The translations under genes were made by a program, and so were the position numbers. A DNA stretch of 56,676 bases, from the IMG/VR virus record IMGVR_UViG_3300032272_000004, one strand, 5' to 3'. Source of the DNA: an uncultured virus (IMG/VR IMGVR_UViG_3300032272_000004) (Duplodnaviria > Heunggongvirae > Uroviricota > Caudoviricetes). The stretch's first letter is position 1. The number at the start of each line of letters is the position of its first letter. This document shows, piece after piece, positions 1 through 56,676 of the stretch. The notes under the pieces are model-generated. The model was given only the letters and a program-made list of their open reading frames with translations, was not told the DNA's origin and ran no database searches.

Positions 1-131
1 AGCTGTCCGACATCGCAAACCGGCTCGGCCGGCTTCGGTACTCACGCCGCCACTCCAAGCTCCATGGCGCAACCGAACGGGATCTCGCAGTCGCCCTCTC
101 GAAGCAGTTTCCGTCGTACCTGAGCGAAGAA

Positions 132-638
132 GTGGTGGAGTCTCCAACCCAGCGTGTAGGGCACGAGGGATGCAAGACGGTGAAGAAAGTGACGCTGCTT
201 CTCATCGACCTGCCAACGGGTCAGGTGGGATGGGATGTGGATGGCAGCCACCCGCGCTACTCGCACCTGAAGGTCCGGCCCGGAAAGCACTACGACGGGC
301 ATACGGTCGATGAAAAGATCGCTCGGCTCGCCGCGCTGCAGCCCAACTGGCTCGGGAGTGGCTCGCGCCGGATGGCTCGATACCCTCGCGGCCGGACACG
401 TTCCATCGCACGGAACAATCGCAACGCTTTGAGGGCTACCCGGCGGTTGCTCCACGAGCGCGAGCAATCACTGAGGGCACTGCAGCAGGAGCGGCGCCAG
501 ATCATGGAGGCATTCCGGCCGGTCCGGGCGGCGCTGGTTGGATTGCCACTCGGTAAACTCTCCGAGTCGGCTCCTCTGGTCGAGATGGTCAACGTCGTCG
601 CGGGGTGGGTGCAGCACCAGCTGAGGGCGGGTTCGTGA
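132..638 (+). CDS. hypothetical protein
   Basis: 168-aa ORF; stop overlaps next start (GTGA at 635-638). Confidence 0.55.
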   Translation: MVESPTQRVGHEGCKTVKKVTLLLIDLPTGQVGWDVDGSHPRYSHLKVRPGKHYDGHTVDEKIARLAALQPNWLGSGSRRMARYPRGRTRSIARNNRNALRATRRLLHEREQSLRALQQERRQIMEAFRPVRAALVGLPLGKLSESAPLVEMVNVVAGWVQHQLRAGS

Positions 639-865
639 CGCTGGCGGATCTGCTGGCGGGGGGATGCCGCCATCGCCTGAACAAGACCTATTGCTGTACG
701 GGTACGCACAAGGTCTGCGTCCAGTACCTGGCTGAGTACATGGCTGTGACTCAGCGGGAGGCCAGCACCAGCTACGCGTTGAAGCTGGCGCTGCAGATTC
801 TTCCGCTGCAGTTCTACATGTTCTCGTTGGCACCCTTGGGGAGGCGTACTCGTGCACGGGCTTGA
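635..865 (+). CDS. small hypothetical protein, Cys/His-rich
   Basis: GTG start coupled to upstream stop; in frame with ORF 605..865. Confidence 0.45.
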   Translation: MTLADLLAGGCRHRLNKTYCCTGTHKVCVQYLAEYMAVTQREASTSYALKLALQILPLQFYMFSLAPLGRRTRARA

Positions 866-1355
866 GGACGTGCTGAGGGGTTGCGTGTTTTGCGACGCGC
901 AGCCCGCGGTGCTGATTCCTGACGGTCTGTCCAAGATCGAACTCTGGGAACGCCTCGGCGTGCCCGAGTCCCGCGGTCCGAGCCAACTCGATCCGAAGAC
1001 CCCGGTGACGTGCAGCTCCTGCTGGGCGACGGGTCCCGTGATGTTGACCGAGTCGCATCCGGACCGCTCCGCTCTGGAAATTTGGAACGCTGCGGCGCGG
1101 GGCGAGTTGTGTGCTTCAGTGCCCCGAGGCGCCACGCGGGCGTGTCCCTTTTGCAAGACCAGCTCCAGCCTCGTGATGATGACGCATCATCGCCTCTCGG
1201 GCACGCCAATGCACGTCGTGCAATGCGGCTGTTGCGGCGCCCAGGGTCCGCAGATGCTGACCGAGCAAGGTGCGAAAAACTTCTGGAACCGCGGCGCTCG
1301 CTTGCCTGTGGAACTCGAGGAGGATCCACCGTTTGGGTGTGGGATGGGCGGGTAG
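852..1355 (+). CDS. tandem Lar-like (restriction alleviation) zinc-finger protein
   Basis: Two repeats of CxxC...CxxCxAxGP...A..xWN (CVFC/CSSCWATGP/ALEIWN; CPFC/CGCCGAQGP/AKNFWNR). Confidence 0.65.
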   Translation: MHGLEDVLRGCVFCDAQPAVLIPDGLSKIELWERLGVPESRGPSQLDPKTPVTCSSCWATGPVMLTESHPDRSALEIWNAAARGELCASVPRGATRACPFCKTSSSLVMMTHHRLSGTPMHVVQCGCCGAQGPQMLTEQGAKNFWNRGARLPVELEEDPPFGCGMGG

Positions 1356-1357
1356 AC

Positions 1358-1386
1358 TTGACGAGGTGTCGCTCCGTAGGCACCCT
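1358..1386 (+). promoter_or_regulatory. sigma70-type promoter with GGTGYC-N8-GRCACC operator
   Basis: TTGACG-17nt-CACCCT; operator GGTGTC-gctccgta-GGCACC 1365-1384; ATG 1393 six nt after -10. Confidence 0.7.
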
Positions 1387-1392
1387 ACCCGA

Positions 1393-2319
1393 ATGAAGGA
1401 GAGCGCCATCGAATGGACGACGTCGACCTGGAACCCGGTGCGCGGGTGCTCTCGTATCAGCACCGGGTGTGAGAACTGCTACGCCGAGCGCCAGGCGCAC
1501 CGTTTCTCGGCGATGAGTCAGCCCTATGCGGGTCTCGTGAAGCTGAGCAGGAAGGGCGAGCCGCACTGGACCGGGGAGGTGCGGAAGGTGCCTCACATGC
1601 TTTCGCAGCCGCTGCGGTGGAAAAAGGGTCGGCGCATCTTCGTCAACTCGATGTCGGACCTTTTCCACGAGACCTTGTCGCTTACGGACATCGCAGCGGT
1701 GTTTGGGGTGATGGCGACCGCCGATCATCACCAGTTCCAGGTGTTGACCAAGCGAGCCAAAATCATGAATCGCTTCGTGAGGGCGGCGACGGCTGGGGTC
1801 GATCCGGTGTCGATGTGTTGCGATGCTGCCCGCCATCAGCTCCAGGGCCACGGTGGTGCACCTTTCCGCAAGCATGTCGCACACTCGATTGCACATCAGA
1901 CGGACTGGCCCGTGCCCTGGCCGCTGCCAAACGTCTGGCTCGGCGTTTCCGTCGAGGATCAGCAGGCTGCCGCCGAGCGCATTCCCCAGCTCCTGAATAC
2001 CCCCGCTGCCGTGCGCTGGCTCAGTGTCGAGCCCTTGCTCGAAAAGGTCGACCTGGGCCTCGACGGCATGTCGGACATCGACTGGATCGTGGTGGGCGGC
2101 GAGAGCGGCCCTGGGGCTCGCCCTTGCGACGTCGAATGGATCGCCGACGTGGTCGAGCAGGCGCTCGCTTGCGGCATCGCGGTGTTCGTGAAGCAGCTCG
2201 GGGCTAACGTCGTCAGGCACTCGGTCAAGCATCGTAAGGGCGCTGATATGGGTGAGTGGCCCGAGGAGCTGCGGATTCGTCAGTACCCGCAGGACCCGGG
2301 AGGGGTGGTGGATCAGTGA
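1393..2319 (+). CDS. phage Gp37/Gp68 family protein (DUF5131, radical-SAM-like)
   Basis: IEWT..TWNPVRGCSRISTGCENCYAE, IFVNSMSDLFHE, FQVLTKR, NVWLGVSVEDQ, WLSVEPLL, WIVVGGESG, FVKQLG. Confidence 0.92.
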   Translation: MKESAIEWTTSTWNPVRGCSRISTGCENCYAERQAHRFSAMSQPYAGLVKLSRKGEPHWTGEVRKVPHMLSQPLRWKKGRRIFVNSMSDLFHETLSLTDIAAVFGVMATADHHQFQVLTKRAKIMNRFVRAATAGVDPVSMCCDAARHQLQGHGGAPFRKHVAHSIAHQTDWPVPWPLPNVWLGVSVEDQQAAAERIPQLLNTPAAVRWLSVEPLLEKVDLGLDGMSDIDWIVVGGESGPGARPCDVEWIADVVEQALACGIAVFVKQLGANVVRHSVKHRKGADMGEWPEELRIRQYPQDPGGVVDQ

Positions 2320-2597
2320 ACTATCATGAGTGCTGCATAGCGGAGGTGCTCGACGTGAATCAGGTGGGCGTGGGGACGGGCGAAGCCGTCAGCGCCTCAT
2401 CGAAGATGGTCGCCCCACGGGTGTGTGTGAGCTTGCCGCATTGGTCGCGTTGCAATCCTCGACAGGACGGGCTCCTGGATCTGCTGCACCGGGCCCGATC
2501 GAACTGGATCTCACTCAGCCCAGAAGTGGCCGGGCACCTACTCGACGAGCTCCTGTTTCTGCGTAAGCTGGGTCGGATTCCCCCGGGTGCCGAATGA
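2316..2597 (+). CDS. hypothetical protein
   Basis: GTG start overlapping upstream stop; stop overlaps next ATG. Confidence 0.5.
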   Translation: MNYHECCIAEVLDVNQVGVGTGEAVSASSKMVAPRVCVSLPHWSRCNPRQDGLLDLLHRARSNWISLSPEVAGHLLDELLFLRKLGRIPPGAE

Positions 2598-3076
2598 AAA
2601 AAAGTGTAGGTCGGCGTCTCGCCGAGAAAGCGATCTGCGACCGCTCCGATCCCGTCGAGGAGTACAAGCAGCTCACGAGCTCGGGTCTTCTCATGAGGGA
2701 TGAGACCCGGGCCGCCGCTGAGTTCCAGGCGATCGTGACTTCGCAGCTCCTCCGCTTCGGGTGGACGAGGGTCGACCTCGTGCACTGCTACATGACGCAC
2801 AAGTCACGAGTGGTCTGCCAGGTCAAAGGGATCTATCCCCGCCTCTGCGAGGTCAGCGCCTACTCGGCCGTGCCTCTCGACGGAGGCGGCAGCTACTACC
2901 GGCTCGAGTGCCTGGCGGCAGTGTTCGACTACTTGCTGCGGCAGGATCGGCTGGACGTGCCTCCGGACTACCTCGACGAACAACTCGAGCCGGACGACGT
3001 CAAAATCCTGCACCGCGGCATGCTGCGCGGAATCTTCAGGGAGGATGTTTCACGTGAAACATCCGTGGTGAAATGA
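2594..3076 (+). CDS. hypothetical protein
   Basis: 160-aa ORF with ATGA overlaps at both ends. Confidence 0.6.
   Translation: MKKSVGRRLAEKAICDRSDPVEEYKQLTSSGLLMRDETRAAAEFQAIVTSQLLRFGWTRVDLVHCYMTHKSRVVCQVKGIYPRLCEVSAYSAVPLDGGGSYYRLECLAAVFDYLLRQDRLDVPPDYLDEQLEPDDVKILHRGMLRGIFREDVSRETSVVK
3046..3061. promoter_or_regulatory. parS site
   Basis: TGTTTCACGTGAAACA, exact parS consensus; palindrome extends to 22 bp (3043-3064). Confidence 0.8.
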
Positions 3077-3399
3077 TGACGACTTGGTATGTGGGCTGGA
3101 AACATCACCAGGCAGCCCACCCGGTGAGCACGTATTGCCCTGAGTGCGGCGATCACCACAGCTGTCCGGGTAAGCCCCAGGAGTACTGGCAGTTCAAGGT
3201 GAAAGCTCCGCGCTGGTTTGACGCTCGCACCGAGGTTTACCGGATGTTTCGCGCCGGCGGCATCGAACCGCCCAGCAGCGTGCGCATTCGGCCTGTCTGG
3301 CAGGTCGAGGCGGAGGCCGTTCTTCTCGCAGGGTTTGTCGGGCTCGGGGCCTACATGCTGGGAAACTACGTGTCGTCGAAGAAAAAAGAGGCAGCATGA
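3073..3399 (+). CDS. hypothetical protein with CxxC and C-terminal TM helix
   Basis: CPEC; hydrophobic AVLLAGFVGLGAYMLG followed by basic tail; coupled overlaps. Confidence 0.6.
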   Translation: MMTTWYVGWKHHQAAHPVSTYCPECGDHHSCPGKPQEYWQFKVKAPRWFDARTEVYRMFRAGGIEPPSSVRIRPVWQVEAEAVLLAGFVGLGAYMLGNYVSSKKKEAA

Positions 3400-4115
3400 G
3401 CGACTTTCACATCGGATCCCTCGACGCGGTCGAGTGGCTGAGCGGCCTGGCTGACGACAGCGTCGACCTGGTGGTGACTGACCCCGCCTACGAGAGTCTC
3501 GAGGAGCACCGGAAGGTCGGCACGACGACTCGGCTATCGCATTCGGACGCCTCCAGTAACGACTGGTTTCCGATCTTCAAAAACGAGCGCTTCCCGGAGC
3601 TGCTGGCCGAGATCTACCGAGTGCTTCGGCGTGATCGGCACTTCTACCTGCTCTGCGATCAGACGACGATGTTTGTCGTCAAGCCGATGGCAGAGAAAGC
3701 CGGATTCAAATTCTGGAAGCCCATCGTGTGGGACAAGATGAGGATCGGCATGGGCTACCACTACCGAGCCCGATACGAGTTCATCCTGTTTTTCGAGAAA
3801 GGCAAGCGCAAGCTGAACGACCTCGGGATCTCCGATATCCTGGAGTGCGCCCGGGTGAACAAGGGCTACCCCACCGAGAAGCCCGTGGGGATGCTTCAGA
3901 CGCTGATTCGGCAGAGTACTCAGCCCGGGGAGATTGTGATCGACCCCTTCATGGGCTCGGGAGCCACCGGAGTCGCCGCACTCAGCGAGAATCGGCACTT
4001 CTGGGGTACGGACATCGTGGAGCGAGCTCGCGCTCTCAGCGTGAAACGCCTAATCGAGTGCGGTGGAGTGGCCCAGCCGCCCCCAGCGCCCCGTGATCCG
4101 CTGTTTGCGAGGTGA
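3396..4115 (+). CDS. N4/N6 DNA methyltransferase (beta class)
   Basis: VDLVVTDPAY (DPPY-like), YPTEKP, DPFMGSGATGVAA in beta-class order. Confidence 0.9.
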   Translation: MSDFHIGSLDAVEWLSGLADDSVDLVVTDPAYESLEEHRKVGTTTRLSHSDASSNDWFPIFKNERFPELLAEIYRVLRRDRHFYLLCDQTTMFVVKPMAEKAGFKFWKPIVWDKMRIGMGYHYRARYEFILFFEKGKRKLNDLGISDILECARVNKGYPTEKPVGMLQTLIRQSTQPGEIVIDPFMGSGATGVAALSENRHFWGTDIVERARALSVKRLIECGGVAQPPPAPRDPLFAR

Positions 4116-4119
4116 TTCG

Positions 4120-4548
4120 ATGCAGGAGTTTTACATCCCGGAAGGGGAACTCCTCGATATCGGGGACGTCAACATCAAATTCAACCGTGCCAACCGGGAG
4201 CCGACGGAGTTTTCAGGGCGCTGGGACGACTTGGGAAAGCGTTGGCAGTACTGCTTTCCAGCAACGGGGGCTCGAGTGCTGGGGAAGAGCGCGATTTTCA
4301 CCCAGGACACCGAGTTCGATCACCACGGCCGGCTTGCGAATCCTGCGGGATCGATCGTTTTGCCGCGGGCTCTGCTGATCCAGTACGCTCACCACCGAAA
4401 TCCAACCCGCCACAACGGTTTGCGATCCCATGAGTACATGGTGACCTTCGGGTTTTGTGCGTCAGTTAGCGAGCAACGCCGGATGGGAGAGATTTTCATG
4501 GCTTGGCTGTGCGGGATCCCGCGCTCGGAACGGCTCCCCAAGATCTAA
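4120..4548 (+). CDS. hypothetical protein
   Basis: GAGG RBS before ATG 4120; in frame with ORF 4063..4548. Confidence 0.55.
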   Translation: MQEFYIPEGELLDIGDVNIKFNRANREPTEFSGRWDDLGKRWQYCFPATGARVLGKSAIFTQDTEFDHHGRLANPAGSIVLPRALLIQYAHHRNPTRHNGLRSHEYMVTFGFCASVSEQRRMGEIFMAWLCGIPRSERLPKI

Positions 4549-4608
4549 AGCCTTGCCAGGGTGCCGTTTGGTTTGCACCATGGGGTCCTGTCCCGTGGAA
4601 CATTGCGA

Positions 4609-4624
4609 TGTTTCACGTGAAACA
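4609..4624. promoter_or_regulatory. parS site
   Basis: TGTTTCACGTGAAACA, intergenic; half-site CGTGGAACA at 4594-4602. Confidence 0.8.
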
Positions 4625-4648
4625 TTTTCCAAAAAAGGCAATGAAATC

Positions 4649-5341
4649 ATGGGTGTGCGTGAGGCTGTGCTCGCTTTCTTCTCTGATGACCCCAAGTTCG
4701 CGCAGGCAGCAGTGGCCGCGATGGATGGTGGGGGTGGCTCCACGACAGTGCGTAGGGTGACCCGCTCTGAATCGGCATCGGGCCCCGTACTCGACGAGTA
4801 CGGGCTGCTGTGTGCGGATATGGCGCAGGCCGATCCAGCCTGGTCCCCCGGTGAGCCCGACGAGTTCGATCGGATGCTGGATCGCATCTACGAAGTGACC
4901 GACGCCCGGCCCAACGCGAAGTATCGATCCTTCGGTCTGCGGACGTTTTCGTTGCTGGTCCAGGTCTGCCAAGAGCTGAAGCAGGCGCTCGCGACCCGCG
5001 AGAAGATCAACGAACAGAAGGACACCTGGAAGGAGCGCTATCACGTCGCGGGTGCCGAGGCCTCGAACGCCCAACAGATGGTGATGCGCGAGATTTTTCG
5101 CCTTTCCAAGATCGCAGGGGCCAATGTGACCCCTGGAGTGGTCGAACTGGTCGAGAAATATCGTCGAGAGCACGCTCCCGAGACCCCCGCAGTCACCGCG
5201 GAAACGGCGCTTTCGACGCCCCAGGCGCCCGCACAGGTCAAAATTGACCCACCCCCTGGGTCACCAGCGCCCCAGGTCAAAAACGACCCCCCCCGTGCTG
5301 GCGCACAATCCAGCCCTCTCGGCAAGTACATTAGTCCGTGA
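4649..5341 (+). CDS. hypothetical protein with coiled coil and Pro-rich tail
   Basis: ATG 4649 in frame with ORF 4457..5341. Confidence 0.6.
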   Translation: MGVREAVLAFFSDDPKFAQAAVAAMDGGGGSTTVRRVTRSESASGPVLDEYGLLCADMAQADPAWSPGEPDEFDRMLDRIYEVTDARPNAKYRSFGLRTFSLLVQVCQELKQALATREKINEQKDTWKERYHVAGAEASNAQQMVMREIFRLSKIAGANVTPGVVELVEKYRREHAPETPAVTAETALSTPQAPAQVKIDPPPGSPAPQVKNDPPRAGAQSSPLGKYISP

Positions 5342-5387
5342 TTAGGGTTTGATCGCTGCCCCCAATCCGTGCCTAGATAGGATCCAC

Positions 5388-6446
5388 ATGTCCACGACCC
5401 CCCCCGCCGACGAATTCGTCGAGTCGGACGAGCCGCAGTCCAAAGACACCGACAGTTTCGGTTTTTCCACCGAACTCGACGAAGCTCTGGGTACACCAGC
5501 GCCCTTGGCGTTTGGTGTGCAGGAGGACGGCTTGCCCGGCATCAATGCCGACGTGGTGAGCGAAGCCGCTCACCGACTCCCTTTCACCGAAGATCTGTTC
5601 GTGTGCGCGAGCGACGAGCGGAGCTTCGTGGTGCGCGACCCGCTGACTGGTGAAGTCGTGGCGACCGTCGCCAAGGCGGGCCAGCTTCCCAACGGGAAAT
5701 GGATCGCGCAGCTGGGCGACGTCCAGGGTGAGGATGGCTGGTGGGATTGCCTGGGCTGGCAATGGATCGAGCGCTTGCGTTTGATCCGGAGCAGGGACCA
5801 CCACTTGATCACTCGGCGCCGCTGCTCTACGCGCGGAGATCACCCGGTGGATGAGCAGCGCCTGCCAGTGATCTGTACCCCCGCGGACTGCGAGCCCACC
5901 GACTTCATCGAGGTCGAGCCTCTGCGCCCACGGTGCGAGCACTTGGTCGAGCAGCTCCGCCCGCCGGATGCCGCCGACCTGATGAGCGGAGCAGTCAAGA
6001 AAGGCTGGATGCAGCGCTACTGTGCAGCTCGCCGGTCGACCACTGGTGCGTTTTTCGGCTTGACCGAGGAAAACCTGCGTGCCTGTAGCATGCGGTCGCC
6101 TCACGACCCCAAGAGCGCAGCGCTCATTTCCGAGTTCACTCTCACACAGAAACAGCGGAGCAACGAGCGCACGTATACGCCGATGCTCCGTAACGCAGAC
6201 GGCACCCAGGACACTCGCTCACTCGATGCGTTCAATGCGCAACTGTTCGCCGACGGAAACGAAGAAGATGCCCAACGAGACACCGACCCCCCAGCCCCAG
6301 AGTCCAGCGGCGATCCCGCAGCCAGTGAGCCCCCCGGTTCCGGCAGCAGCCGCCCCCCAGTCTTTGCCGACGACGAGCCCCCAGCCGACGACGGGCCCTC
6401 AGCCGACGGCGGGCCCTCAGCCGACGGCGGCGCCGCCCCAGCCTGA
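5388..6446 (+). CDS. hypothetical protein, acidic termini
   Basis: Long ORF, ATG 5388; low-complexity acidic C-terminus. Confidence 0.65.
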   Translation: MSTTPPADEFVESDEPQSKDTDSFGFSTELDEALGTPAPLAFGVQEDGLPGINADVVSEAAHRLPFTEDLFVCASDERSFVVRDPLTGEVVATVAKAGQLPNGKWIAQLGDVQGEDGWWDCLGWQWIERLRLIRSRDHHLITRRRCSTRGDHPVDEQRLPVICTPADCEPTDFIEVEPLRPRCEHLVEQLRPPDAADLMSGAVKKGWMQRYCAARRSTTGAFFGLTEENLRACSMRSPHDPKSAALISEFTLTQKQRSNERTYTPMLRNADGTQDTRSLDAFNAQLFADGNEEDAQRDTDPPAPESSGDPAASEPPGSGSSRPPVFADDEPPADDGPSADGGPSADGGAAPA

Positions 6447-7008
6447 AGTGCAGGTTCCGGTGGTGCACGCCGCCGACATCGACCGGGAGCTGGAGGTGCA
6501 GGCTCAGTCGATGGCCAAGCGGGCCATGACCCTCATGGGTGAGGGGAAGCAGATCAGTGCGCACATGGTCGCCTCGGATGTGCAGTTCACGATCATGCAC
6601 CAGCTTCGGCGCCTGGCCCAGGTGGTGGGGGCTCTCGAGGGCCACGCCGGGTGGGTGCAGCGGCAGCTGCAGGAGCCCGAGGAGGGGGACGTCCAGGCTG
6701 AAGAGGAGGAGGACGAGGGACCCGCCCTGACCGACGAGGAGTCGAAGGCGCTGGTCGAGTTCGTGCAGGCGTCTCTGGGCCTCGCAAAGGAGGCCAGCTC
6801 CCCGAGGGCGGCGGCAGTCATCGAGTCGGCTCCGAAGATGCTGGAGCTGCTCGCCGAGCTCAGTGGCAAGCCCGTCACGACTACGCAGATGGCTGACGAG
6901 ATCATGGCGGCTCTCCACGATGGGTCTCCTCCGGCTCGCCCTGCTTCACCGCCCACGTTGGTGGTCGAGCCTACCGATCCGCCCCCTTCGCCGCCGAGCG
7001 CTGCATGA
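6268..7008 (+). CDS. hypothetical protein, Pro/Gln-rich N-terminus
   Basis: ATG 6268 after purine-rich GAAGAAG; stop overlaps next ATG; start uncertain because it overlaps the previous ORF. Confidence 0.6.
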   Translation: MPNETPTPQPQSPAAIPQPVSPPVPAAAAPQSLPTTSPQPTTGPQPTAGPQPTAAPPQPEVQVPVVHAADIDRELEVQAQSMAKRAMTLMGEGKQISAHMVASDVQFTIMHQLRRLAQVVGALEGHAGWVQRQLQEPEEGDVQAEEEEDEGPALTDEESKALVEFVQASLGLAKEASSPRAAAVIESAPKMLELLAELSGKPVTTTQMADEIMAALHDGSPPARPASPPTLVVEPTDPPPSPPSAA

Positions 7009-9989
7009 CCCAGAGCGTCGTAAACTATCCCCCCGGCGAGAAACCGCCCGTGCGCCAGACGGACATCGAGTCGATGCTCTCCGAGCGAGACGCTGAAGAC
7101 GCGACGTCCAGCCTGGTAGAGGAGGCGGCCGTGTCCGTGGTCGAGGGGGGGCGCGTCAAGAAACGCAAGAAGCGTCCCCGAGGTGACGGTGAGGAGACCG
7201 GACGGCAGCGGGCCGTGCGGGAAGCTCGGGAGAGCCGTCCGGATCGTCAAGAGGCTGTGGGAGCTGGGGAGGATGATCAAGAGCACGACACCGTGGGAGC
7301 GGAGGAGATGTCGACGGCTGTTGTGGGAGCGGAGGGGGACGACTCTGTGGGAGTGGAGGATCAAGAGCTCGACAATGAGTTCGACGCCGCCCCGGGCGAA
7401 TCCGATGTGACGGTTTTCGATGGGGATAACATCGTGCCGCCCGACGAGAGCGACCCGGCCCTGGTCGATGGCATCACGTTTGGAGGTGAGTTCGAGGATG
7501 GGACGGACGTGCCCCCTGGACGCCCCATCACACGTCCGCGCAATGGCGGCGAGGAGACCGTGGGAACGGAGGAGACGGCGGTAGACATCGAGGCAGTGGG
7601 AGTGGAGGGCGGAACGCAACCGGTGGAACCGGCGCCAGCGAAGCCCAAGCCGAGGGCGAAGCCCAAAGCCAAGGCCGCGCCGGCGGAAGCACCCCCCGCA
7701 CCCGATCCGACCGACTTCCCGGACACCAGCGGGCAGACCAATGTCTGCAACAATCTGATGGACATCTATCAGAAGTACCGCATCGGGGAGCTGCACTGGA
7801 TCCGAGTCGAGCGTCTGCGCCCGGCGACCGTGCAGGGCAATCCGGCCAAGGGCTTGGTGGGTGAGATTCGGTGCCGCGTGAGCGAAAACGAGTTTCGTCA
7901 CCTGGTCGGCGACGGCCAGTACACGGTGCAGGTCTACGGTCCGACGGGCCGCACCGACGCACAGGGCACCCCGAAGATCAAGGCTCTCACGAAGCTGATC
8001 GATGTGCATGTCAGCGGGGTCGGCCGCACGAATCTTTACGTCGATTTTCAGCAAGGGAAAAACATGCAAGCTTTTGGTGGATCACCCATGCGTCCTCACG
8101 CGCCCCCGCCGACGACCGGCGAGGCCTCGATCACTCGGGATATGCTGGGTACGGTCGAGAAGGAGCGCCAGCGGACCGATCGACTCACTCAAGAGCGTAT
8201 CGATTCCGAACGCCAGCGTGCCGAGTCACAAGTGGCAGTCGCGAACCAAAGCTCGAACCAGATGGTCGAGATGCTGAAGAGCGAACTCAAGGCGAGCCGT
8301 GATCAGGTCGCCGAGGTGAGTCGTCGCCTGGAGGAGGTCAAAAACCAGCCTGCAGCGCCGACTTCGGCGGACATCGCCGTGAAGACGCTCGAGACGGTGC
8401 TCACTCAGCAGAACAACGCGCCGCCGTCGGGTCCGTCGTCCTCGGAGTTGCAGCAGGTGCACAACAACTACCAGGCGCAGATCCAGCGGGACTCCGCCGC
8501 TCACCGGGACGAAATCACCCGTCTGACCGACAATCATGGTCGGCAGATGGATGAGCACCGCCGCAACGATCGCGACGGCAAGCTGGAGGCTGAGCGCCGC
8601 CACAAGGATGAGTTGGCGGAGCTGCGTTCCCGGCACAACGAGGTCGTGGACCGGATGGAGCGCAACTTCGATCAGCGCCTGAAGGATCTCGAATCCCGCC
8701 ACCAGCTCCAGCTGAGCTCGGTGGAGAAGGACTACCAGGGGCGGCTGGACAACGAGCGGTCCCGTGCGGCCAATGATTTGCAGGTCGCGCAGCAGATGGC
8801 TGACATCAAGGCCGAGAGCTTGGCGGCGCCGTTGCGTCAGCAGGTTGCGAGCCTCGAGGATCGCCTCGGCCAAGCGCGTTCCGAAACCGAGAAGACTCGG
8901 ACGGAGCTGGCCAACAAGGATCCGATCAAAGAAATCGCTCGCGTCAGGGCCACCGCCGAAGAACTCGGCATGACGCAGCAAGCCAACACCGACCCACAGA
9001 CCGCGTGGGAGCGGCTGGCGGATGGCCTCGCTACCGTGGCGGGGAACGTCCCAGCGATTGCCCAGAGTGTGTTTGGTAGCAGGGCTCAGGAGGCCCAGGC
9101 GATGGCGCATCTTGCCACGTTGCAGGCGCAGCAGCGCCAGCAGCCGCCGCAGCCGCAGCACCGGGCGTTGCCGCCGGCCCAGCAACAGATGATTGCTCAG
9201 CAGCAGGCCGCGGCTCGCCAGCAGCAGGGAACCCAGGGGCCGCCACCGGGCTTTGCTCCAGGACCCCAGCAGCAACCGGGATTGCGCTTCGGAAGTGGTA
9301 GTCCGGATGTCGCGACGCCGACGGCGCCGATTCAGCCCGCCCCCACCATGGATCAGTATGGGCGCCCCTTCCAGACCGCACCGTCGGTACCGGCGGGTCC
9401 CAAGTCAGCGGCCGACTCCGCGGAAACGGCCCCCGTGGCCCCCGCGGAGCCGCAGCCGATGCAGCCCGCTCAACAGGCAGCGCCGCAGCCGATGCAGCAG
9501 CCCGTGCCGCAGCCGATGCAGCCCGCTCAACAGGCAGCGCCGCAGCCGCCGCAAGCCGCTCAGCCTGCGAATCCAGCGTCCCAGATGGTGGTCGCCGCGG
9601 CGCAGGCTGCCCAGGAGGAAGAGATCGATCTGCAGGCTCACTGGCCGCAAATCCTTCAAGTGATCCCGCACCTGGAGGGCGCCTTTGTCGGTCAAATTCA
9701 TCCCCAGCAGTTTTTGGAGCATGCCCTCGGTCAGATGGGAGTGGACCAGGTGCTCTTCGTGGGGTCGATCGACCTCGACGACATCCTTGCGATGGTCGAG
9801 GACCAGCCCGAGTCTGTGAGTAGTCCGCTCTTGACCTCTCAGGGTCGGCAGTGGCTGGCCGAAATCTGGGTCCTGGTCGACAATCTAGCGGAACTGAAGC
9901 AGTCCGGGCAGCTCGACCAGATGATGCAGCAACAGCCGCCCGGGGCGCCTCCAGGACCGGCGCAGCTCCCCGGCGGAGGTGTCCAGTGA
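7005..9989 (+). CDS. 994-aa low-complexity/coiled-coil protein of unknown function
   Basis: Acidic N-terminus, long heptad-like E/Q/R/L centre, Q/P/A-rich segment with a tandem duplication near 9452-9551. Confidence 0.8.
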   Translation: MTQSVVNYPPGEKPPVRQTDIESMLSERDAEDATSSLVEEAAVSVVEGGRVKKRKKRPRGDGEETGRQRAVREARESRPDRQEAVGAGEDDQEHDTVGAEEMSTAVVGAEGDDSVGVEDQELDNEFDAAPGESDVTVFDGDNIVPPDESDPALVDGITFGGEFEDGTDVPPGRPITRPRNGGEETVGTEETAVDIEAVGVEGGTQPVEPAPAKPKPRAKPKAKAAPAEAPPAPDPTDFPDTSGQTNVCNNLMDIYQKYRIGELHWIRVERLRPATVQGNPAKGLVGEIRCRVSENEFRHLVGDGQYTVQVYGPTGRTDAQGTPKIKALTKLIDVHVSGVGRTNLYVDFQQGKNMQAFGGSPMRPHAPPPTTGEASITRDMLGTVEKERQRTDRLTQERIDSERQRAESQVAVANQSSNQMVEMLKSELKASRDQVAEVSRRLEEVKNQPAAPTSADIAVKTLETVLTQQNNAPPSGPSSSELQQVHNNYQAQIQRDSAAHRDEITRLTDNHGRQMDEHRRNDRDGKLEAERRHKDELAELRSRHNEVVDRMERNFDQRLKDLESRHQLQLSSVEKDYQGRLDNERSRAANDLQVAQQMADIKAESLAAPLRQQVASLEDRLGQARSETEKTRTELANKDPIKEIARVRATAEELGMTQQANTDPQTAWERLADGLATVAGNVPAIAQSVFGSRAQEAQAMAHLATLQAQQRQQPPQPQHRALPPAQQQMIAQQQAAARQQQGTQGPPPGFAPGPQQQPGLRFGSGSPDVATPTAPIQPAPTMDQYGRPFQTAPSVPAGPKSAADSAETAPVAPAEPQPMQPAQQAAPQPMQQPVPQPMQPAQQAAPQPPQAAQPANPASQMVVAAAQAAQEEEIDLQAHWPQILQVIPHLEGAFVGQIHPQQFLEHALGQMGVDQVLFVGSIDLDDILAMVEDQPESVSSPLLTSQGRQWLAEIWVLVDNLAELKQSGQLDQMMQQQPPGAPPGPAQLPGGGVQ

Positions 9990-10831
9990 TTCCCCCTATC
10001 GACCTGCTGCGCAAGCACAGTCGGGCCGAGATCGAGCAGTACTCGCGGAATGCCTCTCAGGTCGTTCCGGGGCCGTGGTCGAGTGGTCACTATCTGTGCC
10101 GGGTGCTGGGCCAGTACAAGCTCCTGGTCGATCGCCGCGACACCTCCCTCGCTCACTGTCTGATGATGGACGGTTTCTGGGAGATCTGGATCTCCATGGC
10201 CATCGCACGGTTTGTGCAGCCGGGGTGGCGCGTGGCGGACGTCGGAGCGAACTGGGGCTACTACACGGCACTGATGGCGGAAGCGGTCGGCGCCCAGGGC
10301 GTGGTGCACGCTTTCGAGCCGAATGCGGCCATCGCCAACGTACTGCGGGTCACCATCCCCATGAACGGCTGGGGTCAGGTGCAGCTCCACGAGAAGGGCG
10401 TCGGAAAGGAGCCCGGGGAGCTGGTGCTCTGGCAGCCCGACGACTACTTCGGGTCGGCCTACTTGCTTCCGAAGGGCGCAGATCCCCCTTCCTCGCAGTA
10501 CGAGATGCAGAACAAGGGGTTTGTCGAGGTGAACACCCTCGACGAGCTCGTCAAAGAGCCGCTGGACTTCGTGAAGATCGACGCCGAGGGGCTCGAGCCT
10601 GCGATCTGGGAAGGCATGAAACGCCATCGTCAGAATCCCAACCTGCGGATCGCGATGGAATTCTCGCCGGCCGCCTACGAGAATCCGCGCAAGTTTCTAC
10701 AGGATATTGTCGCCGACGGGTTTTTGCTGCGCCGGATCGACGTGACCAGCGAACTCGCGCCGGTCACCCCCGAGGAGCTGCTCGAGGTGTCGATGGAGAT
10801 GCTCTGGTTGAGTCGGAACCCGAAGGGGTAG
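9986..10831 (+). CDS. FkbM-family SAM methyltransferase
   Basis: VADVGANWGYYT, VHAFEPN, TLDE, FVKIDAEG. Confidence 0.9.
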   Translation: MIPPIDLLRKHSRAEIEQYSRNASQVVPGPWSSGHYLCRVLGQYKLLVDRRDTSLAHCLMMDGFWEIWISMAIARFVQPGWRVADVGANWGYYTALMAEAVGAQGVVHAFEPNAAIANVLRVTIPMNGWGQVQLHEKGVGKEPGELVLWQPDDYFGSAYLLPKGADPPSSQYEMQNKGFVEVNTLDELVKEPLDFVKIDAEGLEPAIWEGMKRHRQNPNLRIAMEFSPAAYENPRKFLQDIVADGFLLRRIDVTSELAPVTPEELLEVSMEMLWLSRNPKG

Positions 10832-10906
10832 TTGGGAGTTGGGAGGACCGGAGTGTGGAGGCGCCGGGTTACGTGATGTGGGAGCTGGAGGACGGACGGG
10901 AAGCGC

Positions 10907-10935
10907 TTGACGGGGTGTCGTCTCGTGGACACCTT
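10907..10935 (+). promoter_or_regulatory. promoter with GGTGYC-N8-GRCACC operator
   Basis: TTGACG-17nt-CACCTT; perfect GGTGTC-N8-GACACC 10914-10933; ATG 10942 six nt after -10. Confidence 0.7.
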
Positions 10936-10941
10936 TGACCG

Positions 10942-11166
10942 ATGGGAAAGTTCAAGCGTCGCAAGTGTCTCGAGTGCCCTCGGCACGCCCCCTATCCGAC
11001 GAACCGTTTCTGCAGCTACCGGTGTGAGAGCAGCCACTGGCAGCGCACTCCGGAGGAGGAAGTGGAGAAGATGCAGGGCGCAGCCGCGCGCCTGGTGAAA
11101 GGAGGCCATTCGACCGTGCAGTCGGCGCTTGACGCAATGCCCCCCGCCCGTCAGCATGAGGCATGA
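10942..11166 (+). CDS. small zinc-finger protein
   Basis: CLEC...RFCSYRC motif. Confidence 0.6.
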   Translation: MGKFKRRKCLECPRHAPYPTNRFCSYRCESSHWQRTPEEEVEKMQGAAARLVKGGHSTVQSALDAMPPARQHEA

Positions 11167-11411
11167 CTCTTTTCCGGGTTGACTTCCCCCACGGTAGCTG
11201 TCGCTACCTCTGGGCGGCGGATCGCGAGCACGCAGTCGAACTCCTGTCAAGCGAACACGCCGACATCGACCCGGATTGGTTGAGCGAGCCCGAGTCGGTG
11301 CAGCTCGAGTCAGCGGACCGCCCCTTCATCGACCTGGACTCAGATGGGAAACTGTCGCGGGTGGGGCTGCCCGAGCACTGGGTGCACGCGATCATCCTCG
11401 GCGGCGAGTAG
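11163..11411 (+). CDS. hypothetical protein
   Basis: ATGA-coupled 82-aa ORF. Confidence 0.55.
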   Translation: MTLFRVDFPHGSCRYLWAADREHAVELLSSEHADIDPDWLSEPESVQLESADRPFIDLDSDGKLSRVGLPEHWVHAIILGGE

Positions 11412-11448
11412 ACCTGGCTCGCAACCTGGTCTAGGTTTTGTAGTTATT

Positions 11449-12330
11449 ATGGCAAGACGAGGCCTTGGATTCATTGCTGACCCGTTTTCGCCGACCGATC
11501 CGGACGTCGATACACTGGGTCTCACCCGGTTGCCGGAAACTCGGCTTCTGATCGACTACCCGCTGCCGATCCTCGACCAGGGGGGCGCCAACAGCTGCGT
11601 GACCAACGGCGGGTTCGCAGCGATGCGTCGTCGGCTGTACATCCAACGGCACATGGCCGCTGCAGGGGTGACGGCTGATGACCTCCCGCTGGACGGAGCG
11701 CATTTTGCGGCGCTCGTCAACATGGTAGGCGACGCGACCCAGGGAACGCTGCCGGAAATCCCGGACCTCGGAGCCCGCCTCCCTCAGTATCGACTGTGCC
11801 TCGACCAGGACAAGAGCGAGGGCGACCCCGGGACCTTTTCCCGTCGCTTCTACCGCACGATTAACGACGTGGGATTCGCTCGCGAGAAGCATTTTCCCTA
11901 CGATCCGTCGAAGGTGTCGGCGCCGATGCCCACCAAGTGGTTCCGGGAAGCCTACGACCAGCGCACCCTTCGCCGCGACCCGCTCCGCTACTGGCGCCTG
12001 GCCAAGCAGGGCGAGGCCCTGGTGCGGCAGAGCAAGCTCTGCGTCGCCGCGGGCATTCCGGTCACGTTTGGCACCGACGTCTCCAACGACTTCGTCGATG
12101 GAAACTTCGACCCGAACGAGTCGCTGAATCCCCCAAATCGCGCGTCGGTCGCGGGCGGACACTTGCTGCAGATCGTCGGCTATCACCAGGACAACTTCCT
12201 GATCGAGAGCACCTATAGCGACGAGTGGGGCGCCGGCGGTCGATGTTGGTTTTCGGCGGACTACCTGGCGTGGAAGCGCTCCCGGAGCTTCTGGGCTGTC
12301 GAGCACGTCCCCGAGTTTTCGGGCGTGTGA
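11449..12330 (+). CDS. papain-like (C1) cysteine peptidase
   Basis: DQGGANSCV (Q...C), GGHLLQIVGY (H), STYSDEWGAGGRCW (degenerate NSWG..WG..G). Confidence 0.85.
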   Translation: MARRGLGFIADPFSPTDPDVDTLGLTRLPETRLLIDYPLPILDQGGANSCVTNGGFAAMRRRLYIQRHMAAAGVTADDLPLDGAHFAALVNMVGDATQGTLPEIPDLGARLPQYRLCLDQDKSEGDPGTFSRRFYRTINDVGFAREKHFPYDPSKVSAPMPTKWFREAYDQRTLRRDPLRYWRLAKQGEALVRQSKLCVAAGIPVTFGTDVSNDFVDGNFDPNESLNPPNRASVAGGHLLQIVGYHQDNFLIESTYSDEWGAGGRCWFSADYLAWKRSRSFWAVEHVPEFSGV

Positions 12331-12530
12331 TGGCTGCCCGGTGGCCGCTCGGTAATTTTGGGGGGAAGGGCAACAAAAATCAGATGAAGGTCCGTCTCGA
12401 GAAAGCCACGGTCACCGAGGATGGGATCAAGTGGGTGCTGATGGCCCGCGCTCCCAACAAGGACGAGGCCCTGGACACCGCCGAGGCCATGGGCGGGGTG
12501 GTCGACGGCAAGCACTATCGGATCCGTTGA
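12330..12530 (+). CDS. small hypothetical protein
   Basis: TGATG overlap with protease stop. Confidence 0.4.
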   Translation: MAARWPLGNFGGKGNKNQMKVRLEKATVTEDGIKWVLMARAPNKDEALDTAEAMGGVVDGKHYRIR

Positions 12531-12555
12531 CAGGGTGCCACGGTCCCGGCACCAT
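12527..12555 (+). promoter_or_regulatory. promoter with operator
   Basis: TTGACA-17nt-CACCAT; GGTGCC-N8-GGCACC 12534-12553; ATG 12563 seven nt after -10. Confidence 0.7.
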
Positions 12556-12562
12556 CCGTGCC

Positions 12563-12961
12563 ATGACCGAAGACGCACAGCCTGCCAAGTTTGATATGCC
12601 CGATACCAACCGCCACGTGGAGCGGCTCGAGACCCCCGAGTTTGTGATCGAGGTCATCACTCAGTACCCGGAGCTGCCCGCGCCCCCGAAAGCTCCGAGC
12701 ATGCCGAAGTTCGAGGGCCAAGAACTCGACCCGGCCAAGCTCATGGATGCGCTCACGAGCGCCGTCAAATCCCCGGTCGACGACCCCCTGGAGCCCGTGC
12801 GTCGCGCGCGCCTGGAGGAACTCAACAAGCCCGAGCGCTGGATCCGGCTCTATCGCCCGGGTCACGAGGCAGAGGCGATGGAGATCCGCGGCAAGTTTCC
12901 GGTGCAGACCTTGAAGCACGCCGTGGGGCTCGTCGAGGCCCACGGTCCCTACTACGTCTAG
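12563..12961 (+). CDS. hypothetical protein
   Basis: ATG directly downstream of promoter; in frame with ORF 12431..12961. Confidence 0.6.
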   Translation: MTEDAQPAKFDMPDTNRHVERLETPEFVIEVITQYPELPAPPKAPSMPKFEGQELDPAKLMDALTSAVKSPVDDPLEPVRRARLEELNKPERWIRLYRPGHEAEAMEIRGKFPVQTLKHAVGLVEAHGPYYV

Positions 12962-14115
12962 CGCAGCACCATCGGGTGGATCGCAGCCATCATTGGTGGC
13001 GGCGCCGCCGCCGGCGCCCGGGGAGCGAGCACAAACGCGACCGTGGCGCCAGCGGCGCCAACTCCCGCGGCCCAGCGCCAGTCGCCCTTTACGAGGTAAG
13101 TCAGAATGCCGAGGCCGGTGGCTGCCAGAGCAGCGGTGCCGAGCGGCGAGGCCTTCCCCTTGGTGCTCAGTGAGATATTTGAAAGCACCGCCATGTTGGG
13201 AACCGGGGGGTTGCGATGCGCCGCCGCCGCTCGCGCAAAGGGATCGCCAGTGGCTCGTTCCAGCACCCGGGTGGCATTCATCGCGGCCTTGCCCAGGTTG
13301 AGGGCCCAGGTCTCCATCCGTCGCAGCACCTGCACAGCCCAGCCTGCCCAGTTGCTCCCCGTGTAGCCGTAACTGAAGACGCTCCATGCAGGCGCCATGT
13401 ACGGGGGCCCAGGGCTCCGCGGAGCATTGCCGGGGTTGCATTGGCCAGCGATGCACTCGGAGAAGTACGGGTACGTGTAGTCCCGGTCGATCGGGACGGG
13501 TTTGATCCTCGTGTTCAGTGGGCGCCCCGAATAGGAGCACCACTCGCTGATAGGCTCTCCCTGGCAGTTGGTCGGCGCCGGCCCGCGGCCGTCCCAGGGA
13601 GGGCAGGTGTAGCGGGTTTCGCACTGTTCGCTGGTGGTCGCCCAGATCGTCGTCGCAACATCCGCCGTGAGGTCGTTCATTCCTGCCACGAGCAGCTGCG
13701 TGATGAGCTCGTAGGGCTGCGGCCGGTCGATGGAATCGGCGTAACTGTGAAGATCCTGGAGGACCCGCCACAGCATCGGCGTGAGCGCCTCGTACTGGTC
13801 CCACATGATGGCCTGCAGATTGTCCTCGGCCAGCATCTGGGCCTTCTCTTCGGCGGAGGTCCCCGAGGCTGTGATGGCCTTGCCGGCGGCCACGGTGAGC
13901 TTGGCCAACTCTTCGCCGACCACGGCGCACATGGGAGCTGCTGCCCCAGCTCCGTAGGCGGTGCAGATGGCGGCGCCAGCCACCGCGCCACCCTTCACGT
14001 AGGCGCCCTCGAAATCGAAGCTGCCATCGGCTTTGCGGGGAACCTCGTTGAGCAGTTCTCCGGAGCCCTGACCCCAGGCTGCCGCGTCGTCAGCGGTGAT
14101 TTGCGATTGCGCCAT
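12958..14115 (-). CDS. membrane-anchored protein, probable virion component
   Basis: Gly/Ala-rich N-terminal helix, Cys-rich middle, two C-terminal TM segments; TATACT seven nt before ATG. Confidence 0.7.
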   Translation of the reverse strand: MAQSQITADDAAAWGQGSGELLNEVPRKADGSFDFEGAYVKGGAVAGAAICTAYGAGAAAPMCAVVGEELAKLTVAAGKAITASGTSAEEKAQMLAEDNLQAIMWDQYEALTPMLWRVLQDLHSYADSIDRPQPYELITQLLVAGMNDLTADVATTIWATTSEQCETRYTCPPWDGRGPAPTNCQGEPISEWCSYSGRPLNTRIKPVPIDRDYTYPYFSECIAGQCNPGNAPRSPGPPYMAPAWSVFSYGYTGSNWAGWAVQVLRRMETWALNLGKAAMNATRVLERATGDPFARAAAAHRNPPVPNMAVLSNISLSTKGKASPLGTAALAATGLGILTYLVKGDWRWAAGVGAAGATVAFVLAPRAPAAAPPPMMAAIHPMVLR

Positions 14116-14171
14116 GCAGAAAAGTATAGCAGGCGGCTTGACAGAACGGATCCGTGTTATCGGTGGTCTCT

Positions 14172-14540
14172 ATGAAGGTCGACAAACCCTGGGGGCACGA
14201 GGAGATCTGGGCGCGCACCGACCGCTACGTCGGCAAGGTGCTGTTTGTCCGCGCCGGCTGTCAGCTGAGCCGTCAGTATCACGAGGTGAAGGACGAGACG
14301 ATGCGGGTCGAAAGCGGGAAAATCGAGCTGGAACTCGATGCCTATGGCGCCATCGATGCCAAGCGCCGGCGAGACCTGCTTACGCTAGGTCCTGGCGACG
14401 CGATCCACATCAGCCCCGGCACGATCCACCGCCTGCGAGCGGTCGAGGATTCCCGGGTCTACGAGGTCTCGACCCCCGAGCTCGACGATGTGGTGCGCCT
14501 GGAGGACGAATACGGGCGCAGCGGCACGAACGTGCCCTGA
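14172..14540 (+). CDS. cupin (mannose-6-phosphate isomerase type II-like)
   Basis: KPWGHEEIW, LSRQYHEVKDET, I.PGTIHRL, EVSTPELDDVVRLED. Confidence 0.88.
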   Translation: MKVDKPWGHEEIWARTDRYVGKVLFVRAGCQLSRQYHEVKDETMRVESGKIELELDAYGAIDAKRRRDLLTLGPGDAIHISPGTIHRLRAVEDSRVYEVSTPELDDVVRLEDEYGRSGTNVP

Positions 14541-14556
14541 GACAAAGCGTAATCGT

Positions 14557-14802
14557 TCACAATTTCTCAGAAATTGTCGTCGTTGCTTTGCACGAGGTGC
14601 AGACGGGTCGGATGATGGGATCTCCGGGCCGCAGGCTGCTCCCTGGCGGCAGCTCCGTCCCGTAGGTGCCCACCTCGGCCAGGTCGTGAGGCCCGGGCAG
14701 CTTGCAGTGATAGCAGGCACCGGCAGTGGTGCGCTCCAGGTCGAGGGTGACGCGGACGTTGCTGTCGCGGAGCAGCTCGATGAGCTGGTCAGTCGCAGAC
14801 AT
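14557..14802 (-). CDS. small zinc-binding protein
   Basis: CYHC and CTSC pairs. Confidence 0.5.
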   Translation of the reverse strand: MSATDQLIELLRDSNVRVTLDLERTTAGACYHCKLPGPHDLAEVGTYGTELPPGSSLRPGDPIIRPVCTSCKATTTISEKL

Positions 14803-15088
14803 CGCACTCGAGCGCCGAATCCAGGCACTGGAGCGGCCAGTCGTAGCCCGAACTCGTCGCGTTGGCGCAGACTTCCTGGCAGCTGGCCCCCGAGGGCGTC
14901 GGGCGCCCCACGTCGCAGCCGAGCTGGACCTGGTGGTCGCACGCGCTCGAGCAGCTGGGCCCCCGGGTGTCGAGGTCCTTCAGCGAGGGCGCCACCGGAT
15001 CGAGGGGGCTGCACGAAATAACAATGCTCGCCACGAGCACGCCGAGGCTACCTGGGAGGGAAAGCTTGATGGGGCGCGTGACGAGCAC
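14789..15088 (-). CDS. Cys-rich predicted lipoprotein
   Basis: Hydrophobic signal ending VISC (lipobox-like); Cys-rich mature part. Confidence 0.6.
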   Translation of the reverse strand: MLVTRPIKLSLPGSLGVLVASIVISCSPLDPVAPSLKDLDTRGPSCSSACDHQVQLGCDVGRPTPSGASCQEVCANATSSGYDWPLQCLDSALECDVCD

Positions 15089-15118
15089 AGGTGATCCTAA
15101 AGGTAAAAACGCCGAGAA

Positions 15119-15976
15119 TCAAGCGGAGGGAGTCCTCACGACGATCTTGTTTGCGCCGTGCCGCACGGCTTTCCAATCGGAATGAGCTGCCGAGACAATG
15201 CGGCCCACCACGCTGGGCTTGGCGTCTTCAATCTCGAAGGAATGGCAGGTCTCTCCACCCTCGATACGCCCGAGAATGACTTCGATGATCTGCTGAGCCT
15301 CTTGGGCGGCTGCATCGTCTGCTGCGGACTTCAGGGCGGGGGACGTGTGGGAATCGCTGGGCGTGTCGGTCTCTTTGGAGTCGGGAAACCACTTACCGGG
15401 TTGCACATTTGGCTGGAGAATATTCCTCAAGTCGAGCAGTTGCCGCTCGATCGAGTCCAAACGCTCGTCGATCGTGGGCTGACCCAACAGCTCCGCGGGG
15501 GTGGCCGGGGGCTCCACGTGTGGCAGGTCGAAGATTCCGCCGTCTCGGTCGGTCTTGAAAATGCCACCGCCGGCCTCGACCTGGGCCTCAATCACCTGGG
15601 CCGCGCTCGGGGGTTCGTGAGTGGGATTCCCCTCGGCGTCGAGGGCGCCGACAGCCTGCGCGTGCCGCGCCGCCTCCTCGGCAATCTCCAGGGCTCCTGC
15701 AGGGATACCAGCCTGATGCTCCACTGCGGGAGTGATCCGGCGCCGCTGCAGCTGCTGGGTCTTGGTGCCCAATGCCATGAGTTTGATGCCGGCAACGACC
15801 ATCCTCGGGTCATCTGCGGCCTGTAAAATCATGATTTCAGCCGCAACCCGCACGAGGAGCGAGGGGTCTCCGGGGTCGAGCTGAAGGATCAGGAGCAGCT
15901 CCTCCATCGCTCGGTTCGCATCGTCGGGGCAAACGATCTGCAGCGCAGCCCCGAGTTGTTTTGTCGCTTCATCCAT
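15119..15976 (-). CDS. hypothetical protein
   Basis: ATG 15976 (MDEATKQ) just downstream of minus-strand promoter. Confidence 0.65.
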   Translation of the reverse strand: MDEATKQLGAALQIVCPDDANRAMEELLLILQLDPGDPSLLVRVAAEIMILQAADDPRMVVAGIKLMALGTKTQQLQRRRITPAVEHQAGIPAGALEIAEEAARHAQAVGALDAEGNPTHEPPSAAQVIEAQVEAGGGIFKTDRDGGIFDLPHVEPPATPAELLGQPTIDERLDSIERQLLDLRNILQPNVQPGKWFPDSKETDTPSDSHTSPALKSAADDAAAQEAQQIIEVILGRIEGGETCHSFEIEDAKPSVVGRIVSAAHSDWKAVRHGANKIVVRTPSA

Positions 15977-15983
15977 CCGATGA

Positions 15984-16012
15984 CGGGTGCACACTTGTCG
16001 ACACCGTGTCAA
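15984..16012 (-). promoter_or_regulatory. promoter with operator (divergent region)
   Basis: Minus strand TTGACA-17nt-CACCCG with GGTGTC-N8-TGCACC; plus strand TAGGCT at 16030-16035 six nt before ATG 16042. Confidence 0.65.
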
Positions 16013-16041
16013 GAGGCCCATCCGTGTTGTAGGCTTGCGGT

Positions 16042-16479
16042 ATGGAGATCTCCTCGGAACTCTGGACCAACGTCTTGGGTGCCGCTGGCACCGTCTTGGC
16101 CGCTGTGCTGGTGACCCTGGCCGGCCAGGGCCGCGCCTGGCTCGCCTCGAACGTGCACGAGCCGCGTCTGCGAGCTGCAGCTCTGGATCTGACCTCGGCT
16201 GTCGAGACGGTCGTCAGCCTCGAAGGCAGCCAGTTGCGCTCGCGCATGAGGGAGGCGGGCGCCGACGGAAAGATCACCCGAGCGGAGCTGGAGACTATCG
16301 CCTCCGATACCGCGAAATCGGCCCGGCGCAAGCTGACGAAGGAGACGAAGGACTTCGTGGGCCGCCAACTCGAAGGCGACGACGGGCTCGACGAGCTGCT
16401 CGCCGACAAGATTCTCGCGGGGCTGATGCGCCGCGTCGACATCGCCGATCTGGCGTCGCCCGAGGAGCCTGCCAAATGA
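16042..16479 (+). CDS. holin-like membrane protein (single N-terminal TM)
   Basis: N-terminal TM then soluble helical domain with DGKIT..E motif, resembling LL-H-type holins. Confidence 0.5.
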   Translation: MEISSELWTNVLGAAGTVLAAVLVTLAGQGRAWLASNVHEPRLRAAALDLTSAVETVVSLEGSQLRSRMREAGADGKITRAELETIASDTAKSARRKLTKETKDFVGRQLEGDDGLDELLADKILAGLMRRVDIADLASPEEPAK

Positions 16480-16910
16480 TGCCCCCCCAAGCCGCCGCCG
16501 GCACCCCTGATGGTCTCGGCTACATCCCCCAGCAGCCCACCACGATGACCTACGCGAGCGGGGGACGGCCCTACATCCCGCAACAGGATGTGTTTTCCTA
16601 CGACCCTCTCGCCGGTCAGCTCCCCATCGAGCCGACCGACACGAGCAGTGGAGCTGCGGTGCAGTCCGCCGGCGTCGCTGCCGTGCTGGCCGCAGCCGGC
16701 ATCACCGGGGGCTTGCTCGTCGGCGGTCCCTGGGGCGCTGGTAGCGGGCTGATGTTTGCGGGGGCCGTGGCCAACGGCTACCGCGCTCAAAAATGGATGT
16801 CCGACGCTGACCCCGGCCGTCGTCACGAGGCGATCGTCAGTGCGACTTTCTCCGTCTTCCAGGTGGGCTTCGGTGCCTACCTGGCCTACCGCAGCAGCAA
16901 AGCCAAGTAA
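16476..16910 (+). CDS. multi-TM virion membrane protein
   Basis: Three hydrophobic segments; PPQAAAG and GLG motifs shared with other structural ORFs. Confidence 0.65.
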   Translation: MMPPQAAAGTPDGLGYIPQQPTTMTYASGGRPYIPQQDVFSYDPLAGQLPIEPTDTSSGAAVQSAGVAAVLAAAGITGGLLVGGPWGAGSGLMFAGAVANGYRAQKWMSDADPGRRHEAIVSATFSVFQVGFGAYLAYRSSKAK

Positions 16911-16913
16911 GTA

Positions 16914-17768
16914 ATGTCTGTACCCGAACCGGCGATCGGTATCCCGTTGATCTTCAAGCCCGCAGCGGGCTTCGAGTCGATCTTTCAGGGCAAGGCAGCG
17001 GAAGCTGTGGTGGGCTCCAGCGTAGCTGATTCGATTCCATTCTATCGGTGGGACGAGGCGGCGCCGTCGCAGACAGCTGCCGCTGCTGGCAAGCCGGGCT
17101 TCGACCCAAACCTCATCAACATGGGCGACGTGCCCTACGGTGCGCGGTTGAAGGTGCAGATCCCGGTGATTGCAAACCCCGCGCTCGGGATCCTGCAGCA
17201 GTACCGCTACACGCCGATCTGGCGTGACGTGAGTCAGGGGGCCTATCGAGAGAAGCTGTCCCCACGATACAGTTTGCCGCGCACCACGGATGGCGCTCCG
17301 GATACCGGAGCCGTGCCCCCCGAGCGCAAGGTCGTCATCAGCACAGTGCAATGCCGCCAGGTCACGGCGGCCGGACTCATTGCGGGTGAGTACGAGACAC
17401 AGATTGTGCGGGAGTGGTTTGTGCCGGTGGCAACCCCAGCAGCTCCACCCGACCTGAACGCTGCGGGTACCGCCACGGGAACCTACACGCAGGGCGTGAG
17501 CGATCCTGCGGTCGACCCGTTTGCGAAGTTTGCCCGCTTCGTCGAATTCACCATCGAGGCCCAAGGCGACCAGCTCGGCTGGCTCTGCGAGCGTGTGCCG
17601 GTGGCCGCCGGACCCGCAGCCACCTGGGACTTCGCTACCGGGGCGGCAGACGTCCAGTTCTCACAGATCTACGGCACGGCCGAGTTGGATGTGCCGCACC
17701 CCCCTTATCTCGACGCGGGAATTTACGTCTTCCCGTTGAACAGCGCCTCGGTGCGCGAAGCGACCTAG
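16914..17768 (+). CDS. putative virion structural protein
   Basis: 284 aa, beta-strand/Pro/Ala-rich, in structural operon. Confidence 0.55.
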   Translation: MSVPEPAIGIPLIFKPAAGFESIFQGKAAEAVVGSSVADSIPFYRWDEAAPSQTAAAAGKPGFDPNLINMGDVPYGARLKVQIPVIANPALGILQQYRYTPIWRDVSQGAYREKLSPRYSLPRTTDGAPDTGAVPPERKVVISTVQCRQVTAAGLIAGEYETQIVREWFVPVATPAAPPDLNAAGTATGTYTQGVSDPAVDPFAKFARFVEFTIEAQGDQLGWLCERVPVAAGPAATWDFATGAADVQFSQIYGTAELDVPHPPYLDAGIYVFPLNSASVREAT

Positions 17769-17782
17769 CAGAGGAACACACC

Positions 17783-18307
17783 ATGAGTCAGAGCGGAGGA
17801 AGTAACACCGGTTGGAAGCATCGTGGCGCTCGTAACGAGCGTTGCGACTACTTCGACGACGTCATGAGCGACAACAAGCAGCATGGCATTTTCGCTGGTG
17901 AAGGCATCGAGGATTTCGAGGGACTCAAGGTCGAGCCCCAGGCCGACGGCATCAGTTGCGGCATGCACTGTCGCGGCTGCTCAGCTCAGGCTGACGTGGT
18001 GCTCTCGTGGCCGGAGATCTGGGTGATCGGCACGTATCAGTATCACAACATGCTCCCGCAGGACTGGTCCTACTCGCAGACCAATCAGGCGGCATTCCCG
18101 GCGAATACGCGTTGCCCGAGGTGCGACTTCAATCTCGTGGTGCACATCAAGCCGATGTGGGCGAAAGCGCAGATCGACGAGGCCCTGCGCACCGGGCTCG
18201 TGTCTGGTCCTGCTCTGCAGCAGGATCCGCAGGTGCAGTCCGTGGCTCAGGCCATGGCGCAGATCAACGCTCAGCGTCGTCATGGGCAGATGACCGGACA
18301 GAGGTGA
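17783..18307 (+). CDS. zinc-finger protein
   Basis: GAGGA RBS; CRGC and CPRC pairs. Confidence 0.6.
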   Translation: MSQSGGSNTGWKHRGARNERCDYFDDVMSDNKQHGIFAGEGIEDFEGLKVEPQADGISCGMHCRGCSAQADVVLSWPEIWVIGTYQYHNMLPQDWSYSQTNQAAFPANTRCPRCDFNLVVHIKPMWAKAQIDEALRTGLVSGPALQQDPQVQSVAQAMAQINAQRRHGQMTGQR

Positions 18308-18870
18308 GTACTTCCGGCGAGCGAGCTCGCCACGTGCTCGCCCCATTCTATTCCGAGATCCGCTCGCTCTACGTGGAAGAGGGCTTCGCACGGGTGAGTA
18401 AGACGCGGCTCCTGGTGAACAAGGATCTCCCAGGGATGCTGCGTGCCGCGGGCGTGCCGGTGCCAGCGCCGGAGCGTCTGCGTGCCGTTTGTCGGAACGA
18501 TGGCACGCAGATCAGCGCCGCCCCGATCCTCGCCGACGAGCCCGTGAGTCGAGTGGTCGCCATCCTGGCGCACGAACTGGGGCACGCCGTCGACTTCTCC
18601 TACCCAGGCCGCTTTCTGTGGCTCGAGGGAGCGCTCGTGGAAACGAACGCCTGGGAGGCCGACCCCGAGGAGCGCGCAGTCTACAACACGCTGCAGCAGT
18701 GGCATCAGCGCCCCGACCACGCAGTGGAGCGCACCGCGGACGCCCTGGCCGAGCTCGTTACTGGACGGGAAGTCTGGTACACGGGCCCGCTGCAGCTCCA
18801 GGACTTGGAGGCCGTGCCGGAGGCGGGTTTTGCGCCCCAGCGGCCCCGCCCGGAGGCTCTCGACGCGTAG
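18304..18870 (+). CDS. zincin-like metallopeptidase
   Basis: ILAHELGHA (HExxH) plus downstream E..AD..A. Confidence 0.65.
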   Translation: MSTSGERARHVLAPFYSEIRSLYVEEGFARVSKTRLLVNKDLPGMLRAAGVPVPAPERLRAVCRNDGTQISAAPILADEPVSRVVAILAHELGHAVDFSYPGRFLWLEGALVETNAWEADPEERAVYNTLQQWHQRPDHAVERTADALAELVTGREVWYTGPLQLQDLEAVPEAGFAPQRPRPEALDA

Positions 18871-18919
18871 GTGGGTCACTCGGTACCCACCCTGGGGTAA
18901 AAAAACACCTGGGTCGTGC

Positions 18920-18948
18920 TTGACCCACCGAGAAAGCCAGGATAGGTT
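18920..18948 (+). promoter_or_regulatory. putative promoter of core/capsid operon
   Basis: TTGACC-17nt-TAGGTT; GAGGTG RBS before ATG 19026. Confidence 0.5.
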
Positions 18949-19025
18949 GAAATCCTCAACACGGCTGACTGTTCTCGACCGCACACAGTCGCGCTCTGTT
19001 TTTACAACAGAGGTGCGCCTTTAAG

Positions 19026-21248
19026 ATGCGTCAAGGATACGGACACAGCTACCCGGTTTCGCGAAAGATCGCTCGTTCTTACGAGTACGATCCGGAGCCA
19101 TCCCGCGGCTACCGCCCGAACCCCATCGGGGTGACGCGGCTGCAGTCTGTCAACGGGCGCGGATCTCGCGCTCGTGCTTCCGATCTGCGCCCCAGTGAGC
19201 GGCGCGGAGTGGCCCGTCGTGTCGTGCGTCGCGCAGCTCCTGCTCGGACCACGCCGAATCGTCCTCGTGCTGCAACCGCCAAGCGGTCTGCCCAGTCTCC
19301 TGCGCAGAAGCGTGCACGTCGACGCGAGCAGGCTTTTCACCGCGCAGTCTCCGGCGGCAAGAGCAAGCAGGTGGCTGCCAAAGCCGCGCTGAAGAGCGTG
19401 CCGTTTACGGCAACGGAAAAGAAGGCGGGCAAGAGCTTCCGTGGCCAGTCGGCAGGCCGCACGACGGCCAAGCGTCGAGTGACCAAGAAGACGGTCGCCC
19501 GCAAGCGCACCCCTGCGCGCAGCAAGACGGTCGTCCGTCGCAAGAAAACCCCGAAGCGTGCCGCCAGCGGACGCTTCACCAAAAACGCTCGGGGCGCTTC
19601 GCGTCGCCGTACCTCCGGCCGGGGCAAGGCCTCAACCACAAGGAAAAACACAATGGCGATGACCAAAGCTGCGCGGTCCAAGGCTGCGAAAAAGGGCTGG
19701 GCCCGGAAACGACGCGCTGGAACCGCGAAGAAGAGCACGAAGCGTCGCACCACGCGTCGGCCCGCGGCCAAACGGCGTCGCACCACCACGCGTCGTCGCA
19801 CGACCGCCAAGCGCAACTCCAAGGGGCGGTTCGTGAAGAATGGTTCCGTGGTCCGTCGTCGCAAGAAGAGCACGACTCGTCGGCGTCCCGCCGCGAAGCG
19901 TCGCACGACCAAGCGCACGACCAAGCGTCGGGCTTACCGCCCCAACGCGAAGCGTCGCACGACTCGTGCCGTGACTCGTCGCAAGCCGGCGAAGCGGCGT
20001 AGCTACCGGGCCAACCGGGGCTTCACCAGCGCGACGGCGAAGAAAGCTGCGCGGAAGCGCTGGCGCAAGGCCGGTACCCGCGGTGGACGTGGCGCTCGTG
20101 GCGTGAAGCTCACTCGCGGCACCGCCTACTACAAGGGTCGCAAGCCCGCCGCGCTCAAGAATCGATCCAAGGTCGGTCGCAAGCGCATCCGGAAGCTTCC
20201 GAAGGGCCGCGTCTACCTGACCAACCGTCGAAGCACTGCCGCCAGTCGGTCTCGTGCCGCGAAGCTCGGGTGGAGTCGGCGTCGTCGGGGCGGAACTGCT
20301 CGTCGTCGCAGCTACACCAGCAACCGGTCCGTCGTGCGTCGTCGCAAGACCACGGCACGTCGTCGTCCGGGTCGGGTGTTCCGTCGCAACGGCAAGGGCA
20401 GCGTGATGGACCTGGTGAAGACCGGCGCCGTCGGCTTCGCGGGCTTCGGCGCGCAGAAGGGCATCACCGCAGCTCTCGACTACCAGATCGCCACGTACAT
20501 GGCGAAATCCGGAGCCACCGCTGGCTTCGAGCTTTCGCACTGGCGCAAGGCTGGCATCGGCGCGCTCGTTACCGCGCTCGGCGCCTACTCCTCGCTCCGC
20601 TTCATTGGCGGCCAGGCTGGCATGGCTTCGGCTGTGGGCATGGTGCTCTCCGAGCTCCACACCATCGCAGTCACGGCTCTCACGTCGTACCCCAGCACGG
20701 CTCAGTACGCTGGCTACCTCGCCGGCGTCCCGGGTCGAGCGGCTGCCATCGGTGGTCTCGGTGCTTACGTGCGCCGCGGCGCTCCGCAGCAGAGCATTCT
20801 CCCCGAGTACGTCCCCACGGGCCGTCCGGGTGGCATGCAGCAAGCGGTCGCGATGTCCGGCGGCATGGGTGAGTACTTCCAGGCCTCGGGCGTGGGTGAG
20901 TACTTCGCCAGTGGCGTGCAGGGTGTCGGTCACTACGAGTCTGCTGGCCCCATGGCCATCCAGGCCTCGGCAGGGGTCGGCCAGAACATCGACGACGGTC
21001 TGCGTCCCGATGGCAACTTGGACCAGGCGATGCAGCTCGCGGAGGCCCAGGCGGGCGTCGGCGGAAGCATCGGCGAGTTCTTCACCGCTGGCTCCGGTGG
21101 CGGCCAGCAACGTGTACCCGCTCGCAGTGAGTGGGTCCCCAACAACCCCCTGTGGGCTGGCACCAAGCCTGCCGCTGACAGCGCTGCGACGAGCGAGCTG
21201 AAGGCCGGCATGTTCGAGACCTCCGGAGACAACGGAATCTTCGGCTGA
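19026..21248 (+). CDS. Arg/Lys-rich DNA-condensing core-like protein with membrane segment
   Basis: About 460 aa of R/K/T/A/S-rich repeats, then hydrophobic helices and Gly-rich tail; second RBS+ATG at 19653. Confidence 0.75.
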   Translation: MRQGYGHSYPVSRKIARSYEYDPEPSRGYRPNPIGVTRLQSVNGRGSRARASDLRPSERRGVARRVVRRAAPARTTPNRPRAATAKRSAQSPAQKRARRREQAFHRAVSGGKSKQVAAKAALKSVPFTATEKKAGKSFRGQSAGRTTAKRRVTKKTVARKRTPARSKTVVRRKKTPKRAASGRFTKNARGASRRRTSGRGKASTTRKNTMAMTKAARSKAAKKGWARKRRAGTAKKSTKRRTTRRPAAKRRRTTTRRRTTAKRNSKGRFVKNGSVVRRRKKSTTRRRPAAKRRTTKRTTKRRAYRPNAKRRTTRAVTRRKPAKRRSYRANRGFTSATAKKAARKRWRKAGTRGGRGARGVKLTRGTAYYKGRKPAALKNRSKVGRKRIRKLPKGRVYLTNRRSTAASRSRAAKLGWSRRRRGGTARRRSYTSNRSVVRRRKTTARRRPGRVFRRNGKGSVMDLVKTGAVGFAGFGAQKGITAALDYQIATYMAKSGATAGFELSHWRKAGIGALVTALGAYSSLRFIGGQAGMASAVGMVLSELHTIAVTALTSYPSTAQYAGYLAGVPGRAAAIGGLGAYVRRGAPQQSILPEYVPTGRPGGMQQAVAMSGGMGEYFQASGVGEYFASGVQGVGHYESAGPMAIQASAGVGQNIDDGLRPDGNLDQAMQLAEAQAGVGGSIGEFFTAGSGGGQQRVPARSEWVPNNPLWAGTKPAADSAATSELKAGMFETSGDNGIFG

Positions 21249-21355
21249 CACCCACCGCTCGGCGGCGCTAGTCGCCGAGCACCAAACTCCTCGATGGGAC
21301 GCCTACCCCATCTCAAAAAACGGCTTTCTACCCAAACCCAGAGGCGAGTATTACC

Positions 21356-22111
21356 ATGGCAAAATTGACGAATGTGCGTGAGCGCGTCCACCAGCCCTTC
21401 TACGACAGTCTCGTGCGGACTGCCGGCTACGGCGGGGTCAACCTGAACGACCAGACCGACCTGTTCACGCAGGCTGGCAAGTCGCAGGGCGAGACCAACC
21501 TGAAGCAGGGCTCGGTCCTGCCTTCCGACCAGTCCCACGTGACCTTGGCGCTTCGCGCCTTCCTGTGGGCTCGTCCCCCGGTCGTGCGTAGTGCGGCCCC
21601 GGTGTCTGGCCAACAGCTGGCCCGGAACGGCGACGTGGACCCGCTGCTCTTGAACGCGTTCTTCACCACGGGTGTGGGAACCGGCCAGGCGCTCGCGGAC
21701 TACCACGACGTGCACCGCTTCTACCACCAGGGTCTGGAGCAGTTGCACTTCACGTATGGCACAGGTGAGAAGCCCAGTATCACCAATATGCCTGCAAAAT
21801 ATTTTCCAGATGGAGGGGGTCTCCATGGGGATTTGGGCGGCGTGTCGGACATCGTGCACTGGAACAACGGCGACCCCAGCCAGGCTTCCATCACTCGGTT
21901 GGCTCGCGCCATCCTCCTGCCCCCGCGCCAGAACGTGCTCTGCCAGGCGAACATCTTCGCTCTGCCGGAGAACGGTCAGTCGGCGAACATCGGCTCGGTG
22001 CAGGGCAACCGGAACATGAACAGTTTCCGGGACAACGTGAACGCCATCGACGGAATGCCCAAGGTGGTGCAGTTCTGTTTCGACGGTCTGTTCGCACGCG
22101 ACGTACAATGA
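21356..22111 (+). CDS. putative major capsid protein (single jelly-roll type)
   Basis: 251 aa directly after core protein, followed by terminators; QPFYD...LF...TNL..G.LP pattern and alternating beta-strand composition (fold inferred). Confidence 0.55.
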   Translation: MAKLTNVRERVHQPFYDSLVRTAGYGGVNLNDQTDLFTQAGKSQGETNLKQGSVLPSDQSHVTLALRAFLWARPPVVRSAAPVSGQQLARNGDVDPLLLNAFFTTGVGTGQALADYHDVHRFYHQGLEQLHFTYGTGEKPSITNMPAKYFPDGGGLHGDLGGVSDIVHWNNGDPSQASITRLARAILLPPRQNVLCQANIFALPENGQSANIGSVQGNRNMNSFRDNVNAIDGMPKVVQFCFDGLFARDVQ

Positions 22112-22118
22112 GGAAACA

Positions 22119-22145
22119 CTTCCCGATGCCTCGTGCATCGGGAAG
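22119..22145 (+). terminator. stem-loop after putative capsid gene
   Basis: Perfect 11-bp stem CTTCCCGATGC/GCATCGGGAAG. Confidence 0.5.
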
Positions 22146-22197
22146 CCTCGTGTGCCGCGTGACCGAGTTCACGTAGTATTCGCCAACGGCCCGGACG

Positions 22198-22237
22198 GCC
22201 CGGGCGTCCACCAGGACGGCCCGGGCTTTCGTGTTTT
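22198..22237 (+). terminator. intrinsic terminator
   Basis: GCCCGGGCGTCC-ACCA-GGACGGCCCGGGC followed by TTTCGTGTTTT. Confidence 0.6.
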
Positions 22238-22321
22238 GAACCTTGCCACAGCGCCCCTCCCGCTGTGCGAGTATCGTCAGGAGGTGTACCCTCTACCCGA
22301 GTTTCGGAGACCCCCCCAAAA

Positions 22322-23290
22322 ATGCATCCCTTCCAAGAAGAACTTCAGCGCCTGAGCCAGGCGATGAACCAGATCCAGCGCGGCCACAACTTCCTCGGCT
22401 CGGCACTGCGCCGCCAGGAGGACCGGGACGGCGCGCTGATGCAGCAGCTCAAAGACCTGTCGACGGTCCTCGAGCACACGACCCAGAACAACAAGGGCAC
22501 CTCGGTCTACGGTGAGGGAATCGAGCGCATCGAGTCCATTCCGGGTCGCCGCGTGCCTTTCGATATGGTGCTCGAGATCCCCATCGGGGACGACATCGAC
22601 ACCAAGCTCCAGGACAGCGTCCCGATCAGCAACACCGGCCCCTTCGTGGCCGTGGCTCGCATGGCGACGTTTCTGTCCGAGTACCAGTTCTCGGTGGTCG
22701 ACCAGGAGACCCTCGCGGTCTCGAGCTTCAACGGTCGCTCCTTCGGTCGCTATCGGCCGATCCACTCCGCGTGGGACATCAACGACGGCGCCCTCGACCC
22801 CCAGGGAGCCCTGGGAGCCCTCGCAGCTCCGGGCACCGGCGCTCCGTTCTGGACGAGCCCCACGACGCACTCGCCCTTCCGGACGATGCAGACCGATCTG
22901 CGGATCAAGCAGAGCGAGGGAGGCAGCTCCTACCCTCGGAGCAACCGTCCGGTCCCGTCGCCGTTCTGGACGACCCAGATCAACAGCCCCTTCCCTCTCG
23001 GCGCGCTCGACTTCTACGCTCGCAACGAGGTCGTGGATTTCGAGGTGACGCCGAGTCACACCAACAACCCGGAGGCCGGCAACCTGCAGGCCTTCGCGAC
23101 CCCGCCCTACCCGTTTCTGGGGCAGCAGTTCGACCACCACGAGGGCATCGCTGATCCGCAGCTCGGCTCGGTGGGTGCCGACGATCCGGATCCCGTGACC
23201 CGGCTCCCTCGAGGCACGCTGTTCGTGGTCCTCCACGGCTACCGCATCATTCAGCCGCCTGGTGTCCTGGGCACTGGACACGGTAGCTGA
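22322..23290 (+). CDS. putative capsid/vertex protein (N-terminal coiled coil + beta-rich domain)
   Basis: Heptad N-terminus; beta-strand patterns (VPFDMVLEIPI, PFVAVA, LFVVLHGYRI). Confidence 0.55.
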   Translation: MHPFQEELQRLSQAMNQIQRGHNFLGSALRRQEDRDGALMQQLKDLSTVLEHTTQNNKGTSVYGEGIERIESIPGRRVPFDMVLEIPIGDDIDTKLQDSVPISNTGPFVAVARMATFLSEYQFSVVDQETLAVSSFNGRSFGRYRPIHSAWDINDGALDPQGALGALAAPGTGAPFWTSPTTHSPFRTMQTDLRIKQSEGGSSYPRSNRPVPSPFWTTQINSPFPLGALDFYARNEVVDFEVTPSHTNNPEAGNLQAFATPPYPFLGQQFDHHEGIADPQLGSVGADDPDPVTRLPRGTLFVVLHGYRIIQPPGVLGTGHGS

Positions 23291-24111
23291 TGGGCAACCG
23301 ACCCCCCACGGAGCAAGAGGCGCAGGCTGCACTGAAGCGCCTGGGTGGGGGCGGAGGTGCGCCTCTTTTTGGTACCGATAACCGCCCCGCTGCTCGACCC
23401 GATCCGGCCACGGAGACTCAATTCGGTGCACCGGGGCCGGCGGCGCACACGCTTCGCACAACTCTCGCGGGCGGCGGTTTCGAGACTGCCACGCTGCCTG
23501 ACGGTGTCGTGCCCTTCGAGCGGCTGGACCGGCGCTACCCGGCCGATGGCATCCACAGCACCCGCACGAGCCCCCAGCGGCCGGTGCGGATCCCGCTGAG
23601 CTCGTTTCGCGTCCCGGACAATCAGGCGCTCCTGATCTACGACTTCAAGCCTCGAATCTATCGCTTCAGCGGGCTCGATCCGTTCGATTACGTGCAGATC
23701 GATCCCGAGAGCTTGAGCGCCCAGGTGGGCTGGGATTTCCGAATCGGTACCGACCGCCAGGGCAACACCCAGTTCCAGCTCCTGCCGATCGCTGGCACGC
23801 TGCCCTTGCAGCGCGCGGGTCAGAGCAATGCCGCGGCGTTTGCGAAGGCCGCGGCCAATGCGGGCGCCTCGAGCGCAGTCGGTACCGGGCTCGTGCCTCA
23901 GCGTCGCGAGCGCTTCGGCTCGCCGGCGCCGGCGCCCTGGACGCTGATCGCTACAGACGGTAATACGGTCGAATCTGCCGCAGTGGTGTTTCGGCCGATT
24001 GGTCAACCGATTGCTTTTTTCGAGTTCTCATACAGCGGCTACCAGGTCCCGAGGTCACTGGCCACGAAGCTGTTCGAGTCGATCGGGTTCGTGCCCGGGG
24101 GCCGTTGGTGA
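23290..24111 (+). CDS. putative jelly-roll virion protein
   Basis: FRVPDNQALLIYDF...FEFSYSGY beta-rich pattern; TGATG coupling. Confidence 0.5.
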   Translation: MGNRPPTEQEAQAALKRLGGGGGAPLFGTDNRPAARPDPATETQFGAPGPAAHTLRTTLAGGGFETATLPDGVVPFERLDRRYPADGIHSTRTSPQRPVRIPLSSFRVPDNQALLIYDFKPRIYRFSGLDPFDYVQIDPESLSAQVGWDFRIGTDRQGNTQFQLLPIAGTLPLQRAGQSNAAAFAKAAANAGASSAVGTGLVPQRRERFGSPAPAPWTLIATDGNTVESAAVVFRPIGQPIAFFEFSYSGYQVPRSLATKLFESIGFVPGGRW

Positions 24112-24244
24112 TGATGATCTCATGTGCAGTAGGCGGTTCCTCGGCGGGCGTTGGGACGTCGAGCGGCATGGACAGTCGTTCGAGCTCCCGGTGTTCGGGG
24201 TCGTGCGAGGGACCGCCTACTGCGCATGAGAGGATTGGTGCATC

Positions 24245-25177
24245 ATGAAGAAGCGTCGAATCAACCGTCACATCGGACCCTTCGAGTTCGATCGCAGCGG
24301 TACCGGGGCCATCCCGACGATTCCTGGGGTGCCGACCTCCGTCAATGATCTGCTGGGCCAGCTCAGCAATCTGACTCTCGGCAACTTCAATCCGTTGCAG
24401 CCGGCGCCTGGCATCGTGCCTGGGCTTCCGGCTCAGCCCGCGCTCCCCGAGGGCGCTGGATCGCTGGGTGATCTGATCGGGGCGCTCCCGATTGGCACCG
24501 TGCTGACCCCCTGGGCAGTGCAGAAGAGCGATGTCAAGTGGGATTCGATTGGCGAGTCTCCGGTCAACTACGCCGTCCAGGATATCGGCATCGCGCTGAC
24601 GGTGTTGCAGGGCGCCACTGTGGGGATGCCCCTCACCATCGCCTTCATGTCGAAGGACCCGCGCCCGCTCTCTCTGGTGCAGGCGGCCTTCGCGGGAACG
24701 GCCTACGCCTACTCGAGCACCCAGGCCTGCTACGCGCAGACCGATCCGAATACGCCTCCATCCATCATCTTCCTGCACTGGGGCACGCTGCGTAACACCC
24801 AGAGTGGATCGCAGAGTCTCGAGCTTTCGGCTGCGAGCATCGGCGCCAAGGCGGTCTTCGCCTACCCGATCGATTCGCGGACCAGCACGTCGCGTGGAGC
24901 CCCTGGTGGCTTCGGGGGCGCCTATCAGTCCCAGTACGGTATCACCGTCAGCGTGACGCCGGCCCCGAACGAGGTGCCTCCGCCCAGTCTTCCGCCGCTG
25001 CCGCCCCCGGTCGACCCGCAAGTGCCGATTCCTCCGGGCGGAGCTACGGACCCGCTGCCTCCCGGCACCACTCAGCCCGGAACGGCGAGGGCCGGGATGT
25101 CTTGGGGCCTGATCGGCGCGGTAGGAGGGTTGAGTGCCCTCATTGGTTACGGCATCGTGTGGGCATGGAGACGATGA
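24245..25177 (+). CDS. virion membrane protein, C-terminal TM anchor
   Basis: GAGGA RBS; Pro-rich linker then TM and WRR. Confidence 0.7.
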   Translation: MKKRRINRHIGPFEFDRSGTGAIPTIPGVPTSVNDLLGQLSNLTLGNFNPLQPAPGIVPGLPAQPALPEGAGSLGDLIGALPIGTVLTPWAVQKSDVKWDSIGESPVNYAVQDIGIALTVLQGATVGMPLTIAFMSKDPRPLSLVQAAFAGTAYAYSSTQACYAQTDPNTPPSIIFLHWGTLRNTQSGSQSLELSAASIGAKAVFAYPIDSRTSTSRGAPGGFGGAYQSQYGITVSVTPAPNEVPPPSLPPLPPPVDPQVPIPPGGATDPLPPGTTQPGTARAGMSWGLIGAVGGLSALIGYGIVWAWRR

Positions 25178-25653
25178 ACATGCAAGATTTTCCAAACCTC
25201 GACCTCTCGATGATGGAGGGCGCCGCCGAGGATCCCTCGCTGCAGCTCCTGCAGGGGGGCATGGCCGCACAGCAGCCGATGTCACAAATGGATCCCAGCC
25301 ATTTGGAACAGATGCAGCAGCAGCCCATGCCTCCGCCGGTGCAGCAGCAGCAGCCTATGCCGCCCCTGCAGCCGCAGATGCAGCCGCAGCCGATGCCGCA
25401 GCAGCCCATGCAGCCGCAACCGATGCCGCAGCCCATGCCGGGCGGTCGTATCGAGCGCGCAGAAGACCTTCTGGGCCCAAACCTCGTGGCTCCTCAGATG
25501 CAGCTCCCGAACGGGCAGCTGGCGCCGCTGCCTGGGGCTCCCCAGGCTCCGCCCAAGAAAATCGCCTGGTACTGGTGGGCACTCGGTGCTGTCGGAGTCG
25601 CGGCTGCCGCTGGCGGCGGCTACTACTACTACACCCGGAAGGATGACGACTGA
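25174..25653 (+). CDS. Gln/Pro/Met-rich protein with C-terminal TM anchor
   Basis: QPM repeats; WYWWALGAVGVAAAAGGGYYYY-RK. Confidence 0.7.
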   Translation: MNMQDFPNLDLSMMEGAAEDPSLQLLQGGMAAQQPMSQMDPSHLEQMQQQPMPPPVQQQQPMPPLQPQMQPQPMPQQPMQPQPMPQPMPGGRIERAEDLLGPNLVAPQMQLPNGQLAPLPGAPQAPPKKIAWYWWALGAVGVAAAAGGGYYYYTRKDDD

Positions 25654-26264
25654 TGCTCGGTCAAGCGATGTTCAACGAATCGGTGATCCCGCAGCAGCAG
25701 AACCCTGCGGACCATCGATTTCAGACCCCCAATCAGCACTTCTACGGAGAGTTTCCGGATCGTGTGGACGAGTCGACACCCCAGCGTCTGGCGATGGTGA
25801 CGCCCAAGATGTACTCGTCGCCCTCGACTGCCGACATGACCCGTGCGGATACTCCATCGGCGATCACCCCACAAGACGGCTGTCTGAATGCCCAGGATTT
25901 CGGCGGCGTGGCGGCGTGCGTCGGCTTCCCGGGGATCCCCGGGTGTGAGTCGCTTCTGCCGCGAGCCAATCAGCCTCTCTGCAATCCCCAGGACTACACG
26001 CCCCAGGACTGCGCGTCACTCCTCGCCGCCGTTCCACTGGCCACGGGCCAGGAGATGATCCGCTACTGCGACGAGTACGGAACTGCGGGTCCAGACGGGA
26101 CCAAAAACACCTTCTGCTACACCCTGTTCAAGCTGCCGGACTACGAAGCTCAGGCTCGTGCCTGCTACGGCGTCGAGAAGGGGATGAGCACTCGAACCAT
26201 GGCTCTGGGAGGCCTCTTGCTGCTGCTCTTGGGTGGCGGCGCCTACTACTACTACAAGCGCTAA
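25653..26264 (+). CDS. Cys-rich protein with C-terminal TM anchor
   Basis: Eight Cys; LGGLLLLLLGGGAYYYYKR. Confidence 0.7.
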   Translation: MLGQAMFNESVIPQQQNPADHRFQTPNQHFYGEFPDRVDESTPQRLAMVTPKMYSSPSTADMTRADTPSAITPQDGCLNAQDFGGVAACVGFPGIPGCESLLPRANQPLCNPQDYTPQDCASLLAAVPLATGQEMIRYCDEYGTAGPDGTKNTFCYTLFKLPDYEAQARACYGVEKGMSTRTMALGGLLLLLLGGGAYYYYKR

Positions 26265-26268
26265 CGGA

Positions 26269-26508
26269 ATGGACCTGGATCAACTCGCAGCCCTCGGCGA
26301 TGCAGCGATGCAAGTCGGCCCGATCATGAATCGGGTAGGCGAGACTCCATGGTCTCTCGCCGGTCGCGTGCTGGGCCTGGGCAAGGCCGAGCAGGCGGCG
26401 GGCATTCCGAAATGGGGCTGGTTTACTGCGGGACTGCTATTTGGCGGTACCGCTATTTACTTCGCGGCACCTCATCTGCCGCGTCGATCCGGGAGCAACG
26501 ACAAATGA
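26269..26508 (+). CDS. small membrane protein
   Basis: C-terminal TM WGWFTAGLLFGGTAIYF. Confidence 0.6.
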   Translation: MDLDQLAALGDAAMQVGPIMNRVGETPWSLAGRVLGLGKAEQAAGIPKWGWFTAGLLFGGTAIYFAAPHLPRRSGSNDK

Positions 26509-27323
26509 GCTACTACATGGCAAAGGGCAGTCCCGTAACCGCCGCCGCCGCAGGCGTCGGAGCACTCCCGCCGCAGGCCGCGGCCGGGCTCGGGTCCAAT
26601 CGGCTGCACGCATGGCGTGACGGCGTTTTCACGCGCGGGATGTCCGGGCTTCCGCCGCAAGCGGCAGCGGGCCTCGGGTCCAACCGGCTGCGGGCCTACG
26701 CGGACGGCGTGTTCTCGGCGTCTTGCGCGAGCTGCGGGCCCGAGACCAATCCCTACCCGCTCCGCGCTTACACCGACGGGTACCTCGGAGGCTTGGGGGC
26801 CGACGAGCGCTCGACATTCACGGATCCGCTGCTGGCCGAGGGCATCCTCGACCTGAGCAATCCGGCAGTGATGTACCAGTTCAAGCGGGTACTCTCGTAC
26901 ATCAAGTTCCGTCAGGGGGCTATGGAGCCCACGGGGGGGCTCTCCGCGGCCTCCCTCGACAATCCTGACTGGGACAACGAGGCAGCCAGCCTCTACAAGG
27001 ATTGGGTGAGGAGCATCGGTGGACCCCCCAGCGCCGAGGGGATGATGATCACCTCCAACGGCCTGCCGACGGTGCAGGGCGCGGTGCTGCTGGTCATCAC
27101 CAACGAGGCGGAGATGATCGAGGCCATGGGAGCGCAGCCTGCGGCGAACTTCGCCGGCCTGCACTGGCCCTCGGTCGCGATCTGGGCCGGCAACGCTCGC
27201 CAGGACGAATCGAAGGCCTCGATCAAGTTCTCGTCCAGCATGAAGGCCGGCATGAGCCCCACCCTGTGGTACGTCGGGGGTGGCGTACTCGCCGCCGGCG
27301 TCCTGTGGGCCGTCTTTCGCTAG
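26505..27323 (+). CDS. virion membrane protein with repeated QAAAGLG motif
   Basis: Duplicated LPPQAAAGLGSNRL.A..DGVF; C-terminal TM. Confidence 0.7.
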   Translation: MSYYMAKGSPVTAAAAGVGALPPQAAAGLGSNRLHAWRDGVFTRGMSGLPPQAAAGLGSNRLRAYADGVFSASCASCGPETNPYPLRAYTDGYLGGLGADERSTFTDPLLAEGILDLSNPAVMYQFKRVLSYIKFRQGAMEPTGGLSAASLDNPDWDNEAASLYKDWVRSIGGPPSAEGMMITSNGLPTVQGAVLLVITNEAEMIEAMGAQPAANFAGLHWPSVAIWAGNARQDESKASIKFSSSMKAGMSPTLWYVGGGVLAAGVLWAVFR

Positions 27324-27387
27324 GCTTCTGGGTTGACGGCACGGTTTCTAGGTGTCGTCAACCGCCTACTCGTGCGATCATGAAGCC

Positions 27388-28128
27388 ATGCTCGACACAC
27401 ACAAGCTTGCGCAGGCTGCGGCCGAATTCTTCGGCAACGGCGTGGCCGTTGCCCAGGACGCGATCGACCAGATGCAGTCCTGGGGCATTGCGCTCGCGCG
27501 CAACGCCCCCCTGAAATTCGGTCCGGTCGCTCTCTTGAGCGAGGAGTGCTCGCTCTGCGAGCGCTTGGCCACGGCACACTGCCAGGCCTGCGGCGACATC
27601 GTCTGTCTCCACCACGCGCGCACCTCGTCAGCTGGCGACGTAATCTGTGCTGATTGCGTGGAAATCGCCATCGAGGAGCTGTCTCCGGTGGGACGCCCGA
27701 TCACCCTGCTCGATCTGAAGAATGGCATCGAGGAGGAGGTCGAGGTCGAGCCCGAGCGCTACCGCAAGCAGCAGCAGCGCAAAGGCAAGCGCAAAGGCAG
27801 GGGCAAGGGCAAAGGCAAGGGCAAGGGGTCCAAGCCTCAGCCTCAGCACCGTACCCGAGCTCGGAAGCCGCAGCCGCAGCCTCCGAAGGCGCAGAAGCCC
27901 GAGCCCGAGCCCGAGCGTGACATGGCCGAGCCTGATCTCGAGGAGACGGTTGCCTGCCGTGTCCTCGGTGTCGAGCCCGGCTGCAGCTGGGATGAGATCA
28001 ACACTGCGTTTCGGCGACTGAGCATCAAGCACCATCCGGACCGCAAGGGCGGCGACGCTGAGCGCTTCCAGGAACTGAGCGTTGCCTACGCGTCGCTGAA
28101 ATCTCACTACGGAAGGGTCGCTGCCTGA
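27388..28128 (+). CDS. zinc-finger + C-terminal DnaJ-domain protein
   Basis: CSLC..HCQAC...CLHH...CADC; VLGV...EINTAFRRLSIKHHPDRKGG...FQELSVAY. Confidence 0.85.
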   Translation: MLDTHKLAQAAAEFFGNGVAVAQDAIDQMQSWGIALARNAPLKFGPVALLSEECSLCERLATAHCQACGDIVCLHHARTSSAGDVICADCVEIAIEELSPVGRPITLLDLKNGIEEEVEVEPERYRKQQQRKGKRKGRGKGKGKGKGSKPQPQHRTRARKPQPQPPKAQKPEPEPERDMAEPDLEETVACRVLGVEPGCSWDEINTAFRRLSIKHHPDRKGGDAERFQELSVAYASLKSHYGRVAA

Positions 28129-28445
28129 TGTATCCCGCAGGTCTCGGAGCCGGTCCCGGCCCCGTCGAAACGTATCTCGTCGACATGCCGTTCCCCTGGG
28201 GCGACAACACGGCGGTGACGTTGCCGGTGCAGGAAATCGCCGACGATTTTACGTCGGCGATCCTGCCCGAGGCCTCCGCACGCGCAAACCAGCTCATCGA
28301 GCGCCAGTGGCGGCAGATGATCCGTCCCGACATTCAGGACGAACTCGATCGGATCGACGTCATCAAAAAGGAGTTGATCACGGCTTTTGCCGTGGGCATC
28401 GGCGTGCTCGGCGTCGGCGCCTACTTTATCTGGAGGAAACGATGA
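28128..28445 (+). CDS. small protein with C-terminal TM anchor
   Basis: MYPAGLG start; TM then WRKR. Confidence 0.65.
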   Translation: MYPAGLGAGPGPVETYLVDMPFPWGDNTAVTLPVQEIADDFTSAILPEASARANQLIERQWRQMIRPDIQDELDRIDVIKKELITAFAVGIGVLGVGAYFIWRKR

Positions 28446-28906
28446 AAGGCCTCGGTGATGTTCCGCTCGGATTTGTGGAGATCGACCCGCTGACGGTGTG
28501 GTCGGTGCAAGGGCGTCCTCACCTCGAGGTCAAAGGCCCCCCTCCAGTCTTCATTCGAGCCAAGTTTGTGAACATTCGGGGGCAGGCTCCCGAGCCCGCG
28601 TTTCCTCGCTGGCTGATGTACTGCGGACCGACGACCAAGGCTCAGGTGCCGTTTCTCGTGCAGCAAATGCAGCGCTGGATCCAGGCGCAGCGTCCCGACG
28701 GCTTCTGGACCGTGTATTACGAGCTCGCCTACCTCGCTCCCAACGGTTTCCAGGGGTACAATTGGCCTTGGCGTGAGACCCGCATGGTGTGGCGCCACGA
28801 GCCGGCGCCGCCGCAGCCCTGGGTCTACTCGGGCGACCCCTTCGACCCGCGCGCGCAGCGCTGGAAGCAACTTCCACCCCACCAAACCCGCTGGAGCTAC
28901 GGATGA
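28442..28906 (+). CDS. hypothetical structural-module protein
   Basis: GGAGG RBS; MKGLGD start. Confidence 0.6.
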   Translation: MKGLGDVPLGFVEIDPLTVWSVQGRPHLEVKGPPPVFIRAKFVNIRGQAPEPAFPRWLMYCGPTTKAQVPFLVQQMQRWIQAQRPDGFWTVYYELAYLAPNGFQGYNWPWRETRMVWRHEPAPPQPWVYSGDPFDPRAQRWKQLPPHQTRWSYG

Positions 28907-29184
28907 GCTACTACGCCTCGAATCACAAGCTGACCCGGCCCGGGATGCCGTTCGAGATCTTCTCGCCGATCCCCGGGTGGCAAATGAACCCCTACGCCGC
29001 CGGCAACGCGCGGGTCGGCATCGGAGCTACGGGCTACGAGGAAACCGGGTGGGGCATGGTCGCCCTGGTTGGCGCCGGTACCCTCTTGACTGGTCTCTTC
29101 GTGGGTCACGCGGTCGGCAAGCGCTCGACTGCGAAGAAGTTCCGGTCCAATCGCCGGCGCCAGCTCCGGCGCCTGGGGTCGTAG
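28903..29184 (+). CDS. small membrane protein with basic tail
   Basis: MSYY start as in 26505; GIG motif, TM, FRSNRRR tail. Confidence 0.6.
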   Translation: MSYYASNHKLTRPGMPFEIFSPIPGWQMNPYAAGNARVGIGATGYEETGWGMVALVGAGTLLTGLFVGHAVGKRSTAKKFRSNRRRQLRRLGS

Positions 29185-29435
29185 TGCAGGCGCTCGCGGG
29201 TGCGTGCCCGCCGTGCTCCTTCTACTCCCCCGCCGAGCAGCGGTGCGTCTGGTGTCCGACGGATCCGGCCATCGCCGATCCCATCCCGGAATGCTTCGGT
29301 TGCAATGGCCGCACCCCCCTGTCAGCTCCCTGGTATCGCGATCCGGACGTGATGGTGCCGGTGCTCACCGGGATCGGGGGTAGCATCGTCGGTGCACTCG
29401 CCATTGCTTGGCTCTCGAAGAGGCTCAGCATCTGA
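29184..29435 (+). CDS. small Cys-rich protein with C-terminal TM
   Basis: CPPC, CVWC, CFGC; TM then KR. Confidence 0.55.
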   Translation: MQALAGACPPCSFYSPAEQRCVWCPTDPAIADPIPECFGCNGRTPLSAPWYRDPDVMVPVLTGIGGSIVGALAIAWLSKRLSI

Positions 29436-29436
29436 G

Positions 29437-29886
29437 ATGCCTGATCTGTGGGAGCAGCTCGCCGTAGGCGGTCCCATCAGCGTCTTGGTCGCCGCAGCGC
29501 TCTGGTACATCAACCGCGAGCGTGTCAGCTACGTCAAGAAGCTCGAAGCCGCCACAGCGGCTCGCCTGGAAGACGCTGCCCTGTATGCCACCCGCCTGGT
29601 GGATTTCACGGAGGCGAGTGCCAAGTACCGCAAGAAGTACGAGGAGTCGCGCGAGCGCGACCGGCAGGTGACTCGGCGCTTGGTGCGGACGCTCGAACGG
29701 ATCCGCGTGGTCGACGCTCGCAGCTTGAGGCCCGCCAGTCCCGACTCGAGTGATGATTGGGAGTTCGACCGGCCCTCGCGCGAGCCCGAGCGCCCAAACC
29801 CCCCCCCTCTACCTACTTCCAAGGGTGCCTACAGCCTGACCCACGAGCAGCTCATGCGGTCGCTGAAAGACGGGGGAAAGAAATGA
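29437..29886 (+). CDS. N-terminal TM + coiled-coil protein (possible holin)
   Basis: LAVGGPISVLVAAALWYI then heptads. Confidence 0.55.
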   Translation: MPDLWEQLAVGGPISVLVAAALWYINRERVSYVKKLEAATAARLEDAALYATRLVDFTEASAKYRKKYEESRERDRQVTRRLVRTLERIRVVDARSLRPASPDSSDDWEFDRPSREPERPNPPPLPTSKGAYSLTHEQLMRSLKDGGKK

Positions 29887-30140
29887 ACTGGTTGACATCC
29901 TGGCTGCGTCCAGCATCGGCAACGGTCGATGCGTGCCCGCCGAGCCCGGCCGCGGATCGATTCCGCGTTGCGCTCGCGCGGATTGATGACGAAACACGCA
30001 GCCTGTGCACCGACGAGCCGAAACCACTCGACGAAATCGAGGATGATCTGCGATCATTGCTGAGGAAATTCGATGCACGACCCAGCACCACCGGAGGAAA
30101 CCCTCCTGGGCCAGAGCCAGAGCCAGAGCATCCAGATTGA
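29883..30140 (+). CDS. hypothetical protein
   Basis: ATGA-coupled start. Confidence 0.45.
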   Translation: MNWLTSWLRPASATVDACPPSPAADRFRVALARIDDETRSLCTDEPKPLDEIEDDLRSLLRKFDARPSTTGGNPPGPEPEPEHPD

Positions 30141-30597
30141 GGAGCAGACCCGCGAAGCGATCCGGCAGCTCACGTACTCGAACCTCGACCTGGCCCTCCA
30201 TCAAAAGAAGACCCGGGACCGGTTGGCGTGGGTCGCAGCGATCGTGATCGGGGTGTTTATCGTCGGGGTGGCGGCCCACGCCCACCTGGTGCTGCAGACG
30301 CTCGACTTTCGGAGGGACATCGACCGCTCGGTTTCTGCGGCTCGTATCGACGTGCGCGACCTCGACCGCGACGTGCGGGAGGCCCGCGCCCGGGACCTGG
30401 CGATCAGTCGAGCTATCACAGCTCAGGTCCGAGCCTGCAGCTCCCCCAAGACTGCTGAGGGGCGCCTGGCTCGTCGCGCTGGGGTAGAGGCCCAGATCGC
30501 CGTGATCGACGACCTGCCTTCCACGGCCGCGCTGGAGCGCGAGCGCCAGCTGCTCGTGCTCGAGCTGGGCCTGACATCGGAAGAGTCCCCGCGATGA
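30073..30597 (+). CDS. TM + coiled-coil protein (possible lysis/spanin-like)
   Basis: GAGG RBS; single TM then long amphipathic helix. Confidence 0.55.
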   Translation: MHDPAPPEETLLGQSQSQSIQIEEQTREAIRQLTYSNLDLALHQKKTRDRLAWVAAIVIGVFIVGVAAHAHLVLQTLDFRRDIDRSVSAARIDVRDLDRDVREARARDLAISRAITAQVRACSSPKTAEGRLARRAGVEAQIAVIDDLPSTAALERERQLLVLELGLTSEESPR

Positions 30598-30806
30598 CCC
30601 CACTCCTCGAACTCCCCATCGTCTTCGACTTCTACCTGCTCGGTTGGATCTTCGCGGTCATGCTGGCGTGGCATGCTCGAGACCCCGACGTCCCCCAGCC
30701 GATGTGGCGTCCGCTGCTGATCGGGACCATCTGGCCGCTCGTGCTGCTCGTGTTCCTCATTATCTGCATCGAAGATGCGTGGCCGGACGATTTTCCGAGA
30801 AACTGA
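30594..30806 (+). CDS. small two-TM protein
   Basis: Two hydrophobic segments, ATGA coupling. Confidence 0.6.
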   Translation: MTPLLELPIVFDFYLLGWIFAVMLAWHARDPDVPQPMWRPLLIGTIWPLVLLVFLIICIEDAWPDDFPRN

Positions 30807-30845
30807 CGCAACATTTCCGGCTGTTGGACCCTTATAGGGTAGGGC

Positions 30846-30874
30846 TTGACGGAGTGGTGACAGCACGGCACCCT
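30846..30874 (+). promoter_or_regulatory. promoter with operator half-site
   Basis: TTGACG-17nt-CACCCT; right half GGCACC only; ATG 30883. Confidence 0.55.
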
Positions 30875-30882
30875 CGGAGGGC

Positions 30883-31464
30883 ATGAAACAGGTATCTCCG
30901 GACGTTTTCGTGAAGGGTGGGACGACCACCAGTAAATGGGACAACGATCGCGCGGAGCTGCGGGCTGCCGCCGAGCTCGGTCGACAGCATCAAGATCGGC
31001 AGCGCTTGGCAGTGCGCCGCGGCGCCAAGGATCCGAAGGCCGGCATTGGTGCCCTGCTCACCAACAAGTTTGGCGGCAACAACGCCGCTCAAAACCCGAT
31101 GCTGGCCATGGTCTACGCCTCGAAGGATCGGAGCCAGGAGGTGGAGGGGCTCGTCGACCTGATCGAGACCACGACCGACGGGGAGCCGGACCTGGCGATG
31201 ATCATCGTTTGCCCCGACTGCATGGTGCGGGAGCAGACACAGGCCTACGCCCAGATGATGGTGCGCCAGAGCCAAAAGGGCTGGGAACTCACCCCCTACC
31301 CCCTCGACGACCCGAAGTTTTACCAGCATCCGCAGGCGCCCGACGTCTTCGTGCCGCTGATCGGTGAGGTCACGATGGATGAGACTGCCTGGTGTACCGG
31401 CCTCGGCTGCAGCTACGGTTTCCGGATCAACAGGAACCGCATCTATCGGGAGTGGAAGTCGTAG
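30883..31464 (+). CDS. hypothetical zinc-binding protein
   Basis: CPDC and C....C motifs. Confidence 0.65.
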   Translation: MKQVSPDVFVKGGTTTSKWDNDRAELRAAAELGRQHQDRQRLAVRRGAKDPKAGIGALLTNKFGGNNAAQNPMLAMVYASKDRSQEVEGLVDLIETTTDGEPDLAMIIVCPDCMVREQTQAYAQMMVRQSQKGWELTPYPLDDPKFYQHPQAPDVFVPLIGEVTMDETAWCTGLGCSYGFRINRNRIYREWKS

Positions 31465-32044
31465 GGAGTTGGAGGCTGGTCACGACGACGCGTAGGGAGT
31501 TTGGAGGCCTGGCAGCAGCCGGTTTGGAAGTGGAGTGGGCGGGGAGTTGGAGGCGAGACACCGCCGGACACGAGTTCGTCGAGATTTTGGGAGTGGAGGG
31601 AACCCACGTATGGCGTAGGGAGTGGAGGAGACCAAGTCGTGCTGGGAGCCGGAGGAACTGGCAGACTGCGCTGGGAGCTGGAGGCCAGCGAGTACACGTC
31701 TTGGGAGTGGAGGTGGTGGACGTTCAGGTGGGGAGTGGAGGCGTGTGTCCGAAGGAGGTTCGCGTTGTGTTGGGAGTGGAGGCCACGAGGCCTGAAGTCG
31801 CGTCGTCGCGATACAGTGGAGCGGGAGGTTCGACTCCTTCCGTTTCAACAAGGCCCTAACCGGCCTTCGCCCTGATGGTGACTGGCACCGGGGAAGTCGG
31901 GCTGACCCAATCCGACCAGGAGCAGCAGCTCCCTGAAATGAGGCTGATGCCAAGGCCAGGCTGCGCTAGTCGGTGTAGGAGTGGAGGAGAGGTGGGCTGG
32001 CCGTGTGGGAACGGAGGAACTGGCAGACTGCTGGGAGCTGGAGG
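31448..32044 (+). repeat. array of GGGAG(Y)1-3GGAGG motifs, largely non-coding
   Basis: About 15 copies (some degenerate), many 25-31 nt apart, all on + strand. Confidence 0.8.
31817..31850 (+). ncRNA. tRNA minihelix-like hairpin
   Basis: TGGAGCG-GGAGG-TTCGACT-CCTTC-CGTTTCA-ACA: 7+5 bp (3 G.U) closed by a T-loop. Confidence 0.45.
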
Positions 32045-32065
32045 AGAGGTCTGTTGCTGGGTGGC

Positions 32066-32094
32066 TTGACGAGGTGTCGAGCAATGGGCACCCT
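32066..32094 (+). promoter_or_regulatory. promoter with operator
   Basis: TTGACG-17nt-CACCCT; GGTGTC-N8-GGCACC 32073-32092; ATG 32101. Confidence 0.7.
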
Positions 32095-32100
32095 GGCCGG

Positions 32101-32367
32101 ATGGCTACACTGCAGAGCGTGATGAGCGCAGTCGAGATCGGTGGGAGTACCGACTTCCCGTCGGCTTCGCGCGGCCTTTCGGTGGCGCAACTGTTGAAGG
32201 GCGAGCGCCGCCAGGGATACGAGATGGTCCCGGCCTACGCGGTCCGGCTGAAGTCTGCTGTCGACGCTCAGTTCGACGTCGACATTCCCATCGACGAGGA
32301 GCGCTTTGAGCACCTCTTGGGCGCATGGAAGCAGGCGGTTCGCAACCCTCACCTCGCGAGGGACTGA
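32101..32367 (+). CDS. hypothetical protein
   Basis: ATG six nt after -10; coupled to next gene. Confidence 0.6.
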   Translation: MATLQSVMSAVEIGGSTDFPSASRGLSVAQLLKGERRQGYEMVPAYAVRLKSAVDAQFDVDIPIDEERFEHLLGAWKQAVRNPHLARD

Positions 32368-32999
32368 TGCGAGAGCTTTATCCGTTCGTGCCGACCCCCG
32401 CCGAGTTGCACCTGATCCGCAGCGGTCGAACCACGCAGCTCCGGTTTATCGGCGATGACGTCCTGTCCCCCCTCAGTGAGCGGCAGAGTCGCCGTACCAG
32501 TCAGGCCCAGGTGGGCGACGCTCTCTGGGTGCGGGAGCAATGGTGCGCCTACAGGAGGAACCGGCAGGGCAAGCGATGTCCGGTGCAGCAGGGGAAGCTT
32601 GCGCGACGAGAGGACGAGTTTCACTACCTTCCCCAGCTGCTCGCCGATACGCAACCCGGCGGTCGCCTCGGGGATTCGGTGTGGCGCTCGGCTGACAAGA
32701 TGCCACAGAATGCGTGCCGGCTGCTGCTCGGGGTGGTGCGCGCAGGACGTGAGAATCTGCAGGACATCACCAACGAGGATGCCTTGGCCAGCGGCATGCC
32801 GGATGATCGTTTGTTCCTCCCCTCCGGCAGCTTCATAGACGACTTGAAGCCGGACGAGCGCCCTCCCGAACTACCGCGCAACAACTTCGCGGTCCGCTGG
32901 AACCTGCGCGCTCCTCGTGGCAGCCGATGGGAAGACAATCCGCGCGTCACCCGGATCGAATTCGTGCTCGAGCACGCCCGAATCTTCACGACCCGATGA
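32367..32999 (+). CDS. ASCH/PUA-like phage protein
   Basis: I.SG..TQ.R, GDALWVRE, MP..ACR, LQDITNEDA..G, W..NP.V..IEF. Confidence 0.75.
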   Translation: MRELYPFVPTPAELHLIRSGRTTQLRFIGDDVLSPLSERQSRRTSQAQVGDALWVREQWCAYRRNRQGKRCPVQQGKLARREDEFHYLPQLLADTQPGGRLGDSVWRSADKMPQNACRLLLGVVRAGRENLQDITNEDALASGMPDDRLFLPSGSFIDDLKPDERPPELPRNNFAVRWNLRAPRGSRWEDNPRVTRIEFVLEHARIFTTR

Positions 33000-33017
33000 T
33001 CCACCCCTCAGCAAGAC

Positions 33018-33046
33018 TTGACAGGGTGTCGAGCGATTGGCACCGT
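33018..33046 (+). promoter_or_regulatory. promoter with operator
   Basis: TTGACA-17nt-CACCGT; GGTGTC-N8-GGCACC 33025-33044; ATG 33054. Confidence 0.7.
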
Positions 33047-33053
33047 GCGCTAG

Positions 33054-34466
33054 ATGGTCGACGAGAAGTTCCAGCAGGACAGCCCCTTCAAACCCAGTGT
33101 CGACGGCCACTGGGCCAACCCGGACGAAGTCGAGGGAGGCCTCGTCCGCGGCGAGCCGACTCCCGAGGAGTACGGCGCCGAGATCACAGCTCCCGGTCGC
33201 CGGGCGGCCTATCAGGCCGGAGTCCGCTACGTGGCGGACTACGAAACGACGGAAGACGGGATGTGCCGTCACGCCCGGGTGCATGCTCGGGCGCTGCACG
33301 AGGCGGGGGTCCCCGTCAACCTGCGGAGCATCGGGTACCGGATGAAGATCGACGGGATCCACCGTCGCGCCGGCGAAGACCTGCTCGCCGACGATGTCTA
33401 CGAGCTCGTGGTGCCCATGCTGCGCACCACGTTCGAGGCTGTGGCGCTGACGATCATTCACGCGGTGACGCGCGACCCGACGACACTGCTCGCGCTAGCT
33501 CTCCCAGACGACGTGCAGGACCGGCCGGCGGTCGCGGCCCAGATCCTCGACCGCACCATCATCTACGCGCCCTGGGAGTGCTCGCGCGTATCGAAGCGCC
33601 TGGTGGACGTCCTGAACCGCATGGGTCAGGTGTGGGTGGCCTGTGCGCGGAACGCCGAAGCCCTACGGGACAGCGGCGTGACCGGGGCGCTGGTGCGGAC
33701 TGTGCCCAACGCGTTCGATCCTCAGAGCTTGCTTGCCCGGGCGGCCAAGACAGATGGATCGTCGACGAATCAGCGGCGATTTTATCACATCGGAAAGTGG
33801 GAGCCCCGGAAGGACCAGCACAAGCTGCTCGGTGCCTTTGTGCACCGCTTCAGGCCGTCCGATGGCGTGACGCTCTACATCAAGACGAGCCCATTCGGAG
33901 AGTGGAAGAACTATCCCGGTCCGCTCGACTCGGTAAAGCATTGGCTGGACCAGGAGGACGTGAAGCGGCGTGGGTGGACCTCGTCACACTTCGACTCGAA
34001 ATCCAAACAGAACCTGGTGCGCATCGACGAGCGGATGCTTACTGACGGAGAAATCGTCGGCCTGCACCGCTACAACAACATCTACGTGAGCTGCGCCCAT
34101 GGCGAGGCGTGGGACTACCCGGCCTTCGACAGCAAGGTGATGGGAAACCGCCTCGTCTACGTCGGCTACGGCGGCCCGGAGGACTACGCGGCCAGCACCG
34201 ACATCCGGGTGCCCTGGACCACGGAGCCCGTGAGTCCGGAGTACGACTGGGAGCCTGGGGCTCAGTGGGGAGGCTACACGGTAGAGGATCTGAGCTTGGC
34301 CCTGGGCAACGCTCGGGTGCCGCGTGAGCGCGACCTCCAGTGGGACCGGGCGGCGGCTCAGTACACCACCAAGGGGGTCGGCAAACACATGGCGAAGCTC
34401 GTCCGGGGCCTGCTGCTCGAAAAGGACGAGGTGCTGTCCGCGGCATTGGGACAGAAGGGCGGATGA
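33054..34466 (+). CDS. GT-B (GT4-like) glycosyltransferase
   Basis: FYHIGKWEPRKD, LYIKT, IYVSCAHGEAWDYPAFDS. Confidence 0.8.
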   Translation: MVDEKFQQDSPFKPSVDGHWANPDEVEGGLVRGEPTPEEYGAEITAPGRRAAYQAGVRYVADYETTEDGMCRHARVHARALHEAGVPVNLRSIGYRMKIDGIHRRAGEDLLADDVYELVVPMLRTTFEAVALTIIHAVTRDPTTLLALALPDDVQDRPAVAAQILDRTIIYAPWECSRVSKRLVDVLNRMGQVWVACARNAEALRDSGVTGALVRTVPNAFDPQSLLARAAKTDGSSTNQRRFYHIGKWEPRKDQHKLLGAFVHRFRPSDGVTLYIKTSPFGEWKNYPGPLDSVKHWLDQEDVKRRGWTSSHFDSKSKQNLVRIDERMLTDGEIVGLHRYNNIYVSCAHGEAWDYPAFDSKVMGNRLVYVGYGGPEDYAASTDIRVPWTTEPVSPEYDWEPGAQWGGYTVEDLSLALGNARVPRERDLQWDRAAAQYTTKGVGKHMAKLVRGLLLEKDEVLSAALGQKGG

Positions 34467-34924
34467 CGGAGCCCTCGCCAGAACTCGTCGGCTGGGCCTC
34501 GGCGCTGCCGGGGTTTGTCGACCGCCTGATCAAGTCGGTTCCTACCCGTCCGCCCATCCTCGCCATTTACAGCCGCGAGTTTGCGCTCGCCGACTGGGCT
34601 CCTTGGGAGGAACTGATCCGCCGCTACTTGCATCGTCACCGAGAGGTGTTTGCGGTGCTGGACCCTGGGGACGCTTGGGTGGCGCTCGTGCCGACGCTGC
34701 CCACACCGATGGTGCTGGACTGTGCGACCTACCGCTACACCCTGGTGCGAAAGAAGCGCCGGCGTGCCGTGCTCGCGAGCGAGCTCGTCTGCGCGGGTCC
34801 CGAAGACGAGGAGGGTCGACTTCATCAGGCCTTCCGGTACCGTGTGCCGCGGGTGCAGCGTGCCGAGGACGGCACCACGACAATTAGCTACGAGCATCCG
34901 AAGGGGGAACAGAGTGACAAATAG
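34463..34924 (+). CDS. hypothetical protein
   Basis: ATGA-coupled ORF between the two glycosyltransferases. Confidence 0.55.
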   Translation: MTEPSPELVGWASALPGFVDRLIKSVPTRPPILAIYSREFALADWAPWEELIRRYLHRHREVFAVLDPGDAWVALVPTLPTPMVLDCATYRYTLVRKKRRRAVLASELVCAGPEDEEGRLHQAFRYRVPRVQRAEDGTTTISYEHPKGEQSDK

Positions 34925-36020
34925 TAGTGTGCGCCTGTATGGCCACGTGCTGGGGGCTGGGTCTTTTGCCAACGTGACGCGGGGTATCGAGCTTGCGCTC
35001 AAATCTTTCCACGGACGTCACGCAGGCACCTACGGTGTCGATGACCCGCCCGATCCGGACCTCGGCTGCGAGCCCATCCCGGGCTACCAGGCCCGTGTGG
35101 GGCTCTCTGTCGGCGCTCCGAGCCTGGTGTCTCTCTCGATCACGGGAGGCGCTCACAAGGAGCGCTGGCTCATGCTGGCCCCCAACTCGTCCCGCATCCC
35201 GGCCGAGATGGCTCTCTGGATCCCCAAATGCCTCGATCGGCTGCTCACCCCGAGCCGCTGGGGAAAATTCGTGCTCGAGCAACAGCTCCCGGAGGACTTC
35301 CCGATCCACGTGGTGCCGCACGGCGTGATGCCGGAGTTTGTCGTCCAGGCCGAGGCTCGGGAGAAGCGACTGCTGGAGTTCCGCCAGGAGGGCACCCTCG
35401 TTTGGGCTCACTTCACCTCGACCAACACCAACCGCAAGGGTACCCGCCAGATGTTCGAGGCGTGGCGGGACTTCGTCAACGAGAAGCACACGTCCGAGAC
35501 GAGCGAGCTCGTGGTCTACGCCGAGCCTCGTGGGGTGCAGCAGCTGTGCTGGCTGGCCGAGGAGATGTCTATTCCGCAGATCGACATCCGGGCCAACCCG
35601 AAAGTCACCATCGAGCAGATGCCGACGGTCTACGCCGAGCACCACGCCTTCATGCAGCCCAGCCGGGCAGAAGGCTTCGGCCTGGTGCCGCTGGAGGCGC
35701 TCGCCTCGGGTATCCCCGTTGCAGCTACGGCGTGCACCGGTCACGGGATGTACATGGGCACGACCCAGATGACCACCCGCGGTTTCCCGGGCTCGATGCG
35801 CATTCAGCATGGGCCGCTCGAGCCTCTCGACGAGACCGCCGGCGGTGAGGCTCCTGCCGTTTCAGCCCTCAGCATCTTCGATGCGTTTGTCGCTATGACG
35901 CGGCACTACGAGACGATGCACCAGGAGGCGCTCGACGGGGCGAAGCTCGTGCAGCGTCTCTGGAGTTGGCAAGAGGCCTCCGGTGGGCCTCTCGAGGAGC
36001 TGCTTCTGCAGCTCGACTGA
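34914..36020 (+). CDS. GT4 glycosyltransferase
   Basis: LTPS.W, VVPHG, RKG, FMQPSRAEGFGLVPLEALASGIPV. Confidence 0.88.
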   Translation: MTNSSVRLYGHVLGAGSFANVTRGIELALKSFHGRHAGTYGVDDPPDPDLGCEPIPGYQARVGLSVGAPSLVSLSITGGAHKERWLMLAPNSSRIPAEMALWIPKCLDRLLTPSRWGKFVLEQQLPEDFPIHVVPHGVMPEFVVQAEAREKRLLEFRQEGTLVWAHFTSTNTNRKGTRQMFEAWRDFVNEKHTSETSELVVYAEPRGVQQLCWLAEEMSIPQIDIRANPKVTIEQMPTVYAEHHAFMQPSRAEGFGLVPLEALASGIPVAATACTGHGMYMGTTQMTTRGFPGSMRIQHGPLEPLDETAGGEAPAVSALSIFDAFVAMTRHYETMHQEALDGAKLVQRLWSWQEASGGPLEELLLQLD

Positions 36021-36033
36021 AGGAACGAACACG

Positions 36034-36489
36034 ATGAGCACTACAGACACAGACGAAACCCCGGCCAACAATCCCCTGTGGCAAGGCGCGGGCGCGAGCA
36101 AGGACCCGGTGGAGGGTGAGAAGGGAGACGCCGCGTTCCTGGCCGCCTCGGCCTCGCAGATCTATCAGCTCCACGGCTTCCACGAGCGCGGCGAGGTGAC
36201 GCTGCAGTTTCGGAATCCGTGGTTTCTGTCGATGCTCGGCAAGGACGGCTCCGAATTCGCCGAGGAGGTGGACCCGGACGGCAAGCCCACCGGGCGCCTG
36301 CTGGAGCCCCAGAATGTCGTGGTGGCAAAAATCCTGGGTTGCAGCGGCATCCACGTGTACCTCGAGTACGAAGTCGACACTCCGGAGGTCAATGCCGAGA
36401 ACGGCAAGGTGGTGGGCACCACGAAGAACACGGTCCGGACCAGCATGCGAGCTGACTTTATCGTCAGTGTGAGTTCAGTCGAGCCGTGA
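36034..36489 (+). CDS. hypothetical protein
   Basis: AAGGA RBS, ATG 36034. Confidence 0.6.
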   Translation: MSTTDTDETPANNPLWQGAGASKDPVEGEKGDAAFLAASASQIYQLHGFHERGEVTLQFRNPWFLSMLGKDGSEFAEEVDPDGKPTGRLLEPQNVVVAKILGCSGIHVYLEYEVDTPEVNAENGKVVGTTKNTVRTSMRADFIVSVSSVEP

Positions 36490-37124
36490 TCCAGGGAGGG
36501 GCAACCTTCCGCAAGTGGCTGGTCCAGCGCGTGAGCACCACGCGCTGGAGCCGCCACGGCGGCTCGCGGGAGAATGCCGAGAAAATCGCCTCAGACCTGG
36601 GCGTCACGCCTGAGATCCTGATGGAGGCCTGGCAGGAGCGGATCGCGCGATCGAAGATCAAGGGCGTTGCCCAGCATCGTCGCAAGAAAATCAACGAGCG
36701 CGATCACCCTCAGATGGATCTGCCGATGCCGAAGATGATCTGGGAGCTGTGGATGGACTACGTCGACAGCGCCCACCTGAAGGGCAGCGACGTGCTGCGG
36801 GGGCTCATGAACGCCTACCTGTTGGGCGACTGGGAGCCGAAGCACATCGGGACCAAATGGATCTGGAACGGTGAGGTCGTGCCCATCCCCAACATCGCCA
36901 CCTACCGCGCCGAGAATGGCGAGAAGTGGCCGTACATCGAGAAGGCTCTCGTGTCGGTGGGGGCCCGCGAAGCCTTTCGCGAACGAGCAAGCTGCATGAA
37001 CTCCACGATGGCCGGCCACCTGCGCGGGCTGGTGATCGATCTCCTCCAGGGGCGCTGTCAGATACAGCCGATCGACGCTCGCCGGATGTTTGAAGACCCG
37101 ATGCGCTATTTGGATATGGAATGA
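36486..37124 (+). CDS. putative DNA-binding protein (HTH/RHH-like)
   Basis: EKIASDLGVTPEIL HTH-like; two S/M..LRGL...L RHH-like helices. Confidence 0.5.
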   Translation: MIQGGATFRKWLVQRVSTTRWSRHGGSRENAEKIASDLGVTPEILMEAWQERIARSKIKGVAQHRRKKINERDHPQMDLPMPKMIWELWMDYVDSAHLKGSDVLRGLMNAYLLGDWEPKHIGTKWIWNGEVVPIPNIATYRAENGEKWPYIEKALVSVGAREAFRERASCMNSTMAGHLRGLVIDLLQGRCQIQPIDARRMFEDPMRYLDME

Positions 37125-37693
37125 GTGAACCGAAAGATACGCCGGTGACTTGCGGGTCGTGCCAGGCGCGTTTTCAGAAAGCGTGGGACGAAGAGCCGCT
37201 GCGTGGGTGGGGCTGTGCTGCGACCGCCAAGGGCGGCAGTATCACGTGTTTCTATGGCTCGCGGATGTTTGATGGGGACACCTACAGCGCGCCAGGCGTG
37301 CCGGATTCTGAGCATCTGTGCGATATTTGCCTCGCTGCCCTGATCGTGACGGGGGAGGCATCGTTCGTTTCCAGTTGTTTCGGTGCAAAGGCACCAGCGA
37401 TCAGTATCCATCATAACCCGGGCGCCTGTGAGACGGATCCCTACGCCTGGGGCGGCCGTAGCGGCGCAGCCGCTTGCCCAGCCTGCGCGAAGGTGTGGCG
37501 CCACCACTGCCGCGGCGAGTGGGGGACGGTCTGCCAGATTCACAACTTTGGACCTGCGTGCAAGGTAGGCCTGATGCCTCCGGGCTCGTGCTTGATCCCC
37601 GAAGAGCGCCCGAGTTGCCATGGGGTTGCCGCGGAGGGTAGTTGCCGCGCTGGCTTCTACTGGGGCACATCGGAACCGGTTGCGGCTTTTTGA
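37121..37693 (+). CDS. Cys-rich hypothetical protein
   Basis: Multiple CxxC motifs; ATGA coupling. Confidence 0.55.
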   Translation: MSEPKDTPVTCGSCQARFQKAWDEEPLRGWGCAATAKGGSITCFYGSRMFDGDTYSAPGVPDSEHLCDICLAALIVTGEASFVSSCFGAKAPAISIHHNPGACETDPYAWGGRSGAAACPACAKVWRHHCRGEWGTVCQIHNFGPACKVGLMPPGSCLIPEERPSCHGVAAEGSCRAGFYWGTSEPVAAF

Positions 37694-37735
37694 TGGAGAG
37701 GGCATGCCTCGAACCAAGATCGACGTGGACATAGA

Positions 37736-38503
37736 ATGAGCAAAAAGAAAGCAGCGGCCAAGCCGGTCACCGCCCACGCCCTGCTCGAGCGACTTCGGCA
37801 ACGCTGGCCGACTCCCGAGTGGTCCGTCTTCACGGAGGTGCCAAACAGCACGGGTGGGTACTCCAGCCGTCGCGCAGATCTCGTGGCCATGAATATGTGG
37901 CCCTCGCGTGGACTGGCGGTACACGGGGTCGAGATCAAGGTGCGCCGCTCGGACTGGCTGCGTGAACTCAAGAACCCGAGCAAGAGCGGACCCATCCAGC
38001 AGTACTGTGACTTTTGGTGGATCGTGGTCGGGCCCGGTGTGGTGTTCGAGAAGGACGAAATCCCCTCCACTTGGGGACTGTTAGAGCTACGCGGCACTCG
38101 CCTCATGAAGGTGAAGGAGGCTCCCAAGCTAGAGGCCACTCCACCAGATCGCTCATTTGTGGCTGCGCTTTTGCGATGCGCGTCGACCGAGCTCGAGAAG
38201 GTGCGCCGGGGCGTCGGTAGGACCAAGGCGTATGATGAGGGCTTCGCTGCTGGCCAGCGGGCCCTCAATCAGAACGAAGACAATCACCAGGAGCTGGCCA
38301 AGTCGGTCAAGGCTTTCCAGGAGGCCTCGGGGCTGATCATTAGCGAATACAACGGGAAATCACTGGGCGAAATCGTCAAGGTAGCGCGGCTGCTGAAGCA
38401 GCAGAAGTTTGATGCTGCCTGGGCTGCCACCCAGAGCAAGGCTCCTCTCGAGCGAGCCTTGGAGGGCATTCGAGAGTTGGAAGAAGCCATTGGTAAATGC
38501 TGA
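37736..38503 (+). CDS. MmcB-like PD-(D/E)xK nuclease
   Basis: EV...RRADLVA...WPSRG....GVEIKVRRSDWLRELKNPSK. Confidence 0.75.
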   Translation: MSKKKAAAKPVTAHALLERLRQRWPTPEWSVFTEVPNSTGGYSSRRADLVAMNMWPSRGLAVHGVEIKVRRSDWLRELKNPSKSGPIQQYCDFWWIVVGPGVVFEKDEIPSTWGLLELRGTRLMKVKEAPKLEATPPDRSFVAALLRCASTELEKVRRGVGRTKAYDEGFAAGQRALNQNEDNHQELAKSVKAFQEASGLIISEYNGKSLGEIVKVARLLKQQKFDAAWAATQSKAPLERALEGIRELEEAIGKC

Positions 38504-39717
38504 CGATCGGTTCTCTATTTTCAGGCATCGGCGGCCTGGAACTCGGGCTCGAATTGGCCGGTCTCGGTCCCACGCTTTTCCAGGTGGAGCAAGACCCGTA
38601 CTGTCGCAGAGTCTTGGCTCAGCATTGGCCGGAAGTCACGCGCTATGAAGACGTCAAAACCATCACAGCTCTCCCTTCTGTCGACATCCTCTGTGGAGGG
38701 TTTCCGTGTCAAGACGTCTCTTCCGCAGGCGCGCGCAAAGGCCTGTCTGGCAAGCGCAGTGGCCTCTGGAGTGAGTTCGCTCGCATCGTCGCCGCCGTGC
38801 AGCCGCCCTGGGTCGTCGTCGAAAACGTCGCCAGTGGTGCAGCCCTTTGGGTCGACCCCGTTTGTCGCAGGCTGGGAGAGCTCGGCTATGAAGTCTTACC
38901 GGTCCCGGTCTCGGCGGCGGATGTCGGAGCTCCTCACCTGCGCGAGCGAATTTTTATTGTTGCCTACTCCGCTAGCGCACGACGCAAAAAGCGGAAAGCG
39001 GCACACGGAGCCGACGCAGACCGCCGGCCTGAACGTGATGGCGGAGCGGGGTCTGCTGCCGACGCCCCTGGCGATGGACGCTCGGAACCTGGGAGCGCCG
39101 AGTCACATGAGGCGGGACACGATCGCGCTCGGAGCGATGGCGGCACACGGCATGCTGCCGACGCCGACGGCCAGCGAGGCAACCCGAGGCAGGAGTCCAG
39201 TGGTGGCGTCCCGGCAGGTCGAAGGACGAAACTCGCCAGATCTGAGCGATCTGGCAGCACACGGAATGCTGCCGACGCCGACGGCGACCGCAAACATGCT
39301 GTCTCCGTCGATGAGAAAATGGCCGGTGCATCGTCGCCTGGACAATCTGCTGCCGACGCCGACAGCCAGCAGCTACGGGACGAGCGGGAACGGCGACCCG
39401 GGGGATGGTCGCGGGCAATATGCACACAAGGGCACGCCGAGCCTGACGACGATGGCCAAGCAGGGGAAGCTGCCCGCCCCGGAGGAGACGAACTCATCCC
39501 CCAAGCGTGGGAAGGGAGGCCGCCTGTCAGCCCAGTTTGTCGAGTGGATGATGGGCTTCTCGCTCGACTGGACGCGGACGTACCCCGCCGTGCCCGAGGT
39601 TTCCGTACCCGAAGACTGAAGGCCCTGGGCAACTCGGTGGTGCCTCAGTGCGCCGAGGTCGTGGGCTGGGTGATTCGAGAACTTGCTGGACTGGTAGAGG
39701 AGGACGAGCCGTGCTGA
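38497..39717 (+). CDS. C5 cytosine DNA methyltransferase
   Basis: LFSGIGG (I), GGFPCQD (IV), VENV (VI), PH.RER (VIII), LGNSVVP (X). Confidence 0.92.
   Translation: MLTIGSLFSGIGGLELGLELAGLGPTLFQVEQDPYCRRVLAQHWPEVTRYEDVKTITALPSVDILCGGFPCQDVSSAGARKGLSGKRSGLWSEFARIVAAVQPPWVVVENVASGAALWVDPVCRRLGELGYEVLPVPVSAADVGAPHLRERIFIVAYSASARRKKRKAAHGADADRRPERDGGAGSAADAPGDGRSEPGSAESHEAGHDRARSDGGTRHAADADGQRGNPRQESSGGVPAGRRTKLARSERSGSTRNAADADGDRKHAVSVDEKMAGASSPGQSAADADSQQLRDERERRPGGWSRAICTQGHAEPDDDGQAGEAARPGGDELIPQAWEGRPPVSPVCRVDDGLLARLDADVPRRARGFRTRRLKALGNSVVPQCAEVVGWVIRELAGLVEEDEPC
38645..39619 (+). CDS. nested alternate-frame ORF, probable beta subunit of the C5 methyltransferase
   Basis: Five [LM]LPTP.A repeats and C-terminal LS..FVEWMMGF..DWT; start uncertain. 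Confidence 0.65.
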   Translation: MKTSKPSQLSLLSTSSVEGFRVKTSLPQARAKACLASAVASGVSSLASSPPCSRPGSSSKTSPVVQPFGSTPFVAGWESSAMKSYRSRSRRRMSELLTCASEFLLLPTPLAHDAKSGKRHTEPTQTAGLNVMAERGLLPTPLAMDARNLGAPSHMRRDTIALGAMAAHGMLPTPTASEATRGRSPVVASRQVEGRNSPDLSDLAAHGMLPTPTATANMLSPSMRKWPVHRRLDNLLPTPTASSYGTSGNGDPGDGRGQYAHKGTPSLTTMAKQGKLPAPEETNSSPKRGKGGRLSAQFVEWMMGFSLDWTRTYPAVPEVSVPED

Positions 39718-40667
39718 CCGAGATTTACATGAAGAATTGGGAGTGCCACGACGACACGAAGATCAGCCTGCGCGAGCGACTGACTGTGTTCGTGGGGCCC
39801 AACGGTAGCGGGAAGAGTTCGACGTTTCGGGCTATCGAGTACCTGCACCAGGCGACCCGATCTCCTGAGTGGCCGCTGTCGGTGTTCTCGAAAAAGAAGA
39901 TGGCGCTGGGGGTCTTTGGCGAAAAGGACGGCCATTCTTTCGAGCGGTATGTAATCGGAGACTCCAAGGAGTTCGGGGGAGGGCCGAATCGCTCCAAGCG
40001 CGGGTGGTGGTTTCGGGACGTCGAGAGCCATATCAGCCACCAGCAGCGGCCGGATGACATTCCGGTGCTCATCCAAAAGTGGTCGAACGCCCACTGGCGC
40101 CGACTCGTGGACTGTATGGTGGAGGTTTTTCCGGACACTATCCGGAACATGAGGGTGGAGCCTGGCGACGGGATCGGGCATGAGCCCTATGTGCTCATCT
40201 GTCTGGGTCATCGAACGGTGCCGCTCAGCAAAGCGGGTCGAGGAATCCGCGCAGCAATGGCGTTGCTCGCGGATCTGCACCGCCCGGAGCCACTTTCGAG
40301 CTTGATCTTGGTGGAAAACATCGGCGAGGGGATTCATCCAGCCGCTCAACAGAGGCTGATGAACAAGATCTGGTACCTGCTGCTCGAGCAGTCCGACCTG
40401 GCGGACGTGCAGATTGTCGCTACCAGCAACTCTCCCTACGCGATCGACGATTTGCCAATCGGCCTGGTGCAGGTCTTTGCTGCCGATCCGATCGATGGGA
40501 AGGTGTACGTGAAGGGACTCTGGGAGCATCCTGACTTGCCGAAGCTGGATGGGGTGCTCAGTCTGGGCGAACTGTGGTCTTCGGTAGGTGAGGTGAACTG
40601 GGTGGTGCCCCAGGGCGAAGACCCGTTGCGCAAAGGGGCGATTCTCGGGCCGGGATCCAAGTCATGA
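39711..40667 (+). CDS. ABC-type (AAA_15/AAA_21-like) ATPase, degenerate motifs
   Basis: Walker A GPNGSGKS; LILVENIGEGIHP; QIVATSNSPY; LGELW. Confidence 0.75.
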   Translation: MLTEIYMKNWECHDDTKISLRERLTVFVGPNGSGKSSTFRAIEYLHQATRSPEWPLSVFSKKKMALGVFGEKDGHSFERYVIGDSKEFGGGPNRSKRGWWFRDVESHISHQQRPDDIPVLIQKWSNAHWRRLVDCMVEVFPDTIRNMRVEPGDGIGHEPYVLICLGHRTVPLSKAGRGIRAAMALLADLHRPEPLSSLILVENIGEGIHPAAQQRLMNKIWYLLLEQSDLADVQIVATSNSPYAIDDLPIGLVQVFAADPIDGKVYVKGLWEHPDLPKLDGVLSLGELWSSVGEVNWVVPQGEDPLRKGAILGPGSKS

Positions 40668-40954
40668 CTGATCGCAAGCCTCTTTCACTTATCGAGGTAC
40701 GGATGCTCTCGGAGGTCTGCCGCATGGCGGTCGCGCAAGCTGTGTCGAAGGACGCGCCGCCGATTCCGAAGATCGTGGAGGACGACCGGATGCTTTCTGC
40801 GCTCGTGGTGCTCGTCAAGGCACATTTTCAGGTCGGCTTGAGCCAGTCCGTGATCAACGCGGGAGGGGAACTCTTCGACCCCGACCCCGAGAAGGGTCTC
40901 GAGGAGCACCAGGCGGAGCTGACCGCTGTGGAGTGGAAGTTGGCGAACCGCTAG
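40664..40954 (+). CDS. hypothetical protein
   Basis: ATGA-coupled 96-aa ORF. Confidence 0.5.
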   Translation: MTDRKPLSLIEVRMLSEVCRMAVAQAVSKDAPPIPKIVEDDRMLSALVVLVKAHFQVGLSQSVINAGGELFDPDPEKGLEEHQAELTAVEWKLANR

Positions 40955-43900
40955 ACGGGCCAGTAAGTTGCGACGAGCAGCCTCACCGGGTGAGGCAGCG
41001 CCCGGCCAGCGTTCCGGCGCATTTCGCTTCCACTCTGCTCGAGGGGTTCGACCTGAAACGCATCGCTGACGTCCTGGGCCAGCGCGACGAGCTCGGGTCC
41101 CGCCATCCGCTCTGCGCGCACTTCCTGCAGCTCCCGGAGGAAGTCATCGGCCGTTTCCCGCGGACTCAGAGTCTCGACCCCTCGACGCGCGAGGAGCTGC
41201 TCCACCTCGTCGGCGCAGGGCACCACGTAGCTGAGCAGGGCGAGCTGGGTGACCATGAGTGCTCGGCGCTCAGCGGTGCGACCCTTGCGCTTGACCTCGG
41301 CCTCGGCCGCCGGGCGATGTTCGTAGATCCGAACCTTCTCCCAGAGCCCCCGGGCGACCCGGCGAAAGACACACTCCGAGTCGCGCCCCTCGTTCTCGTC
41401 GGCGAAGGCCTTTTTGAACGCAGCGGTGTGGGCGATGGTGTGGGCGTCAGCATCGATGGTGAAGCTCTCCGGTCGAAACATCCGAGCATCGCCCAGCACG
41501 TTGCCGGTGGGCTCGGGCGCCTTCTCCGGAAACCGCTGGCGGATGATCTGGTCGATCCGCTCCTTGCGCCGGCGGTCATCCTCGACGCTGCCCTTCGTGG
41601 GCGCTTCGATCTCGAACCGGTCCCGGAGCGCTGTCCCGATCGCGTCGCGCTGCACCCGGACGCTGGAGTCGCCATCCTGCATTTCGTCGACCACCGAGAA
41701 GTAGAGTTCGAGCATTTCCCGGGCCTGCTCCACTTCGGCGCCGCGTTCGTCTTCGACGACCACCTCCTGGTGCTCGAACTGCTCGCGGCGCAGGTCGCTC
41801 GTGCCCGTGAGGCGCTCGAGCCACCGAAGAAACGACTTCCACTCCTCGGGGTCGGCCGCCCAGAGCGCGTGCACGGGGTCGGCCTCCATGAACCAGTCGG
41901 GGAGCTGCACCTGGGAGGGGACCTTCTCCACCCCGACGATGTCCTGGCGAAGCCGGTTCCAGAAGTCGTCGGCGCTCTCGCCGCGGCTCGGCTCCACGAG
42001 CTTGCCGCCGAAGCGCCGCTGCGCCGGCGTGAAGGTGTCCGCGTTGGTCTGAAACCAGCGCTTCAGCCACTCTCGGTCGTGCTCTCGGAGGTCTTCGCCC
42101 TTTTTGGCCTCGGCGTTGAAGGGGGCCCACTGGAGCTTGTGCCCGAAAGCCTCGTCGAAGCCCACCGCCTGCGCGCCGAGAAACTCGATCCACCGACTGA
42201 GAGCCAGGGTAGCCGTGGGGCGCCGTTTGGCCCAGTCGTCGTAGATGTCCTCCAGATCGTCGAGGAAGGTGTCCTCGAGCCCGGTTTCCGGGAAGGCCTG
42301 CCCCGGCGACAGCACCGGCCACGGCAGCGGGGCATCCTTCGTGCTCCAGACCAGCAGGGTCTGTTTGCCGATCGCGTAGCCCTGGGGGAGTGAGTCGTAG
42401 TTGGCCTCCAGCCATTTGCTCTGAGGCTTGCTCGACCAGGTCAGATCGGCGGGTTTGCGGTTGGCCTCGTAGTCCCGATAGTCCGCGTAGGGCAGCGCGT
42501 GGGCCAGCTGGCTCTCCTCACCCAGGGCCACGAGCTTGTCGTCGTCCTCGTCGGTGTCCTTGGGCACGTGGAAGGGCTTGTCCGGGGCCACCACGGGCCC
42601 TGGGACCGCATTGCGCTCGGGGGGCAGCACCAGAGTGACCGTTTCGATCGCCTCCTCCTCGGCCACCTCCTCGATTTCGATCCCTTCGACCACCACCTCG
42701 GGGGGCTCGACGGGGGTCTCTCCCCGGGTAGTGACCACCACGGGGCGGTCGGAAGCCCCCCTCGGCAGGCCCCCGGTCTCCTTCTCGAGCCACGAGAGCA
42801 CTTCCTGATCGCCAGCGAGCTGCTCCAGATTGAATTCGGGCCGGAGGTACTGCTCGGTCGTGGTGACTGAGGTGTGCCCGAGGATGGCCTGCAGCTCGCG
42901 CAGGTTGCGTCCGGAGCTGACGAGGGCCTGCGCGTAGGCGTGGCGGAAGCCGTGAGGGTGGACGCGCCGGCGCTGGGCCTTGTCGAGCCCAGCAGTACGG
43001 GAGAGGCGGCACAGCATCATGGCCACCGAGGACTCCTGCAGGGTCTTCTGGTACCCCCACTCGCCGTGCTGCTCTTGTCCCACGAAGCGGTTGACGCCCC
43101 AGAGGCTGCAAGGGGGGTAGAGCGGGGCGTCAGGCTCCCTCCGGAGGAGCCCGAAGCGGTAGGCCGGGCTCTCCCGGTCGTCGCTGGCGCGGTCCTCCAG
43201 GGTGTCCCAGAAGGTCTGGAGGGCGTCGAGGGCCTTCTGAGGCATCGGCAGGCGCTGCTGGACGTTGCCTTTGCGGGTGAGCACTACAGTGGGCGGGGTG
43301 GTCGTGCGGTCGAGCCACCCGCTCCACTCCTTGCGCTCCCGCTCGGTGTGGGGCGCATCCCTACGGAGGCTCAGGGTCTCGTCGATGCGGGCTCCAGTGA
43401 GCACCAGGAACCACAGCAGAGCCACATTGCGCTTGTTGACGAGCTTGGGACCATCCGCGGCCTCCAGGAGCTGGACGATCAAGGCGGCATCGGGAGTCTT
43501 CTCGGCCGAGCGCACGAGACGCTCGCGGTTGAGGCCTCGACCGACCCGCTCGACAGCCCCCGCAAACACGTTGTACTCGACCAGGGGCTGCTGCTTGCGG
43601 TCCCCGCGGGCCAGGTGCTGCCAGAACGAGCTCAGCGCCTTGAGTCGCTGGGCGATCGTCGCCCGGCTCACCGGGGTGGGCACCACGACCAGGTAGCGGA
43701 AGGTGTCCGGGTGCACCGGGGCGTCCAGGCCCGCGCGGGGGTCCATCTGCCGCAGTTCGACATACTTGGGGTCGCGCTCGAGTACTCCGAGCTGGATCAG
43801 CTGTCGGAGGGCGCCCCCGAGCCAGATCGGGTCGATGGGCAGCTCCTCTTCGGGCCGTGGCCGGTGGGCTCGGCGGATCGCCTCCGGAGTGGCGGCGGCA

Positions 43901-44310
43901 ATCTCCGTGAAGCGCACGGTCCCCCTCCGGACGATCCGGTAGATCTCCAGCAGCTCCACCAGCCCCCGGTCCGTCAGTCGCTGCTCGAACAGGTCGAACC
44001 CAAACTTCGAGCCGTCCTCCCCCCGCTGCTCGAGCCAGTCGACGTACTCGAGGGCATCGGCCCGGGCCACGTCCCCCGGCTGGACGACTGCCCCCCGGTA
44101 GCTCGCCAAGAACTCGAAGAACTCCAGCACTGCAAAGCGGTAGGAGCGGATGGTGTGGGGCGAGAGCCGCAGGGCGCTGCGGCCTTCGGAGCCGAAGAAC
44201 TCGTCGAGGGCCGCCCGGTACCGCAGCTCCAGGGCTGTGTTGCCTCCCGCCCACAGGACGCTCCAGCGGCGGAGGGCATCGGTGCGTGTCGTCGCCAGCG
44301 CAGTGCTCAT
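40951..44310 (-). CDS. tyrosine recombinase with ~630-aa C-terminal extension
   Basis: SPHTIRSY, LTGARIDE, RKGN, HGFRH, LGHTSVTTTEQY: full R-K-H-R-H-Y set. Confidence 0.9.
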   Translation of the reverse strand: MSTALATTRTDALRRWSVLWAGGNTALELRYRAALDEFFGSEGRSALRLSPHTIRSYRFAVLEFFEFLASYRGAVVQPGDVARADALEYVDWLEQRGEDGSKFGFDLFEQRLTDRGLVELLEIYRIVRRGTVRFTEIAAATPEAIRRAHRPRPEEELPIDPIWLGGALRQLIQLGVLERDPKYVELRQMDPRAGLDAPVHPDTFRYLVVVPTPVSRATIAQRLKALSSFWQHLARGDRKQQPLVEYNVFAGAVERVGRGLNRERLVRSAEKTPDAALIVQLLEAADGPKLVNKRNVALLWFLVLTGARIDETLSLRRDAPHTERERKEWSGWLDRTTTPPTVVLTRKGNVQQRLPMPQKALDALQTFWDTLEDRASDDRESPAYRFGLLRREPDAPLYPPCSLWGVNRFVGQEQHGEWGYQKTLQESSVAMMLCRLSRTAGLDKAQRRRVHPHGFRHAYAQALVSSGRNLRELQAILGHTSVTTTEQYLRPEFNLEQLAGDQEVLSWLEKETGGLPRGASDRPVVVTTRGETPVEPPEVVVEGIEIEEVAEEEAIETVTLVLPPERNAVPGPVVAPDKPFHVPKDTDEDDDKLVALGEESQLAHALPYADYRDYEANRKPADLTWSSKPQSKWLEANYDSLPQGYAIGKQTLLVWSTKDAPLPWPVLSPGQAFPETGLEDTFLDDLEDIYDDWAKRRPTATLALSRWIEFLGAQAVGFDEAFGHKLQWAPFNAEAKKGEDLREHDREWLKRWFQTNADTFTPAQRRFGGKLVEPSRGESADDFWNRLRQDIVGVEKVPSQVQLPDWFMEADPVHALWAADPEEWKSFLRWLERLTGTSDLRREQFEHQEVVVEDERGAEVEQAREMLELYFSVVDEMQDGDSSVRVQRDAIGTALRDRFEIEAPTKGSVEDDRRRKERIDQIIRQRFPEKAPEPTGNVLGDARMFRPESFTIDADAHTIAHTAAFKKAFADENEGRDSECVFRRVARGLWEKVRIYEHRPAAEAEVKRKGRTAERRALMVTQLALLSYVVPCADEVEQLLARRGVETLSPRETADDFLRELQEVRAERMAGPELVALAQDVSDAFQVEPLEQSGSEMRRNAGRALPHPVRLLVATYWPV

Positions 44311-44340
44311 GGGTCTCTTTTACCACGAGCGACCAGCGGG

Positions 44341-44733
44341 TCAGGCTCGACGTTTCGTCTTCAGGTACACCCAGTTCCCGTTGTGCTTACCCTTCACGCG
44401 CACAAGAGCCGTGCTGGTGTACTCCCCGGGGCGGTCGACCCAGACCTGGGTCGATTCCCGCATCATGTAGATGCCCCCTTTGTAGCCCTCGAACTCCTTG
44501 CCGATCGCTTCCGTCAGGTTTTCGAGAAGCTGCGCCACCGTCCGGGGATCGCCATCCCTGTCCGCCTTCCATCCGAGAGCGAGCTGCGCGTAGTCCCCGC
44601 GCCAACTGTCTACGTCGCCGGGGCTGATGCCTCCGAACTCGAAGAAAACTTTGGCTTCGGGATTGTGCTGTCGAAGGGCGTAGATCAGCTCGCCCAGGCT
44701 CATGGTGATGTGCTCTGTCTTAGCTACTGGCAT
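44341..44733 (-). CDS. phage hypothetical protein
   Basis: SWRGDY.QLAL, GYKGG.Y.M..ST.VWV; AAGGAG RBS. Confidence 0.65.
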   Translation of the reverse strand: MPVAKTEHITMSLGELIYALRQHNPEAKVFFEFGGISPGDVDSWRGDYAQLALGWKADRDGDPRTVAQLLENLTEAIGKEFEGYKGGIYMMRESTQVWVDRPGEYTSTALVRVKGKHNGNWVYLKTKRRA

Positions 44734-45340
44734 CGTCTTCTCCTTTGTAGGGCGCAGGTCGCGCTTCGGTTTCGTAGATGACGGGAACCTCGAACATCGG
44801 CAGCAGGCGTCGATAGATCGCCGCCAACGCTTGGACGTCTTCGACGGCGCCGTGCTTTTGCTCCCCGAGCTCGAAATACTCCATGAGGGTGGACTGCTTC
44901 AGGTTGGGGATGTGTCCCGCGATCATCAGAGGGTGCGCCATGGAGGGGACGTCCAGCAGGTGCCTGGAAGCGAGCTTGGGAGGTCGCAGTCCGTGCCTGC
45001 GGCAACCCTCGACCACGTAGCCCCAGTCGAACTGCGGATTGCTGCCTGCGACGTATTTGCCCTCCAGTTGGTGACAGAGCACCTGGAGGGCATGCCGCTG
45101 GCTCGCGGCGCCCGCCCAGCCCGCGATGTTGAAGCCGTTGACCTCCCCTGCCTTTGGTTCGACGGGCAGCTCGGGCCAGACGCGACCCGCTGCGATCAGG
45201 TCATCGAAGGCCCTGTCGAAGTGGTGCGGAACCAACACGGCGTATTCGACGATGTCGGTGATGCGTGGGTCGAGCCCCCCTGTTTCTAGGTCGAGAATTG
45301 CGAGCTTTGGAGCCCATTTATCTGTGATCGGTGCTTTCAT
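44720..45340 (-). CDS. DEDDh 3'-5' exonuclease (DnaQ-like)
   Basis: ILDLETGGLDP, N..FD, H.A.EDV. Confidence 0.85.
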   Translation of the reverse strand: MKAPITDKWAPKLAILDLETGGLDPRITDIVEYAVLVPHHFDRAFDDLIAAGRVWPELPVEPKAGEVNGFNIAGWAGAASQRHALQVLCHQLEGKYVAGSNPQFDWGYVVEGCRRHGLRPPKLASRHLLDVPSMAHPLMIAGHIPNLKQSTLMEYFELGEQKHGAVEDVQALAAIYRRLLPMFEVPVIYETEARPAPYKGEDDASS

Positions 45341-46005
45341 TTGAGTACTCCCTCTTCGACGGCAAGGCCGAGTAGACATTGAAGCTGGGAACAGAACATC
45401 ACGGCGCCTTGGTCCGCGTCGAATTTCCCCAGCATGCTCGCCCAGGTCTTTTCGGTGTGGGCGTACAGTCCTGCAGCGAGGTGGCTTCCCTCTTCGCCGA
45501 CCCCAACGAAGTTGCCATCTTCGTGGGCCCTGTCGACGGCAGTCTTGCCGAATTCGGCGACGAGTTCGTCGACAGGTATCCCCATCAGCACCTGGGCTTC
45601 GATAATGGTCATCGACAGATCGACGCGCGCCACTGCTGGCGTTTTCGGATAGAGTTCGACGCCGTACTTCTCGCCAATGGCATGCAAGACCGCGTTCTCG
45701 ATGTCATCGTAGCCTTGGATGAGGCGTTTAATCGGGGAAATGACATCGCCCGTATAGGCCTCGGCTGAATCGTGAAGAAGTGCCTGCAGTTGGACCAAGG
45801 TGTTCTTCGGGAAAAGCCACCGGGCCATTTCGGCAGCCCAGATCGAATGCTCGGCGACCGAGTAGAATTTTCTCGGCTGCCCCGACCAGCGGGGCAAGCG
45901 TCCCGCGGCCCTGCCGATAGTCTCGGCCTTGATCTTCTTGGGGTCGGGGTTTTCAAAGTACAGGCGCTCGCCGCCCTCCAGCCACATGAACGGCCGCGCG
46001 GTCAC
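45337..46005 (-). CDS. HD-domain 5'-deoxynucleotidase (YfbR-like)
   Basis: R..G....FYSVAEHS, ALLHDSAEAYTGD. Confidence 0.85.
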   Translation of the reverse strand: MTARPFMWLEGGERLYFENPDPKKIKAETIGRAAGRLPRWSGQPRKFYSVAEHSIWAAEMARWLFPKNTLVQLQALLHDSAEAYTGDVISPIKRLIQGYDDIENAVLHAIGEKYGVELYPKTPAVARVDLSMTIIEAQVLMGIPVDELVAEFGKTAVDRAHEDGNFVGVGEEGSHLAAGLYAHTEKTWASMLGKFDADQGAVMFCSQLQCLLGLAVEEGVLK

Positions 46006-46289
46006 AGTGCCCTCCCGACGTGTCGAAGTGACTCGACGAGCGCACCCACGGTGAGGGCTACCTCGAGCGTGGGGAGTGTCGCGAGGTCCTCCTCGAAGAC
46101 CGTCTTGTCGTACTCCATCCCAGTGGCGGTCACGGTACCGGAGTTGTTCCAGCTGAAGTGCCACCAGGCGTGGGCTTCTTCGCCATCATCAGGGGAGACC
46201 CAGGCCTTGAGTCGAACCCGGATCCCCTCGGGATGTTTCTCCCCGGGGCAACAGAGGATGGGTGTGCGTTCAGTTTTCTTTTCCGGCAT
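46002..46289 (-). CDS. hypothetical protein
   Basis: GAGGA RBS before MPEKK; coupled to HD gene. Confidence 0.5.
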   Translation of the reverse strand: MPEKKTERTPILCCPGEKHPEGIRVRLKAWVSPDDGEEAHAWWHFSWNNSGTVTATGMEYDKTVFEEDLATLPTLEVALTVGALVESLRHVGRAL

Positions 46290-46503
46290 GTTCCTCGGCT
46301 TCATCTTTCAAGTGTTGTTTGCAGCGTGCGCAGATCAGGTGTCCCTCTCCGCGATGAAGAGTGACTACGACCGGATCTCCGTACTCGCCGGGCCACATTT
46401 CGTAGTGGATTCGAGCGGGCACACCCCAGCCGGGGAACGTGCGGTACCGCACGGTGGAGCCGCGTTGCGCGGAACACAGGTAGCATCGGGGGGTGCGGGC
46501 CAT
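46270..46503 (-). CDS. small zinc-finger protein
   Basis: CYLC and CARC. Confidence 0.5.
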   Translation of the reverse strand: MARTPRCYLCSAQRGSTVRYRTFPGWGVPARIHYEMWPGEYGDPVVVTLHRGEGHLICARCKQHLKDEAEEHAGKEN

Positions 46504-46537
46504 GAGGTCATCGGTAGCCGATCAGGTCGGGCATGAC

Positions 46538-46572
46538 TTGACACCTAGCATGGGTGTCGTCAAGATGACACC
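46538..46572 (+). promoter_or_regulatory. promoter/operator at divergence point
   Basis: TTGACA-17nt-CAAGAT; perfect GGTGTC-N8-GACACC 46553-46572; opposite-strand TTGACG overlaps; ATG 46574. Confidence 0.65.
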
Positions 46573-46573
46573 C

Positions 46574-46825
46574 ATGCTTCCAGCCGAGGGTGAAGGGGTC
46601 GTCACGCATCGTGGCCCAGGGAGAATCACCGGTGTTTTTGCCGACGGATTCATGGTTGCGTCTGACGACGGCGCCTTAGAAAAATACGATACAACCCAGT
46701 TCGATTGGCAGTCAGAAAACGGGTCGCGCTTTGTCCGTCCTCGTCACGACTGCGGTTATGGTAGCCCGGGGGCCCGGTGCATGTTGCGCCGGGGCCATCG
46801 GGGACTACATGCGGTGAAGTGGTGA
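46574..46825 (+). CDS. hypothetical protein
   Basis: ATG seven nt after -10; coupled to next gene. Confidence 0.5.
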   Translation: MLPAEGEGVVTHRGPGRITGVFADGFMVASDDGALEKYDTTQFDWQSENGSRFVRPRHDCGYGSPGARCMLRRGHRGLHAVKW

Positions 46826-47382
46826 AGCTAGCGCGGCTAGAACCTTGCGCGTGGTGCGGCGTTGAGCGCTACTGGCTCCGGACGACAGATGGGATCCGCC
46901 GTGTCGAGCCGCGTCGTATCAGCCGCCGGGGCAAACTTTTGACACCTGCGGACCGCGAGGCGTGTTGCCGGTGCGATGACAAGATTGCGCGAATCTTCTT
47001 GCTCCCCGGTTGGCTGCCGGACACCCCGATCTGGCCGGAGCTGCAGCAGTACTTCGTGCTGGAGAAGCACCGCCCGACGGCCGACAACAAGGAGGAGTCC
47101 GAGACCTACTTCCGTATGGAGCTGGACGTACCAGTCGCTCTGCGGGCTCGGCTACTTCGCATTCGTGTGGAGTGTCTGCACTGCAAGGCTTACGTCCACC
47201 CGTTCCGGCTCAGGCAGGGCGATGGTCGCGGGCGCCTGTATTACTCGTCGGTCTGTGGGCTCCGGAAGAACCTGGCTTGTTCCCGTGGTGACGCGGTGCG
47301 CACCGACCACGCACGGCTCGTGGCGAGCCTCGGTGGGGTTGCGCGAGAGTCAGCTCGGCAGGGTACCCTATGGGGGCTGTGA
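46822..47382 (+). CDS. zinc-finger hypothetical protein
   Basis: CAWC, CCRC, CLHC motifs. Confidence 0.55.
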   Translation: MKLARLEPCAWCGVERYWLRTTDGIRRVEPRRISRRGKLLTPADREACCRCDDKIARIFLLPGWLPDTPIWPELQQYFVLEKHRPTADNKEESETYFRMELDVPVALRARLLRIRVECLHCKAYVHPFRLRQGDGRGRLYYSSVCGLRKNLACSRGDAVRTDHARLVASLGGVARESARQGTLWGL

Positions 47383-47563
47383 AAAAGAGAGCTAAGTCCG
47401 GAGCGTGCCGCCGTGCCTGTATCGCGGTCGACCTTGCGCTCTTCGATGACGAAATTCCGATCAAGTATCGGGCAGCGTGGCCTCCGACCGATCCCACGAG
47501 CCCGTCCATGTACTGGTCACCCGAACTCGGATCGTCTTCATCGTCCGAACGAATCTGCTGGAA

Positions 47564-48136
47564 ATGACGGTCTTCACGATCGGTCACTCCGTGCACCCCA
47601 TCGATCTGTTCGTTGGCCTGCTCCAGGGCGCCGGCGTGACGGCGCTCGCCGATGTGCGTTCGGTACCGTTCAGCCGATTCCAGCCGCAATTCAACCGTCC
47701 AGCTCTCCGTCAGGCCCTGGCAGACGCGAAGATCGCCTACGTCTTCCTGGGCGACGAGCTCGGCGCTCGGTCGAAGGATCCCGATTGCTACGAGGATGGC
47801 CGCATTCAGTACCCCCGCCTCGCCAAGACGGCACTGTTTCAGGCGGGCATCGACCGAGTACTCCGTGGGAAGGCGGAGTACTCGGTGGCGTTGATGTGTG
47901 CCGAGAAGGAACCGCTCGAGTGTCACCGCACGCTGCTTGTCGCGAGGGAGCTGGACGAGCGCGGAGTCCCGGTCGTGCACCTGCATGCGGACGAAGATCA
48001 CGAATCACACGCAGCTGCCATGTTTCGGCTGCGGGCTCGCCTGGGTCACCCCGCGTTCGATCTGTTTCGCTCGGAGGAGGAGCTGCGCGAAGAGGCCTAC
48101 AAGGCTCAGGCCGTTCGATTTTCCTACAAGAAGTAG
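47564..48136 (+). CDS. DUF488 family protein
   Basis: VFTIGHS, LADVRS.P.SR, Y..LG.ELG.R, LMCAE..P..CHR. Confidence 0.9.
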   Translation: MTVFTIGHSVHPIDLFVGLLQGAGVTALADVRSVPFSRFQPQFNRPALRQALADAKIAYVFLGDELGARSKDPDCYEDGRIQYPRLAKTALFQAGIDRVLRGKAEYSVALMCAEKEPLECHRTLLVARELDERGVPVVHLHADEDHESHAAAMFRLRARLGHPAFDLFRSEEELREEAYKAQAVRFSYKK

Positions 48137-48157
48137 TCGATTCGAGCATACTCGGGC

Positions 48158-48243
48158 CGCGGGTGCGTGCAATCAGGTCGCACACCGGGCTCATAACCCG
48201 GCGCCGCAAGGCACTCTCGGTTCAAATCCGAGGCCCGCAACCA
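48158..48243 (+). tRNA. tRNA-Met(CAU), initiator-like but atypical
   Basis: C1:A72 mismatch, CCGGG-CTCATAA-CCCGG, CTCGG-TTCAAAT-CCGAG, encoded ACCA; 14-nt variable arm. Confidence 0.85.
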
Positions 48244-48302
48244 GCCCGGCGGGGGGCTAATGGCTTTGCCTTCAAAACCCCTCGTTGGGCTCCGACGTGA
48301 AG

Positions 48303-48896
48303 ATGGATAAGCCGACAAACATCAGCTGGCAGGCGGGTGAGGTCAGTCGAAGCGACCGGGAGGAGCGCCTCCAACAGTTTGGGGTGACGGTCTGGCTGAC
48401 AGGACTATCCGGAAGCGGCAAGAGCACGATCGCCGTCGCTCTCGAGAGCGAACTCACTCGCCGCGGCAAGCTCTGCTACCGGCTCGACGGCGACAATCTG
48501 CGCCACGGTCTGTGCGCCGACCTGAGCTTTGCCGCCGCAGATCGGACCGAGAACATCAGGCGTGCTGCCGAGCTCGCGAAGCTAATGGCAGACGCGGGGC
48601 TGATCTGCATCGCGAGCTTCATCAGTCCGTTCGAGAAGGACCGCGCTGCGGCCAAACGGACACACAACGAAGCTGGCATCCCCTTTGTCGAAGTGTATGT
48701 CGAGTGTCCCCTGGAGGTGGTCGAGGCCCGAGACCCGAAAGGTCTCTATCGCCTGGCTCGTGCTGGCAAGCTCCCGGGATTCACCGGGATCGGTTCGCCC
48801 TACGAGGCACCAGAGCTTGCAGACGTGGTCCTGAACAGCGATCGAAAGACCGTCGAAGAGGAAGTCGCCGAGATCATCCGCATGCTCCGGGTGTGA
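48303..48896 (+). CDS. cysC: adenylyl-sulfate kinase
   Basis: VWLTGLSGSGKSTIA, LDGDNLRHGL, SFISPF, RDPKGLY, FTGI.SPYE.P. Confidence 0.95.
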   Translation: MDKPTNISWQAGEVSRSDREERLQQFGVTVWLTGLSGSGKSTIAVALESELTRRGKLCYRLDGDNLRHGLCADLSFAAADRTENIRRAAELAKLMADAGLICIASFISPFEKDRAAAKRTHNEAGIPFVEVYVECPLEVVEARDPKGLYRLARAGKLPGFTGIGSPYEAPELADVVLNSDRKTVEEEVAEIIRMLRV

Positions 48897-49554
48897 AGGT
48901 GTAGCCGAAGCGCTCGATCCAGCTCGCGTCCAGCTCCCCGACGAGGTCGCGCAGTTCGTCGTCATAGTACGTGGAGTAGTGTCGGTGTGACGACGTCATG
49001 CGCGGGGGCTCTGCCCGGATTGCCGCTCGCAGCGCGGGCAGTTGGGGGCTCTCCGCCAAGAGCCGCGCAACCAGGGCTTCGGTGTCTGCGCGGAGGTGCT
49101 CGAACCGCACGGGCTCCCAGGGATGATCGCCCAGCAGATGTCCCTCCCAGCGGGCGATAGGCACGAGGCCCCTCGGTTCGCCGTCCTCTTGGAACTCCCG
49201 CAGCATCAATTTGGTGTTGCTGCGGAAATGCTCAGCGCTCGGAGCGTTTCGAGAAAACAATCGGTCCCACCAGAGCTCTGCTCGAGTCCACAGCTCCCGC
49301 GACCTGGCGTAGCCGCCGGTGCGGTTGCTCCAGTGGCCAGCCCAGAACATGTACCTGGAGACATGCCAGTCCCAGGGGTTGCGGACGCAAGCGAACACCG
49401 GGGAGCTGCGGAACTGCTCAGGCAGCCTCGTGAGCCCCGCATGGTCGGGGAAGCTCTGCAACCCCGGCAACCCAGCACCGCTCAGGACGTGGCGCATCCA
49501 GGTGCCCCCGGTCTTTGGAATATGCACGAACGTGAATTCGGGACAGTAGATCAC
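48874..49554 (-). CDS. sulfotransferase (family 2-like)
   Basis: FVHIPKTGGT (5'-PSB), VRNPWDW.VS.Y (3'-PB), YYDDELR.LV...FGYTF. Confidence 0.85.
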   Translation of the reverse strand: MIYCPEFTFVHIPKTGGTWMRHVLSGAGLPGLQSFPDHAGLTRLPEQFRSSPVFACVRNPWDWHVSRYMFWAGHWSNRTGGYARSRELWTRAELWWDRLFSRNAPSAEHFRSNTKLMLREFQEDGEPRGLVPIARWEGHLLGDHPWEPVRFEHLRADTEALVARLLAESPQLPALRAAIRAEPPRMTSSHRHYSTYYDDELRDLVGELDASWIERFGYTFTPGACG

Positions 49555-49788
49555 CCCGAGATTCTATCTCCGGCCGACTATCCCGAGGAAAAAAAGTGCT
49601 CGCGGGCGCGATGTCAAGCCCGAACCGGGCCCTAGACGGCCCCCGGCCGGCCGTCAAGGGGGAATCTGAGCCACCCACCACGGGAACCCCCCGGGCCCCG
49701 CGGGAAGCCCTGAAAAGCCCTCAGAAGCCGGATTTGGGCCGTTCCTGGGGCATCTGGGGCCGGCCGGAGGCCTCCCAGCCGGGGGATC

Positions 49789-49862
49789 GTCGTGACGATT
49801 ACTTCGGGAATCGTCACGACTACCCCCACTGTCGTGGTGATACCGTCAATAATCATCACGAC
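49789..49862. repeat. two tandem 32-bp inverted repeats
   Basis: GTCGTGACGATT-N8-AATCGTCACGAC (49789-49820) and GTCGTGGTGAT-N10-ATCATCACGAC (49831-49862). Confidence 0.7.
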
Positions 49863-49994
49863 TGGGGAGGGCCCGGATCTCCCGAGGTAGGGCCCCTACC
49901 CGGGCCGTCTGGGCAGGGCGGCCGGGGGCCCCTGACAAGGGCATCCCGGGGGGAAAGCCTTTCCCCGCTTGGTCCTTGACATCCTGACTGTTTT

Positions 49995-50175
49995 CCCGGC
50001 CGCTACGCCGCTTGACCCGCAAGGGTCGCACGGCAAGCGGCCGGGGTGATGCTTCCCGGTGAGAGGGGGAAGCATCAGACGCGCTAGGAACGCTCGCAAG
50101 AGTAGGTCCCGCGGGGTTCGAGACCCCGGGCGCGTTCCGGGCTTCGCGTTGAAGCCTGTAGCAGCCCGCAAGGGC
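49995..50175 (+). ncRNA. highly structured leader RNA (multi-hairpin, GCAA tetraloops)
   Basis: Stems 49995-50045, 50047-50077, 50140-50156, 50164-50175; three GCAA loops; includes tRNA-like copy A. Confidence 0.55.
50079..50138 (+). repeat. tRNA-like element copy A (divergent)
   Basis: ACGCGCT...CGGGG-TTCGAGA-CCCCG-GGCGCGT-TCC. Confidence 0.6.
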
Positions 50176-50186
50176 ATGGGGGCGCG

Positions 50187-50414
50187 ATGTGCGACCATAC
50201 AAACAGCGACGATCCGATCGTGCGGACCGTCGACAGTGCGCCAGCTCCGCTGCCGTGCACTGAATGGGAAGGAAGACTCTCGATATTTGAGAGGGAAAAC
50301 GGTTTCGACGCTGCCGAATGCAGCCGGATCCGGTCGGAACTGCGCCAGCACGGCGTAGCTACGGGTGGGGGCGGTGCATGGGCAACGTGGGAATTGCGGC
50401 TCGCGCGCCCATGA
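50187..50414 (+). CDS. hypothetical protein (cassette)
   Basis: Stop TGA lies inside the ATGA loop of copy B. Confidence 0.55.
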   Translation: MCDHTNSDDPIVRTVDSAPAPLPCTEWEGRLSIFERENGFDAAECSRIRSELRQHGVATGGGGAWATWELRLARP

Positions 50415-50448
50415 GGGTTCCCGGGGCTCGATGCCCCGGCGCGCACTG
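50403..50448 (+). repeat. tRNA-like element copy B
   Basis: GCGCGCC-CATGAGGG..GGGG-CTCGATG-CCCC-GGCGCGC-ACTG, then hairpin and AAAGGAGG. Confidence 0.8.
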
Positions 50449-50478
50449 GTCCGCTTGTGGACCTTGAAAGGAGGGCTT

Positions 50479-51066
50479 GTGCCCAAGATCGAATTGTTCG
50501 AGGTGCCGCCCCGCGGTTTCTCGGCCATGTGTCGTGAACTGCGCTCACGCATCGTGCTGTCAGCGTCAGACGCGGCGGTGGTCCAGAACCTACACCAGCT
50601 TGCTGGGTTGCGGGACGGGACCGAAACCGGAATCCAGGCGCCATTTCGCGCGCCTCATCATTCGGTGAGTGAGGCCGGCCTTGTCGGGCGACCCCCGCAG
50701 AAGCCGCGACCCATACCAGAACGCTACCTGCGGATGCTTCAAAACGATCCATCGCCCGATACGCGGGACTTGATCGAGTTGCACACTCGCCCATCTAGGG
50801 CGGAGTGGGGTGTCCCGGGTGAGGTGCACCTTGCGCACAAGGGCGTGCTCGTGCTGGATGAACTTTGCGAGTTTAGTAGCCGCTCGATCGAAGCGCTCAG
50901 TTGGGCGCTGCGCGATGGGAGCTGTCACGGCATGATCTGCGAGCCAGCGCTCGTGGCGTGCCTGATTCCAGCGGGCCCGCGTAGCAAGTTCGAGGAACGG
51001 CGACTGGGCCGCCACGTGGCGGAACTGCAGAAAGCAGGTCCGGTCGAATTACAGCGCGCCTCATGA
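50479..51066 (+). CDS. degenerate ComM/YifB (Mg-chelatase-like) ATPase fragment
   Basis: PFRAPHHS.S.AGLVG, PGEV.LAH.GVL.LDEL.EF; Walker A eroded. Confidence 0.8.
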   Translation: MPKIELFEVPPRGFSAMCRELRSRIVLSASDAAVVQNLHQLAGLRDGTETGIQAPFRAPHHSVSEAGLVGRPPQKPRPIPERYLRMLQNDPSPDTRDLIELHTRPSRAEWGVPGEVHLAHKGVLVLDELCEFSSRSIEALSWALRDGSCHGMICEPALVACLIPAGPRSKFEERRLGRHVAELQKAGPVELQRAS

Positions 51067-51101
51067 GAGGGGACGGGGGCTCGATGCCCCCGGCGCGCAC
51101 C
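51054..51101 (+). repeat. tRNA-like element copy C
   Basis: GCGCGCC-TCATGAGAGG..GGGGG-CTCGATG-CCCCC-GGCGCGC-ACC. Confidence 0.85.
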
Positions 51102-51133
51102 GGCCCACCTATGGGCCATGAAATGGAGTTCCC

Positions 51134-51403
51134 ATGGCAGAAACCAATAATTACGCATCCTACCGCTGGGTGATCACGAAAGACCGCATCACAAACGGTG
51201 AAGAAAAGGGCGTCGACGGTCCGCGCAACTGCAACCCGGATCTGAAGACCAACCGGGCCACATTCTCTCTCTGGGATGATGACGGGGAATGCTACTACGA
51301 GGGCCTGATCTTCGGCGACTACGAGGGATTCGAGCCCTTGGACGACTTCGGCATGCCGAATGCCGGGTGCACCGACATCAAGATCGACGGCGAGTCGCTG
51401 TAG
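51134..51403 (+). CDS. acidic phage hypothetical protein (cassette)
   Basis: F.L.DDDGE.YYEG...F.PLDDFG.PNAGCT.I; GGAG RBS. Confidence 0.7.
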   Translation: MAETNNYASYRWVITKDRITNGEEKGVDGPRNCNPDLKTNRATFSLWDDDGECYYEGLIFGDYEGFEPLDDFGMPNAGCTDIKIDGESL

Positions 51404-51450
51404 CGCGCCCCATGAGGGGTGACGGGGGTTCGATGCCCCCGGCGCGCACC
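51403..51450 (+). repeat. tRNA-like element copy D
   Basis: GCGCGCC-CCATGAGGGG..GGGGG-TTCGATG-CCCCC-GGCGCGC-ACC (canonical TTCGA loop). Confidence 0.85.
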
Positions 51451-51484
51451 GGCCCATTTGTGGGCCCTGACCTGGGAGGTCACC

Positions 51485-51808
51485 ATGCACCTTGCATTTG
51501 CACACATGAAATCCGCGGCACAGGGCGTTCTGCGTCCGGTCTACCTTCGAGATCTCGAGGTTCACGATCGCGTGGCGCTCGAGGCGCGGCCCGACTGCTC
51601 TTTTGCGTGGGCGGTCGGTCCGGACGGTACCCATATCGTCTGGGCGGGCGACGATCCGACGCTCGAGGACCTGAACCGGTCCCGGCTGACCCATGAGGAA
51701 CTCTGCGCCGTGGTCGACCAGTGCGGTGAGCACGAGTGGTTCACCTGGGATGGGCAGGCGTTCCTGCCGGCGGTCGATGCGGCCGATGCGGCCGAGCACC
51801 TAGCGTGA
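51485..51808 (+). CDS. hypothetical protein (cassette)
   Basis: GGAGGT RBS after repeat hairpin. Confidence 0.65.
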   Translation: MHLAFAHMKSAAQGVLRPVYLRDLEVHDRVALEARPDCSFAWAVGPDGTHIVWAGDDPTLEDLNRSRLTHEELCAVVDQCGEHEWFTWDGQAFLPAVDAADAAEHLA

Positions 51809-52425
51809 CCGACCATGAGATTGTCGATGGGCAGCTCGTATCTCGATCGCCGGCGCTTCGTTTGGAGCGCTGGGATGATCCTGCTGATCCGGGCCATGGT
51901 ATCGAACTCTGGAAGGGTGGCCCCCCCACAGCACCGATCTACGTGGTGCTGCACACGGGAAAGCTCTGCCAGAACCCGACCGGCTCGAAACTCGAGGCCC
52001 GGAAGATGTTCGACAACTTGCGGGAGACGTGCGTCCGGATGACAGAGCGGGACCGCCACTATCGGCCCAAGTGCGGGTTCGAGCCGTGTCCTGACGGTTG
52101 GGTGAAATGGATGGTCGGCGGCAGCATGGCGGTCTACGGGCAGCCGCTGCCGACAGTCGAGGGAGAAGCCAGCGATCGATGGGTGCAAATCCAGAATCCG
52201 GACGACCCCGAGCCACCTTACGTGGGAAAGCCCGCGTTGGTGGCTCTCATGCAAGGGGGTGGCGAGGGCTTTGATGCCGCGTGGCAATTCGAGACGATTG
52301 CTGCGGCGGTCGAGGCCGTCGGGCTGGCTCGAGCCACAGGGTGGCCGGACGTCAACCCCTTGCTGGGGACACCGATCGACCCCGGATCAGTGGGTATTGA
52401 ATGCACGACGCTCGAGCGTGACTGA
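51805..52425 (+). CDS. hypothetical protein; C-terminal half paralogous to 53064..53387
   Basis: GTGA coupling; shared W..W..GG, EPP..G.P..V.LM.G, TGWPD, DPGSVG. Confidence 0.65.
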   Translation: MTDHEIVDGQLVSRSPALRLERWDDPADPGHGIELWKGGPPTAPIYVVLHTGKLCQNPTGSKLEARKMFDNLRETCVRMTERDRHYRPKCGFEPCPDGWVKWMVGGSMAVYGQPLPTVEGEASDRWVQIQNPDDPEPPYVGKPALVALMQGGGEGFDAAWQFETIAAAVEAVGLARATGWPDVNPLLGTPIDPGSVGIECTTLERD

Positions 52426-52427
52426 CA

Positions 52428-52476
52428 GCACGTCCCATGAGGGAACACGGGGGCTCGATGCCCCCGGCGTGCACCA
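52428..52476 (+). repeat. tRNA-like element copy E (ends in ACCA)
   Basis: GCACGTC...GGGGG-CTCGATG-CCCCC-GGCGTGC-ACCA; compensatory A-T pair in acceptor stem. Confidence 0.85.
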
Positions 52477-52508
52477 GGGCCCTGATGCCCCAAGAAAAGG
52501 AGAAGCCA

Positions 52509-53060
52509 GTGACAATACCGGAAGATCTCATTGCGCTCGACGAACTCGAGCAAGCCACTGATACTCGCCACGCGCTGCGGGTTGCTCAGCGGATACTCCA
52601 GGCAACCCAGCGCGCGCTCACCGCAGCGCGGCAAATGGCCGACGCCGCGAGGCGCGATGCCGACGCCTCCGCTGTCGCCGCAGGCGTATTGCTCGGTCCG
52701 CGAGGGGGCCGGAAGTTTGAAGTCTACGACGAGGACGGCAATGCGTCGCTCGATTCGGAACTGCGCTGGGACACCCGCGCCGAAGCCGATGCCGCGAAAG
52801 AAACCTTGTGGATTGTCGACAAGCGGGTTGTGGAGGTGCGCGAGTGCTTTCCGTGGCCCAAGCGCGGGAGTGCTTTCTACATCACGCAGGGTCCCCGCTC
52901 GCCAGGGGACGAGCCCGATGAGGTCCCTCCCGGATCCTGGTTTGTCGCGGTGTACGCCGTGCGAGCTGACCCTCGAGGAGAGCCGATCGTCTGGCTCACC
53001 TTTCCTAGCGAAAAGGCAGCTTGGGAAGCCTTCCTGGACTTCAATCTGGACGGCACCTGA
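52509..53060 (+). CDS. hypothetical protein (cassette)
   Basis: AAGGAG RBS, GTG start. Confidence 0.65.
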   Translation: MTIPEDLIALDELEQATDTRHALRVAQRILQATQRALTAARQMADAARRDADASAVAAGVLLGPRGGRKFEVYDEDGNASLDSELRWDTRAEADAAKETLWIVDKRVVEVRECFPWPKRGSAFYITQGPRSPGDEPDEVPPGSWFVAVYAVRADPRGEPIVWLTFPSEKAAWEAFLDFNLDGT

Positions 53061-53063
53061 GCG

Positions 53064-53387
53064 ATGAGTGATCACGAGCCGTGCCCCGAGCTATGGGAGT
53101 CCTGGGATGCGGGCGGTGGGTGCATCGTGTGGGGCCGGTTGCTGGATAACGGCTACTGGATCCAGCTGTCGGCTCCGGACTGGCTCGAGCCTCCACTGAA
53201 GGGCGGGCCCACGGTCGTGGGCCTGATGCACGGTGACGCGGGCGATCCACCTGCTTGGAAATTTGCCAGCATCGATCTGGCGCTCGAGGCCATCGACCTG
53301 GCTTTCGAGACCGGGTGGCCCGACGAGGGCGGCCCAGACCAGCGCGACCCCGGCTCGGTCGGTGTCGCTACTAGCGCGTTCCCATGA
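53064..53387 (+). CDS. hypothetical protein, paralog of 51805..52425
   Basis: Motif similarity; stop inside copy F loop. Confidence 0.65.
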   Translation: MSDHEPCPELWESWDAGGGCIVWGRLLDNGYWIQLSAPDWLEPPLKGGPTVVGLMHGDAGDPPAWKFASIDLALEAIDLAFETGWPDEGGPDQRDPGSVGVATSAFP

Positions 53388-53423
53388 GGGGTTTTCGGGG
53401 GCTCGATGCCCCCGGCGCGCACC
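53374..53423 (+). repeat. tRNA-like element copy F
   Basis: GCGCGTT-CCCATGAGGGG..GGGGG-CTCGATG-CCCCC-GGCGCGC-ACC. Confidence 0.85.
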
Positions 53424-53456
53424 GGCCCACTGGTGGGCCATGAAAGGAGGTGAGCC

Positions 53457-53840
53457 ATGCTCACTAAAGCACGCGTTGCCGTGTTCTATCGGCTGTGGAA
53501 GCCGGGCGATTCTGAACTCGGCGATTCGACGGAGCGCGGCTCCGTCAAATACGACGAGAACGGCTACCCCGAGCTAATTGCTTGCGAGCAAGGCCCCGCG
53601 GTCGACTTTGGTGTGACCGTCGCGTTTTTCGCCTCTCACGCGCAAGCGGGGGAGCTGGGGCTCGATGTCTGGATCGGGGAAGGCCAAACGCTGTACTTCG
53701 ACAGCTGCCGCCCGGACGACGGAGAGGTCTACGCGTTCTGGGCCCGAATCCAATGCACGCCTGAAGCGTTCAAGCGCCTTTGCTCCCACCTAGGAGCTGC
53801 GTGTGCCTTCCAGCGTGGAATCACTCGGCGCGCACCGTGA
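53457..53840 (+). CDS. hypothetical protein (cassette)
   Basis: AAGGAGGT RBS. Confidence 0.65.
   Translation: MLTKARVAVFYRLWKPGDSELGDSTERGSVKYDENGYPELIACEQGPAVDFGVTVAFFASHAQAGELGLDVWIGEGQTLYFDSCRPDDGEVYAFWARIQCTPEAFKRLCSHLGAACAFQRGITRRAP
53801..53836 (+). repeat. degenerate tRNA-like element copy G (T-arm lost)
   Basis: GTGTGCC-TTCCA-GCG-TGGAA-..-GGCGCGC-ACC followed by AAGGAG RBS. Confidence 0.45.
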
Positions 53841-53863
53841 ACGCGCCAGAAAGGAGCAGCAAG

Positions 53864-54097
53864 ATGCCTGAGATTTCATTCTTCACTGGAAATACCTTCG
53901 ACGGTGAGCGCTTCGTGATCAGTGTCGAGGGTGGCGGCGAAGCCAGCGACCCGGGCATCGGATCGGGGCTTGTCGGCGACTACAAGGTGCGAGGTCTGAC
54001 CGCGCGCCAGGCCATATTCCTACGGCATGAATTGCCGGTCTACGACGCCGCCGAGGTGTTCCTCGCGATCTGTCGAGCGAAGCAGAGCCCGTCGTGA
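53864..54097 (+). CDS. hypothetical protein
   Basis: AAGGAG RBS; coupled to next gene. Confidence 0.55.
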   Translation: MPEISFFTGNTFDGERFVISVEGGGEASDPGIGSGLVGDYKVRGLTARQAIFLRHELPVYDAAEVFLAICRAKQSPS

Positions 54098-54342
54098 CTT
54101 ACGCACAGGCTGTGGATAACTTGTGCGACGAGTTCGAGGTGAACGTCGGCAGCCTCGACAACCCGCACGTGCCTTCGCTGCGCCCCGGTGGGGGCGCCTA
54201 CACCGAGGTCGGCAAGGTCCGCAAGATCATCGCAGATACTCGGGCCGCGTTTCGCCGCGGTGCCCGCACCTACCGCGAAGCTGAGCTCGCGGGCTACCAC
54301 GTGCGAATTGCGCTACTGATAGCGCTCTGGAGGGAAGCATGA
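54094..54342 (+). CDS. hypothetical protein
   Basis: GTGA/ATGA couplings. Confidence 0.55.
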   Translation: MTYAQAVDNLCDEFEVNVGSLDNPHVPSLRPGGGAYTEVGKVRKIIADTRAAFRRGARTYREAELAGYHVRIALLIALWREA

Positions 54343-55226
54343 GAGTTCGAGGGTTTCCGACCCGCTTTGGTCAGCGCCGCGAGGTGATCTTCTTCCCTTC
54401 CGGCTCCAACCGCCCCGTAGAAATCCGCGCCCTACTCAAGGCCGGTAGCAACGTGGGCGTCGCAGCTCCCCGAGTGAGCGCCAACGGCGAGGCCGAACTG
54501 CTGAGGGCCCGGGATGTCGACGTATTCGTCGACTCGGGCGCCTTCGGTGAGGTGACGCCCGGACCGACCGGAGTGGTCGTGACCAAGCCGTTCACTCACG
54601 AGAAATGGATCAAGGTGCTGGACCTGTACACGCGTCTGGCCCGCCAGCTGGGCGGTCGGCTCTATGCCGTCGCACCTGACCAGGTCGGCAGCCAGGAGGT
54701 GACCCTCGAACGCATGGCGCGCTACGGCGCCGAGCTGCGGGAACTGACAGCACTGGGCGCTCGGGTGATTCTGCCCATTCAGCAAGGCCCGATCGGAATG
54801 TGGGATCTCTGGGTGCAGCTCCTCGAGGCTTCGGGCTTGGATCCGTCGCTGGCCGTCGCCGGCGTCCCCTGCTGCAAGTGTCCGACCCCCGCGGGGGAGG
54901 TGGCCGAGTTCTCGGAGCAGATGAACTACGACCACTGGGAGCCCGGCCGGATTCACATCCTGGGCCGCGGCCCGGCCAGCCCGATCTGGGAGGACTACGC
55001 AGCGGCCTGCTGGCACCACCACGTGAGCGCCGATGCCTGTCGATGGCTGGCGATGAAGGGGTTCACCAGCTCGGGCAAGCCCCGCCGACTGCAAGTGGCA
55101 CACCAGCTCGCGAAAGAGACACTCCCGGAACCTCGCGCCTACGAAACGGCGGTCGAGCAGGTTTTTCGGAGCGAAATACAGCGACTGAAGCTCAGTCGCC
55201 CGGTTGGACAGATGGCGCTTTTCTAG
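54339..55226 (+). CDS. TGT/DpdA-like (tRNA-guanine transglycosylase-like) protein
   Basis: VFVDSGAF, APD.VG...TL, LPIQQG, GVP, IHILG, SAD. Confidence 0.65.
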   Translation: MRVRGFPTRFGQRREVIFFPSGSNRPVEIRALLKAGSNVGVAAPRVSANGEAELLRARDVDVFVDSGAFGEVTPGPTGVVVTKPFTHEKWIKVLDLYTRLARQLGGRLYAVAPDQVGSQEVTLERMARYGAELRELTALGARVILPIQQGPIGMWDLWVQLLEASGLDPSLAVAGVPCCKCPTPAGEVAEFSEQMNYDHWEPGRIHILGRGPASPIWEDYAAACWHHHVSADACRWLAMKGFTSSGKPRRLQVAHQLAKETLPEPRAYETAVEQVFRSEIQRLKLSRPVGQMALF

Positions 55227-55239
55227 GAGAAACTGACCC

Positions 55240-55461
55240 ATGGCAAGACACTGGCAGGATTTTGGTGAGGGAGCCGACGGCCCCCTTCAGATTATCAAGG
55301 GGGAGCGGCACGCGCTTCTCCTCGGAGATCACGAGGCCGACGCGACCGTCGGAGTCTATGAGGTCGACGAGGACGGAGAACTCGGGGGTCAGATCGCCCT
55401 CATGAGCTTTCTGGATGTCGAGACGGCCAAGAAATCACTGATCGACTTCTCGGTCGACTAG
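55240..55461 (+). CDS. small acidic hypothetical protein
   Basis: AGGAG RBS. Confidence 0.6.
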   Translation: MARHWQDFGEGADGPLQIIKGERHALLLGDHEADATVGVYEVDEDGELGGQIALMSFLDVETAKKSLIDFSVD

Positions 55462-55480
55462 GTGTCAGACTGACGACACC
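55461..55480. promoter_or_regulatory. GGTGTC-N8-GACACC operator
   Basis: Perfect copy of the operator just upstream of copy H. Confidence 0.6.
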
Positions 55481-55499
55481 CTAGCGTCTGTAGGACATA

Positions 55500-55549
55500 G
55501 CGCGCCCATGATGGGGGCACCGGGGGCTCGATTACCCCCGGCGCGCACC
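55500..55549 (+). repeat. tRNA-like element copy H
   Basis: GCGCGCC-CATGATGGG..GGGGG-CTCGATTA-CCCCC-GGCGCGC-ACC. Confidence 0.8.
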
Positions 55550-55619
55550 GGCCCACTGGGGCTGAGAGAGAGAGCACACACATTATGACCAAGAACACCA
55601 CGAAGAATCCGGGTGCGTT

Positions 55620-55910
55620 TTGACACCGGGCGAGCGGGACGAGGCCTTCCGCAAGGTCTACACGGTGACGGCAGTCCGGTCGGGTGAGATCTACGGGCGC
55701 CGGCAACTTATCAACTACGTGATAGGTCGTCTCCGCCGCGTCGCGAGTGATGCCATGGGAGCGTCCCTGCTTCGCGCCCTCGCCGAGGGCTACATCGACG
55801 ATCACAGGTGGATGCGATTCCGCACCAGCATGTCGCCCAACGCCATAGCTGGTGATATTTTGCGCGACTACCAGGTCAATGTCGGTCGCGAGCACCTGCG
55901 AAAGCACTGA
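55620..55910 (+). CDS. hypothetical protein coupled to 12-aa leader ORF (55585..55623)
   Basis: TTG start overlaps TGA of MTKNTTKNPGAF; stop abuts copy I. Confidence 0.55.
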   Translation: MTPGERDEAFRKVYTVTAVRSGEIYGRRQLINYVIGRLRRVASDAMGASLLRALAEGYIDDHRWMRFRTSMSPNAIAGDILRDYQVNVGREHLRKH

Positions 55911-55912
55911 CG

Positions 55913-55960
55913 ACGCGTCCCATGAGGGCACGTGGGGGCTCGATACCCCCGGCGCGCACC
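55913..55960 (+). repeat. tRNA-like element copy I
   Basis: ACGCGTC-CCATGAGGG..GGGGG-CTCGATA-CCCCC-GGCGCGC-ACC. Confidence 0.8.
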
Positions 55961-55992
55961 GGCCCACCGGGCTGAGAGAGAGCACACACATT

Positions 55993-56244
55993 ATGACCAA
56001 GAACACCACGAAGAAACCCACGAAGAAGACGAACCCGGCCCTTGCGGCCGTCACCCGTGCCGCGGAGGCGGCCGAAGAGCGCAACCTGAAGGGTCTCGTG
56101 TTCGAGGCGCCCCACGGCGTGGTGCTCCAGGTCGAGGACGGCGTCCTGACGGTCTGGGCCGAGTACGCCAACGACGAGCGCGACCTGACCGCGCGAATCG
56201 CTGTCCCGGGTGGGTGCCAGCTCCTGGAGCTCGGCAAGGAGTGA
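55993..56244 (+). CDS. hypothetical protein (cassette)
   Basis: GAGAGAG purine tract then ATG 55993. Confidence 0.6.
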   Translation: MTKNTTKKPTKKTNPALAAVTRAAEAAEERNLKGLVFEAPHGVVLQVEDGVLTVWAEYANDERDLTARIAVPGGCQLLELGKE

Positions 56245-56570
56245 CCCAGGTCACGTTCCAGGCACTGGGGGCCCCGGCGGGCCCGCAGCTGCCTGAAGAG
56301 CGGGCTCTCACCGTCATGATGCTGCTCCGGCAGCTCGGCGGCAACGTCACCTACTCGGAGCGCACTAGCACTGCGACGCTCGACCCGCGGTCGGCTGTTG
56401 GCCCGCTGATCGAAATCGCCAACGATGGGCGTCTCGACGGCTTCTGTCGCTACTGGGCCTACCGGGCCAAGGAGCAGCCGGCTCTGGCCAAGCACCCGCT
56501 GAAGCTCGAGGACTGCCTGTTGGTCGGATCCTATCTCCTGCGCTCGTGTCCGAGCCCTGGACGGTCGTGA
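56241..56570 (+). CDS. hypothetical protein
   Basis: GTGA couplings at both ends. Confidence 0.5.
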   Translation: MTQVTFQALGAPAGPQLPEERALTVMMLLRQLGGNVTYSERTSTATLDPRSAVGPLIEIANDGRLDGFCRYWAYRAKEQPALAKHPLKLEDCLLVGSYLLRSCPSPGRS

Positions 56571-56676
56571 CCAGTCCTTGGAGCGACGAGCAGATGTGGC
56601 AGTTTCGCGTGGTCGTGGCGTGCGACTGCGCCGAGCGAGCCCTACGAGCACGGAATATTCGCGACGAGGCGCTCTG

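What the first reader, a model, noticed from the sequence alone, without database searches (positions are those of the whole stretch)
16042..30806. Structural module of a probable tailless, membrane-containing virus lacking recognisable packaging and replication genes
Seen: a basic core-like protein, three beta-rich 250-320-aa proteins and more than ten small proteins with TM anchors ending in aromatic/basic residues. I see no terminase, portal, HK97 capsid, tail, FtsK/A32-type ATPase, polymerase, primase or helicase in 56.7 kb. Established: internal-membrane jelly-roll viruses (tectiviruses, sphaerolipoviruses) encode many small membrane proteins and normally a packaging ATPase. Inference: an unclassified lineage with a large genome, possibly assembling by core-protein condensation.
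Basis: inference. Interest (0 to 1): 0.7.

Follow-up and report, generated by a model that had tools for sequence, protein, structure and literature searches.

The report
Jelly-roll virion genes, large tailless virus
This stretch is most likely the particle-building gene block of an uncultured bacterial virus of about 120 kb that seems to build its shell from jelly-roll proteins around a protamine-like DNA-binding protein and a membrane, with no detectable tailed-phage head, portal, tail or DNA-packaging motor genes.

Summary
Window 16042-30806 encodes a 740-aa protein that is 36% Lys+Arg over its first 470 residues. It also encodes two very conserved proteins (21356-22111, 22322-23290) predicted with moderate confidence to be beta-sandwiches. 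Their weak structural matches are mostly viral jelly-roll capsid proteins, and SPV1 is the top match for both. Membrane anchors are strongly enriched: 10-13 of 22 proteins in the block against 1 of 58 outside it.

The window is only 48% of a 118,676-base contig, so missing genes in 56.7 kb prove little by themselves. I therefore examined relatives, which are IMG/VR genomes of 110-180 kb, eight with terminal repeats. Terminase, portal and HK97-capsid models hit 0 of 21-22 records. Scans of nearly all proteins of two relatives found no packaging ATPase. The only P-loop protein among the families shared by three or more genomes is DnaB.

Replication genes (DnaB, primase, RecT, an initiator, a sliding clamp) do occur in relatives. 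Their absence from the window is therefore probably truncation.

The membrane, the tailless capsid and motor-less assembly are inferences. Five literature searches found no description of the lineage. This scan has noted the same lineage before on other DNA.

The parts
16042..16479 (+). 145-aa protein with an N-terminal membrane anchor (residues 10-28)
   Evidence: No family hit. No homologue in the four relatives compared.
16476..16910 (+). 144-aa membrane protein, first gene of a conserved four-gene cluster (16476-18870)
   Evidence: TM segment at residues 65-83. Homologues in 3 of 4 relatives after HMM iteration.
16914..17768 (+).
   Evidence: Homologues in 4 of 4 relatives at 24-34% identity. 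No Pfam, PHROG or PDB-sequence match. Structure not predicted.
17783..18307 (+). 174-aa Cys-rich (zinc-ribbon-like) conserved protein
   Evidence: CxxC pairs are visible in the translation. Homologues in the relatives.
18334..18870 (+). 178-aa putative zinc metalloprotease
   Evidence: Invariant H80-E81-x-G83-H84...D87 in 6 of 6 aligned members. Weak Pfam matches: Peptidase_M48 in 4 of 6 members (best E 5.7e-4) and SprT-like in 2 of 6. No PDB sequence match.
19026..21248 (+). 740-aa protamine-like basic protein with a Gly/Ala-rich C-terminal domain carrying three GxGE[YF]F motifs
   Evidence: composition, pI about 12; family of 593-875 aa, motifs in 16 of 22 members. It lies directly upstream of the 21356 homologue in 20 of 20 records where all four genes were called.
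21356..22111 (+). Candidate major capsid protein 1: 251-aa single jelly-roll-like beta sandwich, the most conserved gene of the lineage
22322..23290 (+). Candidate major capsid protein 2: 322 aa, N-terminal 55-residue helix plus jelly-roll-like sandwich
23290..24111 (+). 273-aa conserved protein whose start overlaps the stop of the previous gene; fold unknown (possible penton or minor capsid protein)
   Evidence: Found in 22 of 26 records at 27-37% identity. No PDB sequence match. ESM Atlas uninformative. No profile similarity to the two jelly-roll families.
24118..24231 (.). Large hairpin (26-nt arms, 92% complementary) closing the three-gene capsid-candidate unit
   Evidence: inverted repeat I4.
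24245..25177 (+). 310-aa protein with a Pro-rich stalk and a C-terminal membrane anchor (...VWAWRR)
   Evidence: Family found in 18 of 26 records.
25174..26508 (+). Three tail-anchored proteins: a 159-aa P/Q-rich one, a 203-aa Cys-rich one and a 79-aa conserved one
   Evidence: C-terminal anchors read. The 79-aa family is in 22 of 26 records.
26505..27323 (+). 272-aa protein with a C-terminal anchor (...LWAVFR)
27388..28128 (+). 246-aa protein: Cys-rich N-terminus, Lys/Gly/Pro-rich linker and C-terminal J domain; probably recruits host Hsp70
   Evidence: Pfam DnaJ E 3.4e-11. Present in 4 of 4 relatives and in 21 of 26 records.
28128..30806 (+). Seven small proteins, six with membrane segments (C-terminal, N-terminal or internal)
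   Evidence: No family hits. Two have a homologue in one relative.
30883..31464 (+).
   Evidence: Homologues in 4 of 4 relatives.
7005..9989 (+). 994-aa acidic core protein: conserved small domain, long Arg/Glu-rich (probably coiled-coil) region, Pro/Gln-rich linker and C-terminal domain; possible scaffold or size-determining protein
   Evidence: Present in 4 of 4 relatives. Alignment. No Pfam, PHROG or PDB hit. In G019 it adjoins the morphogenesis block. The proposed function is inference.

Best explanation
Window 16042-30806, with 30883-31464 and probably 7005-9989, is part of the virion-morphogenesis module of an uncultured double-stranded-DNA virus of bacteria. The lineage has complete genomes of about 110-180 kb.

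Proposed parts (functions inferred from fold, composition and synteny):
- Shell: two unrelated single jelly-roll-like proteins (21356-22111 and 22322-23290).
- A third co-translated protein (23290-24111), possibly at the vertices.
- DNA neutralisation and condensation: the 740-aa protamine-like protein encoded directly upstream. Its non-basic, Gly/Ala-rich C-terminal domain with GxGE[YF]F motifs probably ties the condensed DNA to the membrane or shell.
- Internal or enclosing lipid layer: a dozen tail-anchored small proteins.
- Assembly or maturation: a J-domain protein that recruits host Hsp70 and a small HExxH metalloprotease.

What is shown:
- conservation and gene order;
- composition of the basic protein;
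- predicted beta-sandwich folds;
- enrichment of membrane anchors;
- absence of detectable tailed-phage hallmark genes and of any conserved P-loop packaging ATPase in relatives.

What is inferred: that these proteins are in the particle, that the particle is icosahedral, tailless and membrane-containing, and how the DNA gets inside.
For: Viral lineage and genome size:
- The two candidate capsid genes have 587 and 705 metagenomic homologues. They form 127 clusters at 50% identity.
- 23 IMG/VR loci lie on contigs of 38-182 kb, and eight records have terminal repeats. The repeats are 123-141 nt in the three records fetched.

Folds:
- AlphaFold2 gives beta sandwiches.
- The weak Foldseek lists are dominated by jelly-roll capsids.

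Synteny:
- The order basic protein, jelly-roll 1, jelly-roll 2, third protein is colinear in 20 of 20 records where all four were called. 26 records were examined.
- A homing HNH endonuclease sits between the two jelly-roll genes in G001.

Membrane anchors: 10-13 of 22 block proteins against 1 of 58 outside.

Absence of the alternative machinery:
- Terminase_6N hits 0 of 22 records plus 0 of 1. TerL_ATPase, Phage_portal and Phage_capsid each hit 0 of 21.
- The two FtsK matches among 21 records are P-loops of DnaB.
- Proteome scans covered 155 of 187 called proteins of G001 (Pfam and PHROGs) and 153 of 162 of G019 (Pfam, plus PHROGs on 20). They found no head, portal, terminase, tail-tube, double jelly-roll or A32-type gene.
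- Among about 30 families shared by three or more genomes, only the DnaB-like helicase has a Walker A motif in its members; one basic-protein orthologue matches the pattern by chance.

Bacterial host: relatives carry peptidoglycan hydrolases (amidase_2 with PG_binding, SLT, M23).
Against: - No particle, proteome or lipid data exist.
- The model of 22322-23290 has 89 residues below pLDDT 50.
- The rest of the window's own contig (62 kb) was not seen. A 48-base exact search did not find it in the metagenome collection.
- The window lacks homologues of several families that are core in relatives: c105, c106, c115 and the transglutaminase-like c117.
- ESM Atlas taxon labels for the family's clusters read 'Uroviricota'.
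- Genome size and the replication and recombination genes resemble tailed phages.
Confidence: 0.6

Rival explanations
1. It is a tailed phage (Caudoviricetes) whose HK97 capsid, portal and terminase have diverged beyond sequence detection. On this reading the two jelly-roll proteins are capsid decoration or cement proteins or fibre heads, and the small membrane proteins serve lysis or superinfection exclusion.
For: - Genome size of 110-180 kb with terminal repeats.
- Phage-type RecT/YqaJ, DnaB, primase and methylases.
- Collagen-like proteins that hit 'tail fiber' PHROGs in G001.
- 'Uroviricota' labels on the family's Atlas clusters.
- Jelly-roll cement proteins of KHP40 and Pam1 appear among the structural matches.
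Against: - The large terminase is the best conserved phage gene, yet two terminase models hit 0 of 21-22 records.
- The portal and HK97 capsid models hit 0 of 21.
- Proteome scans of G001 and G019 found none of these genes.
- No conserved unannotated protein carries a Walker A motif.
- The 'tail fiber' hits are collagen repeats only.
- A decoration protein would not normally be the most conserved gene of a lineage.
Confidence: 0.12
2. It is a virus, but not an icosahedral jelly-roll-shelled one. The particle would be pleomorphic or enveloped, with a nucleoprotein core made by the basic protein. The jelly-roll proteins would then be matrix, spike or envelope-associated proteins.
For: - A very large protamine-like protein, many membrane proteins and several glycosyltransferases are conserved.
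- No packaging motor is found.
- The jelly-roll matches are generic.
Against: - Two adjacent, highly conserved jelly-roll genes of constant length fit the pattern of two-capsid-protein tailless viruses such as P23-77, HHIV-2 and SPV1 (passages of PMC6356626 and of PMC8459092).
- Known enveloped or pleomorphic prokaryotic viruses have far smaller genomes (recalled, not tested here).
Confidence: 0.15
3. It is not a virion module at all. It would be a cell-surface or secretion gene island of a large plasmid-like element.
For: - No hallmark virus gene is recognised by sequence in the block.
- Many membrane and glycosyl-transfer proteins are present.
Against: - No relaxase, type IV secretion or partition-plus-conjugation set was found in G001 or G019.
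- The relatives carry lysis enzymes, homing endonucleases, RecET, Lar and DUF5131, and are classed as viral in IMG/VR.
- The best structural matches are capsid proteins.
- A transglutaminase-like core protein of relatives matches a structural protein of phage SSIP-1 at E 1.2e-17.
Confidence: 0.05

Closest known systems
Portogloboviridae (Sulfolobus polyhedral virus 1; capsid proteins VP4 and VP10, core protein VP1; PDB 6OJ0)
   Same: [quoted passage not shown]
- That SPV1 has no identified packaging ATPase is my recollection. The profile text does not mention one.
   Different: - SPV1 infects hyperthermophilic archaea and has a genome of about 20 kb. Here the host has peptidoglycan and genomes are 110-180 kb.
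- There is no sequence similarity.
- The basic protein here is 593-875 aa and protamine-like. It was not compared with VP1.
Two-capsid-protein tailless membrane viruses (Thermus phage P23-77 VP16/VP17; HHIV-2, HCIV-1, SH1; kingdom Helvetiavirae)
   Same: - Two different single jelly-roll proteins are encoded side by side among small membrane proteins.
- A review describes P23-77, IN93 and SSIP-1 as encoding two capsid protein types (passages of PMC6356626).
   Different: - Those viruses have genomes of about 16-31 kb and an A32-type packaging ATPase (recalled). The abstract of PMC8328091 in the listing says most Varidnaviria share such ATPases.
- None is found here.
- There is no sequence similarity.
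- Whether the jelly rolls here stand vertically in a capsomer is untested.
[quoted passage not shown]
   Same: - As far as I recall it is the largest cultured phage of this build. The record length of 43,788 bases is.
- It is described as having two capsid protein types.
- Its structural protein gp34 matches the lineage's transglutaminase-like core family c117 at E 1.2e-17.
- The best BFVD match of the 251-aa protein is an unnamed 211-aa viral protein (I1ZBH9, E 3.4e-3). That is the length of SSIP-1 gp46, but I could not establish the identity.
   Different: - The c117 family is not found in this window.
- The families of 21356, 22322, 23290 and 16914 give no profile hit to any of the 35 SSIP-1 proteins I translated from its 57 annotated genes.
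- SSIP-1 has two Walker-A proteins (gp40 and gp41) in its structural block. This lineage has none there.
- The genomes here are 2.5-4 times larger.
Tectiviridae / PRD1-type viruses (double jelly-roll P3, penton P31, ATPase P9)
   Same: - Many small membrane proteins are interleaved with capsid genes.
- The nearest named ESM Atlas clusters are PRD1 P2/P3 families at 0.76-0.77, which is a lead only.
   Different: - No double jelly-roll protein, no P9-type ATPase and no protein-primed polymerase were detected.
- The genomes are about eight times larger.

Membership tests
Caudoviricetes (tailed phages) | Large terminase subunit | tested here: not met
   Window: 0 of 78 proteins. Relatives: Terminase_6N 0 of 22 and 0 of 1, TerL_ATPase 0 of 21. 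Proteome scans of G001 and G019 found none. The unseen 62 kb of the own contig was not tested.
Caudoviricetes (tailed phages) | HK97-fold major capsid protein and portal protein | tested here: not met
   Phage_capsid 0 of 21 and Phage_portal 0 of 21. Pfam and PHROGs scans found none. This was tested by sequence only. The folds of most unannotated proteins were not predicted.
Caudoviricetes (tailed phages) | Tail tube, sheath, tape-measure and baseplate genes | tested here: not met
   Only collagen-repeat 'tail fiber' hits and one low-complexity tape-measure hit (E 2e-6) in G001. Nothing in the window.
Bamfordvirae (PRD1-adenovirus type) | [quoted passage not shown] | tested here: inconclusive
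   No Pfam or PHROG capsid family was hit. The two modelled proteins each have one sandwich. The other proteins were not modelled.
Varidnaviria in general | FtsK/HerA-type (A32/P9/B204) packaging ATPase | tested here: not met
   The FtsK_SpoIIIE matches in 2 of 21 records are below the cut-off and lie in DnaB helicases. Among the families shared by three or more genomes, only DnaB has a Walker A motif in its members. P-loop proteins found only in single relatives are AAA_24, a DnaC/IstB-like protein, ComM/Mg-chelatase-like and MoxR.
Helvetiavirae-type viruses (Sphaerolipoviridae, Matsushitaviridae) | Two adjacent single jelly-roll capsid protein genes | tested here: inconclusive
   [not shown]
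Portogloboviridae | Single jelly-roll hexamer and penton proteins around a membrane and a nucleoprotein core | tested here: inconclusive
   [not shown]
SSIP-1-like phages | Sequence homology of structural proteins | tested here: inconclusive
   One family (c117, found in relatives only) matches SSIP-1 gp34 at E 1.2e-17. The capsid-candidate families do not match. c117 is not in the window.

The most novel reading that the evidence does not exclude
This is a high-rank, undescribed lineage of large (110-180 kb) bacterial viruses, possibly infecting Planctomycetota. It would encapsidate DNA without any packaging motor. The genome would first be condensed by a 600-875-aa protamine-like protein. 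The C-terminal GxGE[YF]F domain of that protein would then nucleate a membrane and a shell of single jelly-roll proteins around the core. That is how SPV1 is thought to assemble, but at 6-9 times its genome size and in bacteria.
Probability: 0.25. Interest if true: 0.9.

Novelty: new variant of a known kind. Interest (0 to 1): 0.72.

Why it matters
Cultured tailless, membrane-containing phages stop at about 44 kb (SSIP-1). Nearly all of them are thought to use an A32-type ATPase to fill a preformed shell. A widespread lineage (127 clusters at 50% identity) with genomes of 110-180 kb, jelly-roll shell candidates, a giant protamine-like protein and no detectable motor would matter in three ways:
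- It would extend this architecture into the size range of jumbo-class phages.
- It would give a bacterial system in which assembly around a condensed nucleoprotein can be tested.
- It would show that gene-marker-based virus classifiers mislabel a whole lineage.

It would also add viruses for poorly sampled hosts such as sediment and soil bacteria, possibly Planctomycetota.

Tried and rejected
- Own genome and flanks. No whole genome is held. A 48-base exact search with the window's left end found nothing in metagenome contigs, so the other 62 kb of the contig stayed unseen.
- Deposited phages. Megablast of 16000-31500 and tblastn of the 322-aa protein found no match.
- Profiles against Protein Data Bank sequences. 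The families of 21356, 22322, 23290, 7005, 16914, c104 and 18334 gave nothing credible at E <= 1.
- Paralogy among the candidate capsid proteins. hhalign probabilities were 0.1-0.4%. In a local all-against-all comparison of 19 families, only the paralogous c109/c111 pair and short 20-30-residue stretches at the C-terminal anchors scored.
- Complex prediction of the 251-aa protein with residues 60-322 of the 322-aa protein gave no verdict (score 0.00, controls not run). This is not evidence either way.
- ESM Atlas for 23290-24111 was uninformative.
- Foldseek against PDB and BFVD gave no hit at E <= 1e-3.
- Host.
  - MAG labels of the five genome-contig hits disagree: Pseudomonadota, Pirellulales twice, Pseudomonadales, Methanomicrobiales.
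  - The tRNA-like 27-mer was not found, allowing up to 2 mismatches, in 301 genomes of the phylum of one Pirellulales-labelled MAG.
  - Among the 120 listed hits of the APS kinase, 14 carry an organism name and 10 of those are Planctomycetota, at 57-62% identity. This is only a lead.
- Sequencing runs. One DNA run, coded X1 and labelled sediment metagenome, holds the stretch and may be the source. No RNA holder is listed.
- Consensus promoter and terminator scans of the block were at chance level.
- SSIP-1. The distant homologues of the 251-aa protein that are about 200 aa long gave no match to SSIP-1 gp45 or gp46.
- Literature. Five searches (listings and abstracts only) showed no paper describing this lineage. 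The Aalto et al. 2012 SSIP-1 paper is not held.

Full report
**What is in the window.**
- The window is 64% G+C and nearly all its genes are on the + strand.
- A codon-bias gene call gives 78-80 genes.
- Outside the finding, Pfam and PHROGs recognise phage-type accessory genes:
  - a Lar-like protein, DUF5131, N6/N4 and FkbM methyltransferases, and a cupin;
  - a GT4 glycosyltransferase and an AAA_21/AAA_15 ATPase;
  - a 1119-aa tyrosine recombinase, an RNase T-type exonuclease and an HD phosphohydrolase;
  - DUF488, APS kinase and a sulfotransferase-like protein.
- There is also a tRNA-Met gene.
- Inside 16042-30806 the only family match among 20 proteins is a C-terminal J domain in 27388-28128. 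A rescan at E <= 0.1 added nothing above the cut-offs.

**The observation.**
- The basic protein (19026-21248) has 170 Lys+Arg and 8 Asp+Glu in residues 1-470, and a Gly/Ala-rich non-basic C-terminal 270 residues.
- Membrane segments are concentrated in the block: 10 of 22 proteins by a hydropathy threshold, 13 of 22 with three Gly/Ala-rich C-terminal anchors seen by eye, against 1 of 58 elsewhere.
- One important limit applies. The homology searches list the window's own proteins on a contig of 118,676 bases. The window is thus 48% of its contig, and 'not in 56.7 kb' says little. No whole genome is held, and I could not retrieve the flanks.

**Relatives.**
- The 322-aa protein has 705 homologues and the 251-aa protein 587. 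Listed hits are 44-57% and 54-78% identical, and the latter are mostly close to 250-260 aa.
- An exhaustive profile search finds 127 clusters at 50% identity. These include a more distant subgroup of about 190-215 aa.
- IMG/VR holds 23 loci on contigs of 38-182 kb.
- Eight records have terminal repeats and nine are rated at least 90% complete. In the three I fetched the repeats are 123-141 nt, a length typical of assembler overlap of a circular or permuted genome (that reading is inference).
- Five MAG contigs also carry the gene, under inconsistent taxonomic labels.

**Core genes.**
- I compared the window with four relatives fetched whole: G001 131 kb, G011 136 kb, G018 111 kb and G019 112 kb. 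About 30 families are shared by three or more genomes.
- From the window, the families present in all four relatives are:
  - the 994-aa protein, the FkbM methyltransferase and 16914-17768;
  - the HExxH protein;
  - the basic protein, the two jelly-roll candidates and the third protein (23290-24111);
  - the J-domain protein and 30883-31464;
  - two glycosyltransferase-type proteins.
- The tyrosine recombinase also groups with all four. It is 1249-1414 aa in three of them and 343 aa in G001.
- The order basic protein, 251-aa homologue, 322-aa homologue, third protein is colinear in 20 of 20 records where my caller found all four. In the other six of the 26 records examined, my gene calls lacked one or more of these genes. 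Some of those loci are truncated.
- The basic protein family is 593-875 aa. It always has a strongly basic N-terminal part, and 16 of 22 members carry one to four GxGE[YF]F motifs in the C-terminal part.
- Several families that are core in relatives are not found in the six-frame translation of the window: c105, c106, c115 and the transglutaminase-like c117.

**Folds.**
- AlphaFold2 with family alignments gives a beta sandwich for the 251-aa protein (pLDDT 76, pTM 0.74).
- For the 322-aa protein it gives a long N-terminal helix plus a sandwich (pLDDT 66, pTM 0.58, with 89 residues below 50).
- Foldseek finds nothing at E <= 1e-3. Its weak lists are mostly jelly-roll capsid proteins: picornavirus VP1, SPV1, circovirus, iridovirus, PBCV-1, IBDV VP2, tymovirus and the mavirus penton.
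- I therefore take 'jelly-roll-like sandwich' as moderately supported, and 'capsid protein' as an inference from fold, conservation and gene context together.
- The three adjacent proteins show no profile similarity to one another.

**Is the tailed-phage or packaging machinery really missing?**
- Across 21-22 relatives, Terminase_6N, TerL_ATPase, Phage_portal and Phage_capsid gave no match. The control genomes did give matches.
- The two sub-threshold FtsK matches are the P-loops of DnaB-like helicases.
- G001 was scanned with Pfam and PHROGs on 155 of its 187 called proteins. The 32 not scanned were the shortest, all of 82 aa or fewer.
- G019 was scanned with Pfam on 153 of 162 called proteins and with PHROGs on 20.
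- These scans found replication and recombination genes, peptidoglycan hydrolases, glycosyltransferases and collagen-like fibres. They found no head, portal, terminase, tail-tube, double jelly-roll or A32-type ATPase gene and no DNA polymerase.
- Among the families shared by three or more genomes, the only one whose members carry a Walker A motif is the DnaB-like helicase.
- 'No replication genes' does not survive. DnaB, the primase zinc finger, RecT/YqaJ, an initiator and a sliding clamp lie in parts of the relatives that do not correspond to this window.

**Other parts of the block.**
- 18334-18870 has an invariant HExGH...D signature and weak metallopeptidase matches.
- 27388-28128 joins a Cys-rich region to a J domain.
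- 7005-9989 is a conserved protein with a long Arg/Glu-rich region that looks like coiled coil, and no enzyme signature. It lies next to the morphogenesis genes in G019.
- Its role as a scaffold or size-determining protein, and the roles of the protease and the J protein in assembly, are inference.

**Comparison with known viruses.**
- SPV1 (Portogloboviridae) combines single jelly-roll shell proteins, an inner membrane and a nucleoprotein core. However, it is a 20-kb archaeal virus (passages of PMC8459092).
- P23-77, the haloarchaeal sphaerolipoviruses and SSIP-1 have two capsid protein types (passages of PMC6356626).
- SSIP-1 (43,788 bases) gives the only sequence link I found. Its structural protein gp34 matches the transglutaminase-like core family of the relatives at E 1.2e-17. 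That family is absent from this window, and the capsid candidates do not match SSIP-1 proteins.
- The lineage thus works like the tailless membrane viruses with single jelly-roll proteins. It fails their packaging-ATPase criterion, exceeds their genome sizes several-fold, and shows no sequence relationship to their capsid proteins. I do not file it in any of these families.

**Host and habitat.**
- The peptidoglycan hydrolases in relatives point to bacteria.
- Among the 120 listed hits of the window's APS kinase, 14 carry an organism name. Ten of those are Planctomycetota, eight of them Phycisphaerae-type, at 57-62% identity.
- Two of the five MAG labels are Pirellulales.
- This is only a lead. 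The tRNA-like repeat was not found in 301 genomes of that phylum.

**Novelty.**
- Five literature searches returned no description of such a lineage (listings and abstracts only).
- Earlier notes of this same scan describe what appears to be the same lineage on other DNA, as 120-kb, 144-kb and 178-kb genomes.
- They agree with my reading and gave me the SSIP-1 lead. They are not independent evidence.

Noticed in passing
window 50404-50468, 51050-51118, 51399-51467, 52424-52492, 53371-53440, 55498-55566, 55909-55977 (+): Seven copies of a roughly 65-nt tRNA-like mini-element. Each has an acceptor-like stem, a small hairpin and a T-arm-like hairpin (7 bp, loop CTCGATG), then ACC, a second hairpin and a ribosome-binding site. 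They sit between small acidic ORFs at the right end of the window. RNAalifold finds compensatory changes at 5 of 18 pairs. ARAGORN and Rfam do not call them. They could be RNase P/Z processing punctuation or tRNA mimics.
   Followed up: partly
window 31448-31987 (non-coding) and 7295-7608: An iteron-like array of GGGAGTGGAGG: 11 matches at up to 1 mismatch against 2.05 expected, all on the + strand. Seven lie in the 540-base gap just after the structural block and four in the 5' part of the 994-aa gene. It is a candidate origin, partition site or condensation/packaging site.
   Followed up: partly
window 1348-1395, 10897-10944, 32056-32103, 33008-33055: Four copies of a 48-nt motif (CTTGAC...GGTGTCG...GGCACC). 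At least three end at an annotated start codon (1393, 10942 and 33054). It may be a virus-specific promoter plus leader.
   Followed up: no
window 40951-44310 (-): A 1119-aa tyrosine recombinase. An Xer-like catalytic region lies at about residues 278-514, followed by about 600 residues with no match. Versions of 1249-1414 aa occur in three of four relatives, and G001 has an ordinary 343-aa integrase. Its role is unknown; integration, dimer resolution and telomere resolution are possibilities.
   Followed up: partly
window 48158-49554 and 14163-14540: Sulfur-related auxiliary genes: APS kinase (Pfam E 4.8e-64), an overlapping antisense sulfotransferase-like gene and a cupin matching a PHROG annotated as cysteine dioxygenase. 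A tRNA-Met gene lies next to them.
   Followed up: partly
L004:11668-12690 (G001) and L036 (3.5-kb gap): In G001 an HNH homing endonuclease is inserted between the two jelly-roll capsid-candidate genes. Another relative (L036) has a 3.5-kb insertion at the same place.
   Followed up: no
L002:574-4678 and L008:7313-11130 (G001 ends): Both ends of the 131-kb record G001 carry diverged copies of the same gene run: the HExxH protein, the Cys-rich protein, a GT2 glycosyltransferase and a GHKL-type ATPase. This is either a duplication or an assembly of two strain variants.
   Followed up: no
proteins P0389-P0444: A subgroup of about 190-215-aa distant homologues of the 251-aa protein keeps the N-terminal E+xHQPxxDxLxR and C-terminal DGLxxRDV signatures. 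The family therefore reaches beyond this lineage.
   Followed up: partly

Follow-up and report, generated by a model that had tools for sequence, protein, structure and literature searches.

An array of elements resembling the tRNA top half in a putative uncultured virus, and its apparent kinship with a motif class of actinophages

The window, that is, the whole stretch of 56,676 nucleotides analysed here, carries eight copies of a repeated element that folds like the top half of a tRNA, with covarying stems, and that lies in every case on the coding (plus) strand, between the stop codon of one small gene and the ribosome-binding site (RBS) of the next co-directional one. Sequence comparison places these copies as a divergent local form of a motif class of 40 to 50 nt, with which they share their architecture and which is widespread in actinophages. 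We hypothesize that the elements are sense-strand mimics of the tRNA top half and set the ends of mRNAs by recruiting the enzymes with which the host processes tRNA ends, a reading to which we give about an even chance.

Repeated elements between the genes of the array

The core motif GGGGSYTCGATDCCCC, searched with at most one mismatch, occurs seven times, always on the plus strand, against 0.01 expected, and this count was reached in none of 100 shuffles. A covariance model built from four copies, C, D, E and I (R1), was applied, with its filters disabled, to both strands of the entire 56,676 bases, and returned 51 matches at E ≤ 10, eight of which at E < 0.01; the matches to the four seed copies are by construction, and B, F, H and A were each recovered independently. 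The best match beyond these eight (positions 3245 to 3287, minus strand) reached 16.6 bits (E 0.17). Thus, of the nine related elements listed by the sequence-only reading, eight are confirmed, seven strongly and the divergent copy A less so, while the ninth, at 53801, is a degenerate relic. The copies are restricted to a 5.9-kb stretch of 56.7 kb, in a single orientation.

The ORF list and reading of the sequence place here a run of about 15 small co-directional genes (50187 to 56570, plus strand): 50187 to 50414, 50479 to 51066, 51134 to 51403, 51485 to 51808, 51805 to 52425, 52509 to 53060, 53064 to 53387, 53457 to 53840, 53864 to 54097, 54094 to 54342, 54339 to 55226, 55240 to 55461, 55620 to 55910, 55993 to 56244 and 56241 to 56570. 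Some of their junctions are GTGA or ATGA overlaps and the remainder are separated by an element. Only one of the 15 matched Pfam (a partial Mg_chelatase domain in 50479 to 51066), and the two ORFs scanned upstream of the array were unmatched.

Copy A (50079 to 50139, plus strand; R1 22.9 bits, E 0.007) is longer than the others, with the stem ACGCGCT/GGCGCGT, the T-arm CGGGG-TTCGAGA-CCCCG, the tail TCCG and a middle part of 26 nt containing a GCAA-loop hairpin; a generic scan gives it a helix of 7+5 bp, and the next hairpin lies at about 50138 to 50158. Copy B (50403 to 50448, plus; 49.6 bits) is followed by the hairpin GGTCC/GGACC (50448 to 50463), the Shine-Dalgarno (SD) sequence AAGGAGG and a GTG at 50479, copy C (51054 to 51102, plus; 77.6 bits) by the hairpin GGCCCA-CCTA-TGGGCC (51102 to 51117) and an ATG at 51134, and copy D (51403 to 51451, plus; T-loop TTCGATG; 78.1 bits) by a hairpin (51451 to 51466) and an ATG at 51485. 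Copy E (52428 to 52476, plus; 76.2 bits) begins 2 nt past the end of the upstream TGA and precedes the hairpin GGGC/GCCC (52477 to 52490) and a GTG at 52509; its stem GCACGTC/GGCGTGC includes a compensated A-U pair (pair 3:67) and a G.U pair, and its tail is ACCA. Copy F (53374 to 53424, plus; 61.3 bits), the stem of which, GCGCGTT, forms two G.U pairs, is followed by a hairpin (53424 to 53439), the SD sequence AAGGAGG and an ATG at 53457. The relic G (53799 to 53842, plus), located within the 3' end of the ORF 53457 to 53840, lacks a T-arm but retains GGCGCGCACCG, the 3' strand, together with a TTCCA-GCG-TGGAA hairpin, and its R1 match (53799 to 53837; 10.8 bits, E 3.2) is at noise level. Copy H (55500 to 55550, plus; 8-nt loop CTCGATTA; 49.7 bits) and copy I (55913 to 55961, plus; T-loop CTCGATA; 72.1 bits), the first pair of which is an A.C mismatch, are followed by hairpins at 55549 to 55564 and 55960 to 55974, by the same leader, GAGAGAGAG, and by an ATG at 55585, opening an ORF of 12 codons only, and at 55993, respectively.

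The upstream stop codon overlaps the element in four of the eight cases (B, C, D and F). In particular, the TGA of the upstream ORF is part of the ATGA loop in copies B, C and F (ORFs 50187 to 50414, 50479 to 51066 and 53064 to 53387), the last of which also contains the final four codons of its ORF, and the first acceptor nucleotide of copy D is the G of a TAG (51401 to 51403). Downstream of each of the eight elements come a GC hairpin and then an RBS, so that the repeat unit reaches about 74 nt (repeat family D1), and the layout of stop, element, hairpin, RBS and gene described by the earlier reading is real. The GC hairpin itself covaries (GGTCC/GGACC versus GGCCC/GGGCC) and begins 1 to 3 nt past the unpaired A next to the helix.

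Stable GC hairpins after each gene could suggest that the operon is subdivided transcriptionally, by factor-independent terminators or by pause sites that have no U tract, and poly-U-less terminators have reportedly been found in the early region of phiC31. However, of the eight terminator sites predicted by a scan none coincides with an element (chance expectation in the region, 4.3), no promoter-like sites were found after the elements, and neither the T-loop sequence nor the fixed helix length is a terminator feature, which makes this explanation very improbable.

Fold and covariation of the window copies

Minimum free energy folding gave a Y shape, made of a terminal stem, a mini-hairpin with an ATGA loop (H has a larger one) and a T-arm-like hairpin, for all seven strong copies except I; copy A adopts it only if folded with its flanks, and the relic does not. 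The proposed top-half architecture was borne out: a terminal stem of 7 bp, a T-stem of 5 bp, an unpaired A and then CC, with a 7+5 helix in six of the eight copies and a 6+5 helix in B and in I, owing in the latter to the first-pair mismatch. When the eight related copies were aligned to the model, 99.1% of the cells were paired, compared with 35 to 65% in slid controls, and two-sided changes are seen in four pairs (5 cells), compared with 1.0 ± 0.8 in shuffles, in agreement with the covariation noticed by the sequence-only reading. Stem positions 6 and 7 may instead join the mini-hairpin, although fewer cells are then paired (95.4%). The same two positions hold five G.U cells, which would be A.C mismatches on the opposite strand. 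ATGA is kept in seven of the eight loops, and all window copies have one stem sequence in common.

Two details of the tRNA likeness hold only in part. The T-loop reads CTCGATG in four copies, and position 54 is a C in six of the eight; since 54 and 60 are able to pair (C-G, T.G or T-A), a true T-loop fold is uncertain in the window. Furthermore, CC does follow the unpaired A, but CCA is not encoded, the tail being ACCG in six of the eight copies and ACCA in one; in H and I, part of it pairs with the hairpin that follows.

ARAGORN and Rfam at the gathering threshold called none of the elements, and the sole true tRNA that they called is a tRNA-Met at 48158. The only Rfam family that aligned was mascRNA-menRNA (RF01684), weakly, with 18.3 bits for copy A and 26.4 bits for a copy from IMG/VR, both far under its gathering score of 42.5; a match to an already described family was thus not obtained in Rfam 15.

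A motif class in cultured actinophages

A BLAST search of INPHARED with a 56-nt query of the cultured type retrieved 613 places in 152 phage records, none of them annotated. The carriers include R4-like/BD phages of Streptomyces (Joe, Zemlya, Lika) and the Mycobacterium phage Predator with its relatives, and matches also occur in Gordonia and Microbacterium phages. The earlier view that nothing like this is known from a bacterial virus is therefore not supported as to the architecture, even though we found neither an Rfam 15 family nor a description in the literature for this widespread class. Joe carries eight copies (43054 to 47677), all on the minus strand like its genes, Zemlya seven (44689 to 49856) and Predator seven (36842 to 41801, plus strand).

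In an alignment of 19 copies from these three phages, 99.6% of the cells are paired and nine of the 12 pairs show two-sided changes (45 cells), a level reached by none of 500 shuffles; the covariation score is 0.572, compared with at most 0.114 when slid, so that covariation in this class is strong. The loop has an invariant TTCGA start (TTCGAGT in 13 of 19), and a GG in the linker, likewise invariant, is taken here to be the analogue of the D-loop G18G19. In the 20 copies listed by the scan, a count that leaves out a 46-nt Predator match overlapping a gene end, the helix is split 5+6, except for one copy with 6+5. Three copies found by the scan and one by eye in a metagenome locus, L038, have differing stem sequences and helices of 7+5 or 6+6 bp, and each lies past a stop and ahead of an RBS. 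Thus the split varies while the length of the helix is fixed, and at its ends the helix stops at an unpaired −1/73 mismatch.

The window copies share with the cultured class the sense-strand position at the junctions of small early genes, between a stop and the next RBS, the arrays of seven or eight copies in about 5 kb, the 11- to 12-bp helix of stem and T-stem followed by an unpaired A, the T-loop-like loop of 7 nt, and the next hairpin and SD sequence. They differ in the helix split (7+5 versus 5+6 bp), the loop (CTCGATG versus TTCGAGT), the tail (ACCG versus ACT/ACG) and the linker, as the ATGA-loop mini-hairpin replaces AC-YGG-CAGACA with its 1-bp covarying pair; a single stem sequence throughout and the four stop overlaps further set the window copies apart. 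A covariance model built from Joe, Zemlya and Predator only (R2) ranks window copies first, with 27.6 (B, E 4.5e-5), 24.7 (H), 23.5 (D), 17.5 (C), 16.7 and 15.9 bits; these scores (12 to 28 bits overall, far under the 50 to 74 of true members) derive in large part from the GC-rich stem and T-arm, and speak for a shared architecture, with common descent as a candidate only.

The stem and T-stem of the window copies equal those of actinobacterial tRNA-Leu(TAG) genes (GCGCGCC ... GGGGG-TTCGAnn-CCCCC-GGCGCGC-A), and copy G has decayed, as would be expected of a selfish tRNA-derived miniature repeat (MITE- or REP-like) or of tRNA-gene debris with no function for its carrier. We regard this origin as improbable, since covariation across the many stem sequences of the cultured class points to selection on the fold and not to copying of a single tRNA, the copies cluster in one stretch and one orientation, as in the cultured phages, all have the same "deletion" shape, and target-site duplications and transposase genes are absent.

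Elements and gene-block shuffling

Between Joe and Saftant, blocks bounded by elements are permuted, and the high-scoring segment pairs (HSPs) overlap exactly in the elements; in the Joe comparison, half of the HSP ends (14 of 28) are found no more than 25 nt away from an element, where 16.6% would be expected (p 4.6e-5). This lends indirect support to the earlier suggestion that the repeats serve as recombination points. However, seven more HSP ends fall at five element-free gene junctions, and the similar rate per junction indicates general mosaicism at gene boundaries. In the window, gene-plus-element units look duplicated: the genes 51805 to 52425 and 53064 to 53387, which precede E and F, are paralogues (42% identity, E 8e-21), and the duplication at H and I reaches past the elements into the leader and first codons, where 45 nt (55566 to 55610, plus) are 98% identical to 55974 to 56018 (repeat family D6).

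These observations could be explained by DNA recombination sites with no role in RNA, either plain homologous joints or integron-like sites served by a nearby tyrosine recombinase. As in integrons, small and mostly orphan co-directional genes are each followed by an imperfect inverted repeat of about 50 nt, and a tyrosine-recombinase catalytic domain (42834 to 43476, minus strand; Pfam Phage_integrase, E 2.7e-16) lies upstream of the array at a distance of about 5.8 kb, within the ORF 40951 to 44310 (minus), as a candidate partner. Different from integrons, the array has several gene junctions that lack an element, R'/R'' cores of the GTTRRRY type found at attC ends are absent in the window, the internal T-arm and conserved loop are not attC features, and the recombinase scores far under the integron-integrase cut-offs (TIGR02249, 36 versus 265; PRK15417, 24.4 versus 435). 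Moreover, Joe has a serine integrase with its own attP and yet carries elements, and the coding-strand orientation, the G.U pairs and the conserved loop would be unneeded for DNA recombination. We thus consider a purely DNA-level role quite unlikely, while a second role of the elements as recombination joints is plausible on the sequence comparisons.

Relation to known tRNA mimics and proposed role

A helix of 11 to 12 bp corresponds to the acceptor/T stack of tRNA that is measured by RNase P, RNase Z and the CCA-adding enzyme. In mitochondrial tRNA punctuation, tRNA-like structures beside protein genes are sites at which RNase P and RNase Z generate mRNA ends. In mascRNA/MEN-beta, an RNase P cut makes the 3' end of the upstream RNA, followed by RNase Z cleavage and CCA addition; this small mimic shares with the window elements the lack of a normal anticodon arm and the location inside a longer transcript, but it belongs to vertebrate nuclear lncRNAs and has no homology to them. 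A further likeness is with the tRNA-like t-elements of plant mitochondria (Forner et al. 2007, PMC1920247). These consist of acceptor and T-arm only, lie between or beside protein genes and are cleaved as proposed here. They are organellar and of unrelated sequence, their cleavage is established by experiment, and they are not known to form regular arrays bearing an appended hairpin and RBS, whereas the window elements are known from sequence. The YrlA or bacterial Y RNAs, non-coding RNAs of bacteria and a mycobacteriophage with a tRNA-like domain, similarly mimic T and D arms and are handled by tRNA enzymes, but in the portrayal of Chen et al. (2014, PMC4201824) they derive from a single longer gene adjoining that of Ro60 (TROVE). 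Y-RNA families did not appear in the Rfam searches, nor a TROVE domain among the ORFs scanned.

The same structural evidence would fit an RNA motif that serves another purpose and is not cleaved, namely a tRNA-elbow mimic binding a factor of host or phage (the ribosome, a tRNA-modifying enzyme, or a defence nuclease for which it would be a decoy or sponge) or a device coupling termination to reinitiation at the following cistron. The stop codons inside four of the eight elements, together with the recurrent ATGA loop, fit a translation-linked role better than 5' cutting, and many copies per transcript would suit a sponge. The stop overlap is nevertheless local to the window and not a rule of the class, since 6 to 20 nt separate the stop from the element in Joe, Zemlya, Predator and L038. 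Furthermore, the fixed helix with its unpaired end is what end-processing enzymes read, and an RNA without an anticodon arm does not offer the structure that anticodon nucleases usually attack, so that the decoy function suggested earlier against such defences is unlikely. Overall, a role without cleavage seems to us unlikely, albeit the foremost of the alternatives.

As regards the hypothesis of end processing, a cut by RNase P at the 5' edge would leave non-stop mRNAs for B, C, D and F, because their stop codons overlap the element; the overlap makes simple RNase P cleavage less likely and favours a cut at the 3' side. We suggest that actinophages place top-half motifs between the cistrons of early-gene operons. 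The array would be transcribed as one long message, in which each element would fold into a coaxial helix capped by the T-loop-like hairpin, and helix-measuring host enzymes, RNase Z and/or RNase P, may cut the message between cistrons, with the CCA-adding enzyme possibly acting afterwards. In the window, the cut would most likely fall directly past the unpaired A, so that the upstream mRNA would keep its stop codon and end in a mini-tRNA that may stabilise it as a 3' cap, and the downstream mRNA would start 1 to 3 nt before the GC hairpin, serving as a 5' cap, followed by the RBS. As a by-product, the repeated modules may provide homologous joints for the reshuffling of gene blocks. The window elements would thus probably mark the sites at which long messages are cut or capped.

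Mini-tRNA-like elements in the window

The sequence-only reading had listed nine related elements, starting at 50079 (A), 50403 (B), 51054 (C), 51403 (D), 52428 (E), 53374 (F), 53801 (G), 55500 (H), and 55913 (I). Their conserved core, GGGGSYTCGATDCCCC, is matched seven times with at most one mismatch, always on the plus strand, against an expectation of 0.01, and seven matches were reached in none of 100 shuffles. A covariance model (R1) was built from the four copies of equal length (C, D, E, and I), on which base pairing was imposed in the terminal stem (7 bp), the mini-hairpin (2 bp), and the T-stem (5 bp), and an unfiltered search of both strands of the whole window returned 51 matches at E values of ≤10, eight of which are set apart from the other 43. 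The training copies scored 72 to 78 bits; outside the training set, copies F, H, B, and A were detected independently with 61.3, 49.7, 49.6, and 22.9 bits (E value of 0.007 for A), and the best match after these eight elements reached 16.6 bits (E value of 0.17). R1 confirmed eight of the nine elements, all on the plus strand between 50079 and 55961; the degenerate copy G, with 10.8 bits and an E value of 3.2, lies at noise level and was rejected as a true copy, while retaining the 11-nt 3' end GGCGCGCACCG.

A scan based on structure only (a T-loop-like loop, a 5- to 6-bp stem, and a contiguous 5- to 7-bp terminal stem with its 5' strand 6 to 30 nt upstream) gave nine matches in the window against a mean of 0.53 per shuffle, and eight of the nine are the elements. 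The ninth, at 31793 to 31847 on the plus strand (TGAAGT ... GGGAGG-TTCGACT-CCTTCC-GTTTCA), contains several G.U pairs, is isolated, and is probably a chance match.

Two more familiar kinds of repeat were considered. The elements are 46 to 61 nt long and have no anticodon arm, and ARAGORN and the Rfam tRNA model match only a tRNA-Met at 48158, which speaks against canonical tRNA genes. Dispersed repeats of the REP/MITE type do not fit either, as all eight copies are on the plus strand and confined to positions 50079 to 55961 of 56,676 bases. As for the tRNA-Met (CAT) itself (48158 to 48243, plus strand; 86 nt by ARAGORN; Rfam score of 37.6 bits versus a gathering score of 29), it is the sole true tRNA in the window, lies about 1.9 kb upstream of the array, is overlapped by a long open reading frame (ORF) at 47413 to 48300, and is directly followed by an APS-kinase gene (48285 to 48896; Pfam E value of 5e-64).

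In each element, a GCGCGCC/GGCGCGC terminal stem is combined with a mini-hairpin, whose loop is ATGA in seven of eight copies, a T-arm, GGGGG-(C/T)TCGAT(G/A)-CCCCC, and an unpaired A followed by CC(G/A). Four copies have CTCGATG as their T-loop; D has TTCGATG, I has CTCGATA, A has TTCGAGA, and H has CTCGATTA. One to three nucleotides after the unpaired A starts a further hairpin of 4 to 6 bp, GGCCCA-NNNN-TGGGCC, with the compensated change GGTCC/GGACC in B, and it is followed by a Shine-Dalgarno (SD) sequence and then a start codon. With this GC hairpin and a purine-rich ribosome-binding site (RBS), the repeat family (D1 and D3 among our repeat families) reaches about 74 nt.

Across the eight copies, 99.1% of the cells are paired, two-sided changes are seen in four pairs (five cells) compared with 1.0 ± 0.8 in shuffles, a value reached by 2 of 500, and pairing falls to 35 to 65% when the partners are slid; with related copies in an alignment fitted to the model, these statistics are supportive rather than decisive. 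Five G.U cells would become A.C mismatches on the opposite strand, which indicates the sense strand. An alternative fold, with a 5-bp stem and a 4-bp mini-hairpin joined by stem positions 6 and 7, pairs 95.4% of the cells versus 99.1% for the 7+2 model, and its pair 6:40 fails in four of the eight copies; it was rejected in favor of the 7+2 model. In MFE folding, the seven strong copies except I adopt a Y shape, the mini-hairpin loop of H being larger; copy A does so only when its flanks are included, and the relic G does not.

Gene setting of the array

The array comprises about 15 small plus-strand genes, of which a single one matches Pfam, through a partial Mg_chelatase domain. Genes overlap through GTGA or ATGA at 51805, 54094, 54339, and 56241, and the remaining ones are parted by an element. 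The proposal that the TGA of the upstream ORF is the ATGA loop itself in B, C, and F is borne out by the ORF list and the sequence; in D, the G of the upstream TAG is the first nucleotide of the stem. The stop inside copy F is supported by a paralogue, as the gene at 53064 to 53387 aligns with the gene at 51805 to 52425 (42% identity; E value of 8e-21) up to the penultimate residue.

Promoter and terminator scans called no promoter-like site in the array region and eight terminator-like sites, none of them at an element. Ahead of the array, about 550 nt of noncoding sequence (49636 to 50186) are dense in GC hairpins, two of them with GCAA loops, and a 10-bp stem, GATGCTTCCC...GGGAAGCATC, terminates 2 nt before copy A; TTGACA and TTGACC hexamers are present there, and the scan called no sigma-70-type promoter. 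Toward the end of the array, a duplicated leader after H opens only a 12-codon frame (ATG...TGA; 55585 to 55623), which represents a leader peptide or else a copy that has decayed, and the same leader after I opens an 83-codon gene. The ORF that follows the 12-codon frame (55620 to 55910) has a TTG start and lies in a different frame.

A covarying class of elements in cultured actinophages

The sequence-only reading knew of no such system in a bacterial virus. With a single 56-nt IMG/VR element as query, blastn against the cultured phages of INPHARED matched 613 places in 152 records; judging the host genus from the phage name, these are 113 Streptomyces, 27 Mycobacterium, 6 Microbacterium, and 4 Gordonia phages, and 2 Halorubrum records that are probable chance matches. 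For all matches listed, the annotated feature was "none," except for one Halorubrum match under a coding sequence. The leftward early arm of phage Joe carries the motif in eight of its intergenic gaps. The structure-only scan found seven matches each in the Joe arm, the Zemlya arm, and Predator (means of 0.1, 0.13, and 0.2 per shuffle, respectively) and three in L038, a phage-like metagenome contig (mean of 0).

Nineteen copies from Joe, Zemlya, and Predator were aligned almost without gaps. Their shared plan has 5 bp in the terminal stem and 6 bp in the T-stem, an 11-nt linker, AC-YGG-CAGACA, whose GG never varies, and an unpaired AC; the T-loop always opens with TTCGA and reads TTCGAGT in full in 13 copies of the 19. 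Pairing holds in 99.6% of 228 cells and two-sided changes affect 9 of the 12 pairs (45 cells), values reached by none of 500 shuffles, and the covariation score is 0.572 versus ≤0.114 with slid partners. Even the single pair in the linker covaries (C:G in 14 copies, G:C in 3, and A:U in 1). The cultured-phage class is a covarying structure of RNA type.

A second covariance model (R2), built from these three phages, found eight copies in the whole Joe record (43054 to 47677, minus strand), seven in Zemlya (44689 to 49856, minus strand), and seven in Predator (36842 to 41801, plus strand), tightly clustered and on the coding strand, just as the eight copies of the window share one strand and occupy 5.9 kb of its 56.7 kb. 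Over the 21 loci retrieved, R2 gave 77 matches at E values of ≤0.01, with six to eight per IMG/VR arm. No R2 match occurred in four host genomes or in 81 from the genus of Streptomyces sp. KR80, among the 77 to 150 candidates scored per genome out of thousands. In L038, which carries a serine recombinase and a clamp-like gene, the copies have quite different stems (CACCCGC, GCCCGC, and GCGCGT), and each copy lies between a stop codon and an RBS.

Other signals accompany the elements at some of these loci. At positions 1 to 3100 of L038, a G-rich motif (TAGCAGGGAAGGGTAGGG, TAGGGCAGGGCAGGG, TAGGTAGCAGGGTAGGG) begins at or just past the upstream stop codon, ahead of each mini-tRNA, as a second conserved intercistronic signal; none was seen in the window. 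At another locus (L032, 2260 to 2356), a Joe-type element (R2 score of 64.5 bits) lies about 14 nt 3' of an AT-rich promoter-like sequence, TTGACA-18 nt-TATACT, so that some copies may be free-standing small RNAs rather than operon derived. The gaps of the Joe arm without a mini-tRNA (for instance, 3173 to 3232, 3623 to 3685, and 5338 to 5399) contain TGTGACAGTG-type repeats, whose motif GTGACAG also occurs in hairpins after several mini-tRNAs. These repeats may be the repressor "stoperator" sites that are reported for R4-like phages (mentioned in PMC10276819).

Relationship of the window variant to the actinophage class

When R2 is applied to the window, the elements rank first, with 27.6 bits for B, 24.7 for H, 23.5 for D, 17.5 for C, 16.7 for A (T-arm only), 15.9 for E, and 12.5 for F; three copies have E values of <0.001 and four more are within the top nine, at 12 to 28 bits versus 50 to 74 for true members. 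Reciprocally, R1 picks up Joe-type copies with a GCGCG stem at 20 to 26 bits. The signal common to both variants resides in the T-arm, the A, and a stem rich in GC.

In terms of architecture, the window copies present the 11- to 12-bp coaxial helix of terminal stem and T-stem with an unpaired end, as seen in the structure scan and in the 99.1% pairing. The helix is split 5+6 in the actinophage class and 7+5 in the window, with a total of 11 to 12 bp and a −1/73 mismatch at its end in all variants. Restriction to the sense strand, a position between stop codon and RBS, clustering among small genes, and a hairpin thereafter are likewise true of both. However, the window elements lack two hallmarks of the class, namely, the invariant TTCGA at the start of the loop and the 11-nt GG linker with its covarying pair: the ATGA mini-hairpin replaces the linker, and the first base of the loop is C in six of eight copies. 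From these sequence features, the window element can be filed under this architecture as a divergent variant, an assignment made by architecture and not by common descent. We consider it highly probable that it is a selected sense-strand structure of the actinophage mini-tRNA-like class.

No close match to the window's own variant was found in INPHARED, plasmids, or IMG/VR or, by pattern, in GTDB genomes or JGI metagenomes. Against INPHARED, the 7.7-kb array gave no blastn match and one element gave a single weak partial match (E value of 0.6); against plasmids, one element gave 14 weak partial matches (best E value of 0.01), and the one inspected, from an Erythrobacteraceae plasmid, resembles the element only in a GC hairpin and lacks a corresponding terminal stem. 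A 295-amino-acid cassette protein had no match in INPHARED or IMG/VR. A pattern specific to the 3' half of the window element retrieved no locus from IMG/VR and 30 from GTDB genomes, none with an array. Eleven of the latter are true tRNAs (nine tRNA-Leu(tag), one tRNA-Leu(gag), and one tRNA-Glu), and the remaining 19 are apparently due to chance in GC-rich sequence, with a palindrome in addition. The nine tRNA-Leu(TAG) genes come from Mycobacteriales, Frankiales, and unclassified Actinomycetota metagenome-assembled genomes (MAGs), and their acceptor stem (GCGCGCC/GGCGCGC), T-stem, and discriminator are identical to those of the element.

A looser pattern that required a nearby 5' stem strand retrieved nine loci from JGI metagenomes (six mini elements, two true tRNA-Leu genes, and one apparent coding match), with an array only in L038, and mini elements at nine of nine loci from IMG/VR; a second IMG/VR pattern, derived from L038, gave six loci, mostly true tRNAs or tRNA arrays. 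A dense tRNA array on a Polyangia MAG contig (L008), with 24 tRNA genes in 2.5 kb (3002 to 5459), was retrieved only through its match to the T-arm pattern.

Neither capsid, portal, nor terminase was recognized among the window ORFs with Pfam, PHROGs, and NCBIfam (15 to 34 ORFs per search, with few matches overall), and the viral origin of the window is therefore putative. Among sequencing runs, a single DNA run, from a sediment metagenome, was listed as containing the window and may be its source; no RNA run was listed. The window carries DUF5131, methylases, and a recombinase, and the best phage matches of the DUF5131 protein are Mycobacterium and Gordonia phage proteins (40 to 45% identity), a similarity that weakly hints at an actinobacterial host.

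Recombination and comparison with integrons

The idea that the repeats double as recombination points finds indirect support in the comparison of the Joe arm with Saftant, in which element-bounded blocks are permuted: Joe 6601 to 6986 corresponds to Saftant 3471 to 3854, Joe 7113 to 8627 to Saftant 1998 to 3516, Joe 8582 to 9334 to Saftant 1298 to 2054, and Joe 9280 to 10057 to Saftant 3983 to 4759. Adjoining high-scoring segment pairs (HSPs) overlap exactly within elements. Considering HSPs of at least 200 nt between the Joe arm and four relatives, 14 of 28 ends lie within 25 nt of an element versus 16.6% expected (P = 4.6e-5), with at least three ends also cut by locus edges; seven further ends fall at five element-free gene junctions, so that the rate per junction is similar. 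In the window, the leaders after H and I are 98% identical over 45 nt, and this duplication, together with the paralogous genes before E and F, is consistent with duplication of gene-plus-element units. On the basis of these alignments, the elements plausibly serve as recombination joints.

A dedicated role as DNA sites, such as that of integron attC sites, is unsupported, since adherence to one strand, G.U pairing, and conservation of the loop are traits of RNA type and the nearby tyrosine recombinase is not of the integron type. The attC core consensus is R''/R' RYYYAAC ... GTTRRRY; by inspection, such cores are absent from the eight copies, whose ends are GCGCGCC ... GGCGCGC. The tyrosine-recombinase gene lies 5.8 kb from the array with unrelated genes in between, and an integron integrase (IntI) was rejected on scores of 36 bits versus a cutoff of 265 for TIGR02249 and 24.4 versus 435 for PRK15417. 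In the minus-strand ORF at 40951 to 44310 (1,119 amino acids), the tyrosine-recombinase domain covers only residues 278 to 492; long plus-strand ORFs (40933 to 42393 and 42874 to 44781) overlap it, and in this sequence of 64% GC the gene limits are ambiguous.

Proposed function of the elements

A sense-strand, covarying fold resembling the top half of a tRNA occurs in intercistronic arrays of several actinobacterial phage lineages. RNase P, RNase Z, and the CCA-adding enzyme read the 12-bp acceptor/T stack of tRNA with its T-loop, RNase Z acting on precursors without CCA, and bacterial mRNA decay is slowed by 5'-terminal hairpins and structured 3' ends. It is possible to hypothesize that host tRNA enzymes would cut the polycistronic message at each element. 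In the window, the favored cut would be directly after the unpaired A, because a cut at the 5' edge would remove the stop codons of four of the eight upstream genes and because the next hairpin begins 1 to 3 nt past the A, which would leave structured ends on both products. The stop codon precedes the element by 6 to 20 nt in Joe, Zemlya, Predator, and L038, so that 5' cutting is possible there.

The interpretation of the elements as tRNA mimics holds for the tRNA-top-half fold, but the noncanonical loop (C54, with a possible 54:60 pair) and the loss of the GG linker in the window variant count against a reading by tRNA enzymes, as does the partly paired tail in H and I. For a processing or stability mechanism, we regard the chances as evenly balanced. 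A broader model, to which we give rather little credence, is that the early accessory-gene regions of actinophages and related uncultured mobile elements are assembled from self-contained modules of gene, mini-tRNA, hairpin, and next RBS, with the mini-tRNA acting both as RNA and as DNA. As RNA, it would recruit host tRNA-maturation enzymes, turning a polycistronic message into end-protected mRNAs; as DNA, it would offer shared homology for swapping, duplicating, and permuting modules between phages, an integron-like cassette logic without a dedicated integrase, and the ATGA loop of the window variant would give a ready stop codon to any ORF recombined upstream.

Novelty and significance

Rfam 15 holds no family for either variant at the gathering threshold or at E values of ≤1 to 10, in line with the expectation that no described family would match; only subthreshold alignments to mascRNA-menRNA (RF01684) appeared, with 18.3 bits versus a gathering threshold of 42.5. 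We found no description of the elements in the literature, although Smith et al. 2013 (R4-like phages) or the supplement of the viral csRNA catalogue could contain one. The terms "tRNA," "intergenic," and "stem-loop" do not occur in the phage Joe paper, and a term search found no mention of the elements in the phiScoe, viral csRNA catalogue, YrlA, Patience, and UUA papers. The class thus appears widespread and, in the literature searched, undescribed; what was thought to be without counterpart in bacterial viruses is matched in 152 cultured-phage records, and it is the lack of a description that stands.

So far, the known settings of tRNA punctuation are mitochondria, plant t-elements, and a small number of vertebrate long noncoding RNAs (lncRNAs). 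Plant t-elements, mitochondrial punctuation, and mascRNA share the mechanism proposed here; for the setting, arrays in phage early operons, no description was found in the literature searched. The window would extend the class to uncultured sediment elements and indicate that it tolerates a redesigned middle part. Phage Joe with S. coelicolor and Predator with M. smegmatis are laboratory systems in which the question can be addressed. Should host tRNA enzymes indeed cleave the elements, bacterial viruses infecting Streptomyces, Mycobacterium, and their relatives would be routine users of tRNA punctuation. The motif would then provide a new annotation feature for hundreds of sequenced phages and possibly a compact, portable part for multigene expression in actinobacteria. 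Such cleavage would also show in what way lengthy early operons made up of tiny genes, which often carry host-takeover or antidefense genes, such as the Ocr-like antirestriction gene in the array of Zemlya, are converted into stable individual messages.
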